Origin: a virus | Virus record (IMG/VR): IMGVR_UViG_3300044568_002423 | Direction: 5' to 3' (one strand) | Length of the DNA stretch: 64,000 nucleotides | Shown: one piece after another, positions 1-64,000 of the stretch | Layout of the letters: every line of letters begins with the position of its first letter | How positions within the stretch are numbered: the stretch's first letter is position 1 | Made by a program: the position numbers and the translations under genes | The notes under the pieces: generated by a model | Seen by the model: the letters and a program-made list of their open reading frames with translations, nothing else | What the model was told of the DNA's origin: nothing | The model's database searches: none

Positions 1-304
1 GTTCAAATAATGTCCCACCAGCACCCATTCCAGATCTTGAACCAATTGCACGTCGAAATATACTTTGAACTTCGATAACTTCATCTGGTAATTTATACTC
101 ATTTTGGTCTTGTATCAATTCCAAAAATATATAACTTTCTTCGACGGCGTTTGGACTACGCTGTCTATAACGTGTTAGTGCTCTATCCAATGCTGTTTCG
201 TAATGGATAGGATCCAAATCTATATCTATCATGCCGTCGCCAAGCATGGCTCTAGTGTATTCAAATACTTTATTTCGTTCTATCAATGATGTGCTTTCAG
301 ACAT
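1..304 (-). CDS. gp13: Neck protein, T4 gp13-like (5' part; runs off the window)
   Basis: Not in the ORF track. Manual translation from ATG at 304 gives MSESTSLIERNKVFEYTRAMLGDGMIDIDLDPIHYETALDRALTRYRQRSPNAVEESYIFLELIQDQNEYKLPDEVIEVQSIFRR, matching the gp13 N-terminal pattern (LG...IDIDL...ALD.AL..Y). GGAG SD and a late promoter lie upstream. Confidence 0.8.
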   Translation of the reverse strand, partial: MSESTSLIERNKVFEYTRAMLGDGMIDIDLDPIHYETALDRALTRYRQRSPNAVEESYIFLELIQDQNEYKLPDEVIEVQSIFRRAIGSRSGMGAGGTLFE

Positions 305-319
305 ATTAGTTCTCCAACT

Positions 320-341
320 ATATTTATCCTACGATAAATAT
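320..341. promoter_or_regulatory. Back-to-back late-type promoters (GATAAATA on each strand) driving the divergent gp13 and gp14 genes
   Basis: ATATTTATC-ctac-GATAAATAT inverted repeat; a variant of the T4 late promoter TATAAATA. Confidence 0.7.
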
Positions 342-364
342 GATAACACTATAGGAATTAACAA

Positions 365-1744
365 ATGCCCAGATTAAGTCTCTACAAGCCAGAGAAAGGA
401 AATAATTACCGATTTATTGATCGTCAAATATCCCAAATGTTTCAAGTTGGAGGCACTGATGTGTTTGTACATAAATTTCTTGGGCCAAAAATTCAAGGTG
501 AAGGCACAGCTGATCAACCAGTTTATGACGCCGTTCGAGAAACAAATATTCAGGATTTGTTGTTTTTAGAAAATCGTGATCGCAAATACGAACCAGAAAT
601 TTACAGAATTAGGGGCATTTATAATGTTCAAAATGTTGATTTCAATCTAAGTCAATTTGGGTTGTTTATAGACAACGACACAGTATACATGACTGTACAT
701 ATCAATGACTTTATAAAATTCCTTGGGAGAAAACCACTTAGTGGGGACGTGATGGAAATGCCTCACTTGAGAGATGACTTCGCGTTAAATGATTATGATG
801 TTAGTTTACCTAGATATTACGTAATAGAAGATGTTGGTCGTGCTAGTGAGGGATTTAGTGCTACATGGTATCCGCATCTATATAGATTAAAATTGCATAA
901 AATAACAGACAATCAACAATTTTCTGACATTCTTGATCAACCAGCTGGTGAAACAACCGATTTGACATTACGTGAATTATTAAGTACTCGTACTAAAGAG
1001 TTGGAAATTAATGATGCGATATTAAATCAAGCAGAAGCAGATGCTCCAATGAGTGGATATGAAACTAGACAATTCTACACATTAGCCGTTGACCCAACTA
1101 CTGGGAAGCCACTATTAAACACAGCAGATATGGACATTGATAGCAGTTCTACGCTACTGGTTAGTGAAAATAATCAAAGGCCAGTAAGAACTGGCTATAC
1201 GGGATACCTAGTAGGTGATGGGTACCCGGTAAATGGGTACGATTTTGGACATGGTATTCAATTTCCAGAAGGAGCAACTGAGAATGATTTCTTCCTGAGA
1301 ACTGATTTCATGCCAAATAGATTGTTTCGATTCGAAGGCACTCGATGGATTAAAATAGAAGATGCCGTTCGAATGAATATGACAAATAATGATACAAGAC
1401 AGACACAAAAAACCAGTTTCATCAATAATGATTATTTTACATACGTTGACCAACTCAATGTTGATTTTATCACATTAGAGGAAGGGGTATCTACAATTGA
1501 TACTAATATGCTATATGTAGATGCGCCATTTGTTGTATTGAAAATTGATACATTGAAGTTTGATTATGCTACTGCCGATTACCCAACCTTATTAGAACTA
1601 TATGATACTGATAAACTTAGAATTAATCTACCAGATGATCAAACTATACCAATCACTGGGCAGTGGATGATTGGTTTATATAATCATAGAGAAGCACAAC
1701 GACAAAGTCTCTCTAAAGCACTAAAACCAAAGGCGGATCTATAA
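365..1744 (+). CDS. gp14: Neck/head-completion protein, T4 gp14-like, with C-terminal extension
   Basis: DLLFLENRDRKY...LSQFGLFIDND...GDVMEMPHL...YYVIEDV pattern typical of gp14 homologues; located between gp13 and gp15. Confidence 0.7.
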   Translation: MPRLSLYKPEKGNNYRFIDRQISQMFQVGGTDVFVHKFLGPKIQGEGTADQPVYDAVRETNIQDLLFLENRDRKYEPEIYRIRGIYNVQNVDFNLSQFGLFIDNDTVYMTVHINDFIKFLGRKPLSGDVMEMPHLRDDFALNDYDVSLPRYYVIEDVGRASEGFSATWYPHLYRLKLHKITDNQQFSDILDQPAGETTDLTLRELLSTRTKELEINDAILNQAEADAPMSGYETRQFYTLAVDPTTGKPLLNTADMDIDSSSTLLVSENNQRPVRTGYTGYLVGDGYPVNGYDFGHGIQFPEGATENDFFLRTDFMPNRLFRFEGTRWIKIEDAVRMNMTNNDTRQTQKTSFINNDYFTYVDQLNVDFITLEEGVSTIDTNMLYVDAPFVVLKIDTLKFDYATADYPTLLELYDTDKLRINLPDDQTIPITGQWMIGLYNHREAQRQSLSKALKPKADL

Positions 1745-3237
1745 TGCAGCATTTTTACGATGGGCAGATAAGAAGATATCTGACACAAACGATACGAGTG
1801 TTTAGCAACTTTGTTGTAAAATATGGTGATGGGACATTACATAGAGTACCGGTTCTCTACGGCGATGCTGATAGACAAGTTGCTAATATCATTAGACAGA
1901 ATTCTGAAAATAAACTGAGTTCGGTGCCACGTATAAGTGTGTATATAACAGGTTTATCAATGGATAAAGAAAGATTATCTGATGCCACTTATGTGGGTAA
2001 AGTTCATATACGTGAACGAGGCATCGATGGCAATGCTTACAATAATACACAAGGTAGAAATTATACAGTTGAACGTATAATGCCAACTCCATTCAAGTTA
2101 AGTATGAAGGTAGATATCTGGACAGCAAGTACTGATCAAAAATTGCAATTGATGGAACAGATTTTGGTATTGTTTAATCCAAATCTAGAATTACAAACAA
2201 ATGACAATTATGTTGATTGGACAAGTTTGACGTTATTAACACTAGGAGATATAAATTGGTCCAGTAAACAAGTTCCGGTTGGTGTCGATACTCCAATTGA
2301 TATTGGCACATTAACGTTAGAGACCCCTATTTGGCTAAGTCCACCGGCTAAAGTTAAACATCTTGGCGTTATCACAAAAGTAATTACCAGTGTATTTGGC
2401 GCTATCGATACCAGCCCGACTGGATACATCGACGGGTTAGGAGTTGACTTGGCAGATAGTGGTACTACCTCCTTTTCCGACTTATTGGCAACTGAAATTA
2501 CTACGATTACAAATTTCAACATTGAAGTATATAACAGTCAAGTAATATTATTAAATTCAAGTGAAAGTGTCATACCAAGAGAACCAACATTGGATATCGG
2601 CGTTCGGCAGGGAACGCCTGTCAACTGGCAGGAGGTATTGGACCAATACCCTGGACAATATACAGCTGGTTCTAGTAGGATATTTTTAACTCAACCAAAT
2701 GGCTACCAGATAGTTGGAACAGTAGCACTTGACCCAGTTGATAACACCATTCTGAGTGTAAGTTGGGATGTCGATTCATTATTACCCAATACCGGAATTG
2801 ATTCACAGGGAAGATTAGATACAGATGTCGATTATGATGCAGCAGCAAGTTATAGACCAGCAAGTCCTGGAACATTTGATGCGATCATTGATCCATTGAC
2901 CTACAACCCAAAAAGACCATTGAAGGAAGAAGATAATCAACCTATTCTAGTTGGTATTCGATATCTCATTATAGAAGATATTGGAAATATCGCTAATATG
3001 GATGGGGCAGATGCTTGGAAATCCTTGAGCAATGTTGATTTTATCGCACACGCAAATGATATAATAGAATGGAGTGGCACCGCCTGGCATGTAATTTTTG
3101 ATTCCATTCAAGAAACCGATACAATGATTTGGCAAACTAATATATACACTGGAGTACAATACTTATGGAATGGTGTTTCATGGGTTAAATCATTTGAAGG
3201 TGTATATAATAAAGGATCATGGCGACTGGAACTGTAG
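1744..3237 (+). CDS. gp15: Tail sheath stabiliser/terminator, T4 gp15-like, with C-terminal extension
   Basis: MQHFYDGQIRRY...FSNF...VPVLYG...PRIS...PTPFKL...QKLQLMEQILVLFNP is the gp15 signature. Confidence 0.85.
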   Translation: MQHFYDGQIRRYLTQTIRVFSNFVVKYGDGTLHRVPVLYGDADRQVANIIRQNSENKLSSVPRISVYITGLSMDKERLSDATYVGKVHIRERGIDGNAYNNTQGRNYTVERIMPTPFKLSMKVDIWTASTDQKLQLMEQILVLFNPNLELQTNDNYVDWTSLTLLTLGDINWSSKQVPVGVDTPIDIGTLTLETPIWLSPPAKVKHLGVITKVITSVFGAIDTSPTGYIDGLGVDLADSGTTSFSDLLATEITTITNFNIEVYNSQVILLNSSESVIPREPTLDIGVRQGTPVNWQEVLDQYPGQYTAGSSRIFLTQPNGYQIVGTVALDPVDNTILSVSWDVDSLLPNTGIDSQGRLDTDVDYDAAASYRPASPGTFDAIIDPLTYNPKRPLKEEDNQPILVGIRYLIIEDIGNIANMDGADAWKSLSNVDFIAHANDIIEWSGTAWHVIFDSIQETDTMIWQTNIYTGVQYLWNGVSWVKSFEGVYNKGSWRLEL

Positions 3238-3665
3238 ATAAAATAGTATGTAGTGGCGCGTTATTTTACGCAAAATCAACCAAGCGTTTTTTGTTATTAC
3301 AAAAAGCACAGGGCAAACATCAAGGAACATGGGGACTTGTCGGCGGTACTAATTTAATTGGTGAAAATCCATGGCAGGGATTACAACGAGAAGTTTTAGA
3401 AGAGGTTGGATGTACACCAGTCGTTGTAAAAACCATTCCATTAGAGACTTTTGTATCAAATGATACTGTGTTTAATTTTCACACATATTTGTGTGTTATC
3501 GAAGATGAATTTATACCAATTTTAAGTGAAGAACATTGTGGTTGGGCATGGTCTAATATAGATCATGCTCCAAAACCACTTCATCAAGGGCTACGCAATA
3601 GCTTTTCGAATAAGATTATTCGTACAAAAATTCAAACAATATTTGACATTATAGAATTAATCTAA
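3219..3665 (+). CDS. Nudix hydrolase
   Basis: Intact Nudix box G-TNLIG-E-NPWQGLQ-REVLEEVGC. Confidence 0.9.
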   Translation: MATGTVDKIVCSGALFYAKSTKRFLLLQKAQGKHQGTWGLVGGTNLIGENPWQGLQREVLEEVGCTPVVVKTIPLETFVSNDTVFNFHTYLCVIEDEFIPILSEEHCGWAWSNIDHAPKPLHQGLRNSFSNKIIRTKIQTIFDIIELI

Positions 3666-3695
3666 GTATTCAATCCAACCATGCCAATAAAGTTA

Positions 3696-5201
3696 TCATC
3701 GACCATTGAATATTTTCTCCATAAAATCATTGTTTGATAGCAATTCTTTCGATAACATTTTTTGTTCAAAATAATGGGATGAATGATTATGGTTAGCTTG
3801 TTGTAATTTATTGAACCAAATTAGATCTTTTTTTGCTATTGCTGGAGTTAAATTTTCAGTACCTGCCAATACATGAGACCAAAGTGTCCAATCTAAGCTA
3901 CCTAAATATTGGTCAAAATCAGAAAATCGAGGGGATCGAGTTTTACAAATTTCAAGAATGTCTCGTGTAAATTCCGTATGGACATTTTCTGAATTCATGT
4001 ATGTCCAAAAATCAGTATCAGTTCTTCCAGTACGATAATGAATAATAAGAAAATCTCTTATATTTTCAAAAACTTTTGATACTCGTTTATTATAGAATTT
4101 TTCCGCAGTTTCTGAATATGTATTATCGTATGTATCTCTTGCAAACTCATTAACAAAATACCATAATTGTATCAACGTAGCATGTATACTGGTAGCTTCC
4201 AATGGTTCAAGAAATGCGGAACTTAATCCTACTGCTAGACAATTCTTGTGCCAAAACTTTTCTAATCTTCCAGAATCAAATTTTATAACCTTCAATGGGT
4301 CTACTCCATGGCCAAGACTTTGCTCAATTTCAGCATGTGCCTGAGTATCAGTTATGTAACTATCACTATAAACATATCCAGCTCCATATCGATTTTTTAT
4401 TGGTATACGCCACATCCAACCATGTTGTTGAGCTAATGCTAATGTACTTGGTTCTATTATTTCATTTTCTTTATATTTAATATGAAATGGCATTGCTGAA
4501 TTAACTGGCAACTGCTTACCATAACTCTCCCATTTGATGCCTAGTTTTTTCACTAAAACTTGATTAAATCCACTTGCGTCGATAAAGAAATCTCCCGAAA
4601 GAGTAGTAGAATCTTCTAATACCATCGAGGCAATTTCACCGGTTTCAGTTAAATTAACATCTATTATTTCTTTATCTATATTGACAACATTTGCTTGTAG
4701 GCATATTTTTTTAAAATATTGTCCAACTAGACCTGCATCAAAATGATATGCGTGTAATCCTAAATTGTCAATTCCATTACTAAAAAAGGTAGATTTTTTT
4801 TCTTCTAACAGATACCCAAGTGGTGTTATGGTATGAGATGAACCATTGTAATCATTTAATAGTGAATATAAAAAATGATAATCAGGTATTTCGTTCGCTG
4901 AGTACGAACCATCAATAGGTTGAACATAATTAGATCCTGGTCTAACCCAATCTTGATACCTGATACCCAATTTAAGAGTGCTGTTAGTTTCTCGTAAAAA
5001 ATCAACAATATTACATCCAAAATCAGCTATTTGATTTGTTATAATACCATTTAGCAGTCCGGTACTACCTTCTCCAGCTCCAATAATTCCTATTTTACTA
5101 GAATCAACCACGGTAATGTTGTGTACATTAGGAACAATCTTTGAAAGAAACAATGCTGACAACCAGCCTGCAGTGCCTCCGCCTACAATTACTATATTCA
5201 T
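3696..5201 (-). CDS. Flavin-dependent tryptophan-halogenase-family protein (1 of 7)
   Basis: GGGTAGW, GAGEGST, TLKLGI (catalytic Lys position), FIDASG, WMWRIP, FLEPLEATSIH. Confidence 0.9.
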   Translation of the reverse strand: MNIVIVGGGTAGWLSALFLSKIVPNVHNITVVDSSKIGIIGAGEGSTGLLNGIITNQIADFGCNIVDFLRETNSTLKLGIRYQDWVRPGSNYVQPIDGSYSANEIPDYHFLYSLLNDYNGSSHTITPLGYLLEEKKSTFFSNGIDNLGLHAYHFDAGLVGQYFKKICLQANVVNIDKEIIDVNLTETGEIASMVLEDSTTLSGDFFIDASGFNQVLVKKLGIKWESYGKQLPVNSAMPFHIKYKENEIIEPSTLALAQQHGWMWRIPIKNRYGAGYVYSDSYITDTQAHAEIEQSLGHGVDPLKVIKFDSGRLEKFWHKNCLAVGLSSAFLEPLEATSIHATLIQLWYFVNEFARDTYDNTYSETAEKFYNKRVSKVFENIRDFLIIHYRTGRTDTDFWTYMNSENVHTEFTRDILEICKTRSPRFSDFDQYLGSLDWTLWSHVLAGTENLTPAIAKKDLIWFNKLQQANHNHSSHYFEQKMLSKELLSNNDFMEKIFNGR

Positions 5202-6727
5202 AAATTTTTCAAATATTCCTGATGTTTTCTGTTAATAATATTAATGAATTTTGTGTTATCTAATAATTCACTGAAGTTTTGTTTTAAATGTTCTTCCGTT
5301 TCATTAAATTTCTCCAAAGCCGATTGTTCCATATTGTAGAACTTTAGTTCTTTTTTTCCAACCTTAGCAGTCAAATTATGTGTTCCTGCTAATACGAAAC
5401 TCCATAAACCCCAACCAGACGAACCCCAAAAATTATGAAAATCCCTGGAACTCATACATCTTATTTTACTAACTTCTAATATACTTTTAACTCGGTCATT
5501 AAGTGTTGCTCCAGACGAGATATATTTCCAAAATTCAGAATCATTTCGCCCTCCTTGATAATGAGCAATTAAGAAATCTCTAAATGAATCAAACATTGTA
5601 TTACATCTATCATTAAATAAATATTCATTTCCTGAATTACAAGTTTCCTCAACCGTATCTTTGAGAAAATCAAATACCAACCAGTATAACATCACAATTG
5701 TACTATGAATAGACGTTGCTTCAAGTGGTTCAGCAAAGGCAGATGACAATCCAATTGACACACAATTTTTAGTCCAACATTTTTCCAATCGACCGGTATC
5801 AAACTTTAAAATACGAATGGGATCTATATCATGACCCAAATCTTCCTCGATGTCCCGTTGTGCTTGTTCAGGAGTAACAAAGTCATCACAAAATACATAC
5901 CCACTTCCATATCGACTACTAGTAGGAATCTTCCACATCCAACCATTTTTTTGCGCCCTTGCAATTGTAACTGGACTGATTTCTTCTCCTTTTGAATATG
6001 GTAATATAAATGGCATCGCTGAATTTACTGGCAAATTCTTGCTATAACTAATCCATTTGGAATCTAACTTTTTGTTTAATATTTTAGAAAATCCACTAGC
6101 ATCAATGAATAGGTCTCCAGTTATTTCCTGATCGATATCAAGTTTAAGTGATTTAATAAATCCGTTTTCTTTCAATACTACATCGTGTACTTTGGCATCT
6201 ATACACGTAACCCCCGATGCAAGTGATATTTTTTTAAAATATTTACCTACCAGGTTGGCATCAAAATGATATCCATGTGCTTTCACTGATCTCGTTAAAT
6301 CTGGCACGTAAGAGCTTTTATTGTTTTTAATCAAGAATCCGGTAGAAGAGCATCTGTGTATTTCTGACAGTGGCAAGTTTGACAATGCGTGTAAAAATGA
6401 ATGGTCAATTTCTTGATCCCATGTCATAGAACCAGAGATAGGACCTATATATGATTCGTTGATATCTGAACTCCATCCTTGATGGTTAATTCCATACTTG
6501 AATGTCGCTCCGGTTTCTATAAGAAACTCTTTTTCATTACACCCAAAATTAAATATTCGATTATTGATAATATCAGATAAAAATCCAGTACTTCCTTCTC
6601 CTGACCCAATAACTCCAATATCACTACTTTCGATCAATGTCACATTATGGCTGCCTGCTTGCACTTTTGAAATAAACAATGCTGCCAACCATCCGGCGGT
6701 TCCGCCGCCTACAATTACTATATTCAT
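5198..6727 (-). CDS. Flavin-dependent tryptophan-halogenase-family protein (2 of 7)
   Basis: GGGTAGW, ATFKYGI, WMWKIP, FAEPLEATSIH. Confidence 0.9.
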   Translation of the reverse strand: MNIVIVGGGTAGWLAALFISKVQAGSHNVTLIESSDIGVIGSGEGSTGFLSDIINNRIFNFGCNEKEFLIETGATFKYGINHQGWSSDINESYIGPISGSMTWDQEIDHSFLHALSNLPLSEIHRCSSTGFLIKNNKSSYVPDLTRSVKAHGYHFDANLVGKYFKKISLASGVTCIDAKVHDVVLKENGFIKSLKLDIDQEITGDLFIDASGFSKILNKKLDSKWISYSKNLPVNSAMPFILPYSKGEEISPVTIARAQKNGWMWKIPTSSRYGSGYVFCDDFVTPEQAQRDIEEDLGHDIDPIRILKFDTGRLEKCWTKNCVSIGLSSAFAEPLEATSIHSTIVMLYWLVFDFLKDTVEETCNSGNEYLFNDRCNTMFDSFRDFLIAHYQGGRNDSEFWKYISSGATLNDRVKSILEVSKIRCMSSRDFHNFWGSSGWGLWSFVLAGTHNLTAKVGKKELKFYNMEQSALEKFNETEEHLKQNFSELLDNTKFINIINRKHQEYLKNL

Positions 6728-6728
6728 A

Positions 6729-8222
6729 TTATTTTTTAAAGTTTAAAAATTCATCATGTGTCATAAAAGTTATTTGCATTTCTTTTTTAATATGTTCAGC
6801 ATTATTAAATGATTGCTCAGCCATGGTGTAGTAATTATTATCTACTAGCCATTTCTTAATTGCTTCAGAATTAAATAAGCCCAAACCTTTTGTAATGCGA
6901 GTATATGATGCAAGACCAAATATACACGGTGCAATTCTTCTATCCCAATTATCGTATATGTCAACGCTAGTGATTAAACTAAAATTACACTTTTCTAAAT
7001 AATCATCTAACCATGGCGCTTTTATATGTTTAAATTTCTTCCAAAATTTCGTATCTTCACGTTTGGTATGATAATGCAATTGAATAACTTCATAACATTG
7101 TTCATACATACGGCTCATCAATCCATTGTATTTTTTCCTTGCCCATTCGGTTTGATGTAAATTCCAAAGAGAAGTCCATAATCTCAATTGGTTTAAAATC
7201 ATGTGTATATTTGTTGCCTCTAATGGCTCGACGAATCCAGACGCTAATCCAATTGCTATACAATTGCCAGTCCATGATTGGTCAAAATATCCAGATACAA
7301 ATTTAAAAGGGGTGTCTGACACTTTAATATCATATCCAAATTCATTTTTTAAATATTTTTCAAATTCATCAATTGCTTCTTCTTCTGTTGCACATAGTGA
7401 TGAGTATACATATCCTAACCCATATCGATCCTTCAAAGGAATTTTCCAAAACCATCCAGCATTAGCAGCAACCGATTCAGTATATGGTGGTACATTTGTA
7501 TTATTGTGCGGAACTTGAATTGTATAAGCTGTATCGGTAAGAATTGATCCTCGTTTATCAATAAATTCACACCCTAATTTAGGCAGTAAAAATGAATTTT
7601 GCCCAGAAGCATCTATAAAAAAATCTGCTGTTATTTTTCCAACATTTTTTCCAATTATATATTCAATAGTAGTATCCGTAATTACCACATCTACTATTAT
7701 ATCATCTATTACAGTTACAGATGAAGAAAATTTGTCACAGATAAATTTACTAAACAATGTTCCATCAATGTGCAATGCGACAACAGAGTTTATTTCCCCA
7801 TTACCATCAGTTGGTACCAGGTTGTTTTCGCATAATGATGGATGATATGTTTCCGCACCAGTGTTTAAATTATTTGCTATTTCATATCCGGCAATGATAT
7901 TAGGATCTAATATCATATCGGGAATATCACCAAATGAGTTAAAATTATGATAATAATGTTCATTATCACCATTCCAATTTTCAAACTTAATTCCCAGTTT
8001 AATTGTTGCACCAATATTATCTATTAGTTCCCTGATAGATATATCAACAACTCGCAAGTAATCAATGATGGCCGGAGTGGTACTTTCACCAACTCCTATT
8101 ACTGGATGGGCATGATCATATACTATAGTGATTTCAACTTGTTCTTTATAAAGTGTCTTGATATAACTGGCAGCAATCCACCCTGCGGTGCCACCGCCAA
8201 TTACACATATTTTTGTTGTCAT
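6729..8222 (-). CDS. Flavin-dependent tryptophan-halogenase-family protein (3 of 7)
   Basis: GGGTAGW, GVGESTTP, ATIKLGIKF, WFWKIP, FVEPLEATNIH. Confidence 0.9.
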   Translation of the reverse strand: MTTKICVIGGGTAGWIAASYIKTLYKEQVEITIVYDHAHPVIGVGESTTPAIIDYLRVVDISIRELIDNIGATIKLGIKFENWNGDNEHYYHNFNSFGDIPDMILDPNIIAGYEIANNLNTGAETYHPSLCENNLVPTDGNGEINSVVALHIDGTLFSKFICDKFSSSVTVIDDIIVDVVITDTTIEYIIGKNVGKITADFFIDASGQNSFLLPKLGCEFIDKRGSILTDTAYTIQVPHNNTNVPPYTESVAANAGWFWKIPLKDRYGLGYVYSSLCATEEEAIDEFEKYLKNEFGYDIKVSDTPFKFVSGYFDQSWTGNCIAIGLASGFVEPLEATNIHMILNQLRLWTSLWNLHQTEWARKKYNGLMSRMYEQCYEVIQLHYHTKREDTKFWKKFKHIKAPWLDDYLEKCNFSLITSVDIYDNWDRRIAPCIFGLASYTRITKGLGLFNSEAIKKWLVDNNYYTMAEQSFNNAEHIKKEMQITFMTHDEFLNFKK

Positions 8223-8244
8223 ATTGACTCTATTTGATTTATTG

Positions 8245-8541
8245 TTAAGAAACTAATACGTTTGGAACTTTAAACGGATCATCTGGATTTACAATATATT
8301 CTTCCGCAGTAATTCGTTGGTCTGCCAAAGGTTCATCGCTCATTTCAATTAATTTTTCCCTATCGGTTAAAATTTCAGTTCCAAAATGCATTGCTTTTTT
8401 TATTTCAAGATCGCTCAATGCGGTCATTGCGGTGTCAATTCTATGCCTAAAGGCATTTTGTATCCAATCATCTGGATTTAAACAAATATGTTCCATCGCA
8501 CGAACTTCTGGGTCAGTCAGTGTTATTGTATATTCAGCCAT
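8245..8541 (-). CDS. Small helical protein, paralogue of the upstream gene; possible fibre-tip chaperone/accessory
   Basis: Shares YT.T.TD.E..A......P..W.......R...AM..L...E.KKA with 8541..8888; translationally coupled to it. Confidence 0.5.
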   Translation of the reverse strand: MAEYTITLTDPEVRAMEHICLNPDDWIQNAFRHRIDTAMTALSDLEIKKAMHFGTEILTDREKLIEMSDEPLADQRITAEEYIVNPDDPFKVPNVLVS

Positions 8542-8888
8542 TATAAACCTCCGCCTAAAAATGTTCTAGGAGTATCTGCTACTACTTCCGGGGTAGTAAG
8601 TTGCGCCATAACTGCTGGATCTAATGTCATTTCTTCTTGTTGTTTAGTATGCTTTTCCATCGAGGTTAATTCACTACTTGCTAATACGACCTCTTCTATA
8701 TTTGAACTAATAGAAGATATCTCTGGGTCGGCCAAGGCTTTTTTAAGTTCAATGCTATATAATTCCTTCATAGCACACGCAGCTCTATGTTTCACTAAAG
8801 TTGCTAACCAAATTTGTGGATCTAATTCTACCCACCTTAATGCTTTTTCTTCTAAATCTGTTGTTGTAACTGTATAAGTTTGAGGCAT
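8541..8888 (-). CDS. Small helical protein; possible fibre-tip chaperone/accessory (start revised to 8888)
   Basis: AGGAGA SD precedes the ATG at 8888 (MPQTYTV...); paralogue of 8245..8541. Confidence 0.5.
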   Translation of the reverse strand: MPQTYTVTTTDLEEKALRWVELDPQIWLATLVKHRAACAMKELYSIELKKALADPEISSISSNIEEVVLASSELTSMEKHTKQQEEMTLDPAVMAQLTTPEVVADTPRTFLGGGL

Positions 8889-8899
8889 AATTTCTCCTG

Positions 8900-9433
8900 T
8901 TATCCTAATAATTGATAAGTTGCGACACACCATCCGCCTGAATATAATCGTCCGCCATCATGACCAAACCATAAATAATCACCAGCACTACAATTTATTA
9001 CCCCAATCCAGTGTGTAGTAGCATAATTTAAGTTTGCTGATCCGACCATATGTCCACCATTACTTATAAAAGTTCCGTTTCTATAACCATAATAATGATC
9101 ATTAGGATTGGCATATGCGTTTCCACAATGTAAAACATTCATGCTCATTCTGTAATTTCCAGGAACTGGGCAGACAAAATAATATTGATTAAAGTTATAG
9201 TGATTTCCCTCTCCGCCATAATCAGTATCAAATGGTAGTTTACCACCTGCCCACACTATTTGATTGCCAGCTCCGCCCGATAATGCGTACACGCATCTCC
9301 AAACTGGTTGTGTCTTTTCCAACATTCCAGATGCGTTATCGACGTTGGCTTTTACCGTACTGCCATCTGTTCCAATAATACCAAAATTAGTATCGGTTCT
9401 AATTCCCATTCCACTACTAAAATAAATTGTCAT
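8900..9433 (-). CDS. C1q/TNF-like domain protein (fibre tip paralogue C)
   Basis: LPFD...YNFNQYYFVCPVPGNYRMS...CSAGDYLW matches the C1q F.(A/C)P..G.Y and L..GD pattern. Confidence 0.7.
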   Translation of the reverse strand: MTIYFSSGMGIRTDTNFGIIGTDGSTVKANVDNASGMLEKTQPVWRCVYALSGGAGNQIVWAGGKLPFDTDYGGEGNHYNFNQYYFVCPVPGNYRMSMNVLHCGNAYANPNDHYYGYRNGTFISNGGHMVGSANLNYATTHWIGVINCSAGDYLWFGHDGGRLYSGGWCVATYQLLG

Positions 9434-10020
9434 TTAATAAAACTCGCCGTCATCGTAGTCCACCCATTATCTCCCCATACATTACCACCATTCCGACTAT
9501 ATACTTGGAGTTGGTCACCAGCACTTAAGTTAATTATCATTTCCCAGGCTTGAGTCAGATAGGAAATTTCAGAACTTACTACATGTATTCCCTCATACCA
9601 ACTGCCACCATTTAACAGTCCAGTAACTATGGCATTACCGCCCATTAAAGCACAACAACTCCATCTATATGTTCCCGTAACCGGGGCAGTAAAACACAAT
9701 TGACTAGCTCTTGTACCAACATTTGTTCTTACATCTATCGTTGGCAAACTACCATAAGTCTTGGTGGTAGGAATTGGATTTTGATTACCGGTGGCGCCAC
9801 CTTCAGTTTTTCTCAAAACTATCGCGGGAGAGCCATACACATTTGTAACAATACCATAATCATCAAATCTCATATGTTCAACATTTGATGCAGTCGAATC
9901 ATAGAATCCTATATTTGAAGTGCTCGCACCAGTAGTTATACTCGTGGTACCATTTTGATAATAGTTTGTAGCAGAGCTGCCCTTGATCCATCTATCACTA
10001 GTTGAAAAATTAATAGCCAT
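9430..10020 (-). CDS. C1q/TNF-like domain protein (fibre tip paralogue B)
   Basis: FTAPVTGTYRW...INLSAGDQLQV; fibre-type EHMRFD segment N-terminal to the domain. Confidence 0.7.
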   Translation of the reverse strand: MAINFSTSDRWIKGSSATNYYQNGTTSITTGASTSNIGFYDSTASNVEHMRFDDYGIVTNVYGSPAIVLRKTEGGATGNQNPIPTTKTYGSLPTIDVRTNVGTRASQLCFTAPVTGTYRWSCCALMGGNAIVTGLLNGGSWYEGIHVVSSEISYLTQAWEMIINLSAGDQLQVYSRNGGNVWGDNGWTTMTASFIK

Positions 10021-10023
10021 AAT

Positions 10024-10533
10024 TTATCCTATGTAATCTATAGTATATACAGTCCAACTGCCACCCCATGTTTTTCCAGAATTTTGATTTCCTCTAAATT
10101 CTAAATTATCACCGGCATTTGCATAACAGATCCAGCTCCAACCAAGTGTTGTGTATCCACCAGTTCCACTGATAGTATTATGAGCACCAGTATTCATCTG
10201 CCCGTCATTTTTTGCAGCCCAGTGATGCCAATTAGTTCTACATAATGCGCTAGCAGTCATGCGATACGCACCAGTTCTTGGACAATAAAATCTATTTCCA
10301 GTAAAGGTAAAAGTTCCAGAAGAACTCGCCAGTGCTATTGGATCCAAATAGTTATTTGCACCAGCGACAACATCTCCACCAAAACCCCCAGTCATTAATG
10401 CCGTTACATGCTTGGTGTCTGACAATGTACCGCTTGAATAGCTATAGCTAAGTCTGTCAGTACCACCAGTTTGAACAACCATGTTCCCACTAGCATTTAC
10501 ATAAATTTGTGTTCCATTTCCCTGTATAGCCAT
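10024..10533 (-). CDS. C1q/TNF-like domain protein (fibre tip paralogue A)
   Basis: RFYCPRTGAYRMT...ANAGDNLEF; fibre-type TGGTDRL segment. Confidence 0.65.
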   Translation of the reverse strand: MAIQGNGTQIYVNASGNMVVQTGGTDRLSYSYSSGTLSDTKHVTALMTGGFGGDVVAGANNYLDPIALASSSGTFTFTGNRFYCPRTGAYRMTASALCRTNWHHWAAKNDGQMNTGAHNTISGTGGYTTLGWSWICYANAGDNLEFRGNQNSGKTWGGSWTVYTIDYIG

Positions 10534-10535
10534 AG

Positions 10536-11849
10536 TTAATTACCAGCTGATTTAGGTGGAACTTCTGTTGGGTCAACTTCTATTAACGCAAATTTAAATG
10601 CCTTACCGGTTTTATTATTGGTTAGATAAAGGTTTTCTTCACCTTCAATCATGGTATAATCACCTATGCCATTACTTAGATGTAAATCTTGTGTGTAGAT
10701 GTTTCGCCATCTTAAACTACTTGTTCCTAAATCATACGTGTTCGTAGCAGCAGGTACCAGCATACCATCAGTTTGCCATCCACCTCGATATTGCGGTCCA
10801 GTGCTATAATTACCGGTTGTAAAAAATCCCAATGCGGTACCATCCGATCCATTTTCAGCACATACTATTGCCGCTTGTGTATTACCAGCACCTTGCGTAA
10901 AACTAATTCCATACTGTTTAGTAGCAGTTGCACTAGTTCCACCAGTAGCGGAAGAAATATGTAAATCCAATTTAGTAGAAGTTGTAATACTACCAAATCT
11001 TGTACCACCCGAATCAACCCCACCGGATGGTTTATTAATTGTCAATATACTACCAGTTAACGTCATGGTATTCGTAGTACCACCATACCATCTGTGATTG
11101 TCCCCAGTGGTAGGAACGCTATACCACAATGTGCTGCTATCCATACCCATTGCAAAATCAACGGCAGATGCTGAAATATTTGGATAAAATACGATCTTTG
11201 TGCCAGCAGCTCGTGTAGTAAATGCTGGAGCAGCAAGCCCATTTGTATTAAAATCTATTCGATTACCAGTAGTGCCATTTAAATACAATTGGCCACTACC
11301 AGTAGCGGCATTATTGGCAGCAGTTGATTGGATTTGTCCAGTAGAAGCAGTCAGGGTAGTAAATTTTCCTGATCCTGCTACAGTTACTCCAACATTAACA
11401 TTATCCATTGTTCCAGTAGTAGCTGGGTTGATAGTAACCACGCCAGAACCACTTGGGCTAATTACAACATTGGCATTAGCGGGACTTAAGGCGACTGCCG
11501 CACTAGCATTAATAGTTGTGGCCACTAATGCCCCACCATTTTCATTAATTATAACATAATTCGTACCATCTGATGCCAAGGTAATGGTAGTTAGTGTTGG
11601 AATGGTTTGTGAACTAGTTCCAGAACTACTCGGTCCTTTAAATATACCGGATGGCGTAGTGATTGTAATTACTCCAGCGGTGGCATTATAGAATGTCTGT
11701 GTTTCTCCAAAATAAATAGTTGGATTTGGTATGGTTACTGTGTAGGGTGCCGTACCGGTAAACTGGGTAAATAACCCCTGCGCGGGAACCGCGACGGTTC
11801 CCGTTGAAGTAACTGTATTTGCCGATGATACGGTATTATATCTTGCCAT
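10536..11849 (-). CDS. Tail/fibre protein, copy B (shared N-terminal ~260 aa; C-terminus with DLGTSSLRWRNIYTQDLHLSN...IEGEENLYL)
   Basis: Thr/Gly/Ser-rich beta-fibre composition; N-terminal half nearly identical to 30489..31598; C-terminal motif of a type seen at the ends of aquatic-phage fibres. Confidence 0.75.
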   Translation of the reverse strand: MARYNTVSSANTVTSTGTVAVPAQGLFTQFTGTAPYTVTIPNPTIYFGETQTFYNATAGVITITTPSGIFKGPSSSGTSSQTIPTLTTITLASDGTNYVIINENGGALVATTINASAAVALSPANANVVISPSGSGVVTINPATTGTMDNVNVGVTVAGSGKFTTLTASTGQIQSTAANNAATGSGQLYLNGTTGNRIDFNTNGLAAPAFTTRAAGTKIVFYPNISASAVDFAMGMDSSTLWYSVPTTGDNHRWYGGTTNTMTLTGSILTINKPSGGVDSGGTRFGSITTSTKLDLHISSATGGTSATATKQYGISFTQGAGNTQAAIVCAENGSDGTALGFFTTGNYSTGPQYRGGWQTDGMLVPAATNTYDLGTSSLRWRNIYTQDLHLSNGIGDYTMIEGEENLYLTNNKTGKAFKFALIEVDPTEVPPKSAGN

Positions 11850-11874
11850 TTATTTGTTCTCGTTAAAGGTAGTA
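11080..11874 (-). repeat. Long direct repeat, copy B (pairs with ~30832-31623)
   Basis: High nucleotide identity, including a perfect 124-bp block (11531-11654 = 31280-31403) and 25 nt upstream of the ATG; left boundary approximate. Confidence 0.9.
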
Positions 11875-11882
11875 TTATATTA

Positions 11883-11890
11883 TATTTATC
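11883..11890 (-). promoter_or_regulatory. Late-type promoter GATAAATA for the fibre B / C1q / halogenase operon
   Basis: Motif lies 33 nt upstream of the ATG at 11849; the same motif heads most operons in the window. Confidence 0.65.
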
Positions 11891-11994
11891 ATAATATTTC
11901 AACACCATAGTTTTGTATATAATGTAAAATTTCATTTGTGTCCCCACCGGTAAAATTAAATGATATATAGTTGTATAATATATTAGGAGAAACT

Positions 11995-12300
11995 ATGACA
12001 CATATTATACCGATTCGAGATCGTTTACTAGTAAAAAAGATTGAAGACGAACTCAAAACAAAAACTGGGCTCATTCTTTCTGATGATACAAAAGAACGAC
12101 CCACAAAAGGCACAGTATTGGCATGTGGGGAAGGTAGATTAAATGATGATGGCAAACTTTTACCTATGATTATCAAATTGGGAGATACAATTTTATATCC
12201 AAAATATGCAGGTCACCCAATCAAAGTTGATAATGAGGAATATTTAATCCTCGACGAAGACGAAGTTTTAGGAATTTTAAAGGAAACTACAAATGGCTAA
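11995..12300 (+). CDS. groES: Co-chaperonin GroES (start revised to 11995)
   Basis: PIRDRLLVK...GLIL...GTVLACGEG...GDTILYPKYAG...EYLILDEDEVLG; AGGAGA SD before the ATG at 11995. Confidence 0.95.
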   Translation: MTHIIPIRDRLLVKKIEDELKTKTGLILSDDTKERPTKGTVLACGEGRLNDDGKLLPMIIKLGDTILYPKYAGHPIKVDNEEYLILDEDEVLGILKETTNG

Positions 12301-13957
12301 GGTTAATCATAGAGTAGTGGTCATGGGCCAAGAAAGTAGAGAAAGATTAGTAAAAGGTGTCAACATTTTAGGCGATGCCGTTAAGGTTACACTCGGCCCA
12401 AAAGGACGAAATGTAATAATACAGAGGCAATTTGGGGCACCGCACGTCACAAAAGATGGCGTTACTGTCGCTAAGGAAATATTTTTAAAAGATAAATTAG
12501 CAGATACCGGCGTGCGCATGATTAAACAAGCTGCAAGTCAAACATCAGATGATATTGGCGATGGTACTACAACAGCAACGGTATTGGCACAAGCAATGAT
12601 TCGTGAAGGAATGAAATTTGTATCAGCTGGAATTAGTCCAATCAATCTTAAACGTGGCATCGATAAAGCAGTAGCGGAAGTTATTGAAGAATTAGATAAA
12701 ATAAGCAAAGAATGCAGTGATCCAATAACAATCGCTCAGGTAGCATCTATATCTGCCAATAATGACAATGAAATCGGACAGTTGATTGCTGATGCGTTGA
12801 TAAAAGTAGGAAAACATGGCGTTGTTACTGTTGAAACTGGGTCTGGATTGAAGGATGAGTTAGCAATAGTAAATGGTTTGATGTATGACCAGGGATATTT
12901 GTCAGAATATTTTATCAATTCAGATAAACAACGATGTATATTGGAAAATCCATATATCTTAATTTGTGATAGACCAATCTTAAACATTAATGATGTTGTT
13001 TCCATTTTAGAAAAATTAGTTGGAACTAAAAGACCATTTCTTATTATGGCAGAAAGTGTTGAGGCAGATGTGTTGGCAACACTTGTTATCAATAACGTGC
13101 AGGGAAATATTGTCGCATGTGCGGTACGTGGACCAGATTGGAAGGGTGCTAGACGAAGCCAATTAATAGAAGACATTGCTATATTGACCGGTGGAAAAGT
13201 AATTTCTGATACCACTGGTAAACGTGTTGAAAATGCCGAATTGGAAGATTGTGGCCAATGTAATCGTATTGAAATCACAAGAGATTCAACTACCATTATT
13301 GGTGGACACGGAGATAAAGTCAAACTGGCTGCTCGTATAGCAGCTATTCAACATACACTTGATGATCCATCAAATGATGGTATATTTGGCAAAGATGATC
13401 ATAGAGAAAGAATAGCAAAATTGTCAGGCGGCGTTGGTGTCATTCGTGTTGGTTCTGCCACCAAAGTAGAATTAGGTGAGAAGAAAGATCGTATAGATGA
13501 TTCATTACACGCAACTAAATCAGCCATCGAAGATGGCATTGTTCCAGGTGGCGGAGTGTCCTATATTAGGGCGAAAGAAAAACTTAAGAATTTTAAAAGT
13601 ACCAATGAAGAACAAAATGCGGGAATTCAAATAGTACTTCGCGCTTTAGAAGAACCATTACGCCAAATTGCTTTTAATGCTGGTGATAGCCCAGATGTTA
13701 TAGTAAATAAAGTAACAGAAGGCGATGATGAGTTTGGTTATGATGCCAGTGATAGCAAGTTTGGAAATATGTTTGATATAGGGATTATCGACCCTGCTAA
13801 AGTTGTCAAAACAGCATTGATAAATGCTGCCAGTGTTGCTGGATTGCTATTAACTACCGACTGTGCTATATATGAAGATGAAGATGAACAAGATTTATCA
13901 ATTATCGGTCCTAGTACGCCAGCTGGACAACCATTACCAACACAATACAATCAATAA
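12293..13957 (+). CDS. groEL: Chaperonin GroEL
   Basis: VKVTLGPKGRNV, TKDGVTVAKEI, GDGTTTATVLAQA, GIVPGGG, IIDPAKV. Confidence 0.97.
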   Translation: MAKVNHRVVVMGQESRERLVKGVNILGDAVKVTLGPKGRNVIIQRQFGAPHVTKDGVTVAKEIFLKDKLADTGVRMIKQAASQTSDDIGDGTTTATVLAQAMIREGMKFVSAGISPINLKRGIDKAVAEVIEELDKISKECSDPITIAQVASISANNDNEIGQLIADALIKVGKHGVVTVETGSGLKDELAIVNGLMYDQGYLSEYFINSDKQRCILENPYILICDRPILNINDVVSILEKLVGTKRPFLIMAESVEADVLATLVINNVQGNIVACAVRGPDWKGARRSQLIEDIAILTGGKVISDTTGKRVENAELEDCGQCNRIEITRDSTTIIGGHGDKVKLAARIAAIQHTLDDPSNDGIFGKDDHRERIAKLSGGVGVIRVGSATKVELGEKKDRIDDSLHATKSAIEDGIVPGGGVSYIRAKEKLKNFKSTNEEQNAGIQIVLRALEEPLRQIAFNAGDSPDVIVNKVTEGDDEFGYDASDSKFGNMFDIGIIDPAKVVKTALINAASVAGLLLTTDCAIYEDEDEQDLSIIGPSTPAGQPLPTQYNQ

Positions 13958-13969
13958 TATACTATTGAC

Positions 13970-13997
13970 AAAAAAGGCAGAAATATCTGCCTTTTTT
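13970..13997. terminator. Bidirectional intrinsic terminator
   Basis: AAAAAAGGCAGA-aata-TCTGCCTTTTTT between the convergent groEL and chaperone genes. Confidence 0.85.
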
Positions 13998-14007
13998 ATT
14001 GTCTAAA

Positions 14008-14442
14008 TTATGGCTTAACAGGCCAAACAGGATCCCATGGAAACTGTATTTGTGTCGGTAAATCACGCAAAGCTTGTCGATATTCAGCCCAAGCCGCAAT
14101 AGTTTCTTCTGTAAATCTACTTTGGGTAGATGGAAATTCAGTGAAATCACTTTCTAATAACAGTTGATTTCTTGTAGATATAACCTTTGCTTCAACTTCA
14201 TCTTGCTCAGGTGGCTGTGTTCTAAAATCACCCAATCCATGTTGTAATTCACCAAACTCTTCTGCTAATAATTTTTCGTATAACTCTTGTGCAAATTCAT
14301 TGTTTGCGTGAGGTGAGGTATAAAAGTCAGTGGCATTGACACATCCTTTAAATATAATCTTACACCATATTGCCTCTACCCCAATCATGTAGGCAGCTAG
14401 TGTAATTTCTTCTATATCATCTACTGTAAATTTCTTTACCAT
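14008..14442 (-). CDS. Phage tail-fibre assembly chaperone
   Basis: C-terminal RNQLLLESDFT...AWAEYRQALRDLP...FPWDPVWPVKP motif. Confidence 0.85.
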   Translation of the reverse strand: MVKKFTVDDIEEITLAAYMIGVEAIWCKIIFKGCVNATDFYTSPHANNEFAQELYEKLLAEEFGELQHGLGDFRTQPPEQDEVEAKVISTRNQLLLESDFTEFPSTQSRFTEETIAAWAEYRQALRDLPTQIQFPWDPVWPVKP

Positions 14443-14467
14443 TATAATTCCTTAATTCTTTATTAGC

Positions 14468-14475
14468 TATTTATC
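14468..14475 (-). promoter_or_regulatory. Late-type promoter GATAAATA
   Basis: Just upstream of the fibre chaperone gene. Confidence 0.55.
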
Positions 14476-15127
14476 ATTTTTTATTACGCCACCCAATATT
14501 TAGCCGTTTATCATATGCGTATTCTGGATAATAAGGACCATTTTTATCAACAAAGTGAAAAAATGCCTGTACTTGGTAGGATTGAGTATCAGGTATATTA
14601 AATGGGGTACGCCAATGCTCTATTTCACATCCTCGATAAATTATCATATCACCTGGTTCTTGTATTAAGTATTTTCCTGGATTATTGGCGCTTACGAACT
14701 CACCATCTGGTCCGTGTACATCATGTGAATCTTTATCAACATACATCCCCCATCTATAATCAGCATCAACTTGTTTATAATTATATCCAAAACACACAGT
14801 GGTGCTTATTTCGCAGCTTTCTCTATCTTTGTGTCTAGGTAACTCCATGCCAGGTCGGTATACTCTATAATAGGTATAAGTGGGACACAATGATAAACCG
14901 GTATGTTCTTCCATATGAGGATGTAAAAAGTGAAGCATTGTTTCCATCAAGGTATCACTGTATACAGAATGAGCATCTTGTACCTGTGCATCCTGCCCTA
15001 CTTCTGGTGAAAACTCAGTTTCTTCTTTCAATAACGCGTATTTTGTAATAATACGACACACATCGGCTGGAATCACTTTTTTTAAATCTAAATATCGGTC
15101 TTGCTTGAAAGTATCTTTATTATTCAT
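14474..15127 (-). CDS. 2OG-Fe(II) oxygenase
   Basis: RHKDRESCEIS (HxD)...PGDMIIYRGCEIEHWR (distal His). Confidence 0.8.
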   Translation of the reverse strand: MNNKDTFKQDRYLDLKKVIPADVCRIITKYALLKEETEFSPEVGQDAQVQDAHSVYSDTLMETMLHFLHPHMEEHTGLSLCPTYTYYRVYRPGMELPRHKDRESCEISTTVCFGYNYKQVDADYRWGMYVDKDSHDVHGPDGEFVSANNPGKYLIQEPGDMIIYRGCEIEHWRTPFNIPDTQSYQVQAFFHFVDKNGPYYPEYAYDKRLNIGWRNKK

Positions 15128-15909
15128 CTAAATGGTTTTCCTAAATTCCATGCTACTAAACTATATCTAGTACCAAATGTAACTGGAGTTACTTGATGTT
15201 GAATATGGGATGGAAATACCACCACTGAACCTCTTGGTCGTATTTCCTTACAGGTATGATACCGATCAGGACGATGGGGACCTAAATCAAATCTTAAATT
15301 TCCACCTTTATATTCAGTTGGCTCGTTTAAGCTGATAGTAACACTTAGTTTTCGTATTTTTCCAATCATTTTCTCATTAGTGGTCGCAGTATGATCTTCT
15401 GGCATTGGCTCACCAAATAAATCCAACATCGTGGTACCATCTGTATTTTTATGATACAAATCTACTTCTGGATTCAACTGTCTATATGGTTTTTCACTAC
15501 AGTCGGCGTGCCATCCATAGAATTGTCCAACATTATATTTTGTAAATTGAAAATCTTCAGTATAATCCCAATCAAAATTCCAATTTGCTTGTGCGTTTGC
15601 CTCATGTATATATGGCCATATAAGATCATAAAGGCGCGAGTCACTTAAAAAAGTTACTTTCGAATCCCTGACATAAGCTTTTTCCAAATCAACTTTATTT
15701 TTCATAAGATTACTAACTGATTTGGAATTGACAGGTTCCCCACTTAATGTGTTCTTCTGCTTCCAACCACTAGTTGAACCATCCGTGGCCGTCGAACCAT
15801 ATTTTAGCTGCTGCTCGTGCATTTGGGTTATACCCATTTCAAGAATTTGGTCACAAATTTCCGGGGGAATTACCGATTTAAAAAACCAATAATTGTATTC
15901 TAAGATCAT
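15124..15909 (-). CDS. 2OG-Fe(II) oxygenase, prolyl-4-hydroxylase/PKHD-like
   Basis: QFTKY...YGWHAD...RKLSVT...GGNL...FPSHIQHQVTPVTFGTRYSLVAW. Confidence 0.9.
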   Translation of the reverse strand: MILEYNYWFFKSVIPPEICDQILEMGITQMHEQQLKYGSTATDGSTSGWKQKNTLSGEPVNSKSVSNLMKNKVDLEKAYVRDSKVTFLSDSRLYDLIWPYIHEANAQANWNFDWDYTEDFQFTKYNVGQFYGWHADCSEKPYRQLNPEVDLYHKNTDGTTMLDLFGEPMPEDHTATTNEKMIGKIRKLSVTISLNEPTEYKGGNLRFDLGPHRPDRYHTCKEIRPRGSVVVFPSHIQHQVTPVTFGTRYSLVAWNLGKPFR

Positions 15910-16538
15910 TTAAATAATGCTCCATGTACATGACCAATTATGATGTGATTAGTGCCTTTAGTAACCGGAGTAATTCTATAAGGCATAAATGATGGGAATA
16001 TTAAACAGTGTCCTTGCGTAGATATACCTGATTCAGACGTATCAACGTTTAAAAATTCAATTTTCCCACCTTCATAATCATCTGGATTAGACAAATTAAC
16101 AATAAATGAAATTTTTCTAGATGGTGCCATTGGACTTATTTCAATATGCCAATTATAATAATCTTTTTCCGAATACTTGAATATTTGTGGAAAATCTTGA
16201 TCAATAATTCCTAATAGATTAAAGTCATAAATTGTATCGTTGGCATTTTTGGTTATTGTTCTAATATCCATGAATGGATATCCCTGAACATCGCCACGTA
16301 ATTTTTGGCGTTTGGCCAAATGTAAAGCAGTATCGCCAATTATTCTAGCGGGCAACCATAGCTCCTCTATACAATTTTCTAAAATACCGTTGCATTGTTC
16401 TTCAGTGAACAGTTCAGCTTTATTAATCGATACTATGTCTAAAGATGCCAATTCAGTTGGTTTAGTCGCTGCCAAATCTGTAAAACTACTGTCTGATATA
16501 GGCGCGTCTGGTTCGTTATTAGTCATAAAATACTCCAT
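15906..16538 (-). CDS. PKHD-like 2OG-Fe(II) oxygenase paralogue with degenerate active site
   Basis: YNWHIE...RKISF...GGKI...FPSFMPYRITPVTKGTNH: distal His replaced by Tyr, 2OG-binding Arg replaced by Asn. Confidence 0.75.
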   Translation of the reverse strand: MEYFMTNNEPDAPISDSSFTDLAATKPTELASLDIVSINKAELFTEEQCNGILENCIEELWLPARIIGDTALHLAKRQKLRGDVQGYPFMDIRTITKNANDTIYDFNLLGIIDQDFPQIFKYSEKDYYNWHIEISPMAPSRKISFIVNLSNPDDYEGGKIEFLNVDTSESGISTQGHCLIFPSFMPYRITPVTKGTNHIIIGHVHGALFK

Positions 16539-16552
16539 TGTTTATTTTATAT

Positions 16553-16613
16553 TACTTATACAAATAACAACAGGTAATAAAAATTTATATCACTGTTTGT
16601 AAGCTAATAAATA
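16553..16613. promoter_or_regulatory. Divergent late-type promoters (TATAAGTA on - at 16553-16560; AATAAATA on + at 16606-16613)
   Basis: Located in the 100-bp gap between the divergent oxygenase and halogenase operons. Confidence 0.5.
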
Positions 16614-16638
16614 CCTCAATTAACACACATAAGGAAAT

Positions 16639-17244
16639 ATGTTAGATAAAATAACCCGTGCGCCGGTGACCATATATCAAAATGAACATGACCATATAGA
16701 GAAATTTGTAATGGGTCCCACCTTTCCTTGGTATTGGCAAAATCAACAGACATTCAATACTGAAGAATTTTATAATGAAAATTTACCCGAATGGCTATTA
16801 CCTCACCTAACACATTACAACGCACCATTTCTAAGTCATACCTTGTTACGTCGGTCAGATGATGAAAATGTAAACCATCTAGAACGTCATGCTAGTGATT
16901 TTTCACCACATTATGAATTTTTTATGGAAATATTTCATAGATTTACAGTAGAGCAAGGCATACCATATAGGAAAATATTTCGTGCTAATCTCAATTTAAA
17001 CTGGTATAATGGAGATTATCACACTGAACCACATTATGACCATGCATGGCCGCATCATAATTTTATCATGTATCTCACTAGTTGCGAACATGGACAAACC
17101 ATTCTTTGGCCACCTGACTTTTTAACTAGTTATTTGGTACCGTGTGAACAATACACAGCTGTTGCTTTTAGACAACAATGGCACGCTCATAGATATCCAG
17201 CACAAGGAGACAAACGTATTGTGTTTGTCGTCACATATATATAA
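16639..17244 (+). CDS. 2OG-Fe(II) oxygenase-fold protein
   Basis: FPWY...TEPHYD (HxD)...IMYL...GQT...WHAH...KRIVFVVTY. Confidence 0.75.
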   Translation: MLDKITRAPVTIYQNEHDHIEKFVMGPTFPWYWQNQQTFNTEEFYNENLPEWLLPHLTHYNAPFLSHTLLRRSDDENVNHLERHASDFSPHYEFFMEIFHRFTVEQGIPYRKIFRANLNLNWYNGDYHTEPHYDHAWPHHNFIMYLTSCEHGQTILWPPDFLTSYLVPCEQYTAVAFRQQWHAHRYPAQGDKRIVFVVTYI

Positions 17245-17257
17245 ATTAGGGAATTAA

Positions 17258-18820
17258 ATGAATATAGTTATAGTAGGAGGAGGAACTGCTGGTTGGGTTT
17301 CAGCATTAATGGCAAGCAGTCGTTTCCCAGAACATACAATTACCGTCATAGAATCGACAAAGATAGGAATAGTTGGTGTTGGAGAAAGCACGACGGGCAG
17401 ATTGACAGATGTATTAATCAACTTTGCTTATGAATATGGGTGTGACCACGACGAATTTATAGCCGAGACTGGTGCTACGTTAAAATATGCTATTAATCAC
17501 AAGGGGTGGACTAATGATATCAATCAAGCATACCTTGGTCCCATTGATGGAAGTTGGACTAGAGATAGTTCTCCAGATGCTATGTTTTCCTGGGGATTAA
17601 GTAATTTACAACATTCTAAATTGTTGTTAACTTCTAGAATGGGACATATGATAGACAGAGGTTCTTCAAATTTTAACAAGACTACTAATAAATTTTCTAA
17701 TTATGGACATGCCCTACATGTAGATGCACACCTCGTAGGGAAATATTTTAAGAAAGTCTGTATGCGAAATAACTCCAATACCAACCATATAGACAGCGAA
17801 GTAATTCAGGTAAATCTAAATTTAGAAAATGGATTTATTAAAAATGTAGTGTTATCGAATGGTGAAACAATAGAGGGAGATTTCTTTATAGATTGTTCAG
17901 GATTTAATAAAGTTTTAATGAACCAGTTATCTACCAAATGGATAAGCTATCAGAAAAATCTGCCGCTTAATACCGGTTTGCCGTTTTCTTTGACGTATAA
18001 AGAAGGGGAAATGCCATTACCCTACACAAATGCGTGGGCGCAGAAAAATGGATGGATGTGGCAAATTCCCTTAATGGACCGACAAGGATGCGGATATGTG
18101 TTCTGTGATGCGTTTACAACTCCAGATAAAGCACAAGAAGAAATAGAAACCATTTTAGGACGTGAAATTGCCCCAGTAAAGGTTATAAAATTTGACGCCG
18201 GTAGACAAGAGTCAGCATGGGTTAAAAATTGCTTGGCGATTGGATTAGCGTCAGCATTCCTGGAACCATTGGAAGCAACTTCCATTCATGCGACCATTGT
18301 CCAAGCCCACAATTTTGTATTTGAATATTTAAAGCCGACATTATATGATACAATTAACGAAGGTTCTAGACGTATTTACAATCAACGCACTCGTGCTATG
18401 TATGACGATGTAAAAGATTTTCTAGTAATGCATTATATGGGTGGCAGGAACGATAGTGAGTTTTGGAAAATGATAGGAACTGGCGTGACAAAAACTGATT
18501 ATGTAGAAGACCTATTACATATGGCAAAATCCAAAGTGCCATCTAATAATGATTTCCCAAATTATTCCGGGTCAGCAGGTTGGCCATTATATAGTTTTGT
18601 TATGGCTGGTCTCAACCTAATTGATAAAAACGCAGCTGCAAATGAATTAGAAATGATAATACCAGAATATGGAGATTTGCGCTCGATAACAACCGAAGTG
18701 TATTATGACATGCAAGATAGATGGGATGGTGAATTGAAAGCTAACTATTCATATAATGATTTTATAAAATATTTTAGAAATATACGAGGGGATAATGGCT
18801 TTTCAGATATCAAATATTAA
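17258..18820 (+). CDS. Flavin-dependent tryptophan-halogenase-family protein (4 of 7)
   Basis: GGGTAGW, GVGESTT, ATLKYAI, WMWQIP, FLEPLEATSIH. Confidence 0.9.
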   Translation: MNIVIVGGGTAGWVSALMASSRFPEHTITVIESTKIGIVGVGESTTGRLTDVLINFAYEYGCDHDEFIAETGATLKYAINHKGWTNDINQAYLGPIDGSWTRDSSPDAMFSWGLSNLQHSKLLLTSRMGHMIDRGSSNFNKTTNKFSNYGHALHVDAHLVGKYFKKVCMRNNSNTNHIDSEVIQVNLNLENGFIKNVVLSNGETIEGDFFIDCSGFNKVLMNQLSTKWISYQKNLPLNTGLPFSLTYKEGEMPLPYTNAWAQKNGWMWQIPLMDRQGCGYVFCDAFTTPDKAQEEIETILGREIAPVKVIKFDAGRQESAWVKNCLAIGLASAFLEPLEATSIHATIVQAHNFVFEYLKPTLYDTINEGSRRIYNQRTRAMYDDVKDFLVMHYMGGRNDSEFWKMIGTGVTKTDYVEDLLHMAKSKVPSNNDFPNYSGSAGWPLYSFVMAGLNLIDKNAAANELEMIIPEYGDLRSITTEVYYDMQDRWDGELKANYSYNDFIKYFRNIRGDNGFSDIKY

Positions 18821-19448
18821 AGATGAAATTTTAATAATACATGATCTAGTTCCAAAGTCATTTCAAGATGCCATAGTGGATAGAATACAGGGAGATCAAC
18901 ATTTTCCATGGTTCCTATTACATAAAATTGGGCATCCTGATCATTATGGAAAGGGGATTAATCCAAATTATTCAAATCCAAATATCACAGATGATGTTGG
19001 ATTTTTTCATATGGCATTTGATGGTGACTTTATATCGCCACATTATGATTTCTTTAGAACTATATTAGAATTCTTTACCGATAAGACCAATATACAGATA
19101 GGAAATATCCTACGGGTAAGATTGCGATATACCCATAAGGGAAAGGATCACGATAAACACAAATACGCTGCTCCCCACGTTGATTTCAATACTGGATATC
19201 CATACAACACATTAGTATATTATGTCGATGATAGTGATGGCGACACCGTTATCTTTGATAAAATATTTAATCCACTAGAGGAAGAATATGATCCAGCATT
19301 TACCAAACCATTACCGGAACTACTTCGTCATACACCTAAAAAGGGCACCGGATTATTTTTCAATGGACATAGATATCATGCCGGAAATTACCCAGTTGAG
19401 TTTAGTTCCAGGATTATAATAAATTTTGATTTCGAGGTGGTATCTTGA
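18795..19448 (+). CDS. 2OG-Fe(II) oxygenase-fold protein
   Basis: FPWF...APHVD...VYYVDDSDGDT...RYHAG..P...RIIINF. Confidence 0.8.
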   Translation: MAFQISNIKDEILIIHDLVPKSFQDAIVDRIQGDQHFPWFLLHKIGHPDHYGKGINPNYSNPNITDDVGFFHMAFDGDFISPHYDFFRTILEFFTDKTNIQIGNILRVRLRYTHKGKDHDKHKYAAPHVDFNTGYPYNTLVYYVDDSDGDTVIFDKIFNPLEEEYDPAFTKPLPELLRHTPKKGTGLFFNGHRYHAGNYPVEFSSRIIINFDFEVVS

Positions 19449-20080
19449 ATCATCCATTTGAAAACTATCTCATTTGTAGAAATAATTATTTACCTGACCC
19501 GGATGCTGTGGCGGAATTGGCAGAAGGATTATATTATCAACGAGCAACTTGCTATCCTGGCAGACGTACTGATAATCTACTAACCAGCAGTAATCCAAAA
19601 ATTAAGGAGTTTGCTGAGTGGTTTGCTGACAGATTAGGATTTGATATCTTTCCAGGAATTAGTCTATACAATACCTTCTTGTGCTTCCATATAAATGAAC
19701 CACATGAAAATGAAGAATTTAATGTAGGGTGGATTCATAATGATTATGGAAATCTAGCAGGGTTGATATATTTGACAGCAGAGGAAGATAACTTTGATTC
19801 TGGAACTTCTATATTTACTGGATATGGTGAAGAACATCCAACCGATGCCGAAGCGAGAAAAACATTTCATTACACCAACGAATTGACAGAAGCATATATT
19901 ACTGGATTTAGAAGAAATCGATCTATGTTTCAAGAAACCATAAAGGTAGGAAATCAATATAACAGATTAGTCGCATATGATTCAAAGATGTACCATAGAC
20001 CAAATAGCTTTTCAACGGCTACAAAAAACCCACGATTATCATTGTTATTTTTTGTATCTGAATTTACATATAATAATTAG
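19445..20080 (+). CDS. 2OG-Fe(II) oxygenase-fold protein (DUF6445-like)
   Basis: NYLPDPD...YPGRRT...WIHND...AGLIYL...SGT...YNRLVAYD...YH...RL; TTG start overlapping the upstream stop. Confidence 0.75.
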   Translation: MNHPFENYLICRNNYLPDPDAVAELAEGLYYQRATCYPGRRTDNLLTSSNPKIKEFAEWFADRLGFDIFPGISLYNTFLCFHINEPHENEEFNVGWIHNDYGNLAGLIYLTAEEDNFDSGTSIFTGYGEEHPTDAEARKTFHYTNELTEAYITGFRRNRSMFQETIKVGNQYNRLVAYDSKMYHRPNSFSTATKNPRLSLLFFVSEFTYNN

Positions 20081-20088
20081 GACAATAC

Positions 20089-21552
20089 ATGGATAATATA
20101 AAGAAGATTTCAGTAATTGGTGGCGGAACTGCTGGATTAGTCAGTGCGTTAATTTTAAAAACTCGTTTCCCCAATATAGAAGTTGATATAATTAGATCTA
20201 AAAAAATAGGAATAGTTGGCGTCGGCGAAGGAAGTACTGAACATTGGAATGAATTTATGCAATATATCGGCGTATCATTTCAAACTGTTATGCGATATTG
20301 TGATGCCACCTTTAAATCAGGAATTATGTTTAAAGGATGGGCAGATGAAGATTACCTCCATAGTATTGGACCAGAGGGCGATATAAAAAATGGTCAATAT
20401 CAATCCGTATATGGAAAACTTATTTCAGAATTCGCTCCTAACAGGGCATTTAATCCAAGTCTAACATGGGATAATCGAGTATTTGCTGATAGATTAGCAC
20501 CAGATGCTAGTTCTCCATATAATCAATACCATTTTAATACCCACAAGCTCAATGATTTTCTCGTACTAGTATGCAATAATAGAAATATAGCCATAATAGA
20601 TGATGAGATTAATGACGTGGTGATTGGCGAGAATGGTAATATCTCACACGTCGTTGGAGAGAACGCAGTATATACATCTGATTTTTATATCGATAGCACT
20701 GGTTTTAATAAACTGTTGATTTCTAAATTAGGAGCAAAATGGAATTCCTATAAGGAATATCTCAAAATGAAATCCGTAATCGTATTCCCATTGGGAGATA
20801 CCAATGAGTATAACATGTGGACCACTGCAAAAGCCATGGATTATGGATGGATGTTTAACATTCCAGTATGGGGAAGAAGTGGTAATGGATACATTTTCGA
20901 TAGTGATTACATTTCTGCCGATCAAGCAAAAATGGAAGTTGAGAAATTATTAGGAGATGAAATTGAAGTTGGTAAACATATAAATTTTGACCCAGGCTCG
21001 ATAGATAAATGCTGGATTAAAAATTGCTGCGCTATTGGATTGAGTGCTAGTTTCGTAGAACCATTAGAGGCAACCTCAATTGGATCTAGTATTCAACAAG
21101 CCTTTTTGCTAATGCATAGATTGCCTAATTATGATGAAAAAACTATAGAGCGATACAACAAAAATGTCGATGATATTTTTATCAATATTAGAGATTTCGT
21201 AGCGTTACATTACGTTACAAAAAAAGACAATACGGAATTTTGGAAAGATGTCTCACATATAAAATTGCCAGATTTTTTAACAGAAAATTTACCGAGATGG
21301 AAGAAAAATTTACCAATCAGGGATGATTTTAGTAGTATGACTGACTATGCGTTGTTTAATGAAAGCCATTATTTACAGATATTACATGGACTTCGACTGT
21401 TCGATCCAGTAAAAATCAAACAAGAATATGATATGATGCATCCGGAAATTAAGAAAATGGCAGAGAAATTTATTAGAGAAGCTAGAACATTTGAAAAAAT
21501 AAACAACAGCGTTGGGCATAAAGAATTTATATCCCACATACGTAGTCAATAG
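20089..21552 (+). CDS. Flavin-dependent tryptophan-halogenase-family protein (5 of 7)
   Basis: GGGTAG, GVGEGST, ATFKSGI, WMFNIP, FVEPLEATSIG. Confidence 0.9.
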   Translation: MDNIKKISVIGGGTAGLVSALILKTRFPNIEVDIIRSKKIGIVGVGEGSTEHWNEFMQYIGVSFQTVMRYCDATFKSGIMFKGWADEDYLHSIGPEGDIKNGQYQSVYGKLISEFAPNRAFNPSLTWDNRVFADRLAPDASSPYNQYHFNTHKLNDFLVLVCNNRNIAIIDDEINDVVIGENGNISHVVGENAVYTSDFYIDSTGFNKLLISKLGAKWNSYKEYLKMKSVIVFPLGDTNEYNMWTTAKAMDYGWMFNIPVWGRSGNGYIFDSDYISADQAKMEVEKLLGDEIEVGKHINFDPGSIDKCWIKNCCAIGLSASFVEPLEATSIGSSIQQAFLLMHRLPNYDEKTIERYNKNVDDIFINIRDFVALHYVTKKDNTEFWKDVSHIKLPDFLTENLPRWKKNLPIRDDFSSMTDYALFNESHYLQILHGLRLFDPVKIKQEYDMMHPEIKKMAEKFIREARTFEKINNSVGHKEFISHIRSQ

Positions 21553-21553
21553 G

Positions 21554-22135
21554 CTATTTAAAATTTAGCGCGATGGAAATCCTCGGCGTTTCATTAGTAC
21601 CAATTTCTACTAAATGTCTGAGGTATGACCTGAATATAATCAACATCCCTTGAGTGGGAGCATAGGATATTCTAGTATAACTTAATTGATTTTTATCCTG
21701 TACAGATTTTAATGGCATCATATCTGGTTCTTTTGGATCTTCAAAAACAATACGACCAGAACCTTCCGGAGCTGCTATATAATACACCGCACTAAATATA
21801 CTACCATTATGGGTATGAAATTCTTGAAAGTTACCCGCATCAGAAATATTCAACCAGGCATAGTTACTGTCATAGTTAGCATTACAATTATGCATTTTTG
21901 CAAAATCATTTACATGACTGGTTATTAAAGAAATTAATGGTGAAAATATTGAATCCTTGCTTACATTATGTGTTCCATGAGTATTGTAAGTACCACCCAT
22001 CCATTCATCACCACCACTCAAGTTGGTATTTTTAATTTCAAGTGAATGATCTGCCAACTTATCATTTTCCTCTGGGGATAATAGGTTTTCTTTTTTATAA
22101 ATCACCACTGGGAACCACATTTCAACATTAAGCAT
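21554..22135 (-). CDS. Putative 2OG-Fe(II) oxygenase, TIGR02466-like (start revised to 22135)
   Basis: WFP...EFHTH...SAVYY...F.DP...FRSYLRHLV...RISIALN; the revised ATG overlaps the upstream gene's end. Confidence 0.8.
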   Translation of the reverse strand: MLNVEMWFPVVIYKKENLLSPEENDKLADHSLEIKNTNLSGGDEWMGGTYNTHGTHNVSKDSIFSPLISLITSHVNDFAKMHNCNANYDSNYAWLNISDAGNFQEFHTHNGSIFSAVYYIAAPEGSGRIVFEDPKEPDMMPLKSVQDKNQLSYTRISYAPTQGMLIIFRSYLRHLVEIGTNETPRISIALNFK

Positions 22136-22736
22136 CAGTATCGCCCCATATGTTAAAAGAAATAGCAATCCTATTTTCAGTTGATTTGTTAATTTCCACA
22201 GAATGTTGTAGCCATGATTCAAACATAATCATTTCCGCTTTGACGGGGGTATATTCAACGTAATTAAAGTTATAATCATTTTGCTCAACCTTAATCCTAT
22301 CAAAAAACACATTAGTCGCTCGTCTAGCCTCTAATGGATTATAGAATATTATCTTACCACTCTCTGGGGGGACTTGTAAATATATCACTCCACTAATTAA
22401 TGCGCCATAATGATCATGTCTGTTAAAATGAGCACCGGGTGGATATAATTGCAACCATGAAGTTATTTCTATAAATGCTTTCGGGTCAAATCCCAATAGG
22501 CGAAAAAACTCTCTGCTCTTGTGATTTATTACGTTCAGTAATGCTCTATCATTTAGTCCACCTATGAAGTCCTTATTTTTATAGAAGGTGGTTAGTAATT
22601 CACCCGGTTCAGCTGGGGGATTACAAAAATCAGTTTCGAGAAGATAATTATTTACTAACTGTAAGGTGTTTTCTATCAGTACTTCATCAATGCTTGTTCT
22701 AATTATAGGAATTGAAAACGCATGATCTACTCTCAT
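22128..22736 (-). CDS. Putative 2OG-Fe(II) oxygenase, TIGR02466-like
   Basis: NRHDH...SGVIYL...FESWLQHSV...RIAISFN. Confidence 0.8.
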   Translation of the reverse strand: MRVDHAFSIPIIRTSIDEVLIENTLQLVNNYLLETDFCNPPAEPGELLTTFYKNKDFIGGLNDRALLNVINHKSREFFRLLGFDPKAFIEITSWLQLYPPGAHFNRHDHYGALISGVIYLQVPPESGKIIFYNPLEARRATNVFFDRIKVEQNDYNFNYVEYTPVKAEMIMFESWLQHSVEINKSTENRIAISFNIWGDTDA

Positions 22737-23329
22737 AATGGTCCCAAATTGATATTTAATATTACCCTACGGTTGCTTTCTATTGGATTGCTAGCAGTAT
22801 GGTATTGTAACCCATCAATCCATAATAATCGATTTGCAACTGGCGCGACTTGATCGCGAATAGTAAAAGTGTCATATCCAAAACCGGTGTTGCTACCTGT
22901 CATATTATATTTTTGATCAAAAATTCTAGTATCCCCGTCTGAATTGTTAAGATAAAAAATCAACGTATCATGCGGGACATAATAATCTACATGTGGTAAA
23001 TTATAGTTATCCTTGGTATATCCAACTTTAGGAGTTTTCATACTCAACCTGGCTCTAATTATAGATTGCTCTCTTATGCCAAAATTATCTTCTAACATTT
23101 TGAAAAAACTGTAAAAATACTCATACGTAAAACTTTTAACATCCCATTCTCTCTCATATATCGAGTGGTAAAATCCAGAAGTTTCCATCGACATTGGATC
23201 TTTGATATTATTGTCCTCCGGTGCCAACGAGGCATGCTCGATGTAAAACCATGGAAATTTTTCTGATAGAATGATTTTCTGTAAGTCGGCAAAGTTTCTT
23301 TCTGGTAAAAAATTATCTATTATCTTCAT
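22733..23329 (-). CDS. 2OG-Fe(II) oxygenase-fold protein (start revised to 23329); paralogue of 18795..19448
   Basis: MKIIDNFL...FPWFY...LPHVD...FYLNNSDGDT...QYHTASNP...RRVILNIN; the longer ORF would overlap the divergent halogenase. Confidence 0.8.
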   Translation of the reverse strand: MKIIDNFLPERNFADLQKIILSEKFPWFYIEHASLAPEDNNIKDPMSMETSGFYHSIYEREWDVKSFTYEYFYSFFKMLEDNFGIREQSIIRARLSMKTPKVGYTKDNYNLPHVDYYVPHDTLIFYLNNSDGDTRIFDQKYNMTGSNTGFGYDTFTIRDQVAPVANRLLWIDGLQYHTASNPIESNRRVILNINLGPL

Positions 23330-23336
23330 ATGTGAA

Positions 23337-23378
23337 TATTTATAAAATAACAATACCGGTATGAAAAAAACATAAGTA
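23337..23378. promoter_or_regulatory. Divergent late-type promoters (TATAAATA on - at 23337-23344; CATAAGTA on + at 23371-23378)
   Basis: Exact T4 late consensus on the minus strand, variant on plus, within a 69-bp divergent gap. Confidence 0.6.
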
Positions 23379-23398
23379 TTAATTATAAGAGGACATTC

Positions 23399-24865
23399 AT
23401 GAAAGTATCTAGTATAACTATAGTCGGCGGCGGCACTAGCGCATGGTTGACTGCTGCATATTTGTATAAAAATCATTCAAACATTAAAATAACTATCATC
23501 GATAAAGAAGTGGGAAATGCGATAGGGGTTGGCGAAGCAACTATTTTGAGTTTTAAACCATTTATGGAAGAATGCGGTTTTCCCATCGAGGAATGGATAG
23601 TACCATTAGATGCTGGATATAAATCGGGAATAATGTTTACAAACTGGCGGGAATCGGGTGATGATATCTGGCATCCATTCTTTAAAGGAAATAGGAAATT
23701 AGCTAATGGAAAATATGTATGGGATGTATGGTCTAACACAACACATCTAGATTACAAAAAATACGCACTAGCAAGTTATGAAGCGTCAGCTATTCATAAT
23801 TCGATTGACACATTTAATATTGATAGTTATGCCTCCCATATAGACTGTGGAAAATTAGTGCTATTCATTCAATCCAAACTTATTGATAAAATATCAATAA
23901 TTAAATCAGACGTTCAACAGATAGTAGATAAGGAAGACGGGGATATTGACCATTTAGTACTAAAAAATGCAGTTACTATTAGGAGTGATTTGTACATCGA
24001 TTGTACTGGATTTAATCAAATATTAAGAACACCGCAAAGGAGAATAGATTTATCCGACAGATTATTTGTCAATACCGCAGTAGTTTCGCAGGTCCAATAT
24101 GAGAATAGAGTTGATGAATTTAAACCATATGCTATTTGTGATGCGGTAGATCATGGGTGGGTTTGGAAAATAGGAGTGTCATCCCGTATAGGAAGTGGAA
24201 TGGTGTTTAATAGAAATATTACGGACATAGACGAAGCCAAAAATTATTTTGTCAAGTATTGGGATGGCAGAGTGGTAAAAGAAAATACTAGAGTTATTAA
24301 TTGGGACCCGTTCTATAATGAAGATCAATGGGTAGGCAATGTAGTAAGTATCGGGCTAAGTGCTGGGTTTATAGAACCATTGGAAAGCACCGGAGTTGGT
24401 ATAATAACAGCAGGAATAACACAATTATCTAATGCCCTACAGGAAAGATTTTATCTCAAAGATGATGTTTCATATTTCAATCTACGTATGAAATTATTAT
24501 TTGAAGATTGTGTTGATTTTGTTAGCATGCATTACGCAAACAATAATAGGACTAGCAAGTTTTGGGATATGGTACGCGCGACGTTTAAACCATCGGACAG
24601 AATGATACATCATATAAATGAATTAACAGATCCATCAATTAGCATTTCAGATAATGGCAAATATAATTACATGTTTGGCAATGGTAATTGGCGTGTGCTG
24701 CTTCAACAATTAGGATTTAATGCTGCTATTCGAAATGATATGCCAGAAGAAATTGCAAATGAGTTATTGGTTAAAAATTATATTGAATTTGAAAAAAATA
24801 AGCATATTTGGTCTAGGCATCATAGTAGAGAAATAGATAGAATTACTGAGTTGAATAAATTATGA
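23399..24865 (+). CDS. Flavin-dependent tryptophan-halogenase-family protein (6 of 7)
   Basis: GGGTSAW, GVGEAT, AGYKSGI, WVWKIG, FIEPLESTG. Confidence 0.88.
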   Translation: MKVSSITIVGGGTSAWLTAAYLYKNHSNIKITIIDKEVGNAIGVGEATILSFKPFMEECGFPIEEWIVPLDAGYKSGIMFTNWRESGDDIWHPFFKGNRKLANGKYVWDVWSNTTHLDYKKYALASYEASAIHNSIDTFNIDSYASHIDCGKLVLFIQSKLIDKISIIKSDVQQIVDKEDGDIDHLVLKNAVTIRSDLYIDCTGFNQILRTPQRRIDLSDRLFVNTAVVSQVQYENRVDEFKPYAICDAVDHGWVWKIGVSSRIGSGMVFNRNITDIDEAKNYFVKYWDGRVVKENTRVINWDPFYNEDQWVGNVVSIGLSAGFIEPLESTGVGIITAGITQLSNALQERFYLKDDVSYFNLRMKLLFEDCVDFVSMHYANNNRTSKFWDMVRATFKPSDRMIHHINELTDPSISISDNGKYNYMFGNGNWRVLLQQLGFNAAIRNDMPEEIANELLVKNYIEFEKNKHIWSRHHSREIDRITELNKL

Positions 24866-25596
24866 AGGTAGTAAATTGGTCATTTCTTACTAGTCATGAA
24901 TGGGATATAGATCATACCCCATGTGTTAAAACATTAATGAATGATTATTATCCATTTGGTTATTTACCAAAAGAAGTTATATCGATACGACAAGATGCCG
25001 TGTTTTTAAAGTGTCCAAGTCATACTGACTTTTTAAAAAACACATATATCTTACAGGCACCTTTTGATTTAACTATCGAGATTGACATAAATGAACGTAG
25101 TCATTATAAAGTAGTCTGTGAAAATATCAGTCAGGAGGTATTTGAACATCTAATAGACATACGATTTTTAGATGATTACAATTCTGAAACTAATATCTTT
25201 CCAGTGATTGGAATTGATTGGTTGACAATATTGACATGTGACGAATCGATGTTATTACAAGTAATGCCAGCATTTATGCACCGTAATGATTTTACAGAAA
25301 AGACAACTCTAATCCCTGGAGAATTTGATATAAGCAAATGGACACGACCAGTTGAGATTGTCTTTGAAATAAAAAGCAACAAAGAAAAAATTGTAATAAA
25401 AAAAGGTGATGCCATCGCATACTTTAAGTTTCACAGTAATGAATCCATAAAATTAGTAGAACAACCAACTCCATGGGAAGAAATTAAACTATGTAATTCA
25501 ATTCGTCAACAAAATAAATTTAGACCGTTGAAAGAACGCTATGCTTCATTGGAAAATGAACGAATTAAAAGGTGCCCCTATGAGCAAAAAAATTGA
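24862..25596 (+). CDS. Hypothetical protein, possibly DUF6065/dUTPase-like beta fold
   Basis: KCP...Y.L.APFD...IPG.FD..KW.RP...IKKGDAIAYF pattern; embedded between two halogenases. Confidence 0.45.
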   Translation: MKVVNWSFLTSHEWDIDHTPCVKTLMNDYYPFGYLPKEVISIRQDAVFLKCPSHTDFLKNTYILQAPFDLTIEIDINERSHYKVVCENISQEVFEHLIDIRFLDDYNSETNIFPVIGIDWLTILTCDESMLLQVMPAFMHRNDFTEKTTLIPGEFDISKWTRPVEIVFEIKSNKEKIVIKKGDAIAYFKFHSNESIKLVEQPTPWEEIKLCNSIRQQNKFRPLKERYASLENERIKRCPYEQKN

Positions 25597-27145
25597 TGAG
25601 ATAGTTATAGTAGGTGGCGGAAGTTCTGGATGGATAACTGCTGCCTCATTAATTACGCAATTAACAGGTAAAAAAATTACCGTAATAGAAAGTCCAAATA
25701 TTTCAACAGTTGGAGTAGGGGAGAGCACAGTTGGTGGGATCAGGGCATGGTTGAGAATGGTTGGTATTAGTGATAAGGACTTTATGGTTGCCACCGATGC
25801 CAGTTATAAACTAGCAATTAAGTTTACTAATTTCTACACGAAGGACAGTGGATCTTGGTATTATCCATTTGGAACAGCTTGTTTGAAAGATACCATGCAT
25901 GGACAAGATGATTGGTTTATCAAAAAGGCAATATATCCAAATACTAAATCGGTCGATTATGTCAATTCATATTATCCACAGATGGCACTAGTCAATGAAA
26001 ATAAAATGATGGTTAATGATGGATTGCTTGGCAATTTTGACTTCTATAACGATACGGCCTTTCACTTTGATGCTACCAAATTTGGAGCATGGCTGAGAGA
26101 TAATCATTGTATACCACGCGGAGTCAACCATATAGTAGATGAAGTAGTTGATATTACTAAAAATTTAGATGGCATAGATGAATTAATTCTACATTCAGGT
26201 AAAAGAGTGTCGGCAGATTTATTCGTAGATTGTACTGGATTTAACTCATTACTACTTGGTAGGACATTAAAAGTACCATTTAATAGTTTTGAACATATAC
26301 TACCTAATAATAGAGCATGGGCTACTCATATACCATATACCAATAAAGAAAAACAATTAAATTCAGTGACTGAATGTACAGCATTAGATAATGGTTGGGT
26401 TTGGAACATACCATTATGGAGCCATATTGGAACTGGATATGTATACAGTGATAAACATATATCACCAGAAAAAGCCAAGATGGATTTTATTACCCATTTA
26501 CAATCAAACGGATTTGATACCAGTTCCTGTATATTCAAGGATATACCGATGAAGATAGGAATGTATGAAAAATTATGGGTCAAGAATGTTGTAGCGATAG
26601 GATTAAGTGCTGCTTTTGTAGAACCGTTAGAGAGTTCAGGATTATTAACCACACATGATTTTGCTAGAACATTATGTAATATATTGCTAAGAGGACGAGT
26701 TAGTCAATGGGATCGTGATGAATTTAATTTAAAATGCGAGGATGAATTTAACTATTGGGCACAATTTGTATCAATGCATTATGCGTTAAGTCACCGTGAT
26801 GATTCTAAATATTGGAAAGATATAAGTGAGAAATCATATGTGGGATTAGTCAACACTGTCAATAAATTACAAACGCAAAGCTTATATCATCAAACCTTGT
26901 ATCAGAAAAATTTTGTAAAATATTTCCAAGATGACCCAGGTATAAATTGTTTAGCGGCAGGAATGAATTGGAATGCGAATGATATAACTACCCTTAATAA
27001 TATTTTTGCGGTAGGGACAGATCTCAAACATGAATTTTCAATTGTTATTGATAACTTATCTAAAAGAACCCAGAATTGGAAAAGGGCAGTAGAAACTGCC
27101 CCTTCATTGTATCAATATCTTAAAAATAAATTTTATATAAATTAA
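25580..27145 (+). CDS. Flavin-dependent tryptophan-halogenase-family protein (7 of 7; start revised to 25580)
   Basis: GGGSSGW, GVGEST, ASYKLAIKF, FHFDA, WVWNIP, FVEPLESSG. Confidence 0.92.
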   Translation: MSKKIDEIVIVGGGSSGWITAASLITQLTGKKITVIESPNISTVGVGESTVGGIRAWLRMVGISDKDFMVATDASYKLAIKFTNFYTKDSGSWYYPFGTACLKDTMHGQDDWFIKKAIYPNTKSVDYVNSYYPQMALVNENKMMVNDGLLGNFDFYNDTAFHFDATKFGAWLRDNHCIPRGVNHIVDEVVDITKNLDGIDELILHSGKRVSADLFVDCTGFNSLLLGRTLKVPFNSFEHILPNNRAWATHIPYTNKEKQLNSVTECTALDNGWVWNIPLWSHIGTGYVYSDKHISPEKAKMDFITHLQSNGFDTSSCIFKDIPMKIGMYEKLWVKNVVAIGLSAAFVEPLESSGLLTTHDFARTLCNILLRGRVSQWDRDEFNLKCEDEFNYWAQFVSMHYALSHRDDSKYWKDISEKSYVGLVNTVNKLQTQSLYHQTLYQKNFVKYFQDDPGINCLAAGMNWNANDITTLNNIFAVGTDLKHEFSIVIDNLSKRTQNWKRAVETAPSLYQYLKNKFYIN

Positions 27146-28257
27146 TATTTGATAATAACGACACCAGAACCACCATCGGCGCCGTGTTGTCCGCCGCCAG
27201 CACCACCGCCGGTATTTGCACCACCGTGTCCGCCACGAGCAGTTGGTTGGCCATCTTGCCCCGTTATAAGTGCCTGTCCACCACCAGACCCTAATTTAAC
27301 AGTTGCTCCATACGGTCCTCCGTGGTGGTGTCCTCCTCCTCCTCCGCCACCGATTCCCCCATCGGAAAATCCCCAGCCTAAATGTCCACCACCAGCGCCA
27401 CCGCCACCAAAGTATAACGTGCTTCCAAGAATATCACTCGCCCTTCCAGAACCACCATTAATCATATTACTTCTAAAACTTCCACGATAATTTTGCCTAC
27501 CATCCGGTGCACTACCACCCTGACCGCCAGCGCCACCGCCAGCCCCACCTTGATGAGTATTTTCAGTATCAATATTGAATCTAACACCAGAACCACCTGG
27601 ATAGCCCTGCCCAGTAGTTCCATATCCACCATAACATCTAGTTCTAGGATCAATTCCATCTCCGGTATTCGCACCGCCACCGCCACTTCCACCATTACGA
27701 CCAGAAGTTATACCATTATCACGAAATCCAGGACTGGTATGTGTCCATGAACCACCGCCACCACCGCCTGTTGCAGTAATGGATGAAAACACACTATTTC
27801 CACCACTTGGTCCAGCAACTGCGGGAGCTCTACCAGTGCCACCAGCGCCAACGGTAACTGGGTACGGTGTTCCAGCAGTTACTGGAAAGCTACGATTCAT
27901 AAGAACTCCACCGCCACCACCGCCGCCTGCCCAGTCATATCCACTAGAACCACCGCCGGCTACCACTAATACCTGTATATTACCAGTAAATGTTGGAGTG
28001 AATGTTGCTGCACCAACTGTAGTAAAAGTATGAATTATATTTGAACGATTGTAGGAAATAGTACCACCAGTTCCTACTACTCCCTGACTATATCCAGTTA
28101 CAGGACGCCAAAATCCACCATCATTAAATTCTAAAGTATTCTGTCCATTTGTAGTATTGTATCGTATTTTAGCAGTGCCAGTAACTGTACTAGTTGTGTT
28201 GGTTGGCATTGCTAATGCGGCGGTTGAATTTATTATAGTATTTTTTAAACTTGCCAT
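27142..28257 (-). CDS. Glycine-rich (polyglycine) adhesin-like protein, paralogue C
   Basis: HTFT..G..TF, VLVVAGGG, GGGGGG runs, VTVGAGG, GANTGGGAGGG, GGSGVVIIKY; gp38-like Gly-rich domain architecture. Confidence 0.75.
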   Translation of the reverse strand: MASLKNTIINSTAALAMPTNTTSTVTGTAKIRYNTTNGQNTLEFNDGGFWRPVTGYSQGVVGTGGTISYNRSNIIHTFTTVGAATFTPTFTGNIQVLVVAGGGSSGYDWAGGGGGGGVLMNRSFPVTAGTPYPVTVGAGGTGRAPAVAGPSGGNSVFSSITATGGGGGGSWTHTSPGFRDNGITSGRNGGSGGGGANTGDGIDPRTRCYGGYGTTGQGYPGGSGVRFNIDTENTHQGGAGGGAGGQGGSAPDGRQNYRGSFRSNMINGGSGRASDILGSTLYFGGGGAGGGHLGWGFSDGGIGGGGGGGHHHGGPYGATVKLGSGGGQALITGQDGQPTARGGHGGANTGGGAGGGQHGADGGSGVVIIKY

Positions 28258-28270
28258 TTATTTTCTCTTA

Positions 28271-29410
28271 TTAATATCTTACAATAACTATACCGGAACC
28301 GCCTGTGCCAGCCGTCCCATACGCTCCGCCGCCACCAGAACCTGTATTGACACCGCCATTACCACCAGTATTAGGATTCGTGCCAGGCGTACCAGCTCCA
28401 CCAGTGTTCAATGATTGTCCACCACCTAACCCATTGCCATGAGATGTAGTTGGCTGTCTTGGACCACCGTGTGATTGCGTACTACCGCCACCGCCACCAA
28501 TCCCTCCAGAGTTTGCCACTGTTGTGTTTCCTTGATGTTGAGACCCAGCGCCGCCGCCTGCCCAATACAGCGTATATCCCAAGATGTCATTTGCCGTACC
28601 TGGCCCACCATTTGACTGTAATCCTTGATGACAATCATCTTCGCCACTAAATCCCGGACCACCAGACCCACCTCCGCCTCCAGATTTATGAGAATCTTCT
28701 GCTTGACGATTAAATCTAATACCAGAACCGCCAGGAAATCCCTGTCCGGTAATTCCTCTACCGCCTAAATTTGTATTTCGGCTATCATTTGGTCCAGTAT
28801 GGCTATTTGATCCAGCGCCTGTACTACCAGTACATCCACCACCACCACTACCACCTGATTTTGCAGCATGTCCATCCCATGAACCAGCACCACCGCCGCC
28901 CGTTGCGGTAATAGAACCAAATACACTATTACTTCCAGGGTTTGAAGTGCCATATGCGGCAACTGCCGCACCGCCAGCGCCAACTGTAACTGGTATATTA
29001 GTACCACTTGTTACTGAATAGGAACGATTAAATGTCATTCCTCCAGCACCACCGCCGCCGCCTAAATGACCGCCACCTGTGCCACCACCGCCTATAACTA
29101 GTACTTCGACAGTACCACTAAATGCGGGAGTAAATGTAAAACTGCCAGCGGTGGTAAACATATGTACAACACCATTTGCTCGGCCAAGATTTGAGGTAGC
29201 ATACAAGATACTATCTCCACCTGTACCAATCGAACCCTTGCTCACTCCGGTAATTGGTCGCCATCCAGAACTGTCATAAAATTCTAATAAATTGTTAGTA
29301 TTGTTAACTCGTATCATCCCGGCAGTTGGGGATGGACGTTGTGATGTATCACCGACCGGCAATGTTAAATAGCCGGTATCATTAATAATTGTATCTCTGA
29401 AAATTGCCAT
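28271..29410 (-). CDS. Glycine-rich (polyglycine) adhesin-like protein, paralogue B
   Basis: N-terminal LPVGDTSQRP...GMIRVN...EFYD...W module plus Gly-rich domain ending GGSGIVIVRY. Confidence 0.75.
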   Translation of the reverse strand: MAIFRDTIINDTGYLTLPVGDTSQRPSPTAGMIRVNNTNNLLEFYDSSGWRPITGVSKGSIGTGGDSILYATSNLGRANGVVHMFTTAGSFTFTPAFSGTVEVLVIGGGGTGGGHLGGGGGAGGMTFNRSYSVTSGTNIPVTVGAGGAAVAAYGTSNPGSNSVFGSITATGGGGAGSWDGHAAKSGGSGGGGCTGSTGAGSNSHTGPNDSRNTNLGGRGITGQGFPGGSGIRFNRQAEDSHKSGGGGGSGGPGFSGEDDCHQGLQSNGGPGTANDILGYTLYWAGGGAGSQHQGNTTVANSGGIGGGGGSTQSHGGPRQPTTSHGNGLGGGQSLNTGGAGTPGTNPNTGGNGGVNTGSGGGGAYGTAGTGGSGIVIVRY

Positions 29411-29419
29411 TTATATTCC

Positions 29420-30484
29420 CTAATATCTCACTACCACTATACCGGACCCGCCAGTGACACCACCACCACCGCCAGCACCGCCGCCACCGCCTGTATTTGT
29501 ACCGCCAACACCACCGCCATTGCCATGTGTACCATTATTAGTGCCAGGACCGCCTTGATTTAAAGCCTGTCCACCGCCAAAACCAGTACTGTATGTTAAC
29601 GGAGTTCCTGGAAAATAATGAGCCGCTCCGCCACCGCCACCGCCTATACCGCCAAATCCGCCGCCACCATCACATATGTGAGGTCCACTAGCACCACCGC
29701 CAGCCCAATATAGTACGTCGCCTAATATATCACTAGCGGCACCAGGTCCGCCACTCGTTGCTGTTTGTTGATTTTCATCTTGTGCCGCCAAACCTGGTCC
29801 ACCAGCGCCACCGCCGCCACCGCCATTATGAGTATTTTCAGCATCGTCGTTGAATCTTACGCCAGAACCACCTGGAAATCCTTGACCGGTTAACCCAAGT
29901 CCACCAAAACTCCTGGCTCGACTCCCATCAGCATCAGTATTTGCACCTCCCCCGCCAGAACCGCCATTACACGCAGCTGGAGCTGCAGTATTATTCCACC
30001 AATTAGAATGGCCGCCACCTGTTGCGGTAGTTGAACCAAACGTGGTATTGCCGCCAGCAGCAGTTGAACCTGCTCCAACACTTAATGGTATACCAACCCC
30101 AGCGGTTACTGGATAGGCACGGTTAAAGATCATTCCGCCGCCACCACCGCCGCCGCCCCAACTACTATGCCCACCACCGCCGCCACCAGCAACTGTTAAT
30201 ACTTGAACATATCCGGTAAAAGTAGGAGTAAATGTAGCGGCGCCGACTGCTGTAAATTGATGAACAACCCCACCACCCAACAGTGATATGGAATTTCCAC
30301 CAGTTCCTATTGAGCCATTACTATAACCGGTGACGGGCCGCCAATTGGTGCCATCGTAATATTCCATAATGGTAATAGTTGTATTGTATCGCATCATTCC
30401 TCGTGTGGGAGATGCTGGACGTTGTGCGGTTGTGCCGGATGGAAGTGTTAAATCAGTAAACGTACTTGATAATAGAGTAGCCAT
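29420..30484 (-). CDS. Glycine-rich (polyglycine) adhesin-like protein, paralogue A
   Basis: N-terminal LPSGTTAQRP...GMMRYNT...EYYDG..W module plus Gly-rich domain ending GGSGIVVVRY. Confidence 0.75.
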   Translation of the reverse strand: MATLLSSTFTDLTLPSGTTAQRPASPTRGMMRYNTTITIMEYYDGTNWRPVTGYSNGSIGTGGNSISLLGGGVVHQFTAVGAATFTPTFTGYVQVLTVAGGGGGGHSSWGGGGGGGGMIFNRAYPVTAGVGIPLSVGAGSTAAGGNTTFGSTTATGGGHSNWWNNTAAPAACNGGSGGGGANTDADGSRARSFGGLGLTGQGFPGGSGVRFNDDAENTHNGGGGGGAGGPGLAAQDENQQTATSGGPGAASDILGDVLYWAGGGASGPHICDGGGGFGGIGGGGGGAAHYFPGTPLTYSTGFGGGQALNQGGPGTNNGTHGNGGGVGGTNTGGGGGAGGGGGVTGGSGIVVVRY

Positions 30485-30488
30485 AAAA

Positions 30489-31598
30489 TTATTTAGTGCC
30501 TTTTAATTGATCTATTTCCATTTTTAACATTTTCACTGCTTCTATCAAATATGCAGTAAATTTAGTATATTGAATACCATATGGTTTTCCCTGTTCATCC
30601 AATGTTACTATATCGGGTATTACTTTATAGACTTCTTCGGCAATTAAACCAGCTTCATTATAATGAGTTCCATCTTTGCGATCGTATGTCACACCAGTCA
30701 ATCGTGAAATTGTATTTAACGCATCAGTTATTGGATTGACATTTTCCTTAATGGCGATACTTGATTGTTCAGTAAAGGTACTAGATATTGTTAGAGCACC
30801 AGCGCCAGATAATGTCATGATATTAGAAGCGGCGGCGTACCATTTATGACTAGCACCACTGTTGGAAACACTATACCATAACTCACTACCTGCCATGCCC
30901 ATTGCGTAATCTGTCTGTGTAGCAGATATATCGGGGTAAAATACGATCTTTGTTCCAGCAGATCTAGTAGTAGTTGCCGGAACAGCAGTACCAGCAGTAC
31001 TAAAATCTATTCGATTACCAGAAGTGCCATTTAAATACAATTGGCCACTACCAGTAGCGGCATTATTGGCAGCAGTTGATTGGATTTGTCCAGTGGCCGT
31101 AACTGAACTAAAACGCCCAGTACCCGCAGTTGTTGCACCAACATTAACATTATCCATTGTTCCAGTAGTAGCAGGACTAATAGTAACCACCCCAGTTCCA
31201 CTTGGGCTAATTACAACATTGGCATTAGCGGGACTTAATGTAACTGCCGCACTAGCATTGATAGTAGTAGCTACTAAAACCCCACCATTTTCATTAATTA
31301 TAACATAATTCGTACCATCTGATGCCAAGGTAATGGTAGTTAGTGTTGGAATGGTTTGTGAACTAGTTCCAGAACTACTCGGTCCTTTAAATATACCGGA
31401 TGGAGTTGTAATTGTAATTACCCCAGACGTGGCATTATAGAATGTCTGTGTTTCTCCAAAATAAATAGTTGGATTTGGTATGGTTACTGTGTAGGGAGCC
31501 GTACCGGTAAATTGAGTAAATAAACCTTGTGCGGGAACCGCAACTGTGCCGGATGCAGTGACTGTATTTGCTGATGCTATGGTATTATATCTTGCCAT
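30489..31598 (-). CDS. Tail/fibre protein, copy A, with C-terminal intramolecular chaperone (peptidase S74) domain
   Basis: SSIAIKENV...L.GVTY...GLIAEEV...P..V...IQY......LIEAVK.L..EI..LK. Confidence 0.85.
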   Translation of the reverse strand: MARYNTIASANTVTASGTVAVPAQGLFTQFTGTAPYTVTIPNPTIYFGETQTFYNATSGVITITTPSGIFKGPSSSGTSSQTIPTLTTITLASDGTNYVIINENGGVLVATTINASAAVTLSPANANVVISPSGTGVVTISPATTGTMDNVNVGATTAGTGRFSSVTATGQIQSTAANNAATGSGQLYLNGTSGNRIDFSTAGTAVPATTTRSAGTKIVFYPDISATQTDYAMGMAGSELWYSVSNSGASHKWYAAASNIMTLSGAGALTISSTFTEQSSIAIKENVNPITDALNTISRLTGVTYDRKDGTHYNEAGLIAEEVYKVIPDIVTLDEQGKPYGIQYTKFTAYLIEAVKMLKMEIDQLKGTK

Positions 31599-31623
31599 TT
31601 ATTTGTTCTCGTTAAAGGTAGTA
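30832..31623 (-). repeat. Long direct repeat, copy A (pairs with ~11080-11874)
   Basis: See copy B; offset 19749 bp at the start codons; left boundary approximate. Confidence 0.9.
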
Positions 31624-31639
31624 CGCGTAAACGTACTAC
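31618..31639 (-). other. Intergenic hairpin (possible weak terminator or processing site)
   Basis: GTAGTACG-6 nt-CGTACTAC, a perfect 8-bp stem. Confidence 0.5.
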
Positions 31640-31652
31640 TTTGTGTTCGACA

Positions 31653-31982
31653 TTATGCCGTTGATGTTTCTATGCCATATACAGTAGCATTTACTACAGC
31701 GCCAGTGCTAGCCAATGCTACCACGTTTAAGCCAGGTTGTGCTACTAATCCAGTTCTTTCAAAAACCCCATAAGCAACTATGGTTGTTTGTTGTTCAATC
31801 CATTCAGTTGCACCTGGTGATGTAGTGGCAGCTAATGCCAATTTTATAGTTACCGCACTAGCACTGGTGTTAGTTAGTGATACGTTAAAAATACTATAAT
31901 ATCCAGTTGGTACTGTATATAGTGTGGTGTTGCCGGTCCCTAATTGAAGGGACCCGCCGATTGTTAATCTTCCTGTTGCCAT
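31653..31982 (-). CDS. Small beta-rich virion protein (110-aa paralogue family)
   Basis: TTLYTVP...VSLTN...; similar in length and pattern to 51772..52104 and 60456..60788. Confidence 0.6.
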   Translation of the reverse strand: MATGRLTIGGSLQLGTGNTTLYTVPTGYYSIFNVSLTNTSASAVTIKLALAATTSPGATEWIEQQTTIVAYGVFERTGLVAQPGLNVVALASTGAVVNATVYGIETSTA

Positions 31983-32002
31983 TATTTATTTCTCCGTTAA
32001 CT

Positions 32003-32010
32003 TATTTATC
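32003..32010 (-). promoter_or_regulatory. Late-type promoter GATAAATA (overlaps the upstream stop codon)
   Basis: Motif match upstream of the 109-aa gene / fibre A / Gly-rich operon. Confidence 0.45.
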
Positions 32011-35000
32011 TTTGGTTGAAGAACATCAAAGCTACTGGAGCTCCATCAATTCCGCCTGTGAAATACATCTTGGATGATACCACTATCGCCGATCCGGTAG
32101 TATTTTGAATAGTATTACCTGCGATATATATCTGTCCTGCTGTCAATGTATTTACGTTTAATGCGCTAGCACCACCACCAATTTGAGATGTGATAAATGA
32201 TTTGATAGCTTTTTGTGTTGGTACTATATTGTCACTGTTAGCGGTGAAATATGGGTCTGTACTAAATTGTGTAATAGTAGCACTACCTACTCCTAAACTC
32301 ACTGAGCCTAATGTCAAACTTTGTAAACCTGACAGATTAAACGCACTAGCATTCAATGTTGCCGTACCGGTAGATTGTTGAACACCAAATAAGTTTCCAA
32401 CGTTAAAGTTACCGTCTTGGTCAGTACTGGTAAAGAATACTCGTCCACCACCAGTAGATAATTGTTGACTAGCTTGGATGGCTTTTGTCGCATCAACGTT
32501 TGGATAGTCGGTTGCTGTTTGATTTCCAGTACCTATATAGAGGAAATCGTGACCAGTTAACCGAACTTGACTATAATTTAAATTAGTAGTAATCAATGTT
32601 CCATGCGGAGGAGCTAACAAAGTAGATAATCCAGGATTTAATTGGAATGTTGCAGTATAATTACCAGGAATTCCTAGAATATTTGATACAGCAACTAACT
32701 TATACCAGCTTGCGCTACCAGAAATAGTACTAAACACTATATTCGCACCCGGTGTTGGTAAACTATACAAATTAGCAACGTTTATAAATGTACCAGGTTG
32801 ATATAATTCTGAATATCCATCACCAGTTACCGTAGCAGTAGCCGTTGCGTTTGCTGTTCCGCGATTACTAAAACTAGGATTACCCAACGCTCCATTGCCT
32901 ATACGTGCTATTACAGGAGCGGTATTAACTCTGTTTGGATCGACTTGTGTAATAATTGGACTAGCAAAGTATGTCATGCCAGAAATAGATACACTAGTTA
33001 AATCTAATGCAGTTCCACCAGACGTTGCTGATATTTGAAATTGAGTAGAGGTAATACTTCCACTTACCACATAGTAATATATCCCAGTAGTAATTCCACC
33101 AGCACTAGTTCCATTGAATATTATAGGTTGATTAGCTATTAAATTAGCAGTAGTATCAACGGTTATCAATTTAGTACCAGTAGTTGTAGCACTAACGTTG
33201 CCACGTGGGAAACCATTGCCTGGTTCAACCATTCTAACTTCTGTTACTTTATTACCTATAACCTTAATACGTCCCAATGGTTTGGCACCAGTCGCTATAC
33301 TGGCTGCTATTGTTCCACTTGTAGTAGATATAGCCACCCAAGTTGGTACAGCCCCAAGAGTAGTTGATTTTGGATTTCCAAAAGCAACTGATTTCCATCC
33401 AGTAGTAGCAGGCATTGTTTGTACGACCCAGTTTACACCATCCCAACTTGTTGCGCACACATTAGTAGCGGAAGCAATTGCGTAGAATAACCCATCGCCA
33501 TAAGAAATCTTAACCCATGTCAAACTACTTGAAAGACCAGCATTTAAGGATTGCATCCATGATGTTGCTAAATCATAACTGTAAGCAATGGTACCATTAG
33601 CAGCCAATGCGACAAAACGACCATTTCCATATGCTACACTTGCCCAAACAGTAGAAACCGGTAATACTCCGCCAACTGTCCAAGTTGTTCCGTTAGTAGT
33701 GTATGATGTTGCCGTTCCACTAGTTGCTGGAACAGCGACAAAATAACCATTTCCGTATGCGACTGCCGCATACGTTACCGAACCAGTAATTGGACTAGAT
33801 ACCCAACTTGCTGTACTTGGATTGCCGGATAATTTAACAGCACTTGGTGTTGTAGAAGTACCACCAACCGCAATATAAATATTATTACCATATGCCAAAC
33901 CATTAAGATTTGTTAAAGCAGTATTGCTAAATGTTGATACCCATGCGGAACCTAACGCAGTTGGTAATTGATAAGCAGCAGCATTTGAAGCACTAGAAAT
34001 TGCCACGAATGCGGATTGCGGATCAGTAATAGTTATGGTTGGAACCGCTGTATATCCATAACCACTAGTAGTAACAGCAATGCTACTAACACCATAATTT
34101 GTTACAGTGGCGGTACATACCGGCAATGTTCCAGAATAAGTCAGTGATACCGTACCATTTGTACTAGTACCACTAGTAAATATTGGACCAGTTGTAGTAA
34201 ATGTACCAACATTAGTTGCTAGATAGTAGTTTCTTATTGTAGAAATATTATCAAAATAATAGTATGTACCAATTACTGATGTTCCGCCATTTGTCCATGC
34301 CACTGCCGTAAACGGAGGGGAAATAGTAACAGTTGGTAGGGAGAAATAATTTTTACCCCATGTATCAACAGACACGCTAGATAGTGAAGTGGTAACAACT
34401 GAAACAGTTGCGCCATTTCCATAACCACCACCATTTATATCCATCGTTACAGTTTTTATAACTCCATTAAGTACAGTACATGTTGCCGCAGCGCCAGAAC
34501 CACCACTAACTGGTGTTACAACTATAGTTGGTGGAGTTAGATAATTATACCCACCAGAAACAATAGTTATACCAATCACCTGACCGGCACTTGTTCCCGT
34601 GCCAATAATGGCAGTCATTACCGCACCAGTACCACCAAATCCACCGATGTTTGCTGTAGCGGTAGCATTACTTCCACCACCATAAACTACATTATTCCAT
34701 GTTGTACTAGCTGGTAATATACCACCAGTAGTCCATGTAGTACCATTTGTGCTATATGAGGTAACGTTTGAACCAGCTGCTACCGAGACAAAGTTGCCCT
34801 GTCCATAAGTAACTCCACCCCAAGTTGCAGTAGCGGATAATGTTCTAGAAGTTGAAGTAAATCCAGGACTTGTGTATGAAATTGATGGTTCAATTATATA
34901 ACTGGAAGTCAAATCCATGCTATTAGAAACTGCATATCCAGGAATGACATGATCCCATCCAGCCGCATATGTTGGTACGCTTATAGTTCCAGTTATAGTT

Positions 35001-38000
35001 GTACTAGAAACTGATTGACTATTACTGACAGTCCAAGTAGAACCACTTCCAGAACCACTGATATTTGCAGTAATGTAAGTATTAGCAGATACATTAGTAC
35101 CGGTTAATAATTGACCAATAGTAATCGTACCTGAACTCAAAGTACCAACTGTCAACGTAGTCGCAAGAATAGTTGATGATGCCATAACAGCAGGTGTTGC
35201 GCTAACCGCAGTCAGAGTCGATACCCCGCCACCACTAGAAGTCGACACCGAAAATGCCGTAGTGGTAAAGTTAGTAGCACTGACATAATACAATGTTGAA
35301 GTGGTTAATCCAGCTACATTTGCCGCTAAGTAAATTGGCATATTGGCATATAATGTCGCAGTACTCGCTACTGTAAATGCCGTAGTGGTACTAGCAGTAA
35401 TAATTAATGGAACAAAATTAGGTTTATACACCAACATAATTTTGGTACCACTATTATAACTTAAAATACTTGCGTATTGACCAACGCCCGTTCCAGCAAG
35501 TAGTTGAATTCTCATACCAACATACGCAGAAGACAATGCGATATCTGTATTGGCAATTGTTATTTGACCAATTGAGCCAGCTTGCGCAGAGTTTGTAGCT
35601 GTCAAATAATTACTTCCACCAGTTCCCAATCCATCATTTAAATCTATTAAGCGAGTTTCAAATACAGCAGCATCACGTAATTCATCACCAACCGCAATTG
35701 CGTTATAACCAGAACCACTGATGTTTGGTAACACATTAGTATATGCGTTTCCTGCGTTTTGATATTCTATTCGTAATATTTGGTTAGCACCATCAGTGAC
35801 AACATTAGTAATATATGCTTGATTTGCTCTATTATTTACAGTAGCATAAATTGGTGCTTCATATGAATCAATACCTTCGGCAATTACACCGTATGTTCCG
35901 TATGAACTATTACCATTAGTAGCCCGTATACGTCCACCCAACTCAGCAAGATATCCAGTATAGCCGTAATATGAGAATACAGATACCAATTCAGTCAATG
36001 AATTAGTACCAGTGCACCATACGCCAATTCCGTCACTTAAAACCTGAGTAAAGTCATTGGCCACAATAGATCTATTACCGCCATCATGAAGAGAAGAATC
36101 AACTTTCAAACCAACACACCCACTACCAAAAGTTGTAATATTTTGTACATAGCAACTTCTTACACTTGCCCATGAATTACTATCGTTTGGACCAAACCCT
36201 GGATCAAGACTCACATATGCGCCAGCAGTAGGTCGACGAGTACCGTAACTATTTGGAATAGACAAACTTCCAGCCAACCCATTTAGTGTCATGTTTCTAA
36301 GTCCAGTACCATTTCTTACATGGAACATATTATTTGCTTGTGAACCACTTTGGGCAGAAATATATAACTGAGCAGCTCGTAATGATTTGTAATTACCAGT
36401 CCAGCTTAAATCATATATCAATCCTTCTAAGTACAATGTTGCATCACGTACCGCTTTAGAGAAAATATAATAGTAGGTTACAGTTGCTGTACCACTACTA
36501 GTTGATAAAGAAGATGGTACTTGTGTGCCAGTTCCAGCTTGTGTTACCGTCATGGTAAAAGTAGTTGAACTTGGAACGGTTAATACAAAGTATTGCGTAT
36601 TAGCAACGATGTTACCAAATGTAGTGCCACTAAAAATAATTGGATCACCAATTGATAAGTTATGTGCATATTCGGTTGTTACTATATTTGTAGTAATAGT
36701 CGTATTAGTAACAGTACCACCAAATATAGTACCTACATATGCAGACATCTCATTTGCTAAGAATGGGATGTTTTTACGTAATATTTCACCGCCTTGTTGA
36801 GTAGATAATGTATTGTTATATGTTAATGTGCCATTAACAGCAGTAACAGTTAACCCCTGTTGAGTACTAATACCAGCAGTTACACCAGCAGCTAATCCAG
36901 TTAAACTATTAGTAATAACCAAAGTAGCGTTGCTTCTAAATTTGGAAGTTACTGTCAAGGCAGTAGCGCTTGATATTGAGTTAATCCAATATGTATTTCC
37001 AGAAACCAATCCACCAGCAGTATTAGCAGTTAATGTCATAGTACCAGAACCAACTGTTACAGTTTTTACTGTACCTCCTAATGTATTACTGATTGTTATA
37101 GTGCCTCCAACTCCTGGAGTTGGTATAGTTTTAACATAATATATTTGGTTAAATACCAATCCACCAAATGTCACACCGGTAAACCATACTTGTTGTCCAA
37201 TCACCAACCCAACAGTAGTCGCTACGGTAATAAGGCTTCCAGAAACAGTAGTTGCGGTAGCCGTTGTAGTGATATTAGCAGGAAGACTACTGAATACAAC
37301 CGGCATGTCAACTGACAGCCCAACCGTTGTATTTACAGTTATCAAATTAGTGCTAGTAGTTACTGCAGTAACTGGTATTATCACACTACTACCAGTTATA
37401 GTAGTTGTTAGTCCAAGACCTCCATATATACCATATATAGTAGCAGTCATAACTCCAATAACTGTTGAGGTTATTGGAAAGACACTTCCATTAAATGATG
37501 TGCTTACTGTTATTTGTGTACTGTTTACAACACCACTTACATAATAGGCACCAGCTGATAAATTACCGATTCCACCACCAGAAAATGTTATTTGTAGCCC
37601 AGGGACGATACCACTAGTAGTTCCTAATGTGATATAGTTTGTTCCAGTTGTTACTTTTGAAGCAGTAGTGGTGATAGAACTAACTTCTTGGCTATAATTC
37701 AATAACCAACTTGTTCCACTTCCTGATATAATTTGTACACCAGAAACAATACCAACTCCACTTAGTTTCATCCCTACAGTAATAGTACCACTAGTAACAC
37801 TATTGACTGTCAAAATTGTTCCAGTTATAGAACCATTAAATAATGCAGATACACTAGGTTGGCCATTGATATTAGCAATCATGTCATCAATAGTAGTTTG
37901 AACCTGTGCTGAGCTTCCACTAGCGGCAATTTGTTTAACTTTACTTCCTATAAAACCAATAGAACCGTAAGTTGAATCAGCAAATAGTGATTTTAATGTA

Positions 38001-41000
38001 ATTACAGATGGTATTATTCTATTGTATGCGCGTCCAGAAATGATAGAGTAGAAATTACTATCAAGTAATATATCATAACTCAATGCGGTGACGATATATC
38101 CAGCATCTCTATTTGTTAAAGGTAAGCTAGGACTTTGATTTTGGTAAAAACGAGTAACCCATGATTGAGCATCATTTTGTATTTCCGTAGTGCGAGCTTG
38201 TATGGCATCAAAAGCAGCTTGTTTGTTACCATTAACCAGAGAATAAGCACCAGATACAACAGGTGTTATTGTAAATGTACCAGTAATTCTGGTAGCTGTT
38301 GATACTGTTTGACTTTTACTTACAGTCCAGCTTGTCCCACTTCCTGCTGTTAAATATGTACCAGGAGCGATTCCTGCAGTGGCGACCATTTTTCCAGTAG
38401 CGGTGGTTAAAATAGGACTAGTAGTAGTACCAAAGTTATATAGAGTAACAGTACTTCCAACAATAGTATCAATGACATAAGATGTAGTAGTAAGACCGCC
38501 AAATATATCATATGTTCCATATCCATATGGTTTACTAAATGTAAGTATCATTCCAGATACCAATCCAGTAACCGATGCCAATGTAACAACATTTGTTGTA
38601 GCAGTAGTATTGGTAACATATGTGCTTAAAGTAGTACCAGTGATACATTGACCAATCGCCAATCCAGTTCCACTACTGACAGTTAAGGTTGTTCCGGTAA
38701 TAGTTCCACTAGTTGTTCCAGTTGAAGTATTTTGAAAACTATTGTTTAACCAATATAAAATATCAGCAATACGTGCTTGAGCAAATGACGCAGCTATAGC
38801 AGTTCCAGCAGTAGCAGATACATCCTGTATTGTTGTATTTCCAGCACTTGGAGTAACTCCAGTAGTTTGGATAATTTGTCCAATTATCACACTTAATCTA
38901 TTTAATGCCGCCAATACGCCAGGTAGGTAAGTCGGTACAATCAAGGCAGTATTCAAACTATAATAAGAACGGCCAGAAATCAATGATTGATCGTTACAGC
39001 CATATGTCATATCATATCGAATAGCATCCAATATATCACTTAAATCACGAATAGTTTCAGCTTGATATGTTGCACCATATGCCGACCATGCTGGGTTTGT
39101 CAATGTGTTGTTTAAATAATTTACAATTTCATCTTTTATAAATTGATAGTTGTTAACTATTTGAGTAACGCCGTCACCATAACCAATTAACCAAGATGTA
39201 TTATATCCCGGCAAGGTTGGCATAACAAAAGCAGGCGCTTGGATGGTACCGTTTACTAACATATCTTGTATAATAGCAGTATTATCAATCACTTGATTAA
39301 CTGCAGAAATGGAGCCTAAATCACCAGTTGATGTTTGTTTAGCAGTAAAATTAGCAGCAGTTGAAGAAACCATATAACTAATATAATTTATAGATTGTTC
39401 AGTTGCGCCTAACTCTGGACCAGTTACTAATGCTTCTGCTGATGCGTTATTACGATAATATGCACGACCAGAAATCATACTATAATAAGTTGCCCCTAAT
39501 AACATATCAGAAGATAATGCGTCAGTTATAGTACCGGCATCTCGATAAGTTAATGTGCTACTTATATTCAATGTTGGATAAGTCATAGCAACCCAATTCG
39601 TTATAGTAGTTTGAATACGTGGCTTATCAATCAATATGTTTGTGTATGCGCGAACTTTATCAGCATTTACCCAAGTTGAGCAAAATGGGATAGTGGCATT
39701 AGCTGTTGCATTATTGATCCAATCAATTATATCTTGTACTCTAGCTTGGGCAAAAACACCAGCGAAGGCGGAACCGGGTGTACCGGCAATTACTTGTGAT
39801 GCCGTATAGCCACTAGATTTTGTCCATCCTGCAGTATTGGCAACTATAATGTTGTCAATTATATCTTTAAGACGGGTAAGAGCGGCAACAGTTGCAACTA
39901 GTATAGAACCAGAAACTTGTAATACTCCTTGTGTATAATAGCTATCACCATCTTTAAGACTTTGTGTATTTCCACCGTATGTCATATCATATACCACAGA
40001 ATCAATGGCATAACTAATATCACGTAATGATTGCCCTTTTTGGGTAGCTGTCAGTCCAGACCAGCTAAATCCACCGCCGGTATATCCAGTTAAATACCCA
40101 CCTATTTCTGTTTGTAAGAATGTACGATTTTGTAAAAGTTGAGCAACGCCATCACCATAACCAGCACTGTTACCACTTGTATTACCAACACAACCATATG
40201 CAACATGAGTCAATGTTGAAGTATTATATCCAGTTGGTGTCGATAAGGTATAGGTTCCAGCATTTGGTACAGTTACAGTTTCGGCAGTTAATACTATAGA
40301 GGTAGTACCAGCACCAGGAAGCTCAGCTAATCCACCACTTAAAATTGTTTGAATAGTAGCAGTATTGGTAATAACAGACTGAGTAGCAGTTGAATAAGTT
40401 GGTGAACCTAAAAATGCTTGCGAATATGTATTTCCAGGTGTTTTTGTCACAGGTGCGTTAGCCAATATAGCAGGAACCAATGATTGAAGTCGTTTTATCG
40501 CAGAAATAGTTTTTGGTTTATCATTGACCAAATTTGAAACGGCTCTAGAAGCTTGAATTATAGTACTACGTAATTCATCACCAAGTATGGCAGTATCCAA
40601 TGGTACAACAATAGGAGTAAATTCATTGTATGTTCCAGTTTTTACATATATTGAAGCATGTGGTCTAGCTAAATCAGGAATACTCGCATATGTACCAGCA
40701 AGTAACGCATCTTTAATAATGTCACATAGAGTCGTTGAAATTGTCAACGCAGTTGTTTCACTAGTATAGTCGGTATTAATTATCTGTAATGCTTGTGAAC
40801 TAGCAGTAACTCCATTTAGTGTTTGATAATTGCTAGCAGGTGCGGAATTATTACATATACTTGGTATTAAGTAAGTTTCTAAATATGCAAGTCCTGCTAC
40901 AAATTGTGGCAATTCATATAAAAAAGTAGTCGTAATAAAACTAGTTATTGTTGAAAAAAATGATAAAGTTTTTGTACGAGTTTTAAAGTTACCACCATGT

Positions 41001-43039
41001 GTTAAGTCAAAAATTACAGAATCTAAAATTGTTGAAGTATGTTGTTCAGCGTATCTATTATCATATGAGAAAGAAGCATTCATATCAACACCACTGCTAG
41101 ATAGGCCAAATATTACGCCACCAGACTGAGAAGTACTAATTGTAAATGATGTTAAATCTGGTATAGAATACACATAATATGTCGTACCTGCTACAACTCC
41201 CCCAGTAGTTCCATCAAAAACGATAGGCATTCCTAAATTCATTGTTGCAGTCGAGGCAGTTGTAAATACACTACCGGAACTAGAACTTGCAGTTATCAAA
41301 TATGAATAGTTGTAAATAATATAATTATTAACTTCCTTGATTACAAATTCTTTATTCATTTGTAATAATGTACCGGCATTAGTATTTAAATAACCTTCTT
41401 CTATTTGGCGAGATGCAAATAAAACAGAAGCCCAAGGTTTATCAAGAGAAAGACCCTGTCCATTACCAACAAAATCAGCACCATCTGGTGAAACATATAC
41501 TATATTTTCTAATATGCCATAATATGACCATGATGGAACATTATTATTAACACGTAAAACTTGTCCATCCGTACCAATTGGTAAACGTTGTGGACCATTT
41601 TCTCCATAATAAACAATGTCGCCAGTTGTTGTTAAAACGCCACTATCTGCGCCATTTGCTAATAAATTCCAGTATTCACCTGTTGTATCTGCAATTGGAT
41701 TGCTTAATGTCGCACCAACATGTGAACTAACACATATATAACTACTAACACCATAATAAACAGCATCACCAGGTAGATAGACGGTACCCTCCGCCCAAGT
41801 AACTGAATTACCAGCTGCTGAAATACTAATTATGCTTCCAGCAGTGGCGTTCGTTACTAAAATATATAAATCATTAACAGGACTAACTCCGCCCAAATCA
41901 GTACCTAATATCTTTATTGTATCATTGGTGGCATAATCGTCACCTTCTGAACCAGTATGTATTGATACTGTATAGGTCGTATTGGTACTAATAATATCAA
42001 ATGTCGCACCAGTACCTATACCAATTACATTGGTGCCAGATATATCAGAGAAATTACCAGTAGTGGCATTCCATCGTATGCCAGAATTTAATTTTGTCCA
42101 TGCAGTACCTGGAGGAACATCATTAGTGTTATCTGCCGAAGCTACATAGGTGTAACTACCACGAGATACAACATTGCCTATTTTATAAGCAGTAGAGGAT
42201 AACCATTCACCAGCAAAATTAATGCCTGATGTAAATATTGACCAATCAGCAGTAGAAGTTGATGGCAGTTGGGCGATATTATCTCTAATAGCAGTATAGG
42301 TATAACCACCATATGTTACTATGTCACCATTTTGATACGATGTACCAGCCGACCATGAGCCTTCGAATTCAAAACCATTAACAAATATATCAAATTTAGT
42401 AATGTCAATTGTCACACCAGTAGAACTATGTGCAGTTGTACAAATCCACAAATCTGCTCCATATTTTACCACATCATTTAACCGATAATGAACAGACGAC
42501 CCACTCCATAATCCCAGATAAGAAATGCCATTGGTGAAAGTATCCCAATTTTCTAAGTCGGTTTCTAATAGACTAGAGGAAATATGAGCGGCATTACACA
42601 CATATGAAATACCACCATAATAGACCAAATCACGTTCTTTGTACCGTGTAGCTGCGTCCCATTCTCCCTGCCAGCTAAAATTAGCAGCAAATGAATCCCA
42701 ACTTGATTGATTATTTTCTAAACCGAGATAAGTAGGTGTCTCATAGGTAGCGGATGTGTGTGCAGTTTTACAGATATAAACTATTCCACCCCATAATACC
42801 ATATCTCCAAGATTATAGTATGTTGTAGCTGTCCAGGCGTTACGCCATTTTGTACCATCTGCCATTAAATTCCATTTAGTAGCAAGGTCTGTAGCAAATA
42901 ATGATGATGAAGTATTAGGTTGTATACAAATATAAGTTTTTCCGCCGTTAGTAACTACGTCATCAATCACATATGAGGTACTTGCTGCCCATGTTCCTTG
43001 ATATACAAACTTAATTCTACCTAGTTTAAATTCTGCCAT
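32006..43039 (-). CDS. Giant (3677 aa) modular virion/fibre protein
   Basis: N-terminal W...Y...D.V...G..YIC...H.S repeats (CBM5/12-like); pectin-lyase-like beta-helix motifs; W..VAYGNG.FVA propeller-like repeats; C-terminal RLTGHDFL...TSTDQDGNF domain; Thr/Gly-rich. Confidence 0.75.
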   Translation of the reverse strand: MAEFKLGRIKFVYQGTWAASTSYVIDDVVTNGGKTYICIQPNTSSSLFATDLATKWNLMADGTKWRNAWTATTYYNLGDMVLWGGIVYICKTAHTSATYETPTYLGLENNQSSWDSFAANFSWQGEWDAATRYKERDLVYYGGISYVCNAAHISSSLLETDLENWDTFTNGISYLGLWSGSSVHYRLNDVVKYGADLWICTTAHSSTGVTIDITKFDIFVNGFEFEGSWSAGTSYQNGDIVTYGGYTYTAIRDNIAQLPSTSTADWSIFTSGINFAGEWLSSTAYKIGNVVSRGSYTYVASADNTNDVPPGTAWTKLNSGIRWNATTGNFSDISGTNVIGIGTGATFDIISTNTTYTVSIHTGSEGDDYATNDTIKILGTDLGGVSPVNDLYILVTNATAGSIISISAAGNSVTWAEGTVYLPGDAVYYGVSSYICVSSHVGATLSNPIADTTGEYWNLLANGADSGVLTTTGDIVYYGENGPQRLPIGTDGQVLRVNNNVPSWSYYGILENIVYVSPDGADFVGNGQGLSLDKPWASVLFASRQIEEGYLNTNAGTLLQMNKEFVIKEVNNYIIYNYSYLITASSSSGSVFTTASTATMNLGMPIVFDGTTGGVVAGTTYYVYSIPDLTSFTISTSQSGGVIFGLSSSGVDMNASFSYDNRYAEQHTSTILDSVIFDLTHGGNFKTRTKTLSFFSTITSFITTTFLYELPQFVAGLAYLETYLIPSICNNSAPASNYQTLNGVTASSQALQIINTDYTSETTALTISTTLCDIIKDALLAGTYASIPDLARPHASIYVKTGTYNEFTPIVVPLDTAILGDELRSTIIQASRAVSNLVNDKPKTISAIKRLQSLVPAILANAPVTKTPGNTYSQAFLGSPTYSTATQSVITNTATIQTILSGGLAELPGAGTTSIVLTAETVTVPNAGTYTLSTPTGYNTSTLTHVAYGCVGNTSGNSAGYGDGVAQLLQNRTFLQTEIGGYLTGYTGGGFSWSGLTATQKGQSLRDISYAIDSVVYDMTYGGNTQSLKDGDSYYTQGVLQVSGSILVATVAALTRLKDIIDNIIVANTAGWTKSSGYTASQVIAGTPGSAFAGVFAQARVQDIIDWINNATANATIPFCSTWVNADKVRAYTNILIDKPRIQTTITNWVAMTYPTLNISSTLTYRDAGTITDALSSDMLLGATYYSMISGRAYYRNNASAEALVTGPELGATEQSINYISYMVSSTAANFTAKQTSTGDLGSISAVNQVIDNTAIIQDMLVNGTIQAPAFVMPTLPGYNTSWLIGYGDGVTQIVNNYQFIKDEIVNYLNNTLTNPAWSAYGATYQAETIRDLSDILDAIRYDMTYGCNDQSLISGRSYYSLNTALIVPTYLPGVLAALNRLSVIIGQIIQTTGVTPSAGNTTIQDVSATAGTAIAASFAQARIADILYWLNNSFQNTSTGTTSGTITGTTLTVSSGTGLAIGQCITGTTLSTYVTNTTATTNVVTLASVTGLVSGMILTFSKPYGYGTYDIFGGLTTTSYVIDTIVGSTVTLYNFGTTTSPILTTATGKMVATAGIAPGTYLTAGSGTSWTVSKSQTVSTATRITGTFTITPVVSGAYSLVNGNKQAAFDAIQARTTEIQNDAQSWVTRFYQNQSPSLPLTNRDAGYIVTALSYDILLDSNFYSIISGRAYNRIIPSVITLKSLFADSTYGSIGFIGSKVKQIAASGSSAQVQTTIDDMIANINGQPSVSALFNGSITGTILTVNSVTSGTITVGMKLSGVGIVSGVQIISGSGTSWLLNYSQEVSSITTTASKVTTGTNYITLGTTSGIVPGLQITFSGGGIGNLSAGAYYVSGVVNSTQITVSTSFNGSVFPITSTVIGVMTATIYGIYGGLGLTTTITGSSVIIPVTAVTTSTNLITVNTTVGLSVDMPVVFSSLPANITTTATATTVSGSLITVATTVGLVIGQQVWFTGVTFGGLVFNQIYYVKTIPTPGVGGTITISNTLGGTVKTVTVGSGTMTLTANTAGGLVSGNTYWINSISSATALTVTSKFRSNATLVITNSLTGLAAGVTAGISTQQGLTVTAVNGTLTYNNTLSTQQGGEILRKNIPFLANEMSAYVGTIFGGTVTNTTITTNIVTTEYAHNLSIGDPIIFSGTTFGNIVANTQYFVLTVPSSTTFTMTVTQAGTGTQVPSSLSTSSGTATVTYYYIFSKAVRDATLYLEGLIYDLSWTGNYKSLRAAQLYISAQSGSQANNMFHVRNGTGLRNMTLNGLAGSLSIPNSYGTRRPTAGAYVSLDPGFGPNDSNSWASVRSCYVQNITTFGSGCVGLKVDSSLHDGGNRSIVANDFTQVLSDGIGVWCTGTNSLTELVSVFSYYGYTGYLAELGGRIRATNGNSSYGTYGVIAEGIDSYEAPIYATVNNRANQAYITNVVTDGANQILRIEYQNAGNAYTNVLPNISGSGYNAIAVGDELRDAAVFETRLIDLNDGLGTGGSNYLTATNSAQAGSIGQITIANTDIALSSAYVGMRIQLLAGTGVGQYASILSYNSGTKIMLVYKPNFVPLIITASTTTAFTVASTATLYANMPIYLAANVAGLTTSTLYYVSATNFTTTAFSVSTSSGGGVSTLTAVSATPAVMASSTILATTLTVGTLSSGTITIGQLLTGTNVSANTYITANISGSGSGSTWTVSNSQSVSSTTITGTISVPTYAAGWDHVIPGYAVSNSMDLTSSYIIEPSISYTSPGFTSTSRTLSATATWGGVTYGQGNFVSVAAGSNVTSYSTNGTTWTTGGILPASTTWNNVVYGGGSNATATANIGGFGGTGAVMTAIIGTGTSAGQVIGITIVSGGYNYLTPPTIVVTPVSGGSGAAATCTVLNGVIKTVTMDINGGGYGNGATVSVVTTSLSSVSVDTWGKNYFSLPTVTISPPFTAVAWTNGGTSVIGTYYYFDNISTIRNYYLATNVGTFTTTGPIFTSGTSTNGTVSLTYSGTLPVCTATVTNYGVSSIAVTTSGYGYTAVPTITITDPQSAFVAISSASNAAAYQLPTALGSAWVSTFSNTALTNLNGLAYGNNIYIAVGGTSTTPSAVKLSGNPSTASWVSSPITGSVTYAAVAYGNGYFVAVPATSGTATSYTTNGTTWTVGGVLPVSTVWASVAYGNGRFVALAANGTIAYSYDLATSWMQSLNAGLSSSLTWVKISYGDGLFYAIASATNVCATSWDGVNWVVQTMPATTGWKSVAFGNPKSTTLGAVPTWVAISTTSGTIAASIATGAKPLGRIKVIGNKVTEVRMVEPGNGFPRGNVSATTTGTKLITVDTTANLIANQPIIFNGTSAGGITTGIYYYVVSGSITSTQFQISATSGGTALDLTSVSISGMTYFASPIITQVDPNRVNTAPVIARIGNGALGNPSFSNRGTANATATATVTGDGYSELYQPGTFINVANLYSLPTPGANIVFSTISGSASWYKLVAVSNILGIPGNYTATFQLNPGLSTLLAPPHGTLITTNLNYSQVRLTGHDFLYIGTGNQTATDYPNVDATKAIQASQQLSTGGGRVFFTSTDQDGNFNVGNLFGVQQSTGTATLNASAFNLSGLQSLTLGSVSLGVGSATITQFSTDPYFTANSDNIVPTQKAIKSFITSQIGGGASALNVNTLTAGQIYIAGNTIQNTTGSAIVVSSKMYFTGGIDGAPVALMFFNQR

Positions 43040-43076
43040 TTTGTTATGTTCCTTTAATAATTTTTCTTGTTATTTG

Positions 43077-43084
43077 TATTTATC
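43077..43084 (-). promoter_or_regulatory. Late-type promoter GATAAATA
   Basis: Intergenic, upstream of the 3677-aa gene. Confidence 0.6.
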
Positions 43085-43094
43085 AATTTTAATA

Positions 43095-46000
43095 TCAACG
43101 ATGTACACTGTTGCGTATAAAAAAGGATAATGCTGCCATGTTCCCATCTGCCGTGTTATTTCCACCCACACCTTTAAGGTATACACTAGTCTGTGATGCA
43201 TTTCCAGGAATGCTATTATACATAACCACACTAGAGCCCGGTTGACCATTGGAAACAGATGATTTTATAAAATTAGCTCCACCAACTATTACCGTACCGG
43301 CAGTTAATTGACCGGTAAAAGTATTAGATCCACCTTGACTTAACCGACTTGTTATATATGTCTTAATAGCTCGTTGAGTAGGTATCACAGTGTCAGAGTT
43401 GGCAGTAAATGTGCCATCAGTACTAAACTGTGTTACTATTACACTAGAACCACCTACCGCAATTCCGCCCAAACTTAATGTACTTAAACCAGTTAAGCCA
43501 AATTGAGTGGCACTTAATGTAATGGTACCAGTCGATTGTTGAACAGAAAATAAATCACCAACACTAAAATTACCATCTTGGTCAGTACTAGTATAAAATA
43601 CCCGACCTTGATTTGCCTCTATTGTAATATTCTGTGGTTTTTCGTTTAACGCACTTACATATGGGTAATTAGAATCTTCTTTATTACCCACACCAATAGA
43701 TAAGAAATCATGGTTGGTCAATCGACATTGACTATACAATTGACGGATACTCACCACAGTGCCCGTCGCGGGACTAAGAGCAGTGGTCATATTTGGTGCT
43801 ATTTGTATATTTGCTTCAATAAATGGAGCAACTGTACCATACACGGCTACCGCACTAGTAACTTTATATATGGTAGGATTGCCATCAAAAGTCAAGTTAC
43901 TTCCTACTACTGGAAGTTTATTTAAATTGTTAACAATAATTGTATATCCAATTTGATACGTGTCAGAATTACCATTACCAGTTATGACAACTACCGTAGA
44001 GGAAGTGGTATACCCAAGTCCACGACTAATAAATGTTGGATTAGATAACACACCATTTCCACTTCTTATTGTTACACTAGCCGATATAGATATATTGTAA
44101 TCAGTAATAGCAATAGACGGAGACGTGATATAATTAGAACCAGGCTCCCATAAAGTAATAGCTGACATTGAACCAGAAACAATTACTGTTCGACCTTGTG
44201 CTTTTATTCCAGCATTAATAATTTTGGCCGTACTCGCACCAGCCAACGCAGGAAATACACATATGTTAGAAGAATTAAATCCAGCTGTTAATGCGCTATA
44301 TCCACTATTTGTTATGGTATTTAAATTCCACCATAATCCACTATCACTAATATAGGATGATGCGCTAGCAGATGACACTGTTACAAACGCACCCTGTCCG
44401 TATGCTATTTTAGTAGCTGAAACTAAGGTATTTGAATTGTTCCAAGATACCCCGTCGAAACTATACGATGCAGGCACGCCAGTTGTATTTTGTACAGCGA
44501 CAAATCTATTATTTCCATATGCGACTGATGAATAACTAACAGGAATACTAGCAGTCAAAGTGATACCAGTTGGTGTTCCAGCCGTCGTAGTTATCGCCGC
44601 ACCATTAAGAGTAGCAGATAAGGTAAATGTTGTAGAACCATTAGTGGCAATTATATAATAGGTAGTTGGATTTGAATATGCTGGAGTTACTATACTGCCT
44701 GTTCCACCATACGGCCCACTAATAGTAACTGTTTGTCCAACAACTAATGTTATATTAGTTGGCGTACACGCAAATTGCCCACCTGTTCCAGTAATAGTGA
44801 CATTTGAAAGAAGGAAAGTAGTCGGCAATGTAGAAGCTTGCCAGGTCGTACCAGTAAAACTCCAAGCACTAGCACCATTGCTACTTATTGCCAGAAAAAT
44901 TCCAGCCCCATATTCTAGATCTACCCATGTGCCGCCACTAGGAAGCACCGCAGCTTGCCAAGTAAGACCATAATCGGTTGAATAAGCAGCTTTTGTTGTA
45001 CCAGAAGCGATGGCAATAAATATTCCATTACCATATACGATATTACTCCATGTGGCGACGCTTGGCAGTGTTGATTGTTTCCAAACAAAACCATCTGTTC
45101 GTGAATATGCCACAACAGAATTTCCAGTTCCACCAGAAGAAATAGCTACCCAAAATTTATTACCATAAGCAATATCAGTCCAGCTTATAGCACTTGGTAA
45201 TGTCATTGATGCCCAAGTTGTACCATCAGTAGAACGAGCTCCAATAGATCCACCAGATGGAATTGCCAAGAAGTAATTATTCCCAGATGCGACACTTTTC
45301 CATAAATTTCCACCAGTCAATGTTGGAATACTTCCAGAAGTTTGCGTGAATGAAGGATCAGAAAAAGTTATTCTAGGTTCAATATAATATAAGCTTGTAC
45401 TATCCAATGCCGATAATATAGGTGTTCCGGGATTTATATGATCCCACCCAGAAGAACCAAGTTGCATGTTTCCAGTAGCATCGCCAACAGTTACCGCACT
45501 TCCCCCAGGAGATGTGCCAATTGTTATATTGTAACCACTAATACTTAATATGTAATAAACTGTAGTGGGAGAAATAGTACTCAATAATGCCTTTGAAAAA
45601 GTCGCATTCATTGAACCAATGGAACTTGTAGTTACCAACTTAGTTGAAGTTGATGTAACGGTCATCGTACCAGTACCACCAGCTAGAACTTTTGGAGTTG
45701 GGCATGTCTTAACTGTCATTGAACCAGTGGCAGGTGCTAATATTTTAGCCGCATTACCAACTTGAGTACAAATTGCAAATGTCGTCGCATTTATTGTTTT
45801 AATATAATATACGGTTTCTGCTACTATACCACCAAATGTCAATCCCATAAATTTAACAGGTTGATCTAAAACCATTCCAGCAGTAGACGACACGGTAATT
45901 AAGTTACTTTCATCAGTAATAGTTGCTGTTAATACGATGATGGACGAAGTTATGTTAAATGAACCACTATCTACGACATTACTAATGTAATATTTTGTAC

Positions 46001-49000
46001 CAGATACAATATTGCTATCAAATACCGTTCCACCAAAAACTACTGGATTTAACGGAACCATAGCTGCTGTCGTTGCGACCGCCACCGTATTAGTTCCAGA
46101 ATTAGTTGAATTGGATGATAATGACACAAGAGTTGATGATAGCGTAAATGTAGTACTGTCTATTATGTCGTTTATATAATAACTAACACCTAACAATAAC
46201 CCATCTAAAGCCACACCTGAAAATTGTATAGGAATATTGACAACCATATTAGTAGTGTCTGATTTTAAATACCCAGTATAGCTAGGGTAATTCATAGTCA
46301 TAGAACCAGTATCAGTAGTTAAACTCCACACAAACCCATATATCTTATCAGAAATTTGTATAGTGGTTAAATCAATTATATCAGAAATATAATAAGTATA
46401 GCCAGTAGTAAGTGTACTAAATGGTGTTCCAGAAAAAGTAACTGGCATGTTTACTGCCATGCCGGCAGTACTAGGAACCGTTATAGTATTTTCTGTCCCA
46501 CCAGTAATAGAAGTTATCGTCACTGAATTTATAGATGATTGTGTAACCGCATTTGTATAATAGGTTGGCATAAATTGTACTGCTTGATTGCGATATAATT
46601 TATCTAAATTACTACCATTGGCAATAGTCAACAAATTTCCACTTGCTGTTGTTTGAACTACCGATAAAGAACCAAATGATTCTTGCATTACTTGTGCTAT
46701 TTTATTTCCAGGGGTTTCCGCAGTATTAAATGTTGATATGTATCCATATTGACCAGAACCCGACCCAGAGTTAATGAATATTCGCATACCAATATAATTG
46801 CTAGTACCTTGTTCTGTTTGTGCTAATTGAATCTTTATTGAATTACCACCTTGGGCATTATTAGAGGCAGTTACATAACTGCTCCCACCAAGTAATCCAT
46901 TTGAATCAACTACCACTCTAGCTTGATAGATAGAATTAGATCTAATTTCATCACCTAACAGAACAGCGCCAGAGCCAGCGCCGACAACTTCATAGTTGGC
47001 ATACGCGGTATACTTAGTCACATCAGTTGATTCTAAGTAAAAACTAGGAAGGTAAGTTGAATTTGAAAGTTCTACCTGCGCACCATAAAATATTGTGTAC
47101 TTATTCGCTACAGGATTAGTCAACCCAGTTGGATATAACCTAAATTGTAAGTTATTGTTTACTCCACTAGTATCATTAGCGGCCAACCATATTCTATACC
47201 ATCCAGTAGCAAGTGTTTCTTCAACTCCAAAGTATACTGGTGTCATCCCATCGTTTAGACTATAAGGCGTTACGATACGAGTACTTGTATTGTATGAAAT
47301 ACCGCTTACTTGTACAGTAGGGGTAACTCCATGAAATCGTACTTGAAGATCAACAGTAGATGAAGTGCCAGCATACACATGTATACTCGCAGTATAATTT
47401 GTATCACTACCAACTGGAACAGTTCCAGTACTACTAATTGTAGCAATTCCGCCAGTTATCCCAGTACCGGAAAAGGTCAATGACACGGTTCCATTGGTGG
47501 CAGTGCCACTAAGAAACATTGGACCAGCAGTTCCAAATGTTCCACCACTAGTAGCTAGATAATAATGATTTATTCCAGTAAATGGATCAGTATAATTGTA
47601 ATAAACCCCACTAGTTGCTGTGCCACCGCTAGTCCAGGTAGGAACTGTTAATGTCAGTACCGTGATTGTAATGTCATTGACCCCAGTAATACCACCAAAA
47701 ACTGAGCCGGCTATTACCATTTGGTCACCGACCACATATAACTTCCCAGCTTGATTCATAGTAACTACATAAGCAGCGGACGTGACAGTAACATCAAAAG
47801 TAGCAAGTGAGCCAAATGTATTTCCAATATTTGTAGCAGATAATGTGCTATAACTTCCGCCAGCTGGATTTATTGGTATATTTTGATAAACATACCCATT
47901 CCCAGAAACCCCTTGTGTTCCAGTAAGTAACCATGCTTCTGAATATCCAGTGGGTGCAATATTATTTTTAATAAAAGTCAAATAGGTGTCATTTATCCAT
48001 CCAGTATTGAAATTATTACTATAACTTAATAAATTGGTAGTTGTTGTATTATAACTAGTACCATTATTTGAATATTCTAATTTAACCAATTGTGCTTGTG
48101 TACTATACGAACTACGAGCAGATGCTTGTACTTGTATTGATTGGTTATAGACAGTTCCACTTATTGGTGTTTCAGTTGTGTCGTATCCTTCACTAACTGC
48201 ACCAAACACCCCATATGAACTGTTACCATTTGTAGAACGTATACGACCACCTGATTCGGCAAAGTGACCAATATAACAATAATATGAAAATACAGATACA
48301 CATTCTGTGATGGCACCGGTTCCGGTACACCAAACACCAATCCCATCACTAATAATTTGTGTGTAATCATTATGAACGATAGATTTAGTACCACCATTAT
48401 GAAGGCTTCCGTCAATCTTTGCTCCAACACACCCATCACCAAAAGTAGTTACATTCTGTACATATGGACTACGTCTAAAAATCCAAACAGTACTATCATC
48501 TGGACCTGTGCCCGGATCTAAACTTGTATAACTACCACCAGTAGGTCTTGCTAATTCATAATCATCAACAACAGTCAATGTCCCACGCAGACCAAACATA
48601 GACAAATTACGCATAGTAGTGCCATTTCTCATATAAAACATGTCTTTTAAGCAATCACCAGCATATATTGTCATCGAACCACTACCATTAGTTAATGATA
48701 CTGTCATTCCACTCGCCACTAGCGATGATGATATATGCGAAGATGTTGCTACACTTGACATAGTAATAGTAGAAATACTACTAATTTCTTGTGAAAATGA
48801 CAATACAGTAGTGGCACCTGGTATTCCCAATCCGGTGATAGTTGCACCAATTACTAAATTACTAATACTACTAACATTTGAAATTATATTGCTATCAATA
48901 GTAGTCGTACCAATAAAATTGATGGTTGGAGATGACATTATAGAAAATCCAGTTGGAGTTATCGATTCACCATCTATATAATAGGTCTGGCCAGATACAA

Positions 49001-51371
49001 CTCCTCCAAATGTAGTAGGTAGGTTATTTACATACGGGGAAATAAATTGCATTGGCATTTGATCAGTCAATTCACTCGTATCCTCAACAATAACTTGATT
49101 AGAATCAGCATAAGTGGCAGTACAGATCAATGTCAAACTAGTAGCAGGTTGTATTGCTACACTTCTTAATTCATCACCAACTACGGATAGATTTTCTGGT
49201 ATGATTATAGGTAAACTTTCCTCATATGTACCAGTTTTAATATAAAGTATTGCGGTAGTTCCAGTATTACTAGATGGAATTAAATCAGTAGTTTCATTAG
49301 TCAATGCGGTTGTAACAATATTCATTAAACTAGAAATTTCAATTGATGTATTTTCATCAGCAGACAATGTTGTAAATGTTTGATTTATATAAGAGCTACC
49401 AGTCATACCATTTAGTGCTTGATAATCAACTAATGGGGGAGTATTAGTTGCAGCATTTATCATTATACCAGTAAGGTAATTTAATGAAGGGGCATAATAC
49501 TGAATGGAAGCTTCAACTAAATTGTTAACAAAAATATTAGTTGACCCATAATAAAAATAAGTTAATGTAGCAGCAACGGTTTGACTATTGCCACCTCGAC
49601 GCATATCATAAATGACTGAATCAATAATATAGCCAGCATCTCGTTGAGCATAAAATGGATCCCACAGAGAGGTTGAACTAAATGGAGATATATTGTTTGC
49701 CATTTGATATAACATCCATTGATACATCTCTGTAATGAGCCAACCCTTGTTTGCTTCTAGTGTGGTTGCTGAATTTTGAAAATATACACCTTGACGGATA
49801 AAATCACAAGAATACTTAATAGTCTTCCATGGCTGATCCCAAGTTGTTCCATAATCAACGCGATCTGTGCCATTTAGTACATCAACATAATATACAGAAT
49901 TAACTTTGTTAATCAGTGACCAATTAGGAAGTCCAGAAGTATTTCTTAGAAGATACTGTTCAGTTCCAATTGGAATTGCCTCATATTTGTTATTATGAAA
50001 AGTTTCCATGTCGCCAAGCGTAGAAATAGCATTATTTCTATCATGAGCAATCAACAATACCCAATTATTACCAGTGCCTGGAGTTCCACCAGATAAAGAA
50101 TTGTGGTTTTGTATGCAGGAATAGGTAGAATTTTTCCATACTACCATATCGCCAACTACGTAATTGGCATTAGTTATCCATCTGTTACTCCATTGTTTTC
50201 CAGGAATTAACATAGTCCAATATGGAGTGTTTACTCCAGTAAATGACATAGTTTGCCCCGGAGTTAATAATCCATCTGGTGATGTACTCAACACCAAAGT
50301 AATACTATCAGTAATTGATGATACGGTTTGCCCTAATGTAAATCCAGTGCCATATACTATCATGCCAGGGACAATTCCAGAAGTACTAGATACCACCAAG
50401 GTAGTTCCGGGAGTAGGACTGCCGGTTGGATCGTAAATTGTAGATGCAATAATATACGCAGGGTCTACGTTAGTATTATCAGTACTCGATTCGTAGACAG
50501 CCCCATGACGAGAAACAACAGATCCAACAGGATATAAAGTACTATTATTCCATTCCCCATTAATGCTATATCCCTGATTAAACAATCCCCACGAAGATGG
50601 ACTGTTAGATGGTACAGCATTTGTGCTTATAATTTTAGCAATATATAAATCCCCACCATGAAGACATACATCGCCTAGTTCATAGGTGGTAGATGATACC
50701 CAATTTAATTTAAATAATTGGCCGGGTAGATACAAAGTCCATGGGTCAATTACTGGCGGGGAAGATGAATTATGTCCAGCGTTACATAAGTAAATGCTTG
50801 CATCTTTTTTTACCAAATCATTTAATTTATATCTATATGACATTTGCAAATCACCAAGGTATTCTATTCCCTGAAAGACAATTTGCCAATCTGATAAATT
50901 TTCCTCTAGCCCAAGTTCCGTCGTAGCCGCAGCGGTATGATTGGCAATACATTTATAAATAGTAGCACCATATTTTACGACATCGTTTATTCCATATTTG
51001 GTATTTTCAACCCAAGCAGTATGCCAATTAAAAAATTCTGAATATATTTCCCAATTAGCAGCATTACTTTGAAAATTACTACTAGTATGTGCTGTAATAC
51101 AAGAATAAGCAACGCCACCAAATATAGCTATGTTTCCTGAACTATAAATATGACTGGTAATCCACGGACCAGTCCAAGTTTTACCATCCACTATCAGGAC
51201 CCATCGAGTCATACTTAGATCAGTGTTGAAATCCGGACTGGAAGTGTGCGCCCCAACACAAACATAGGTTTTACCTTGATGACTCACGACTGTATCTATT
51301 GCGTATGGTGTTGCTGCCACCCATGCGCCGTCCCATGTGAAACGTAATCTACCAATTTTAAATTCTGCCAT
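43095..51371 (-). CDS. Giant (2758 aa) modular virion/fibre protein, paralogue of 32006..43039
   Basis: Same MAEFK.GR..F start, CBM-like repeats, beta-helix, propeller repeats and RLT.HDFL...TSTDQDGNF C-terminus. Confidence 0.75.
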   Translation of the reverse strand: MAEFKIGRLRFTWDGAWVAATPYAIDTVVSHQGKTYVCVGAHTSSPDFNTDLSMTRWVLIVDGKTWTGPWITSHIYSSGNIAIFGGVAYSCITAHTSSNFQSNAANWEIYSEFFNWHTAWVENTKYGINDVVKYGATIYKCIANHTAAATTELGLEENLSDWQIVFQGIEYLGDLQMSYRYKLNDLVKKDASIYLCNAGHNSSSPPVIDPWTLYLPGQLFKLNWVSSTTYELGDVCLHGGDLYIAKIISTNAVPSNSPSSWGLFNQGYSINGEWNNSTLYPVGSVVSRHGAVYESSTDNTNVDPAYIIASTIYDPTGSPTPGTTLVVSSTSGIVPGMIVYGTGFTLGQTVSSITDSITLVLSTSPDGLLTPGQTMSFTGVNTPYWTMLIPGKQWSNRWITNANYVVGDMVVWKNSTYSCIQNHNSLSGGTPGTGNNWVLLIAHDRNNAISTLGDMETFHNNKYEAIPIGTEQYLLRNTSGLPNWSLINKVNSVYYVDVLNGTDRVDYGTTWDQPWKTIKYSCDFIRQGVYFQNSATTLEANKGWLITEMYQWMLYQMANNISPFSSTSLWDPFYAQRDAGYIIDSVIYDMRRGGNSQTVAATLTYFYYGSTNIFVNNLVEASIQYYAPSLNYLTGIMINAATNTPPLVDYQALNGMTGSSYINQTFTTLSADENTSIEISSLMNIVTTALTNETTDLIPSSNTGTTAILYIKTGTYEESLPIIIPENLSVVGDELRSVAIQPATSLTLICTATYADSNQVIVEDTSELTDQMPMQFISPYVNNLPTTFGGVVSGQTYYIDGESITPTGFSIMSSPTINFIGTTTIDSNIISNVSSISNLVIGATITGLGIPGATTVLSFSQEISSISTITMSSVATSSHISSSLVASGMTVSLTNGSGSMTIYAGDCLKDMFYMRNGTTMRNLSMFGLRGTLTVVDDYELARPTGGSYTSLDPGTGPDDSTVWIFRRSPYVQNVTTFGDGCVGAKIDGSLHNGGTKSIVHNDYTQIISDGIGVWCTGTGAITECVSVFSYYCYIGHFAESGGRIRSTNGNSSYGVFGAVSEGYDTTETPISGTVYNQSIQVQASARSSYSTQAQLVKLEYSNNGTSYNTTTTNLLSYSNNFNTGWINDTYLTFIKNNIAPTGYSEAWLLTGTQGVSGNGYVYQNIPINPAGGSYSTLSATNIGNTFGSLATFDVTVTSAAYVVTMNQAGKLYVVGDQMVIAGSVFGGITGVNDITITVLTLTVPTWTSGGTATSGVYYNYTDPFTGINHYYLATSGGTFGTAGPMFLSGTATNGTVSLTFSGTGITGGIATISSTGTVPVGSDTNYTASIHVYAGTSSTVDLQVRFHGVTPTVQVSGISYNTSTRIVTPYSLNDGMTPVYFGVEETLATGWYRIWLAANDTSGVNNNLQFRLYPTGLTNPVANKYTIFYGAQVELSNSTYLPSFYLESTDVTKYTAYANYEVVGAGSGAVLLGDEIRSNSIYQARVVVDSNGLLGGSSYVTASNNAQGGNSIKIQLAQTEQGTSNYIGMRIFINSGSGSGQYGYISTFNTAETPGNKIAQVMQESFGSLSVVQTTASGNLLTIANGSNLDKLYRNQAVQFMPTYYTNAVTQSSINSVTITSITGGTENTITVPSTAGMAVNMPVTFSGTPFSTLTTGYTYYISDIIDLTTIQISDKIYGFVWSLTTDTGSMTMNYPSYTGYLKSDTTNMVVNIPIQFSGVALDGLLLGVSYYINDIIDSTTFTLSSTLVSLSSNSTNSGTNTVAVATTAAMVPLNPVVFGGTVFDSNIVSGTKYYISNVVDSGSFNITSSIIVLTATITDESNLITVSSTAGMVLDQPVKFMGLTFGGIVAETVYYIKTINATTFAICTQVGNAAKILAPATGSMTVKTCPTPKVLAGGTGTMTVTSTSTKLVTTSSIGSMNATFSKALLSTISPTTVYYILSISGYNITIGTSPGGSAVTVGDATGNMQLGSSGWDHINPGTPILSALDSTSLYYIEPRITFSDPSFTQTSGSIPTLTGGNLWKSVASGNNYFLAIPSGGSIGARSTDGTTWASMTLPSAISWTDIAYGNKFWVAISSGGTGNSVVAYSRTDGFVWKQSTLPSVATWSNIVYGNGIFIAIASGTTKAAYSTDYGLTWQAAVLPSGGTWVDLEYGAGIFLAISSNGASAWSFTGTTWQASTLPTTFLLSNVTITGTGGQFACTPTNITLVVGQTVTISGPYGGTGSIVTPAYSNPTTYYIIATNGSTTFTLSATLNGAAITTTAGTPTGITLTASIPVSYSSVAYGNNRFVAVQNTTGVPASYSFDGVSWNNSNTLVSATKIAYGQGAFVTVSSASASSYISDSGLWWNLNTITNSGYSALTAGFNSSNICVFPALAGASTAKIINAGIKAQGRTVIVSGSMSAITLWEPGSNYITSPSIAITDYNISISASVTIRSGNGVLSNPTFISRGLGYTTSSTVVVITGNGNSDTYQIGYTIIVNNLNKLPVVGSNLTFDGNPTIYKVTSAVAVYGTVAPFIEANIQIAPNMTTALSPATGTVVSIRQLYSQCRLTNHDFLSIGVGNKEDSNYPYVSALNEKPQNITIEANQGRVFYTSTDQDGNFSVGDLFSVQQSTGTITLSATQFGLTGLSTLSLGGIAVGGSSVIVTQFSTDGTFTANSDTVIPTQRAIKTYITSRLSQGGSNTFTGQLTAGTVIVGGANFIKSSVSNGQPGSSVVMYNSIPGNASQTSVYLKGVGGNNTADGNMAALSFFIRNSVHR

Positions 51372-51402
51372 TTTATAATTCCTGTATATAGTTTTGTATT
51401 AT

Positions 51403-51762
51403 TTATGAGTATGACGGCGGTGCTGCGTTAATGCTAACAATAAGATCGCCATTTTCATTAACATAATAGTAACAATTTTTATTATCCCACCGATATTGGT
51501 CGAAATTTAAGTTTGGATACGGTCGAGTATGATCTTCAGCAAGCCTCCCATCATAAAAATCTACACCAAATTCAAAATCTTCATAATTGTCACTTTCAGC
51601 CCCGGATACATTAACAGTAATGGCATCGTTTGAAGATAATTGGTCAACCCTGTCAAAATACAAAGTACCCTCTTGTGTTCTTCTTAATGCGTAAAAGTAT
51701 CTTGAATTACCAACGCCTAATAATTCTTCTTGATTTGTCTCATTTCCAATATAATATGTCAT
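51403..51762 (-). CDS. Small acidic hypothetical virion-associated protein
   Basis: Intact ORF with SD inside the structural operon. Confidence 0.55.
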   Translation of the reverse strand: MTYYIGNETNQEELLGVGNSRYFYALRRTQEGTLYFDRVDQLSSNDAITVNVSGAESDNYEDFEFGVDFYDGRLAEDHTRPYPNLNFDQYRWDNKNCYYYVNENGDLIVSINAAPPSYS

Positions 51763-51771
51763 TTTAATTCC

Positions 51772-52104
51772 TTATAGAACATCAACGTAGCTCATGACAA
51801 CATCTAAGCTAGCAGCAGTATTTGAACTTACATAGACACTCATCGAAGGGCCTAGTACTAATTTTTCTCCACCGTTCACAACCCGTAAACTAGTGTTTGG
51901 AGGTACTACTACATCTTTCGCATAGTAGGCAGTAGTAACTGCCGCATTATCAGCCACCCGGATGGATGCAAGTATTATAGTACCGCTCATATTTGTTAAA
52001 CTTAACCCAATTATTGTACTCCGCGTATTCGACGCAGTAGTGAGTATTAACTCTTCAGTTGTTCCCACATTGGGGACTAATTTATTTTGTAAAATCGTAG
52101 CCAT
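51772..52104 (-). CDS. Small beta-rich virion protein (110-aa paralogue family)
   Basis: IIGLSLTN...VPP..S......EKLVL pattern shared with 60456..60788. Confidence 0.6.
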   Translation of the reverse strand: MATILQNKLVPNVGTTEELILTTASNTRSTIIGLSLTNMSGTIILASIRVADNAAVTTAYYAKDVVVPPNTSLRVVNGGEKLVLGPSMSVYVSSNTAASLDVVMSYVDVL

Positions 52105-52108
52105 TATT

Positions 52109-55100
52109 TTATCCTAGTATTAGTGCTATAGCGAAACCAATATCGTATGCTTCAGCGGTAGTGATACCACCTGCTGTTCCCGAAACTCCTGCCCAAATCG
52201 TACCATTAAATACCTCGATGATTTGTAAATCGGTGTTAAATCGGGTCATTCCAGGAACGGCATACCCTGGTCTTTCTAAGTTTGTTCCAACTGGTATAAC
52301 TACCCCGTTTGTTCCAGCAATTCGCACATAACCAGTGCTGGACTCTAAAAATTCAGTTACCGCACCCGATGAAACATTGGTAATCGTGTTATTTTTAATC
52401 GATAAATTACCAATCTTAACACTGCCAGTCCCGGTTGTTGTAAAGTTTATATTACTATCGGCATCAATTGCACTTATAGTATTGTTGTTTATATCTAAAT
52501 TGTCAGTTTTAATTCGTTGAGAATATAATTTACTACTGTCGATAGTCGTTGTTAAATTATTATTTGCGTAAAAATACAAGATATTGTCATTAGCGCCAGG
52601 TGTCGCTTCTGCTAAGATTCTAGTATTCCCGCTTACATCTTCCACTCCACCCAGTTTAATCCAATATGAACCACTTCTTGCTTCATATCGTGCCGTAGTG
52701 GTATTGTATCTGATCATACCATTGGTTGGAGTAGCTGGACGCTCTAATGTTGTTCCAACTGGTATCACCAAACTTTGGTTACTATCGATAACAACGCTGC
52801 CAGTACCCTGTGGAGTCAAAATGATATTAGAATTAGTGACGATACTTTGAATGTTGTTGTCACTGACTTTAATACCTTCAAATACTACATTGCCACTCCC
52901 ATTGGCCCGTAATTCTAAGTCAGTATCAGTGGCCGTAGTGGAAATTATATTGTTTTCTAATCGTATTTTTGGTAATTGAACATATCCCGTACCAGTAATA
53001 TTACCAGTAATAAGAGTATCACCACTTGACGTAAAATTACCAGTTTGCCCGATATCACCTGTTTGAGTTATGGTGCCAGTTATACCGACATTCTTCAAAT
53101 AAGTAGTACCAGTCGTTACAGTTAAATTTTGATCAACTGTTAAGTTTTGATTTATTTTTACATCATTACTCGGGATATAAATTCTACCAGTACCATTCGC
53201 GATTAATATAAGGTCATCGTTACCATTCGTGGTGCTAATCGTATTATTATCTATTACTAACGCGTCAATCTCTGCCCTACCGAGAAATGCGGTTTTCCAT
53301 CGTAAACTACTAGTTCCCAAGTCATAAAATGATGTAGTGGATGGTGTTAAATTACTATTGATGGCAGCAATGAACGTCACGGTATCACTAGTTTGGTCCC
53401 CTATCGTAATGTTACCACCAATATGCACGTCACCGGTAACATCTAAATCACCGGTGATATAAGTATTGTTTTGTAAATTAATACTACCACTGGCTGCCGT
53501 GACATTAATATCACCGGTTAGACTTTCAATAGTATTACCGGATATTCTAATATTACCAGTGACTATATCCTCGGCAGTAACAGTGGTAGTATTAATCCCA
53601 TCAGTGAATGTAACTCCGGCAGCACTGGTGATATTTAAAGTTTGGTTATTAAATTGTACGTCGCCGGTACTTTGATCTACATAAAAATTGTTCCCTACTC
53701 TAAAATCGCCGGATTCATTAACGCTAACATAGTAGACTTTAGCACCATTTAATTCAACAATTTCAAAATCATGTTTATCCACAAATGGGTCAGGGATAGT
53801 GTCACTGGAGTCCTTACCAGAGGTGACAAACGAGAAGTTATGACTTATTAAATGAATGGTGACGCCAATACCATCAGCATATACACCATAATTTCCATAT
53901 ACGTTAGCAGAACCAATGATTCTTATTTCAGCACCAAAATCTGAATAATCAGCAAAATTGATAATAGTAGATCTACCGCCAGCACTTGTTCTTAAATCTT
54001 GAAGAGTTATGCCGCTATCCAACATAGTAGTAGAATTATCATACCCATTGAAATTCAATAACAGTACAGTATCGGCATCACCAGTTAATTCTACAACAGG
54101 CTCAACGAATGTACTCGCGTACCTCCCAATTCCTTTACTAATTCTAACGCTATCAATATAGCCAGTAAACAACAGAGTTCCATCAAATCTGGCACCTATC
54201 CTTACTGGACTCATTATATAAGTATTAGTATCCGTGTATGTAATTCCTGATTGTGTCCCATTTACAAAAATTCTAGAGCTAGTTCCAGCCTTCGATAGAG
54301 CAATGTGCGTCCATGTATTCGTAGGTATAGCAACGCCCGTAGTAATAACAGCAACGCCATTGACAGTTAATTCAGCATGTTGTGATGAATTTATGCTTAA
54401 CACAACGGCAAATGATGGGGTAGTTGTTCTCATGTCCATGAGAATCTGTATTACTGCAGGATCAATAGTCCTATATACCCACATCTCGATTGTAAATGAC
54501 CCGCTTCCAAAATTAAAATCAGGATTTGCCGCTACATTTACAAAACTGTTGACGCCGTCAAGATACGCACTAGCAGTACCAAATTTCTTGATAGCGGTGG
54601 AAAGATGTGCGTTACCATTTGCATATATGGCTTTTGGCACGCGATCCGTAATTGTTGTAAATCCTAGTTGTCTTCCGGTTAGGTTTACATAATCACCAGA
54701 AATACTAGCAATAGTACCAGTTCCTAGAACAGTTGTACCATCTGTGTCGTACGAGGTAAGTGTATTTCCAACAGCCCATGTACCAGTTCTTGTTGGTATC
54801 CTCAACCGTGTTAAACCAGCTCCAGCAAAACCATTGGCACTCGAGTATGCGTAAATTCCCTTGTCGGCAAAGTAAGTAAATGAGTTCAACCATTCACTTC
54901 TAATACCATTTGTTACAACTAGTGTTTCTTGATTCGGTGTAAAAAATGTTACAGCATGAAATAAACAGCATACTTCTTTACTGGCAGCATTAGCGACACT
55001 CCCATCTAGGAACACACCTTTACCAGCATCGTTACTGTCAAATCCGTATGGGTCACCAGCATTGGTGGTTGAACCTTTAGTAATAACAGTTACATTTCTA

Positions 55101-56152
55101 ACATATGGGCTTTTATTAGTTATAAGAAAATTGTTAGCAAATCTGAAAGCATAACCGGTGTTGTTCGTACCATTATATCTATAACCAGCTACCGTTAAGT
55201 CCTCTATAGTGGTCTCACCATTTAATAAGAAGGCATCCTTGTCTATAGTGCCAACGGTAGGTTGTATCGTTACAGCACGTAATCCAGCACCTCTAACTGT
55301 AACTCCAGCAGGGATAGTTAACGGAAATATTTCAGAATAAGTACCGGGGTATATATAAATTACTTCTCCGGCTACTGCCACGCTCAACGCGTGCTTTATG
55401 GTTAAGTAAGGATCATTTTCATGAACTCCAGCATTAGTATCGTTACCATTTGTCGAAACGTATCTGATATTTCCCTGTGGTAATACAAGAGTTATGCCAT
55501 TAACGGTAATTGCGGTTGATGTAATATTAGTAGTTTGTACATCATCGATATATGCGGTTTTCCATGCATGACCACCAATAGTCGGGTCGCTACCTAAATC
55601 ATATGTGTTTGTTATATCAGGACGAATGTTACTAGCAACATCAGCATTGAATACAACGTTGTCAGTATTGGAATCACCAATAGTGATACTTCCATCTGCG
55701 GTAATAGTACCGGTAGCATGTAAGTCCCCGTTGACCAACATATTAGCATTGACTATAACTTTACCAATGCCCGTTGTAGTAATATCTAAATCGGTATTTG
55801 TTCCAGTAGTCTGTATTATGTTAGTGGATATTTGTAGTTGATCAACTACTATCTTTCCTTGATATACTACCGGATTCGCTCCACTGGGAGCTAAATTGAT
55901 AACGGAGTTGCTACTACTAATGGTATTACCCAAAATAGTAAATGACGCAAGATCAGCCTGCGTATCAACTATCAGATTTGTAGTTCGAGTTGTCCCATTG
56001 ATGGTTAAGTCATGTGAGGGGGTTGTTGTCTTTATGCCAACACGGCCATTTATAACATCTAAGAATAATAAGTCTGTCTCAAAAGCAAGATTGACGCCAT
56101 CGCGCAATAAATTTGCCTTTAAGAGAGGACCAGAAATACGACCAATAGCCAT
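52109..56152 (-). CDS. Large virion/baseplate-fibre protein with beta-helix and LamG/ConA-like domain
   Basis: YVSTNGND...PYLTIKHAL...IYPGTY beta-helix start; LDG...DFNFGSGSFTIEMWVY...WTHIAL...FVNG...GYIDSVRISKG LamG signature. Confidence 0.7.
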   Translation of the reverse strand: MAIGRISGPLLKANLLRDGVNLAFETDLLFLDVINGRVGIKTTTPSHDLTINGTTRTTNLIVDTQADLASFTILGNTISSSNSVINLAPSGANPVVYQGKIVVDQLQISTNIIQTTGTNTDLDITTTGIGKVIVNANMLVNGDLHATGTITADGSITIGDSNTDNVVFNADVASNIRPDITNTYDLGSDPTIGGHAWKTAYIDDVQTTNITSTAITVNGITLVLPQGNIRYVSTNGNDTNAGVHENDPYLTIKHALSVAVAGEVIYIYPGTYSEIFPLTIPAGVTVRGAGLRAVTIQPTVGTIDKDAFLLNGETTIEDLTVAGYRYNGTNNTGYAFRFANNFLITNKSPYVRNVTVITKGSTTNAGDPYGFDSNDAGKGVFLDGSVANAASKEVCCLFHAVTFFTPNQETLVVTNGIRSEWLNSFTYFADKGIYAYSSANGFAGAGLTRLRIPTRTGTWAVGNTLTSYDTDGTTVLGTGTIASISGDYVNLTGRQLGFTTITDRVPKAIYANGNAHLSTAIKKFGTASAYLDGVNSFVNVAANPDFNFGSGSFTIEMWVYRTIDPAVIQILMDMRTTTPSFAVVLSINSSQHAELTVNGVAVITTGVAIPTNTWTHIALSKAGTSSRIFVNGTQSGITYTDTNTYIMSPVRIGARFDGTLLFTGYIDSVRISKGIGRYASTFVEPVVELTGDADTVLLLNFNGYDNSTTMLDSGITLQDLRTSAGGRSTIINFADYSDFGAEIRIIGSANVYGNYGVYADGIGVTIHLISHNFSFVTSGKDSSDTIPDPFVDKHDFEIVELNGAKVYYVSVNESGDFRVGNNFYVDQSTGDVQFNNQTLNITSAAGVTFTDGINTTTVTAEDIVTGNIRISGNTIESLTGDINVTAASGSINLQNNTYITGDLDVTGDVHIGGNITIGDQTSDTVTFIAAINSNLTPSTTSFYDLGTSSLRWKTAFLGRAEIDALVIDNNTISTTNGNDDLILIANGTGRIYIPSNDVKINQNLTVDQNLTVTTGTTYLKNVGITGTITQTGDIGQTGNFTSSGDTLITGNITGTGYVQLPKIRLENNIISTTATDTDLELRANGSGNVVFEGIKVSDNNIQSIVTNSNIILTPQGTGSVVIDSNQSLVIPVGTTLERPATPTNGMIRYNTTTARYEARSGSYWIKLGGVEDVSGNTRILAEATPGANDNILYFYANNNLTTTIDSSKLYSQRIKTDNLDINNNTISAIDADSNINFTTTGTGSVKIGNLSIKNNTITNVSSGAVTEFLESSTGYVRIAGTNGVVIPVGTNLERPGYAVPGMTRFNTDLQIIEVFNGTIWAGVSGTAGGITTAEAYDIGFAIALILG

Positions 56153-56252
56153 TTGCTCTCCTTAACCACCGAGTTTCACGGCTAACCACCTTTCATTGCG
56201 GGTTTCCACAGTTTCGTCTCGTAGAATTTTTGGTCAAACTCTACAGTAATAG
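56153..56252 (-). ncRNA. Candidate structured 5' leader (cis-regulatory RNA)
   Basis: GC-enriched 100-nt leader between a late promoter and the SD, with two hairpins and a GGTGGTTA direct repeat. Confidence 0.4.
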
Positions 56253-56260
56253 TATTTATC
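56253..56260 (-). promoter_or_regulatory. Late-type promoter GATAAATA
   Basis: Intergenic motif match. Confidence 0.6.
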
Positions 56261-56272
56261 GGTTAGTGGTAA

Positions 56273-59200
56273 TTATCCAGCTATGAGAGCCCAAATACTA
56301 AAAATATCTGAAATGTCTTCCTCTGAAGCGAAGCCAGCACCAATGGCAGACTGCCATACGGTACCATTGAAGATTTCCATATACCCCAGATCGCTATTAT
56401 GCCTTGTTTCTCCTATTTCTGGAAGGAGTCGTCTATCATCTGTTATCCCTAATGGCAATACAACCGCATTAGTTCCAGTAAACTTGACATACCCGGTATC
56501 AATAGAGTCAAAAGTTATGGCACCAGCAGCATTATTGGTAATACTGTTTCCGTTAAGGTGGACATCATTTATATTGATTACACCGACACCAGTTGGTATA
56601 AATTCTAAATTGTTAGATGTTATGTTATTAGATATGGTATTGCCGATAATCTTAACATCGTCGACCAAAATAGAATTAGTGGTAAGCGCGGCGGAGGTAA
56701 TGGTTGCTTTAACAGTGCCGGCAATACTAAATCGTAACGTGTTATCATTAGCACCAGGAGTTAATTCAGCAGTAACGTAAGTGTTTCTATCACTATCCCA
56801 TAGGTTTGCAAAATTGATATATCCAGATGGTTGCCACGCCTCAACCATGTTGGACACATCATTATATCTGATCTCACCAATTGCTGACAGCAACCTATTG
56901 GTATTATTTCCAATTGGTATTTTAAGTGATTTAGTTGATGATATAAGAAGATCACCAGTTCCATCCGGAGAAAATACTAAACTCTTCTGGGCATCAGTGG
57001 TGGCACCAACCCAAGAATTTCTAATATCATTGTCGGTAATTTTAATGCGCTGGTCTAAAATGACACCACCGGTACCATTAGCGGCAATGTTCAAGTCAGC
57101 ATCTGTGTCTGTTATAGAGATTACATTAGTTTGAATATTAATATCAGGAACATCTAGATAGGAAAGCGCACCAGTAACGGAAATATTATGATTTGCAAAT
57201 AACCCAGTTACATGAGTGTCACCTGTTTGGTTAATATCACCCACTAGGGTAACTGTTCCTTGGATTTCTGTATTTAATAGCGTTGATAATCCATTGATGG
57301 TAGTAGTTTCATCAATGGTCAAATCATTTTCTATGTTGACATCTGTAGAAGTTACTTGAATTTTACCAAGATTGGATCCTTGTAATCTCAGGTCAGTATC
57401 AGTAGTGAGTGTAGATATCGTATTATTGGTTATTTGTGTTACGTTATCGACAGTTAAGGTTGTTAGAAATGCATTACGCCATGTTACAAGGCTGGTATCG
57501 CCAAGTGTATAATCATTATTCGTCTGTGGTTTTATCGTTTGTGTTAAGAACGGAGCAACAGTAACGACATCATATGGTTCATTACCAAGAAAGACATTAC
57601 CGTGAACAGACGCATCCCCCGTCATACTCACCAATCCAGTAACGACTACATCAGTATTCAATGTAGTGGATGAAGACGCTGCTAGAAAATTAACTGGACC
57701 AACAAGAGAATCTATATCATTGTTATGAATTCTTATATTACCAGTTTGAATAGCGTGATGCGTTATACTAGTAATTCCATTAGGCCCTTCTAATACAATG
57801 CTTCCATCCGCAGTGAAACCAATACTCTGGGCATTAAAGGAAACATCGCCAGTGGATTGGTCGACATAGAATATATCACCAATACGATAATCGCCACGGT
57901 GATCAATACTTTCATAATATATGATACCACCATTAATGGCTACTACCTCGTTCTCCTGAATTACCAACACTTCGTCATTGGTGGATACTAGTCCAGAACC
58001 AACGAATCCAAAGTCATGTCCAGTCAAGTAGCATATAGTGTCACTACCATCTGCGACAACACCATATGTTCCATATACATTGGCGCAATTTATACTACGA
58101 ATTTCAGCACCAAATTTAACACCCTGATTGGCAAATCCAACACTACCAGTTAATAAATATATCCCACGGTTGGCATAGTAGGTGAACACATTTATTAATT
58201 CAATGCGTACCCCATTGGTAGCAGTTATACCATCTTGATTAGGCGTTATAAATGTCGTAGCCTCAAACAACATACTAGCTACATTGCTGCTTGGGCTAGC
58301 TACCGAACCATCAACTAGCGCCCCTTTTCCCGCAGGTAACGTGGCACTTGCCGTGATTACTGATACGTTTTGTATGTAGGGACTTCTTGTTGTAGTGGTA
58401 AAATTAGGGGCAAATCTAACACCGTACCCAGTGTCATTAATCTCATCATAATAAAAATCTTGTATTGACAATCCCGATAGGGTCGTGCCAGCATTTAATA
58501 AAAACGCATCTTTATTATCAGTTCCACTCGTAGGTTTAACCACTACTGATCTAAGACTTGTACCTCGAATACTAACATCAGTCGGTACAGTTAATGGAAA
58601 TATTTCACTATATACACCTGGGAAGATAACAATTTCATCACCAGCTACAGCAACCGACAATGCTTTCTTAATTGTTCTAAAGGTAGAATGTAGATGGGTT
58701 CCATAGTTGGTATCACTACCATTAACGGAAACATATATGGTATGACCCTGTGTTAATAGTAAATCAATACTATTTGAAGTAATTGTACTAGCGGTAATTG
58801 CCCCGGCTACGGTATTAACAGTGTAGAGTTTATTCCATATATTCGAAGCAGACCCGATGTCATAAAAGCTATCGGTATTTGGTATTAGGTCACTATTGAT
58901 ATCAGCTGCAAATATTACATTATCGGTATTGTCATCCCCTAGTGTTATATCACCATCCCACGTTATATCTCCAGTAGCATGAAGATCACCGTTGATCAAT
59001 ACCGTATCGGTAGTAAAATGAACAATACCAGTTCCACTAGGTGATAGATTAATATCACTGTCGAGTGTGATGTTTTCGATTAATTGTCCGGCGCGTATGC
59101 GTAAGTTTGCCGTACCTAGACCAAGTGCGTTAATTTCCGGGTCGGTAGTTTGATCTGGCTGTATATAAATTATACCAGTTACATTTTGAATTGTATTGGT

Positions 59201-59428
59201 ATAAAATGATAAGTTGGGAGTATCAGCTTGTGTATCTACTACTAAATTAGTAGTACGAACAGTATTGTTAATTAATAATTCGCGAGATGGCGTAGAAGTT
59301 TTTATACCAATACGACCAGTTACAACATCTAGATATAATAGGTCTGTTTCAAACGCTAAGTTTTCACCGTTTCTAAGTAAATTGCTCGATAATAGAGCGC
59401 CACTTACTCTACCTAATTCTATCCCCAT
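56273..59428 (-). CDS. Large virion/baseplate-fibre protein, paralogue of 52109..56152 lacking LamG
   Basis: Shared GR.SG.LL..NLLR.G.NLAFETDLL.LDV N-terminus, beta-helix and C-terminal modules. Confidence 0.7.
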   Translation of the reverse strand: MGIELGRVSGALLSSNLLRNGENLAFETDLLYLDVVTGRIGIKTSTPSRELLINNTVRTTNLVVDTQADTPNLSFYTNTIQNVTGIIYIQPDQTTDPEINALGLGTANLRIRAGQLIENITLDSDINLSPSGTGIVHFTTDTVLINGDLHATGDITWDGDITLGDDNTDNVIFAADINSDLIPNTDSFYDIGSASNIWNKLYTVNTVAGAITASTITSNSIDLLLTQGHTIYVSVNGSDTNYGTHLHSTFRTIKKALSVAVAGDEIVIFPGVYSEIFPLTVPTDVSIRGTSLRSVVVKPTSGTDNKDAFLLNAGTTLSGLSIQDFYYDEINDTGYGVRFAPNFTTTTRSPYIQNVSVITASATLPAGKGALVDGSVASPSSNVASMLFEATTFITPNQDGITATNGVRIELINVFTYYANRGIYLLTGSVGFANQGVKFGAEIRSINCANVYGTYGVVADGSDTICYLTGHDFGFVGSGLVSTNDEVLVIQENEVVAINGGIIYYESIDHRGDYRIGDIFYVDQSTGDVSFNAQSIGFTADGSIVLEGPNGITSITHHAIQTGNIRIHNNDIDSLVGPVNFLAASSSTTLNTDVVVTGLVSMTGDASVHGNVFLGNEPYDVVTVAPFLTQTIKPQTNNDYTLGDTSLVTWRNAFLTTLTVDNVTQITNNTISTLTTDTDLRLQGSNLGKIQVTSTDVNIENDLTIDETTTINGLSTLLNTEIQGTVTLVGDINQTGDTHVTGLFANHNISVTGALSYLDVPDINIQTNVISITDTDADLNIAANGTGGVILDQRIKITDNDIRNSWVGATTDAQKSLVFSPDGTGDLLISSTKSLKIPIGNNTNRLLSAIGEIRYNDVSNMVEAWQPSGYINFANLWDSDRNTYVTAELTPGANDNTLRFSIAGTVKATITSAALTTNSILVDDVKIIGNTISNNITSNNLEFIPTGVGVININDVHLNGNSITNNAAGAITFDSIDTGYVKFTGTNAVVLPLGITDDRRLLPEIGETRHNSDLGYMEIFNGTVWQSAIGAGFASEEDISDIFSIWALIAG

Positions 59429-59442
59429 TAAAATTCCTTATA

Positions 59443-60453
59443 TTATTTGTCAAATCCATGTAATACTGTAACTGGTTTTCCCAATGGTACAGGAGAACTA
59501 AATTTTAGAAAATATCCATAACCCACATTAGTAGTATCAGTGATAGTCAATGAAGTATTCACAGAAATATTACTGGTAATAGTAGGTTGAGAAATAGTAA
59601 CACTAATTAAAGCATCGGTAATTGGGTCTGTTGAATAGGTCAATATAGTAGTACCGGCTTGGATATTAGCACTACCCGTAATAGTAGCACCAGTAATATC
59701 AACAGCAGGATATACCGAATTGGTAGATTTCATATTACCAGCTACGGTCATGGTTGACGAAGTAGAATTAAGATAACTAACAGAACTTGTAGTAGAGGCG
59801 GTAACTGTATAGGTTCCATTGTACCCAGTTGGAGTAAATCCAGTAACTACAATTGATGATCCAACAGCAAAAGGCGTTTGCGCCATTGTATCAAATGTTA
59901 AGGTAACAGTGGTACCATTACCACTTGCCCCAGTTGAGTTAAGGCTTGTATTAAAATAGATAGTTGTGCCACCAGTTGGTGTTTGAAAACTGTTAGTACC
60001 GATATATGTTTCACCGGGAATAGTTGGATTTTGAACAACCGTATAGTTGGTAGTAGATAATTGAATGACATTCTCTACAATGACTAATACATTTTGAGCA
60101 CCCCAAGAAGTATTACTCTGCACAGTAGTAGGCGGAGCGGGACTCAATGGTCCAAAATATACGTTGACACTGTCACCAGCACCTAAATTTTGTTGTGTTA
60201 TCTGTGTAGATTCTTTAAATCGTAAACTGCGCCATGTACCAGATTGATAAATTTCCATCTCGCCGCCAGTAACGATATCAGTATTGTATCTCAGCATACC
60301 ATTGATGGGAGAAACTGGTCGTTGTGCGGTTGTGCCAGTCGGTAAGGTTATGTTATTTGTTGTTTTCATAACAATACTATCTGTCATATCCACATATAAG
60401 CGCACATCATTTGGCGCTCTACGGTTTATATTTTGTTGCCTTAAAAATCGCAT
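59443..60453 (-). CDS. Virion structural protein
   Basis: LPTGTTAQRP...GMLRYNT module; Thr-rich; within the structural operon. Confidence 0.6.
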   Translation of the reverse strand: MRFLRQQNINRRAPNDVRLYVDMTDSIVMKTTNNITLPTGTTAQRPVSPINGMLRYNTDIVTGGEMEIYQSGTWRSLRFKESTQITQQNLGAGDSVNVYFGPLSPAPPTTVQSNTSWGAQNVLVIVENVIQLSTTNYTVVQNPTIPGETYIGTNSFQTPTGGTTIYFNTSLNSTGASGNGTTVTLTFDTMAQTPFAVGSSIVVTGFTPTGYNGTYTVTASTTSSVSYLNSTSSTMTVAGNMKSTNSVYPAVDITGATITGSANIQAGTTILTYSTDPITDALISVTISQPTITSNISVNTSLTITDTTNVGYGYFLKFSSPVPLGKPVTVLHGFDK

Positions 60454-60455
60454 AC

Positions 60456-60788
60456 TTATACCGCCAATGAGCTTACCGTAGCGGTAATGTTACTCAACGA
60501 ATCTGTTTTTGCAACCAGTATATCACCGTTAGCCAATACTAACTTTTCTTGATCTAATGAAACTGTTTCCCCTGCCGGAACAGGCAATCCATTAATTATC
60601 ATAGTACTACTACCAACTGAACCACCTGAAGGAACCGCATATACATACAACAGTGACAGGTTTAATACCGGTGTCGCTGGAACGTATGTACTTGTATTAC
60701 AAAAAATAACGGTTGTTATCGCATTATTTCCACTACTTGTATAAATTGTTGTATTACCAGACGTGATTGATGTATTTGAAATTGCCAT
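60456..60788 (-). CDS. Small beta-rich virion protein (110-aa paralogue family)
   Basis: TTIYT...FCNT...VPAGET....EKLVL.NGD. Confidence 0.6.
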   Translation of the reverse strand: MAISNTSITSGNTTIYTSSGNNAITTVIFCNTSTYVPATPVLNLSLLYVYAVPSGGSVGSSTMIINGLPVPAGETVSLDQEKLVLANGDILVAKTDSLSNITATVSSLAV

Positions 60789-60798
60789 ATGTTATCCT

Positions 60799-61776
60799 TT
60801 AGAAAAGCATACTAAATAGTAATGCTCTATTTTTAGCTACTAATTCATCTGCGTAATTTATATTAGTAAAAAATACGCCAGATTTCCCAGGACCTAATGT
60901 GGCCGTTGAGTATAATTTATTTTGCCCAGCTGTATAGCTAGGGGTAGAGACTTGATCAGTAAGTCCCAGTACGGAATTAACCGTTACTAAATTCGAAGCC
61001 GCCGTTATTATCATTGTCCCCAATGTATTGGAAACAGTATCGTTAACTATATTGATATTATTAATAGTCATACCAGTGTTGGTAATTTGTGCTGCTAAGT
61101 TTGAGTTAATTGTAAAATCAATACTGTAAGCATATGCTTGTACTCGTGACTTCTCTATACTACTCACTGTTTTGTATATTTTATCAACATCGGCCATACC
61201 CGGCGTGACTACACCAGATTGAATGTATAATGACACGAACTTTTTGTTTGGTATCGCATTATCACGTTCGGCGCCTGTTTCTAATAACAAATTTGCGTAT
61301 GCTACTGGATCTACATTAGCTAGTTTTAATACTTTGTTTGTTTCTTTTAAATCAACATTAAGATCAGTCAACCCATCGATGGTAATAGTTTGTAATTGTA
61401 AACCACTTAAAATACCATTCATTGTTCGCATAACAAATGTACCATCTATATCTACCGCAGCTATTTGATCGTAATGAGTTACATTATCATCAAATACAAA
61501 TTGTGCGTCATCCCAGTTTCCTCGTCCTATTTGGATACCTGATTTATATCCTAACGCACTGCTAATACCATTGCCAGTTTGACCATAGTTTAATTGGATG
61601 ATATTATCTTTAACTGTAGTAACAGTTGATTCAACTGTCGTGGTAGTACCTTGCACATCAAGATTTCCAGTGATAACGACGGTACCAGCATTAGAGCCGG
61701 TATCTAGCGTAATACTTCCACCGGACTGTACTTGTACTCGGTAATCACCTTGACTAACTTTTAATATTCTTGACAT
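60799..61776 (-). CDS. Virion structural protein
   Basis: ITGNLDVQGTTTTVES...VKDNIIQLN fibre/baseplate-type repeat. Confidence 0.6.
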   Translation of the reverse strand: MSRILKVSQGDYRVQVQSGGSITLDTGSNAGTVVITGNLDVQGTTTTVESTVTTVKDNIIQLNYGQTGNGISSALGYKSGIQIGRGNWDDAQFVFDDNVTHYDQIAAVDIDGTFVMRTMNGILSGLQLQTITIDGLTDLNVDLKETNKVLKLANVDPVAYANLLLETGAERDNAIPNKKFVSLYIQSGVVTPGMADVDKIYKTVSSIEKSRVQAYAYSIDFTINSNLAAQITNTGMTINNINIVNDTVSNTLGTMIITAASNLVTVNSVLGLTDQVSTPSYTAGQNKLYSTATLGPGKSGVFFTNINYADELVAKNRALLFSMLF

Positions 61777-61791
61777 TTATAATCCTCAATA

Positions 61792-61809
61792 GGAGGGCCG
61801 AAGCCCTCC
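61792..61809 (-). terminator. C(UUCG)G hairpin after 61823..62887 (weak U tract)
   Basis: Minus strand GGAGGGC-TTCG-GCCCTCC-TATT; UUCG hairpins are typical of T4-like intergenic regions. Confidence 0.65.
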
Positions 61810-61822
61810 ATTTGTTTTACAA

Positions 61823-62887
61823 CTAAGCGTTATCTATCTTAACGTTCACACCAGCTTCCAAATATGGAAGAGTTGAGTAAACTTTTGTACCAGATGTATC
61901 ATTCATTGTCCATTCTACTGCTTCCCCATTTGGATGAGTAGTTGGATTAGCAAATTGACCATTACCGGCAATTTTACGAACTAATAATGCTTTATGAGCT
62001 GTCAATTTTAGAACCCAATATTCGTTAGCATCAGTATCAAACGCAGTAATATCCATTTCGTTGAATTGATCGTTACCATCTGCATCAGCTTGCGATTCTC
62101 TTGCAACTAATATAGCTGAACGAACTGTCCATGGTTCATCAGTCACTAATGTTGCTGTTCTAACAGCATAACGACGACTTGCTTCTTGTTTAACAATGTC
62201 AACAAGCTCACGTGCGGCGCCAGTCCACGCATACGCAACAATAGCATTTTCTTGATTAGTTGAAGTACCAACATAACCAGTATCAGCAGTTAGCACAACA
62301 GTTGGTGTACCAGTTTGAGTTTGACCACCAGCGGTTTGACTAGACGCACGAGCCCAGCTCAGGGTAGGTGCTGCCACATAACCAGAACCTTTTTCTAATG
62401 TAGTGATACTTTTTAAACGGAATGTGACAGTTGCCTGTGCGGCACCGGTCATTCCTGTTTGATTAGTTGCCCAAGTAGTAATACCCGTGCCATTTATAGT
62501 CGTAAACTCACCACGGTTTGTAAATGCGTCAAATGATGGAACACCTAATGCTTCTGTTACAGTAAATGCTGGTTGAACATTAGCATCATCCCAGATTGAA
62601 CCACTCATGCTAGTAATAGCACCTGCAACAAATCCTGTTCCTCCTGCCAATGAAATTGTATTAATTTCCCAAACCACTGTTGATGTCGCAGGAACACCAT
62701 CCGGCAATGTTGGTGCTGGAATTGTTAGTGTTGGAAAGAATTTGTAAGTATTGGTAATATTAACAACACCTTTTTCAGCAGCTAATGTATATGCGGCTAA
62801 ACCTTCACCGCCAATTTTATCATCTGCAGTTACTGTGGTACCGATATTACGGTTACCAAAATATTTTTTATTTAATGGACGTCCCAT
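61823..62887 (-). CDS. Hypothetical, probably abundant structural protein (MGRPLNKKYFG...)
   Basis: Strong AAGGAGA SD, own late promoter and a downstream hairpin; close to the capsid gene. Confidence 0.55.
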   Translation of the reverse strand: MGRPLNKKYFGNRNIGTTVTADDKIGGEGLAAYTLAAEKGVVNITNTYKFFPTLTIPAPTLPDGVPATSTVVWEINTISLAGGTGFVAGAITSMSGSIWDDANVQPAFTVTEALGVPSFDAFTNRGEFTTINGTGITTWATNQTGMTGAAQATVTFRLKSITTLEKGSGYVAAPTLSWARASSQTAGGQTQTGTPTVVLTADTGYVGTSTNQENAIVAYAWTGAARELVDIVKQEASRRYAVRTATLVTDEPWTVRSAILVARESQADADGNDQFNEMDITAFDTDANEYWVLKLTAHKALLVRKIAGNGQFANPTTHPNGEAVEWTMNDTSGTKVYSTLPYLEAGVNVKIDNA

Positions 62888-62967
62888 TTGTTTCTCCTTA
62901 AAGATTTTCTAAATCATACGCGGAGGGTTCCGCATAAGTCCGATTGAACGGCGCTTCTATGATTATG
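62888..62967 (-). ncRNA. Candidate structured 5' leader (three-way junction)
   Basis: Outer 7-bp stem enclosing two inner hairpins, directly after the late promoter. Confidence 0.4.
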
Positions 62968-62975
62968 TATTTATC
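62968..62975 (-). promoter_or_regulatory. Late-type promoter GATAAATA
   Basis: Intergenic motif match. Confidence 0.6.
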
Positions 62976-63022
62976 AAACTAGAGAAACTAGTTATAGGTA
63001 AAATAATTATTGTATAGGTCCT

Positions 63023-63766
63023 TTATTTTAATTTACAATTGTCACCGTGCCATCTTGGATAGGTATTCACTGATATTTCTTTTTGACAATGTGGGCATAA
63101 TTTTTTAGGACGAACTAATCCACGTTGAGCGGCTGCTCTTTTTTCTATGACTTCTGCACTATACTTTCTTCCACGAGCAGCATCGCCTATTTTTTGTCTA
63201 GTTTCTTCACTATGTGTCTTCCCAAACATATTGTTGTTACTACCAAGTTTAGCTGCTGATAAGTTTTCTTTCCATTCTTGACTAAATGGGTCTCGTTTTT
63301 TCCCAGTAATGGCTAACACCTGTTTTGCTTTTTCATGTAATGGTTGTATTCTTCCAGTATTTGCTTTTCGAATTTTGTCAATTGCTTCATTAGAATGGGA
63401 TTTTCCATACATTGGATTTTTTTCACCAGACTTTTGCTTGCTTTGTATTATCGCGTATTCCTCCTTTAAATTAGCATAAACACGTGATGTTATCGCTGTT
63501 GTATATCTAGTTTGTTTTGCGTTTTCAGCACGCATTATTCTTAACGCATTAAGCATTTTCCAATGGTCATCACCAGTCGTGTATATTTTTACTAATAACC
63601 AATGGCATATAAAATGTTCCCTAGCAGTAAGCTTTACTTTATTTTCAATATCGTCAGTACCACCCAAACTTTTAGGCAGAACATGATGACTTTCGGTGTA
63701 AATATTAATCGTGCGAGATCTAGCATTCTCGACTATATTGTGATACCATTTTTTATATTTATTCAT
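63023..63766 (-). mobile_element. Free-standing HNH homing endonuclease with NUMOD3 repeats and a C-terminal Cys/His motif
   Basis: ESHHVLPKSLGG.D...N.V.LTAREHFICH (HNH); NPMYGKSHS and NNMFGKTHSEETRQKI (NUMOD3); CPHC...HGDNC. Confidence 0.88.
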
Positions 63767-63810
63767 ATATCTATTTATGTTTGTTAGTTCAATATAAAAT
63801 ATTATACCAC

Positions 63811-63836
63811 AAAAAAACCACCCGAAGGTGGTTTTT
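63811..63836 (-). terminator. Intrinsic terminator of the major capsid gene
   Basis: Minus strand AAAAACCACC-TTCG-GGTGGTTTTTTT. Confidence 0.9.
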
Positions 63837-63863
63837 ATGTTATTATACTTAATTAATTACAAA

Positions 63864-64000
63864 TTAACTAAATTTAACGTTACCATCAGTGATTGCCACT
63901 TTACCTAAGTAATCGGCGGCATTCCCAAGCGAGCTTGCAGTATTTGATAATTCCACATACCCGTAACGTGTCATAAATGAAACGGTTGGTTCGAATGTAG
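63864..64000 (-). CDS. gp23: Major capsid protein, T4 gp23-like (3' end only)
   Basis: Not in the ORF track. Manual translation TFEPTVSFMTRYGYVELSNTASSLGNAADYLGKVAITDGNVKFS* matches the gp23 C-terminal F.P...F.TRYG motif; a strong terminator follows. Confidence 0.85.
   Translation of the reverse strand, partial: TFEPTVSFMTRYGYVELSNTASSLGNAADYLGKVAITDGNVKFS

Follow-up and report, generated by a model that had tools for sequence, protein, structure and literature searches.

Gene content of the island

The window analyzed here, a 64,000-nt stretch of the IMG/VR virus record IMGVR_UViG_3300044568_002423, carries seven flavin-dependent halogenases and nine 2OG-Fe(II)-type oxygenases between and around two fibre cassettes. 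The island further encodes a dUTPase-fold Cys protein, GroES/GroEL and a chaperone for tail-fibre assembly. Cassette A comprises a fibre and three C1q-like tips, and cassette B a fibre and three Gly_rich_2 tips. The island is inserted where the neck genes (gp14/gp15-like, NUDIX) meet the tail-fibre module. The phage is a jumbo myophage of about 370 kb, and its gp15-like protein has its closest relatives in Phosso, Atu_ph07 and PA5oct-type jumbo phages. Giant genes (2758-3677-aa products, 32006-59428) lie immediately past cassette B, and the island has no space for hidden small ORFs. The features are:

3696..5201, minus: halogenase 1, final gene of cassette A (PF04820, E 2.8e-98; motifs intact)
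5198..6727, minus: halogenase 2 (PF04820, E 1.6e-100; 48% identity with halogenase 1)
6729..8222, minus: halogenase 3 (PF04820, E 2.2e-92)
8245..8933, minus: two small proteins (98 and 130 aa) between tips and halogenases
8900..10533, minus: three C1q-like tip paralogues of 177, 196 and 169 aa (ESM Atlas, sub-threshold Pfam)
10536..11849, minus: 437-aa fibre of cassette A, its N-terminus duplicating that of the 30489-31598 fibre
11883..11889, minus: late-promoter-like GATAAATA core, 34 nt upstream of cassette A
11971..13957, plus: groES-groEL pair (Cpn10, E 2e-27; Cpn60, E 1.9e-76)
14008..14442, minus: tail-fibre assembly chaperone, Phage_tail_APC (PF16778, E 3.5e-14)
14474..16538, minus: oxygenases 1-3, one P4H-like fold and two of 2OG-FeII_Oxy_3 type
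14474-15127, minus: oxygenase 1 (invariant H99/D101/H171/R173; model pLDDT 95)
15124-15909, minus: oxygenase, 2OG-FeII_Oxy_3
15906-16538, minus: non-canonical oxygenase, 2OG-FeII_Oxy_3 (HIE; Tyr at the distal-His position)
16639..21552, plus: operon of oxygenase 4, halogenase 4, oxygenase 5, oxygenase 6 and halogenase 5
16639-17244, plus: oxygenase 4 (HxD...H...R family)
17258-18820, plus: halogenase 4 (PF04820)
18795-19448, plus: oxygenase 5 (HxD...H...R family; weak Oxy_3 match)
19445-20080, plus: oxygenase 6 (DUF6445)
20089-21552, plus: halogenase 5 (PF04820)
21554..23476, minus: oxygenases 7-9, a 2OG-FeII_Oxy_5 pair and a member of the HxD..H..R family
21554-22222 and 22128-22736, minus: the 2OG-FeII_Oxy_5 oxygenases (Pfam match)
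22733-23476, minus: HxD...H...R oxygenase, same family as 18795-19448 and 16639-17244
23399..24865, plus: halogenase 6 (PF04820, E 8.1e-80)
24862..25596, plus: dUTPase-fold protein, halogenase partner (model pLDDT 92; invariant Cys-Pro)
25541..27145, plus: halogenase 7 (PF04820, E 2.3e-102; VirX1 6qgm, E 5e-98, full length)
27142..30484, minus: three Gly_rich_2 tip paralogues (PF21722)
30489-31598, minus: fibre with C-terminal S74 chaperone domain, Peptidase_S74 (PF13884, E 2.4e-10; many tail-fibre PHROGs)
30489..31982, minus: head of cassette B, a 109-aa gene and the S74 fibre

The original prediction placed the enzymes between and downstream of two fibre cassettes, together with a fibre chaperone and GroES/EL; Pfam matches bear this out, with the C1q call supported by the ESM Atlas. 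From the 437-aa fibre to halogenase 1 the genes form one operon with overlaps or gaps of at most 22 nt, so the claim that three halogenases share a tight operon with the C1q-like tips also holds. The 8-mer of the cassette A motif recurs ahead of several structural genes, among them the gp14-like gene, the 109-aa gene, a giant-protein gene and the tail-fibre assembly chaperone, which thus has a GATAAATA motif of its own. A AATAAATA motif lies 26 nt upstream of the 16639..21552 operon. No late-type motif was found before oxygenases 3-1 or before the stretch from halogenase 6 to halogenase 7, leaving cassette A and one oxygenase operon as the only enzyme-bearing units with such a motif.

Halogenases, oxygenases and the dUTPase-fold protein

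The Trp_halogenase family (PF04820) matches seven ORFs with E values from 8e-80 to 2e-102. GGGxxG, the catalytic-Lys column, GW.W.IP and EPLE are retained in 7/7, with two variants of the third (GWMFNIP and GWVWKIG); by motif, all seven are catalytically intact. Pairwise identity is only 25-48% (25-33% for halogenase 7 against the other six), which marks them as old paralogues rather than recent duplicates, and their C-terminal regions are divergent. No signal peptide or membrane anchor was found at the halogenase N-termini, where the FAD motif comes first. Halogenase 7 runs convergent with Gly-rich tip 1.

The predicted count of seven halogenases and nine oxygenases stands for the halogenases; the oxygenases resolve into eight canonical members and one that lacks the distal His. 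The canonical enzymes fall into at least four families, and several show prolyl-4-hydroxylase-like features. The best structural match of the oxygenase 1 model is the prolyl-4-hydroxylase 4j25/4iw3 (E 6e-10), and 4iw3, the nearest fold, is a protein prolyl hydroxylase solved with EF-Tu. The PHROGs label "ferrochelatase" for 14474-15127 is contradicted by its HxD..H..R signature and DSBH fold, as are the "DNA endonuclease V" labels on some oxygenase families. In the non-canonical enzyme (15906-16538), the Tyr that replaces the distal His is also present in 6/10 orthologues. The ORFs at 18795-19448, 16639-17244 and 22733-23476 form a single family in which HxD...H...R is invariant. The real start codons of oxygenases 7 and 9 probably lie internal to the ORFs.

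Foldseek searches with the dUTPase-fold model returned a dUTPase as every top match, albeit weakly (E about 2e-3). C51-P52 is invariant in this protein. It weakly resembles Syn9 gp43 (hhalign E 0.015 at an HHalign probability of just 3%); both the Cys-Pro and the A-P-x-D motif line up in that alignment. In relatives, the dUTPase-fold gene comes next after every member of the halogenase 6 clade except one.

Fibres and adhesins

The two fibres are 95% identical across their first 100 aa. For the C1q-like tips, which share 26-29% identity with one another, 29/30 ESM Atlas feature hits were C1q clusters at 0.95 (TM 0.80), and the Pfam C1q match (E 0.011) is below threshold. The 98-aa and 130-aa proteins matched no Pfam or PHROG family. 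The Gly_rich_2 tips contain 29-31% Gly, and no solved structure was matched by their sequences; alignments A3 and A6 show invariant H76, H235, H292 and P220.

The tips had been described as Trp/His-rich. For Trp this applies to the C1q-like tips (2.8-3.6%) and is weak for the Gly-rich tips, which contain 0.8-1.4% Trp and 2.0-2.4% His. Across loci, His makes up 2.35% (n=60) or 1.84% (n=5) of halogenase-linked Gly-rich adhesins versus 0.3-0.56% (n=3 and n=52) of enzyme-less ones, a 3-4-fold contrast (p 0.006 and 0.001, from samples that are not independent). The residue that tracks halogenase linkage is His, not Trp.

Comparison across related loci

We compared the island with about 300 related loci. 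Among relatives selected by the gp15-like protein, halogenases follow NUDIX in 13/39 and NUDIX directly abuts the fibre genes in 26/39. Presence of the island is patchy on the gp15-like tree, with sister phages differing; the island is thus an optional, mobile insert at the neck/fibre junction. The groES-groEL pair is kept at the same spot in relatives, and at least 17 loci keep the cassette B arrangement of 109-aa gene, fibre and three Gly-rich tips.

Halogenase/oxygenase arrays almost always adjoin fibre-tip adhesins, both in the jumbo lineage and independently in Kyanoviridae, from which it is deeply separated. In the jumbo lineage, arrays lie by Gly-rich adhesins in 17 syntenic loci and in L029, L031, L033, L034, L036, L049, L060, L064, L119 and L132; the Kyanoviridae Syn9, P-RSM6, S-RIM44 and Sf-CH11 run from fibre to Gly-rich paralogues, halogenases and 2OG array. 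We note that the enzyme-linked loci are phylogenetically non-independent. Gly_rich_2 proteins occur in 3/5 island-bearing contigs (L095, L135, L073) versus, above the Pfam cut-off, 0/5 enzyme-less ones.

Members of one halogenase clade recur within operons of fibre and tip genes. L009 and the window share the order fibre, three tips, two small genes (both kept in the equivalent place), halogenases; in L004, overlapping genes encode a collagen/S74 fibre, a fibre C-domain, a halogenase, three tips and Phage_tail_APC; and in L035, Gly_rich_2 genes alternate with halogenases. The halogenase 1 clade adjoins fibre genes in L009, L004, L014 and L021, and homologues of the C-terminal domain of the 437-aa fibre immediately precede halogenases in L004, L014 and L021/22. 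In the window, oxygenases 1-3 are directly upstream of the tail-fibre assembly chaperone. Sister islands also encode GT2, GT7/LamG, APS kinase, HldE-like and epimerase proteins.

The suggested comparison of enzymes with adjacent adhesins across related phages gives a positive but one-directional outcome: arrays adjoin adhesins, and Gly-rich adhesins mostly lack enzymes. The same fibre and tip families occur without enzymes in L181, L144, L118 and S-MbCM100. Unlike the window, some 120 phage loci with Gly_rich_2-type proteins mostly lack tailoring enzymes, with a halogenase in view in 6/120 (~5%) and any island-type enzyme in 21/120. In the cyanophages S-MbCM6 and S-B64, lone halogenases have photosynthesis or replication genes as neighbours, and in L006-type relatives two halogenases occur together with sugar-nucleotide enzymes.

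Comparison with known systems

Enzyme arrays of this kind have already been published: Iyer, Abhiman, de Souza & Aravind (2010, PMC2938197) described Syn9 gp41-54, where 10 dioxygenases are accompanied by 2 halogenases and a dUTPase-fold Cys protein. As in Syn9, tandem non-orthologous 2OG dioxygenases, Trp-halogenase-type enzymes and a dUTPase-fold conserved-Cys protein come just after fibre genes. Unlike in Syn9, there are seven halogenases instead of two, both strands are used, the genes are interleaved with chaperones and a second fibre cassette, and a JmjC/MINA-like member was not detected. The present island lies in a jumbo-phage lineage different from that of Syn9 and has the highest halogenase number that we met: seven versus at most five in close IMG/VR relatives and at most three in isolates, the latter figure coming from one halogenase (25541-27145) as query against 50,697 phage records with at most three matching places per record.

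VirX1 of cyanophage Syn10 (PDB 6qgm) is the best solved relative of halogenase 7 and has the same motifs, although its genome has just one or two such genes and its characterisation has been confined to small molecules. It halogenates many small aromatics in vitro; the active site is large and open, and no natural substrate is known (PMC8407142). RiPP peptide-tryptophan halogenases such as MibH (PDB 5uao; match E 1.4e-40) belong to the same Pfam family and act on peptide-bound residues, but are far more distant than VirX1 or free-Trp halogenases. The precursor peptide, leader-dependent enzymes and exporter of RiPP loci are absent from the scanned window ORFs.

Bacterial operons that combine 2OG dioxygenases, sulfotransferases and PAPS synthesis with tail-collar/Gly-rich collagen-like proteins have been predicted to carry out hydroxylation-sulfation (PMC2938197). 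They resemble the island in that oxygenases are co-encoded with Gly-rich or fibre-like non-enzymatic proteins, the proposed substrates, and sister island L035 has APS kinase and glycosyltransferases; unlike the window, they lack halogenases, and the window lacks sulfation and glycosylation genes. The Mimivirus L230 collagen lysyl hydroxylase/glucosyltransferase and the PBCV-1 prolyl 4-hydroxylase are virus-encoded and act on viral structural proteins, a precedent for a 2OG oxygenase modifying a virus's own collagen-like or Gly/Pro-rich surface proteins; these are eukaryotic giant viruses, each with just one or two such enzymes, and halogenation plays no part in them. The gp38-type polyglycine adhesins of T-even phages are small, Gly-rich receptor-binding tips encoded after the distal fibre gene, as are the three small Gly-rich paralogues here, with their PF21722 matches.

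Possible roles of the island enzymes

The original prediction also held that NRPS, PKS, transporter and flavin reductase genes are absent. None of these families was found in the scanned ORFs of 365-31982 or in six of the smaller downstream ORFs. The enzymes could nevertheless serve a small-molecule pathway, in which a host-derived free amino acid, indole or short peptide is halogenated and hydroxylated in successive steps during infection to give a secondary metabolite such as an antibiotic, siderophore-like compound or signal. Iyer et al. 2010 (PMC2938197) drew on cephamycin and other pathways with multiple non-orthologous dioxygenases when they proposed secondary-metabolite synthesis for the Syn9 array, and Iyer et al. 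2021 (PMC7824862) gave a small-molecule reading to a cyanophage cluster that combines a halogenase with a 2OG oxygenase and a carbamoyltransferase. The in vitro substrates of VirX1, the L006-type pairs and the location of lone halogenases among metabolic genes point the same way. However, the scanned window ORFs encode neither a scaffold-forming enzyme nor a carrier protein, and likewise no methyltransferase, acyltransferase, protease or exporter; 16 tailoring enzymes without a core are unlike known gene clusters. Such a pathway, which we consider rather unlikely, also leaves unexplained the arrays (not lone genes) beside Gly-rich adhesins in two lineages and the halogenases within fibre operons.

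It is less probable that the target is a macromolecule other than the tips, be it a different virion protein (such as a giant or baseplate protein), a host protein, or a component of the envelope or glycans, with roles such as superinfection block, defence disarming or receptor remodelling. The giant structural genes immediately past cassette B, the potentially glycan-directed enzymes of sister islands (glycosyltransferases, APS kinase, heptose-nucleotide enzymes), the patchy, fast-turnover distribution like that of arms-race loci, and the activity of the nearest structural match of oxygenase 1 on EF-Tu, a host-type protein, would all fit. Linkage is nonetheless tightest to the tip genes rather than to the giant proteins, the halogenases lack N-terminal signal peptides or anchors, and no defence-related family was seen in the scanned ORFs. 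Module junctions are known insertion hot spots, and the adjacency of enzymes and adhesins could therefore be positional, with unrelated morons collecting at a permissive site or serving general physiology (2-oxoglutarate consumption acting on host nitrogen signalling, or DNA/RNA repair). The optional nature of the insert and the "DNA endonuclease V" labels favor this reading, and for cyanophage 2OG oxygenases 2OG/NtcA manipulation has been proposed and DNA repair cited (Sullivan et al. 2010, PMC3037559). We regard it as very improbable: a 2OG sink needs neither nine families nor any halogenase, both misleading PHROGs labels conflict with motif and fold, the relevance of NtcA would depend on the phage's host, and the same enzyme families have come together with the dUTPase-fold protein repeatedly, which points to a shared pathway.

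Our preferred reading, held tentatively at a probability of about 0.4, is that the island, a mobile and hypervariable block of cytoplasmic enzymes, chemically decorates the phage's own adhesins. The arrays beside adhesins and the halogenases in tip operons favor the predicted tailoring of adjacent tips; the enzyme-less loci with the same families, the lone halogenases elsewhere, the lack of a late-type motif before two enzyme blocks and the in vitro activity of VirX1 on small molecules weigh against it. Decoration is partly supported by the position of cassette A behind a late-promoter-like motif common to structural genes, by the place of oxygenases 1-3 next to a fibre chaperone, by the lack of any scaffold-building, precursor or export gene among the scanned ORFs, and by the optional nature of the island. 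The protein prolyl hydroxylase fold nearest to oxygenase 1, the large open active site of VirX1 and the higher His content of halogenase-linked Gly-rich adhesins also favor it. So do the macromolecule-decorating enzymes (GT2, GT7/LamG, APS kinase and others) of sister islands, which fit the scheme of hydroxylation and sulfation put forward for tail-collar and Gly-rich proteins (PMC2938197).

We hypothesize that late in infection the enzymes would act on fresh Gly_rich_2 and C1q-like tips, either ahead of assembly or while it proceeds. Side chains such as Pro in x-P-G, His, Asn or Asp would be hydroxylated by the oxygenases. A host flavin reductase would provide FADH2 to the halogenases, whose targets would be exposed side chains with an aromatic or imidazole ring (Tyr, Trp, His), and each paralogue would have its own site. 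No flavin-dependent halogenase is known to act on a folded protein. If decoration is correct, the island would give the receptor-binding surface a chemical diversity that can be gained, lost or swapped as a module.

Enzymes of the island

The source of the window is a large T4-related myophage. Between its neck genes and its tail-fibre module lies the block under study, hereafter the island (3696-31623), whose surroundings and content are as follows.

Layout of the island and its neighbors (coordinates, strand, description)
365-1744 and 1744-3237: neck and sheath-completion proteins (T4 gp15 family, E 8e-23)
3696-5201, 5198-6727 and 6729-8222, −: halogenases 1-3, at the end of cassette A
8900-10533 and 10536-11849, −: C1q-like tips and fibre of cassette A, which runs in the order 437-aa fibre, three C1q-like proteins, two small unknown proteins, three halogenases
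14474-15127, 15124-15909 and 15906-16538: oxygenases 1-3
16639-17244: oxygenase 4
17258-18820, +: halogenase 4
18795-19448 and 19445-20080: oxygenases 5 and 6
20089-21552, +: halogenase 5
21554-22222, 22128-22736 and 22733-23476: oxygenases 7-9
23399-24865, +: halogenase 6
24862-25596, +: dUTPase-fold protein, 244 aa, with an invariant Cys-Pro
25541-27145, +: halogenase 7
27142-31982, −: cassette B (109-aa gene, fibre with S74 chaperone domain, three Gly_rich_2 proteins)
32 kb onward, −: giant structural proteins of 3677, 2758, 1347 and 1051 aa

All the enzymes, chaperones and fibre cassettes counted in the original prediction are present in the window. The nearest gp15-like proteins come from jumbo phages such as Sinorhizobium Phosso, Agrobacterium Atu_ph07 and Pseudomonas PA5oct (30-35% identity), not from cyanomyoviruses, and identity reaches 69% in IMG/VR relatives. 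One 223-kb relative was rated 60% complete by CheckV, suggesting a genome of roughly 370 kb. A megablast search of the island against 50,697 phage records returned no match and hence no close DNA relative.

Seven ORFs match Pfam Trp_halogenase (PF04820) with E values of about 1e-80 to 1e-102. The FAD-binding GxGxxG motif is present at the N-terminus of all seven as an invariant GGG(T/S)(A/S)G, and all seven keep an EPLE segment. The WxWxIP motif, which sets halogenases apart from monooxygenases, reads GW.W.IP in five of the seven, with the variants GWMFNIP (20089-21552) and GWVWKIG (23399-24865). The catalytic Lys guides the hypohalous species and is K79 in PrnA and VirX1. The seven-protein alignment has an invariant K77 column at this position, which aligns with the 'a(s/t)yK(l/n)(a/s)I' segment of VirX1 and of a Trp 5-halogenase; K79 is named in PMC8407142. 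By these matches and motifs, all seven are predicted to be flavin-dependent Trp-type variant A halogenases, in agreement with the number originally proposed.

The seven share 25-48% pairwise identity and diverge most in their C-terminal regions (mean column identity 18.7%, compared to 33.7% in the core). For halogenase 7, the best solved relative is cyanophage VirX1, which aligns over the entire length and is the only one to align to the end; alignments with free-Trp halogenases (PrnA, RebH, PyrH class) end near residues 430-454 of 534. A complex prediction for halogenase 7 with Gly-rich tip 1, made from 24-row alignments of each and without controls, scored 0.00, which is evidence neither way.

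Nine ORFs are of the 2OG/Fe(II) oxygenase type, and five of them reach Pfam thresholds. They form at least four families, mostly without mutual BLAST matches, and hhalign comparisons among the families had no clear outcome. Oxygenases 4, 5 and 9 constitute one family with an invariant HxD...H...R arrangement (H113, D115, H177, R188), the family of oxygenase 1 has invariant H99, D101, H171 and R173, and oxygenase 2 has HAD...H...R. For oxygenases 7 and 8 the Pfam match is PF13759, and for oxygenase 6 it is DUF6445. Oxygenases 1 and 2 are P4H-like. Neither the oxygenase 1 profile nor that of oxygenases 4/5/9 gave a significant match among PDB sequences. The question was then settled for oxygenase 1, the one member on which the fold was checked, by a structure model (pLDDT 95) with a DSBH fold and at least 500 Foldseek matches in the PDB at E <= 1e-3; the listed top hits are all 2OG oxygenases, with P4H 4j25 first.

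The predicted nine oxygenases are thus found as a type, but oxygenase 3 (15906-16538, −) lacks part of the iron- and 2OG-binding set: Tyr replaces the distal iron-binding His and Asn the 2OG-binding Arg. Tyr occupies the distal-His position in 6 of 10 orthologs as well, and the protein appears to be a conserved non-canonical or inactive member.

The family of 14474-15127 is tagged 'ferrochelatase' in PHROGs and in cyanophage records. This label and 'DNA endonuclease V', which between them cover 14474-15127, 16639-17244, 18795-19448 and 22733-23476 as well as Sf-CH11 and P-RSM6 proteins in PHROG and GenBank, look wrong, as the proteins carry the iron- and 2OG-binding residues of 2OG oxygenases and the 'ferrochelatase' member has the DSBH fold. 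We also noticed that the longest ORFs at 21554-22222 and 22733-23476 (−) either run into the upstream neighbor (21554-22222 by 95 nt) or would start with a hydrophobic leader that is implausible. Translation probably begins at internal Met codons, at about 23329 for 22733-23476.

Fibre cassettes and chaperones

Cassettes A and B are parallel in design, and both read from their gene content as fibre-tip cassettes, that is, a fibre followed by small paralogous tips, together with an assembly chaperone. Intergenic gaps within cassette A are at most 22 nt, bearing out the proposal that three halogenases sit in a tightly packed operon with the C1q-like tips. Pfam likewise confirmed the GroES/GroEL and Phage_tail_APC fibre chaperone genes reported beside the cassettes. 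The two fibres (10536-11849 and 30489-31598, −) have N-termini that are 95% identical over 100 aa and 94% over 150 aa. Their C-termini diverge, with an S74 chaperone domain in 30489-31598 and, in 10536-11849, a domain that recurs beside halogenases. The second tip cassette arose by this recent partial duplication.

The tips had been described as Trp-rich, which holds only moderately: Trp makes up 2.8-3.6% of the C1q-like tips and 0.8-1.4% of the Gly-rich tips. A Gly-rich tip profile found no match among PDB sequences, and tblastn with a Gly-rich tip recovered the N-terminal domain alone because of low-complexity masking. For the C1q-like trio, jackhmmer and an HMM search found no significant relative among the comparison loci, the top matches being the tips of L009, an IMG/VR locus (E 0.012 to 1.8).

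Tips of very different folds (8900-10533, 27142-30484; loci L004, L009, L021, L144) begin with a similar short N-terminal motif, MAI.F or MA(T/S)L..., and occur in threes downstream of a fibre gene. The shared motif and the trios suggest interchangeable tips with a common attachment module.

Expression signals

The motif ATAAATA is under-represented in the window (23 matches, 46 expected). Its GATAAATA form occurs 17-101 nt upstream of structural genes in the correct orientation; these include the gp14-like gene, the tail chaperone, the fibre of cassette A, the 109-aa gene and a giant protein.

Examples of GATAAATA sites
334-340(+), 11883-11889(−), 14468-14474(−), 32003-32009(−), 43077-43083(−), 56253-56259(−), 62968-62974(−)

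We infer that GATAAATA is likely a T4-type late promoter. One such motif precedes cassette A, including its three halogenases, and AATAAATA is found at the operon running from oxygenase 4 to halogenase 5. No exact late-type motif lies ahead of oxygenases 3-1 or ahead of the stretch from halogenase 6 to halogenase 7. As the motif precedes some enzyme operons and not others, late co-expression is plausible for part of the island only.

The groES gene has sigma-70-like hexamers. A scan for terminators and sigma-70 signals gave no excess over shuffled sequence. Where groEL and the tail-chaperone gene converge, the stretch 13958-14007 contains a strong hairpin with A and T runs on either side that resembles a bidirectional terminator; the simple terminator scan did not list it.

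An expanded array of a described kind

Iyer et al. (2010; PMC2938197) described cyanophage dioxygenase/halogenase neighborhoods as 'remarkable'. In the cyanophage Syn9, ten dioxygenases drawn from five or more families stand in tandem, accompanied by two tryptophan halogenases and a novel protein that combines a dUTPase fold with a conserved cysteine, and arrays of this type were proposed to synthesize halogenated secondary metabolites (PMC2938197). Like the Syn9 array, the window has non-orthologous dioxygenase families in tandem with Trp-type halogenases (at least four families and seven halogenases) and a dUTPase-fold Cys protein adjoining halogenases. Unlike in Syn9, no JmjC/MINA-No66-like member was found, as the scanned window ORFs had no JmjC or Cupin_4 match at Pfam E <= 0.01.

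The model of 24862-25596 (pLDDT 92) has only dUTPases as top Foldseek hits, all weak (E about 2e-3). Its match to Syn9 gp43 is also weak (hhalign E 0.015, HHalign probability 3%), with the Cys-Pro and A-P-x-D motifs paired. With a single exception, members of the halogenase 6 clade are followed by this gene, which in many cases directly precedes halogenase 7; more distant islands carry it too. It probably corresponds to the 'novel dUTPase-fold Cys protein' described for Syn9. The published array kind and this shared component make the window a new, expanded instance of the described kind, in a different phage lineage. Isolate records have at most three matching places each (single query, halogenase 25541-27145), and the closest IMG/VR relatives have at most five halogenases, compared to seven here. 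The kind was already known; this instance is the richest found, in a new lineage.

Arrays usually adjoin Gly-rich adhesins

For comparison, we used four IMG/VR sets (80 loci chosen for a halogenase, 80 for the gp15-like protein, 21 for the Gly-rich tip and 120 for a match to a degenerate DNA pattern of the Gly-rich C-terminus), together with six annotated cyanophage halogenase regions and the Gly-rich adhesin region of cyanophage S-MbCM100, which has no halogenase. Of the gp15-selected loci, 39 extend at least 4 kb downstream, and 13 of these have halogenases; in the remaining 26, a NUDIX gene directly adjoins fibre or giant genes. Island presence is scattered over the gp15-like tree, with several contrasting sister pairs, and the island is optional.

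Where the far island edge is visible, it usually adjoins Gly-rich adhesins (17 syntenic relatives and at least ten differently arranged loci, many of them mutually related, so that the counts are not independent). Among contigs searched whole, Gly_rich_2 was found in three of five with an island and, above the Pfam cut-off, in none of five without one. Independently of the window's lineage, the Kyanoviridae phages Syn9, P-RSM6, S-RIM44 and Sf-CH11 have the order fibre or giant protein, Gly-rich paralogs, small gene, halogenases and then 2OG array. The small gene is present in three of the four, with two oxygenases in its place in Sf-CH11, and Pfam confirmed Gly_rich_2 for S-RIM44 and P-RSM6.

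The clade of halogenases 1 and 2 is repeatedly embedded inside fibre operons. L009 repeats the entire cassette A, and L004 has overlapping genes for a collagen/S74 fibre, a fibre C-domain, a halogenase, three tips and Phage_tail_APC. A fibre-halogenase pair occurs in L014 and L021/22, and in L035 halogenases alternate with Gly_rich_2 genes.

Two related islands, which adjoin Gly-rich or giant fibre genes, hold other enzymes beside their halogenases: sugar-nucleotide enzymes at L006:6456-8944 (PfkB plus cytidylyltransferase-like, NAD epimerase, cupin), and GT2 and GT7/LamG glycosyltransferases with APS kinase at L035:11511-21435. The macromolecule-decorating enzymes that sister islands add (GT2, GT7 with LamG, an HldE-like heptose enzyme, an epimerase and an APS kinase) bring to mind a prediction of Iyer et al. 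for bacterial operons, in which Gly-rich and tail-collar proteins would be hydroxylated and sulfated (PMC2938197).

The linkage of enzymes and adhesins expected across relatives was borne out in one direction: arrays usually adjoin Gly-rich adhesins, but most Gly-rich loci show no enzymes. With a few kb in view, any such enzyme was seen in 21 of the 120 pattern-selected loci and a halogenase in 6. Gly-rich or trio-tip cassettes without enzymes occur in L181, L144, L118 and S-MbCM100. Solitary halogenases of cyanophages are found among psbA/hli genes in S-MbCM6 and among replication genes in S-B64, and module junctions are natural insertion sites. L108 was dropped as an enzyme-less Gly-rich adhesin, as it shares the N-terminal domain alone and has 8.7% Gly.

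Histidine content of linked adhesins

A column-by-column comparison of His, Trp and Pro was confounded by the overall divergence of enzyme-less and enzyme-linked tips, and composition counts were used instead. Gly-rich adhesins with a halogenase or island-type oxygenase within 6 kb have 2.35 ± 0.69% His (n=60), compared to 0-0.6% in three enzyme-less Gly-rich adhesins; these samples, like those below, are small and not independent. The enzyme-less S-MbCM100 adhesin has 0.2% His, compared to 1.0-4.1% in array-linked cyanophage adhesins. Among the 68 pattern-selected proteins with the motif at the C-terminus, mean His is 1.84% when halogenase-linked (n=5, three lineages), 0.56% when enzyme-less (n=52, p 0.001 against halogenase-linked) and 0.63% in oxygenase-only proteins. 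Trp counts did not differ between enzyme-linked and enzyme-less adhesins. In the tips of the window's clade, H76, H235, H292 and an x-P-G proline, P220, are invariant, and an invariant G-x-P-G-G segment occurs in Gly-rich tip peptides.

Overall, His is about 2-3% beside halogenases and about 0-0.6% in enzyme-less adhesins (27142-30484; L163-L179, L181, L182, L190-L309; L188:12376-13590).

Since the linked adhesins are enriched in His and not Trp, the relevant residues, if tips are the substrates, may be His or Tyr rather than Trp. Another possibility is that a metal site bound by His accompanies the enzymes for a different reason.

Discussion

We consider decoration of adhesins by the island enzymes the leading explanation, at a probability of roughly 0.4. 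It ranks first because two lineages share the array-adhesin neighborhood, halogenases lie within fibre operons, the fibre chaperone is directly downstream of three oxygenases, scaffold and export genes are absent from the scanned ORFs, and a protein prolyl hydroxylase and an open-site halogenase are among the closest structural relatives. The narrower proposal, that the phage halogenases and 2OG oxygenases would target His, Tyr, Trp or Pro side chains in its Gly-rich and C1q-like tips for halogenation and hydroxylation, is more tentative still. Originally put forward as fibre tailoring, it stands as a reasonable hypothesis, now with comparative support, and is limited by the one-directional association. 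Our literature search turned up neither a report of halogenation or hydroxylation in phage fibres nor an earlier proposal of the idea for phages.

The published reading, synthesis of a small metabolite, comes second and seems to us rather unlikely, though if true it would give the phage a tailoring set among the richest known for a virus. Intergenic gaps are at most 121 nt. NRPS, PKS, carrier, transporter and flavin-reductase families gave no Pfam match among the ORFs scanned, which are those in 365-31982 and six downstream; nor did the same ORFs include a RiPP, NRPS or PKS core scaffold (precursor peptide, NRPS, PKS) or an export or immunity gene. Another macromolecular target ranks third, as an improbable reading. 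Lowest, and very improbable in our estimate, are coincidental or physiological roles.

The His enrichment of halogenase-linked adhesins is a specific lead. If the tips are indeed halogenated, this would be the first case of an enzyme halogenating a folded or structural protein. The natural substrates of VirX1 and other viral halogenases, long unknown, would then be proteins, and the seven divergent paralogs would form a natural panel for site-specific protein halogenation, long sought in biocatalysis. Decoration would add a new, swappable layer of host range that is invisible in the amino acid sequence, and abundant aquatic phages would rely for receptor recognition on chemistry that sequence-based host-range prediction misses.

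What the first reader, a model, noticed from the sequence alone, without database searches (positions are those of the whole stretch)
10536..31623. Two alternative fibre cassettes built on a duplicated N-terminal anchor, each followed by a trio of tip paralogues
Seen: genes 10536..11849 and 30489..31598 share ~260 N-terminal residues and long nucleotide-identical blocks (124 bp perfect, including synonymous sites). They then diverge: one ends in an S74 chaperone, the other in a DLHLSN-type end. Copy A is followed by three polyglycine proteins and copy B by three C1q-like proteins, the same 1+3 layout with unrelated folds. Inference: both dock at the same virion site, giving mixed or alternative host-range fibres. 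Recombination between the direct repeats would delete or amplify the ~19.75-kb segment (Gly-rich tips, four halogenases, all oxygenases, groESL), acting as a host-range switch.
Basis: partly seen in the sequence, partly recalled or inferred. Interest (0 to 1): 0.8.

Follow-up and report, generated by a model that had tools for sequence, protein, structure and literature searches.

The report
Two phage fibre cassettes, one anchor
An uncultured giant phage carries two tail-fibre genes with the same attachment end but different outer ends and helper proteins, which probably gives it two ways to grip host cells; the design is known, but this version is undescribed.

Summary
Genes 30489..31598 (A, 369 aa) and 10536..11849 (B, 437 aa) share 267 N-terminal residues at 83% identity, plus 25 nt of leader. 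The perfect 124-bp block and the ~19.75-kb spacing are both real.

A ends in an S74 intramolecular chaperone and is followed by three polyglycine proteins. B ends in the conserved C-terminal module of the cyanophage P-SCSP1u fibre and is followed by three proteins; the one I modelled has a gC1q fold.

The shared N-terminus folds as a gp10/gp9/CBA120-TSP4-type attachment domain under strong purifying selection (dN/dS 0.09), so docking at the same site is plausible.

Cassette A is ancestral: two relatives keep the same 1+3 layout, and a third fuses the glycine domain to the fibre. B is derived: a duplicated leader and anchor, a widely mobile tip, and its own late-promoter-like motif.

The copies exchange sequence by gene conversion. 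This shows in clustered differences (p<5e-5), discordance with B's orthologue, and breakpoints that differ among relatives.

The proposed deletion/amplification "host-range switch" is untested. A deletion would be one-way, so I rate it unlikely. Three further halogenases lie outside the repeat-bounded segment.

Verdict: a new variant of the known multi-fibre, shared-anchor design. Moderate interest.

The parts
30489..31598 (-). Fibre A (369 aa): shared anchor and shaft (residues 1-267) plus an S74 intramolecular chaperone (279-331). The predicted self-cleavage serines are at 279/280.
31599..31623 (-). 25-nt leader identical in both copies. In copy A it begins inside the 3' arm of a 9-bp hairpin (31618-31639).
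31653..31982 (-). 109-aa protein that always precedes the anchored fibre in relatives (60-74% identity). It has an ATAAATA late-promoter-like motif at 31983-31989. Paralogues precede other fibre genes.
27142..30484 (-). Three polyglycine (Pfam Gly_rich_2) paralogues of 354, 379 and 371 aa, 48-51% identical to each other, separated by gaps of 4-13 nt. Each has its own orthologue, in the same order, in relative L005.
10536..11849 (-). Fibre B (437 aa): the same anchor and shaft (1-267) plus a 170-aa tip. The tip ends in the conserved DLHLSN...EGEENLYL...KTGK.FKF module.
11850..11890 (-). Copy B's duplicated 25-nt leader (11850-11874) and its own GATAAATA late-promoter-like motif (11883-11890).
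8900..10533 (-). Three small paralogues of 169, 196 and 177 aa, tightly packed (gaps +2, +3, -4 nt). The 177-aa one was modelled and has a gC1q jelly-roll fold.
8245..8933 (-). Two overlapping small ORFs (130 and 98 aa) of unknown function. They link the C1q trio to the downstream halogenases in one gene string.
3696..8222 (-). Three Trp-halogenase-family paralogues directly downstream of cassette B and outside the repeat-bounded segment.
11971..13957 (+). groES-groEL pair, divergent from copy B.
14008..14442 (-). Tail-fibre assembly chaperone (Phage_tail_APC). In relative L001 its homologue sits directly after the anchored fibre.
14474..27145 (.). Enzyme island: four Trp-halogenase-family genes, at least five 2OG-Fe(II) oxygenase-family genes, DUF6445 and unknowns. 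It is syntenic with the island in relative L005.

Best explanation
The window comes from an uncultured jumbo myovirus (GC 37%). It encodes two late receptor-binding fibre sets mounted on one kind of N-terminal attachment module. That module is a gp10/XD-like beta-sandwich (residues 7-105) plus a shaft reaching residue 267.

Cassette A is the ancestral one. Its fibre is folded by a C-terminal S74 intramolecular chaperone. If that chaperone cleaves at Ser279/280, the mature fibre is little more than the shared region. Three polyglycine proteins follow it. I infer they serve as adhesins on or beside this fibre, in the manner of phage S16 gp37-gp38.

Cassette B is derived. A copy of A's leader and anchor was placed inside the neighbouring enzyme island. 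There it was joined to a horizontally mobile tip ending in the conserved C-terminal module also found on cyanophage fibres. Three gC1q-like proteins travel with it.

Both cassettes are probably expressed late and compete for, or share, the same docking site. This would give the virion two receptor specificities. The ~800-bp shared stretch is kept similar by selection on the docking domain and by repeated gene conversion, and it acts as a homology linker for exchanging tips.

Shown: the repeat, the domains, the folds, the synteny, the mosaicism and the purifying selection. Inferred: same-site docking, the trios acting as tips, and dual host range.
For: The repeat and its mosaic structure are shown.

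Domains: S74, with an alignment to the S16 gp37 chaperone covering the SS...K.N motif. The tip matches residues 992-1078 of P-SCSP1u fibre gp28 at E 2e-14, and 272 further proteins carry this end.

Folds: the anchor resembles Solidus gp83 (Z 13.6), a KP1 baseplate protein (10.4), CBA120 TSP4 residues 79-181 (9.8), T4 gp9 (8.6) and T4 gp10 (7.9). The 177-aa protein resembles C1QL3 (E 4e-9, TM 0.84).

The anchor family is large and always N-terminal, with diverse ends: 1,748 clusters. Of the 150 best hits, 97 start with the anchor motif; 17 of those have S74-type ends and 8 have DLHLSN-type ends.

Ancestry: L004 and L005 keep giant protein, 109-aa protein, S74 fibre, three orthologous glycine proteins and the same enzyme island. 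L001 keeps giant protein, 106-aa protein and an anchored fibre with a fused glycine domain. Copy B's homology starts inside copy A's hairpin arm.

Both copies are under purifying selection: dN/dS is 0.09 for residues 1-110, 0.19 for 111-190 and 0.23 for 191-266, while dS rises from 0.28 to 1.07 along the gene.

Gene conversion: in the 124-bp block A equals B, while B's 93% orthologue P0005 differs at residues 74, 88 and 89. Elsewhere P0005 matches B at 31 of 44 diagnostic sites, but it has an A-type tract at 207-232. P0177 has a 45%-identical docking domain, an A-type middle that includes A's one-codon deletion, and a 95%-identical B tip.

Promoter-like motifs: ATAAATA lies at 11883-11889 and 31983-31989. 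The motif is rarer than chance in the window overall, yet it sits before the structural genes.
Against: There is no direct evidence that either protein is in the virion or that they use the same dock. No multimer modelling, proteomics or reads were available. Copy B has no 109-aa partner gene of its own. The glycine proteins carry their own N-terminal motif (LTLPxGTTAQRP...W), shared with a 336-aa protein and found inside a 1347-aa protein, so they could be free-standing short fibres rather than caps on fibre A. They show no detectable sequence similarity to S16 gp38. No fibre-C1q fusion was found (weak evidence). Everything beyond residue ~140 of the fibre B model has low confidence. The host is unknown.
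Confidence: 0.6

Rival explanations
1. Recombinational host-range switch. Crossing-over between the direct repeats regularly deletes or amplifies the 19.75-kb segment, producing subpopulations with fibre B only, or with extra copies, as an adaptive switch.
For: The repeats are direct, ~820 nt long, and contain perfect blocks of 124, 72 and 68 nt. Exchange between the copies has clearly happened. A crossover would give an in-frame A5'-B3' hybrid at the ancestral position behind the 109-aa gene.
Against: No junction, circle or single-cassette close relative was seen. A deletion cannot be reverted without a donor. It would also remove groESL, four halogenases, the oxygenases and the fibre-assembly chaperone. 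The whole of cassette A plus the island is conserved in L005, and both copies are under purifying selection. The signal seen is patchy conversion, not crossover products.
Confidence: 0.1
2. The two fibres occupy different sites or serve different steps. The shared N-terminus would then reflect only the recency of the duplication and ongoing conversion, for example one fibre on the giant-fibre network and the other on the baseplate.
For: Jumbo myoviruses of this type have branched multi-fibre assemblies. The window encodes several giant fibre proteins and three paralogous 109-110-aa proteins that each precede a fibre gene. XD-type domains occur several times within one branched complex in CBA120.
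Against: The docking domain (residues 1-110) has the lowest dN (0.025) and the longest identical blocks. That is not what one expects if the two copies had adapted to different partners.
Confidence: 0.2
3. Copy B is a silent or decaying duplicate, or a reserve cassette used only as a recombination donor.
For: It lies outside the structural gene block, inside an enzyme island, and lacks the upstream 109-aa gene.
Against: The 437-codon ORF is intact. It has its own GATAAATA motif and dN/dS of 0.09-0.23. It has a 93% orthologue and a 75% relative in independent contigs. A tightly coupled downstream gene string follows it.
Confidence: 0.07
4. Assembly chimera: the second copy was created by mis-joining at a repeat.
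For: The window comes from a metagenome-type record, and no reads were available.
Against: The copies are only 85% identical, with unique flanks. The exact products of copies B and A are on record from 3 and 2 contigs respectively, the longest 171,632 bp. B-type anchors carrying B-specific substitutions occur on independent ENA contigs.
Confidence: 0.03

Closest known systems
Salmonella phage S16 (T2-type) long-tail-fibre tip: the gp37 trimer with its intramolecular chaperone, capped by the polyglycine adhesin gp38 (PDB 6F45; PMC6851490)
   Same: Cassette A has a fibre whose C-terminus aligns with the S16 gp37 chaperone region. Glycine-rich proteins are encoded immediately downstream. After chaperone release the fibre itself would have no separate receptor-binding head.
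   Different: There are three paralogous glycine proteins instead of one. They belong to Pfam Gly_rich_2 and show no detectable similarity to gp38. Their N-terminus is a beta-type LTLPxGTTAQRP motif, not gp38's tryptophan-tipped helical bundle. In relative L001 the domain is fused to the fibre.
Branched multi-tailspike phages with shared N-terminal attachment domains (CBA120 TSP1-4; T4 gp10/gp9 modules)
   Same: Residues 7-105 have the same beta-sandwich fold as CBA120 TSP4 residues 79-181, T4 gp9 and T4 gp10 (Z 7.9-9.8). Several receptor-binding proteins in one genome use related N-terminal docks with unrelated distal parts.
   Different: Here the two proteins share 267 residues at 83% identity with nucleotide-identical blocks, which marks a recent duplicate kept similar by conversion. 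The CBA120 proteins are anciently diverged paralogues. There is no sequence-level membership in those families.
Phage Mu G segment / P1 C segment alternative tail fibres (a constant S N-terminus with alternative Sv-U or Sv'-U' ends). Stated from my own knowledge.
   Same: One constant N-terminal fibre part is combined with alternative C-terminal parts, and each alternative brings its own accessory gene(s).
   Different: Mu and P1 switch by site-specific inversion, with one constant region and an invertase. Here the constant part is duplicated in direct orientation, both genes appear expressible at once, and no recombinase was found among the genes scanned.
Tail fibre gp28 of cyanopodovirus P-SCSP1u (PDB 8I4M; PMC10575957) and similar fibres of Prochlorococcus/Synechococcus phages
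   Same: Fibre B residues 348-425 match the extreme C-terminus of gp28 (E 2e-14). They also match ends of P-RSP2, P-GSP1, P-SSP3, S-WAM2 and S-RS29 proteins at 40-53% identity. In P-SCSP1u and S-WAM2 the next gene overlaps the fibre's stop codon, as it nearly does here.
   Different: The N-terminal docks are unrelated (T7-type in gp28). The distal part of gp28 was not resolved, so the function of this end is unknown. The downstream proteins show no sequence similarity to the C1q-like trio.

Membership tests
S74-type intramolecular-chaperone fibres (Pfam PF13884, Peptidase_S74) | Profile match above the curated threshold, at the C-terminus | tested here: met
   41 bits against a cut-off of 22, residues 279-331 of 369. 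19 PHROG tail-fibre families match the same end.
S74-type intramolecular-chaperone fibres (Pfam PF13884, Peptidase_S74) | Cleavage-site serine followed by the conserved K..N/D-I/V motif | tested here: met
   QSSIAIKENV at 278-287 aligns with SSDRRIKKDI of S16 gp37. The D and R positions are substituted.
S74-type intramolecular-chaperone fibres (Pfam PF13884, Peptidase_S74) | Autoproteolytic release after trimer folding | not testable with these tools
   Needs expression and mass spectrometry.
S16/T2-type gp38 polyglycine adhesin | Encoded directly downstream of a chaperone-bearing distal fibre gene | tested here: met
   Gaps of 4, 9 and 13 nt on the same strand.
S16/T2-type gp38 polyglycine adhesin | Sequence homology to gp38, including its N-terminal attachment domain | tested here: inconclusive
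   No PDB sequence match at E <= 1, although 6F45 (the S16 gp37-gp38 complex) is in that library. The Pfam hit is Gly_rich_2. The N-terminus carries a different motif.
S16/T2-type gp38 polyglycine adhesin | Polyglycine-II sandwich fold | not tested
gC1q/TNF-like jelly-roll domain | Ten-strand jelly-roll fold superposable on gC1q domains | tested here: met
   The model of 8900..9433 has pLDDT 82. Foldseek top hits are all C1q-family: 4qqp E 4e-9, TM 0.84 by target, rmsd 2.2 over 137 columns.
gC1q/TNF-like jelly-roll domain | Match to the Pfam C1q profile (PF00386) | tested here: not met
   No Pfam family at E <= 0.01 for any of the three. One homologue (P0174) has a precomputed PF00386 hit. The nearest Atlas clusters carry it in 14-24% of members.
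gC1q/TNF-like jelly-roll domain | Trimer formation (homo- or heterotrimer) | not testable with these tools
   No multimer prediction is available.
gp10/gp9/XD-type N-terminal attachment domain of baseplate-bound fibres and tailspikes | Fold similarity of the N-terminal domain | tested here: met
   Residues 7-105 have pLDDT above 90 over most of the stretch. Z is 13.6, 10.4, 10.3, 9.8, 8.6 and 7.9 to Solidus gp83, KP1 baseplate protein, Pa223 spike, CBA120 TSP4, T4 gp9 and T4 gp10.
gp10/gp9/XD-type N-terminal attachment domain of baseplate-bound fibres and tailspikes | Binds a defined partner on the baseplate or on another fibre | not testable with these tools
   The partner is unknown. The conserved upstream 109-aa protein and the giant fibre proteins are candidates.
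Invertible alternative tail-fibre systems (Mu Gin/G, P1 Cin/C) | Inverted repeats flanking the variable segment, plus a site-specific invertase | tested here: not met
   The repeats are direct. No recombinase family turned up among the genes scanned.

The most novel reading that the evidence does not exclude
The fibre cassettes and the halogenase/2OG-oxygenase/GroESL island form one functional unit. The enzymes would post-translationally halogenate or hydroxylate the fibre tip proteins (the Trp/His-rich loops of the polyglycine and C1q-like proteins), and the three C1q-like paralogues would form a heterotrimeric cap on the DLHLSN end. Three observations allow this. Cassette B runs without a break into three halogenase genes (gaps of -4 to +22 nt). 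The island is adjacent to the anchored fibre in relatives L001 and L005. Late-promoter-like motifs occur inside the island. Nothing tests it directly.
Probability: 0.12. Interest if true: 0.85.

Novelty: new variant of a known kind. Interest (0 to 1): 0.5.

Why it matters
Host recognition in uncultured jumbo phages is almost unknown. This locus defines a large, uncharacterised N-terminal fibre-anchor family (MARYNT-type): 1,748 clusters at 50% identity, with no match to the N-terminal anchor domain among 50,697 deposited phage genomes. It shows how such a phage gains a second receptor-binding set, by duplicating the anchor and capturing a mobile tip cassette. It also gives a clean natural example of concerted evolution between two fibre genes in one genome. 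The conserved DLHLSN end, shared with Prochlorococcus and Synechococcus phage fibres, and the C1q-fold trio are concrete targets for structural work. If the two sets do give dual specificity, the shared shaft is a natural splice point for understanding fibre modularity in aquatic phages.

Tried and rejected
- Megablast of 10-32 kb and 40-64 kb of the window against deposited phages found no match.
- No whole genome is held for the window.
I therefore could not fetch the contigs that carry the B orthologue P0005 (16,985 bp), P0177 (21,660 bp) or P0179/P0161 (257,797 bp). That would have been the direct test of one versus two cassettes in close relatives.
- The C1q-like protein and its alignment found no relatives in IMG/VR.
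- The single metagenome scan gave only five loci.
- The L005 record is not held as a genome, so the rest of that 81-kb contig could not be searched for a B cassette.
- A search for longer proteins carrying the C1q-like domain, which would reveal fibre-C1q fusions, found none. This is weak evidence, as the tool itself warns.
- The proteins encoded downstream of DLHLSN-type fibres in P-SCSP1u and S-WAM2 show no sequence similarity to the trio.
- Base composition does not mark cassette B or the island as foreign. The differences follow amino-acid content.
- The sigma-70 and terminator scans were at background level.
- The fibre B model beyond residue ~140 is too uncertain to interpret. Its weak resemblance to the T5 pb1 and T4 gp34 C-terminal regions (Z 4-5.5) is not used.

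Full report
**What is there**

The window is a structural and auxiliary region of an uncultured myovirus with GC 37%. No whole genome is held for it, and it has no nucleotide match among deposited phages. Its gp15-type tail-sheath stabiliser is closest to those of the jumbo phages Phosso, Atu_ph07 and PA5oct, at 30-35% identity. A relative's 141.6-kb contig is rated 38% complete. The phage is therefore probably a jumbo phage.

**The repeat**

Genes 30489..31598 (fibre A, 369 aa) and 10536..11849 (fibre B, 437 aa), both on the minus strand, share 267 N-terminal residues at 83% identity. Identity begins 25 nt upstream of both start codons and fades out around codon 267. Over 823 aligned nt there are 126 differences.

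The differences are strongly clustered. Perfect runs of 124, 72 and 68 nt occur. No shuffle in 20,000 reached a run of 124 nt, and a run of 41 identical third-codon positions has p = 5e-5. The start-to-start spacing is 19,749-19,752 nt.

**The two ends**

Fibre A ends in an S74 intramolecular chaperone (PF13884, residues 279-331). Its sequence aligns with the chaperone region of Salmonella phage S16 gp37 across the serine/lysine cleavage motif (the SS is at residues 279/280). If it cleaves as the family does, the mature fibre A is essentially just the shared region.

Fibre B continues for 170 residues. Its last ~80 residues match the extreme C-terminus of the solved-virion fibre gp28 of cyanopodovirus P-SCSP1u at E 2e-14. 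They also match protein ends in Prochlorococcus podoviruses and Synechococcus myoviruses at 40-53% identity. That part of gp28 was not resolved in the cryo-EM map, so its role is unknown. It is very conserved: 70-87% identity over ~70 residues in hundreds of proteins with unrelated N-termini. This looks more like an assembly or docking element than a variable receptor-binding surface.

**The shared module**

AlphaFold2 gives a confident model for residues ~10-140. Residues 7-105 superpose on the following:
- Acinetobacter phage Solidus tailspike gp83 (Z 13.6)
- a Klebsiella phage KP1 baseplate protein (Z 10.4)
- the Pa223 spike (Z 10.3)
- CBA120 TSP4 residues 79-181 (Z 9.8)
- T4 gp9 (Z 8.6)
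- T4 gp10 (Z 7.9)

This is the beta-sandwich used to hang fibres and spikes on baseplates or on each other.

An exhaustive profile-free search found 1,748 clusters related to the shared region. Of the 150 best hits, 97 begin at residue 1 with the same MARYN motif. These run from 147 to 1,287 residues and have diverse ends, including 17 S74-type and 8 DLHLSN-type. No deposited phage genome matched the N-terminal anchor domain; the only hit inside the shared region was to the shaft (residues ~167-271) in S-SCSM2R. Residues ~150-267 also recur inside giant fibre proteins.

**The trios**

Three Gly_rich_2 proteins, 48-51% identical to each other, follow fibre A with gaps of 4-13 nt.

Three small proteins, 26-35% identical to each other, follow fibre B with gaps of +2, +3 and -4 nt. 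The model of the third (pLDDT 82) hits only C1q-family globular domains at the top of the list (E 4e-9, TM 0.84). The Atlas gives C1q-bearing clusters as the nearest neighbours of the first.

**Which cassette is older**

Relatives L004 and L005 have this order: giant protein, 109-aa protein (74% identity), S74-ending anchored fibre (~45%), three glycine proteins that are one-to-one orthologues of the window's three in the same order (64, 70 and 65%), and then the same enzyme island.

Relative L001 has giant protein, 106-aa protein and an anchored fibre whose C-terminus is a fused glycine-rich domain. A fibre-assembly chaperone and an island of oxygenases and halogenases follow. That record holds only one anchor copy.

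Upstream of A, the shared leader begins inside the 3' arm of a 9-bp hairpin. B keeps only that fragment and has its own GATAAATA motif.

So A is ancestral and B is derived. B sits inside the enzyme island: there are four halogenases upstream of it and three more downstream in the same gene string.

**Exchange between the copies**

dS rises along the shared region from 0.28 to 0.43 to 1.07. dN/dS stays low at 0.09, 0.19 and 0.23. Both copies are therefore under purifying selection, and the 5' part is the most homogenised.

P0005 is an independent 93% orthologue of B from an ENA contig. It matches B at 31 of 44 sites where A and B differ, so the duplication predates that split. Inside the 124-bp perfect block, however, A and B are identical to each other while P0005 differs at residues 74, 88 and 89. 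P0005 also carries an A-type tract at residues 207-232.

P0177 has a 45%-identical docking domain, an A-type middle that includes A's one-codon deletion, and a 95%-identical B tip. P0179 carries a 75%-identical tip on an unrelated MGRRTSG-type N-terminus.

These are the marks of repeated gene conversion and tip shuffling with variable breakpoints in the shaft.

**Do the trios belong to the fibres?**

For the glycine proteins, the L001 fusion and the conserved order support a functional link. The S16 gp37(x3)-gp38 complex is a solved precedent for a chaperone-bearing fibre capped by a polyglycine adhesin (PMC6851490).

There are caveats. The window's proteins have no detectable similarity to gp38. 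They also carry their own N-terminal motif, shared with a 336-aa protein and with two internal sites of a 1347-aa protein. They may therefore be independent short fibres.

For the C1q-like proteins the only support is tight coupling and three contig-length coincidences between tip homologues and C1q homologues (16,985, 257,797 and 6,544 bp). No fused form was found.

**The switch idea**

A crossover between the repeats would give an in-frame A-B hybrid and delete 19.75 kb. Nothing I could access tests this. The deletion would be irreversible, it would remove conserved genes, and the evidence found is for conversion rather than crossover products. I put it at about 0.1.

An assembly artefact is unlikely. 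The exact B and A products are on record from 3 and 2 contigs respectively, and B-type anchors occur independently.

**Verdict**

This is a new variant of the familiar multi-fibre, shared-anchor design, in an uncharacterised and very large fibre family.

Noticed in passing
window 3696-8222 and 17258-27145: There are seven Trp-halogenase-family (PF04820) paralogues in 25 kb, 26-50% identical to each other. Three of them are co-oriented with cassette B and almost contiguous with it. One orthologue each of 20089..21552 and 23399..24865 is conserved in relative L005 (64-68%).
   Followed up: partly
window 31653-31982, 51772-52104, 60456-60788: A family of 109-110-aa proteins (MAT...TT.YT...N.S motif) precedes fibre genes three times in the window. 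It also precedes the anchored fibre in L001, L002, L004 and L005 (58-74% identity). There is no Pfam or PHROG annotation. It may be a fibre adaptor or chaperone.
   Followed up: partly
window 29420-30484 (N-terminus), 59443-60453, 52109-56152 (residues 1128 and 1284): A ~45-residue motif (LTLPxGTTAQRP...RYNT...W) heads the glycine proteins and a 336-aa protein, and occurs twice near the C-terminus of the 1347-aa protein. It matches the N-termini of several PHROG families of unknown function.
   Followed up: partly
window 14474-15127: A 217-aa protein with no Pfam hit matches PHROG 2954, annotated 'ferrochelatase', at E 2e-41. It lies between the fibre-assembly chaperone gene and the oxygenases.
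   Followed up: no
window, whole: ATAAATA is rarer than chance (23 matches against 46 expected). Yet on the coding strand it sits just upstream of most structural genes (for example 43077, 51400, 56253, 62968, 31983 and 11883) and of some island genes (14468, 16607). This fits a T4-type late promoter.
   Followed up: partly
L001 10001-12325: In this relative the anchored fibre (774 aa) carries the glycine-rich domain as a C-terminal fusion. A Phage_tail_APC chaperone follows, then an island that also holds a carbamoyltransferase and a glycosyltransferase-like gene.
   Followed up: partly
window 63023-63766: A 247-aa protein with NUMOD3 motifs, of the homing-endonuclease type, sits at the edge of the structural block.
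   Followed up: no
L009 4267-4719 (P-SCSP1u) against window 8900-10533: The gene overlapping the stop codon of the P-SCSP1u fibre encodes a 150-aa protein that starts MAINIDSG. The window's C1q-like proteins start MAIQGNG, MAINFST and MTIYFSSG. BLAST finds no similarity, but the shared N-terminal strand motif may be a docking element for the DLHLSN end.
   Followed up: no
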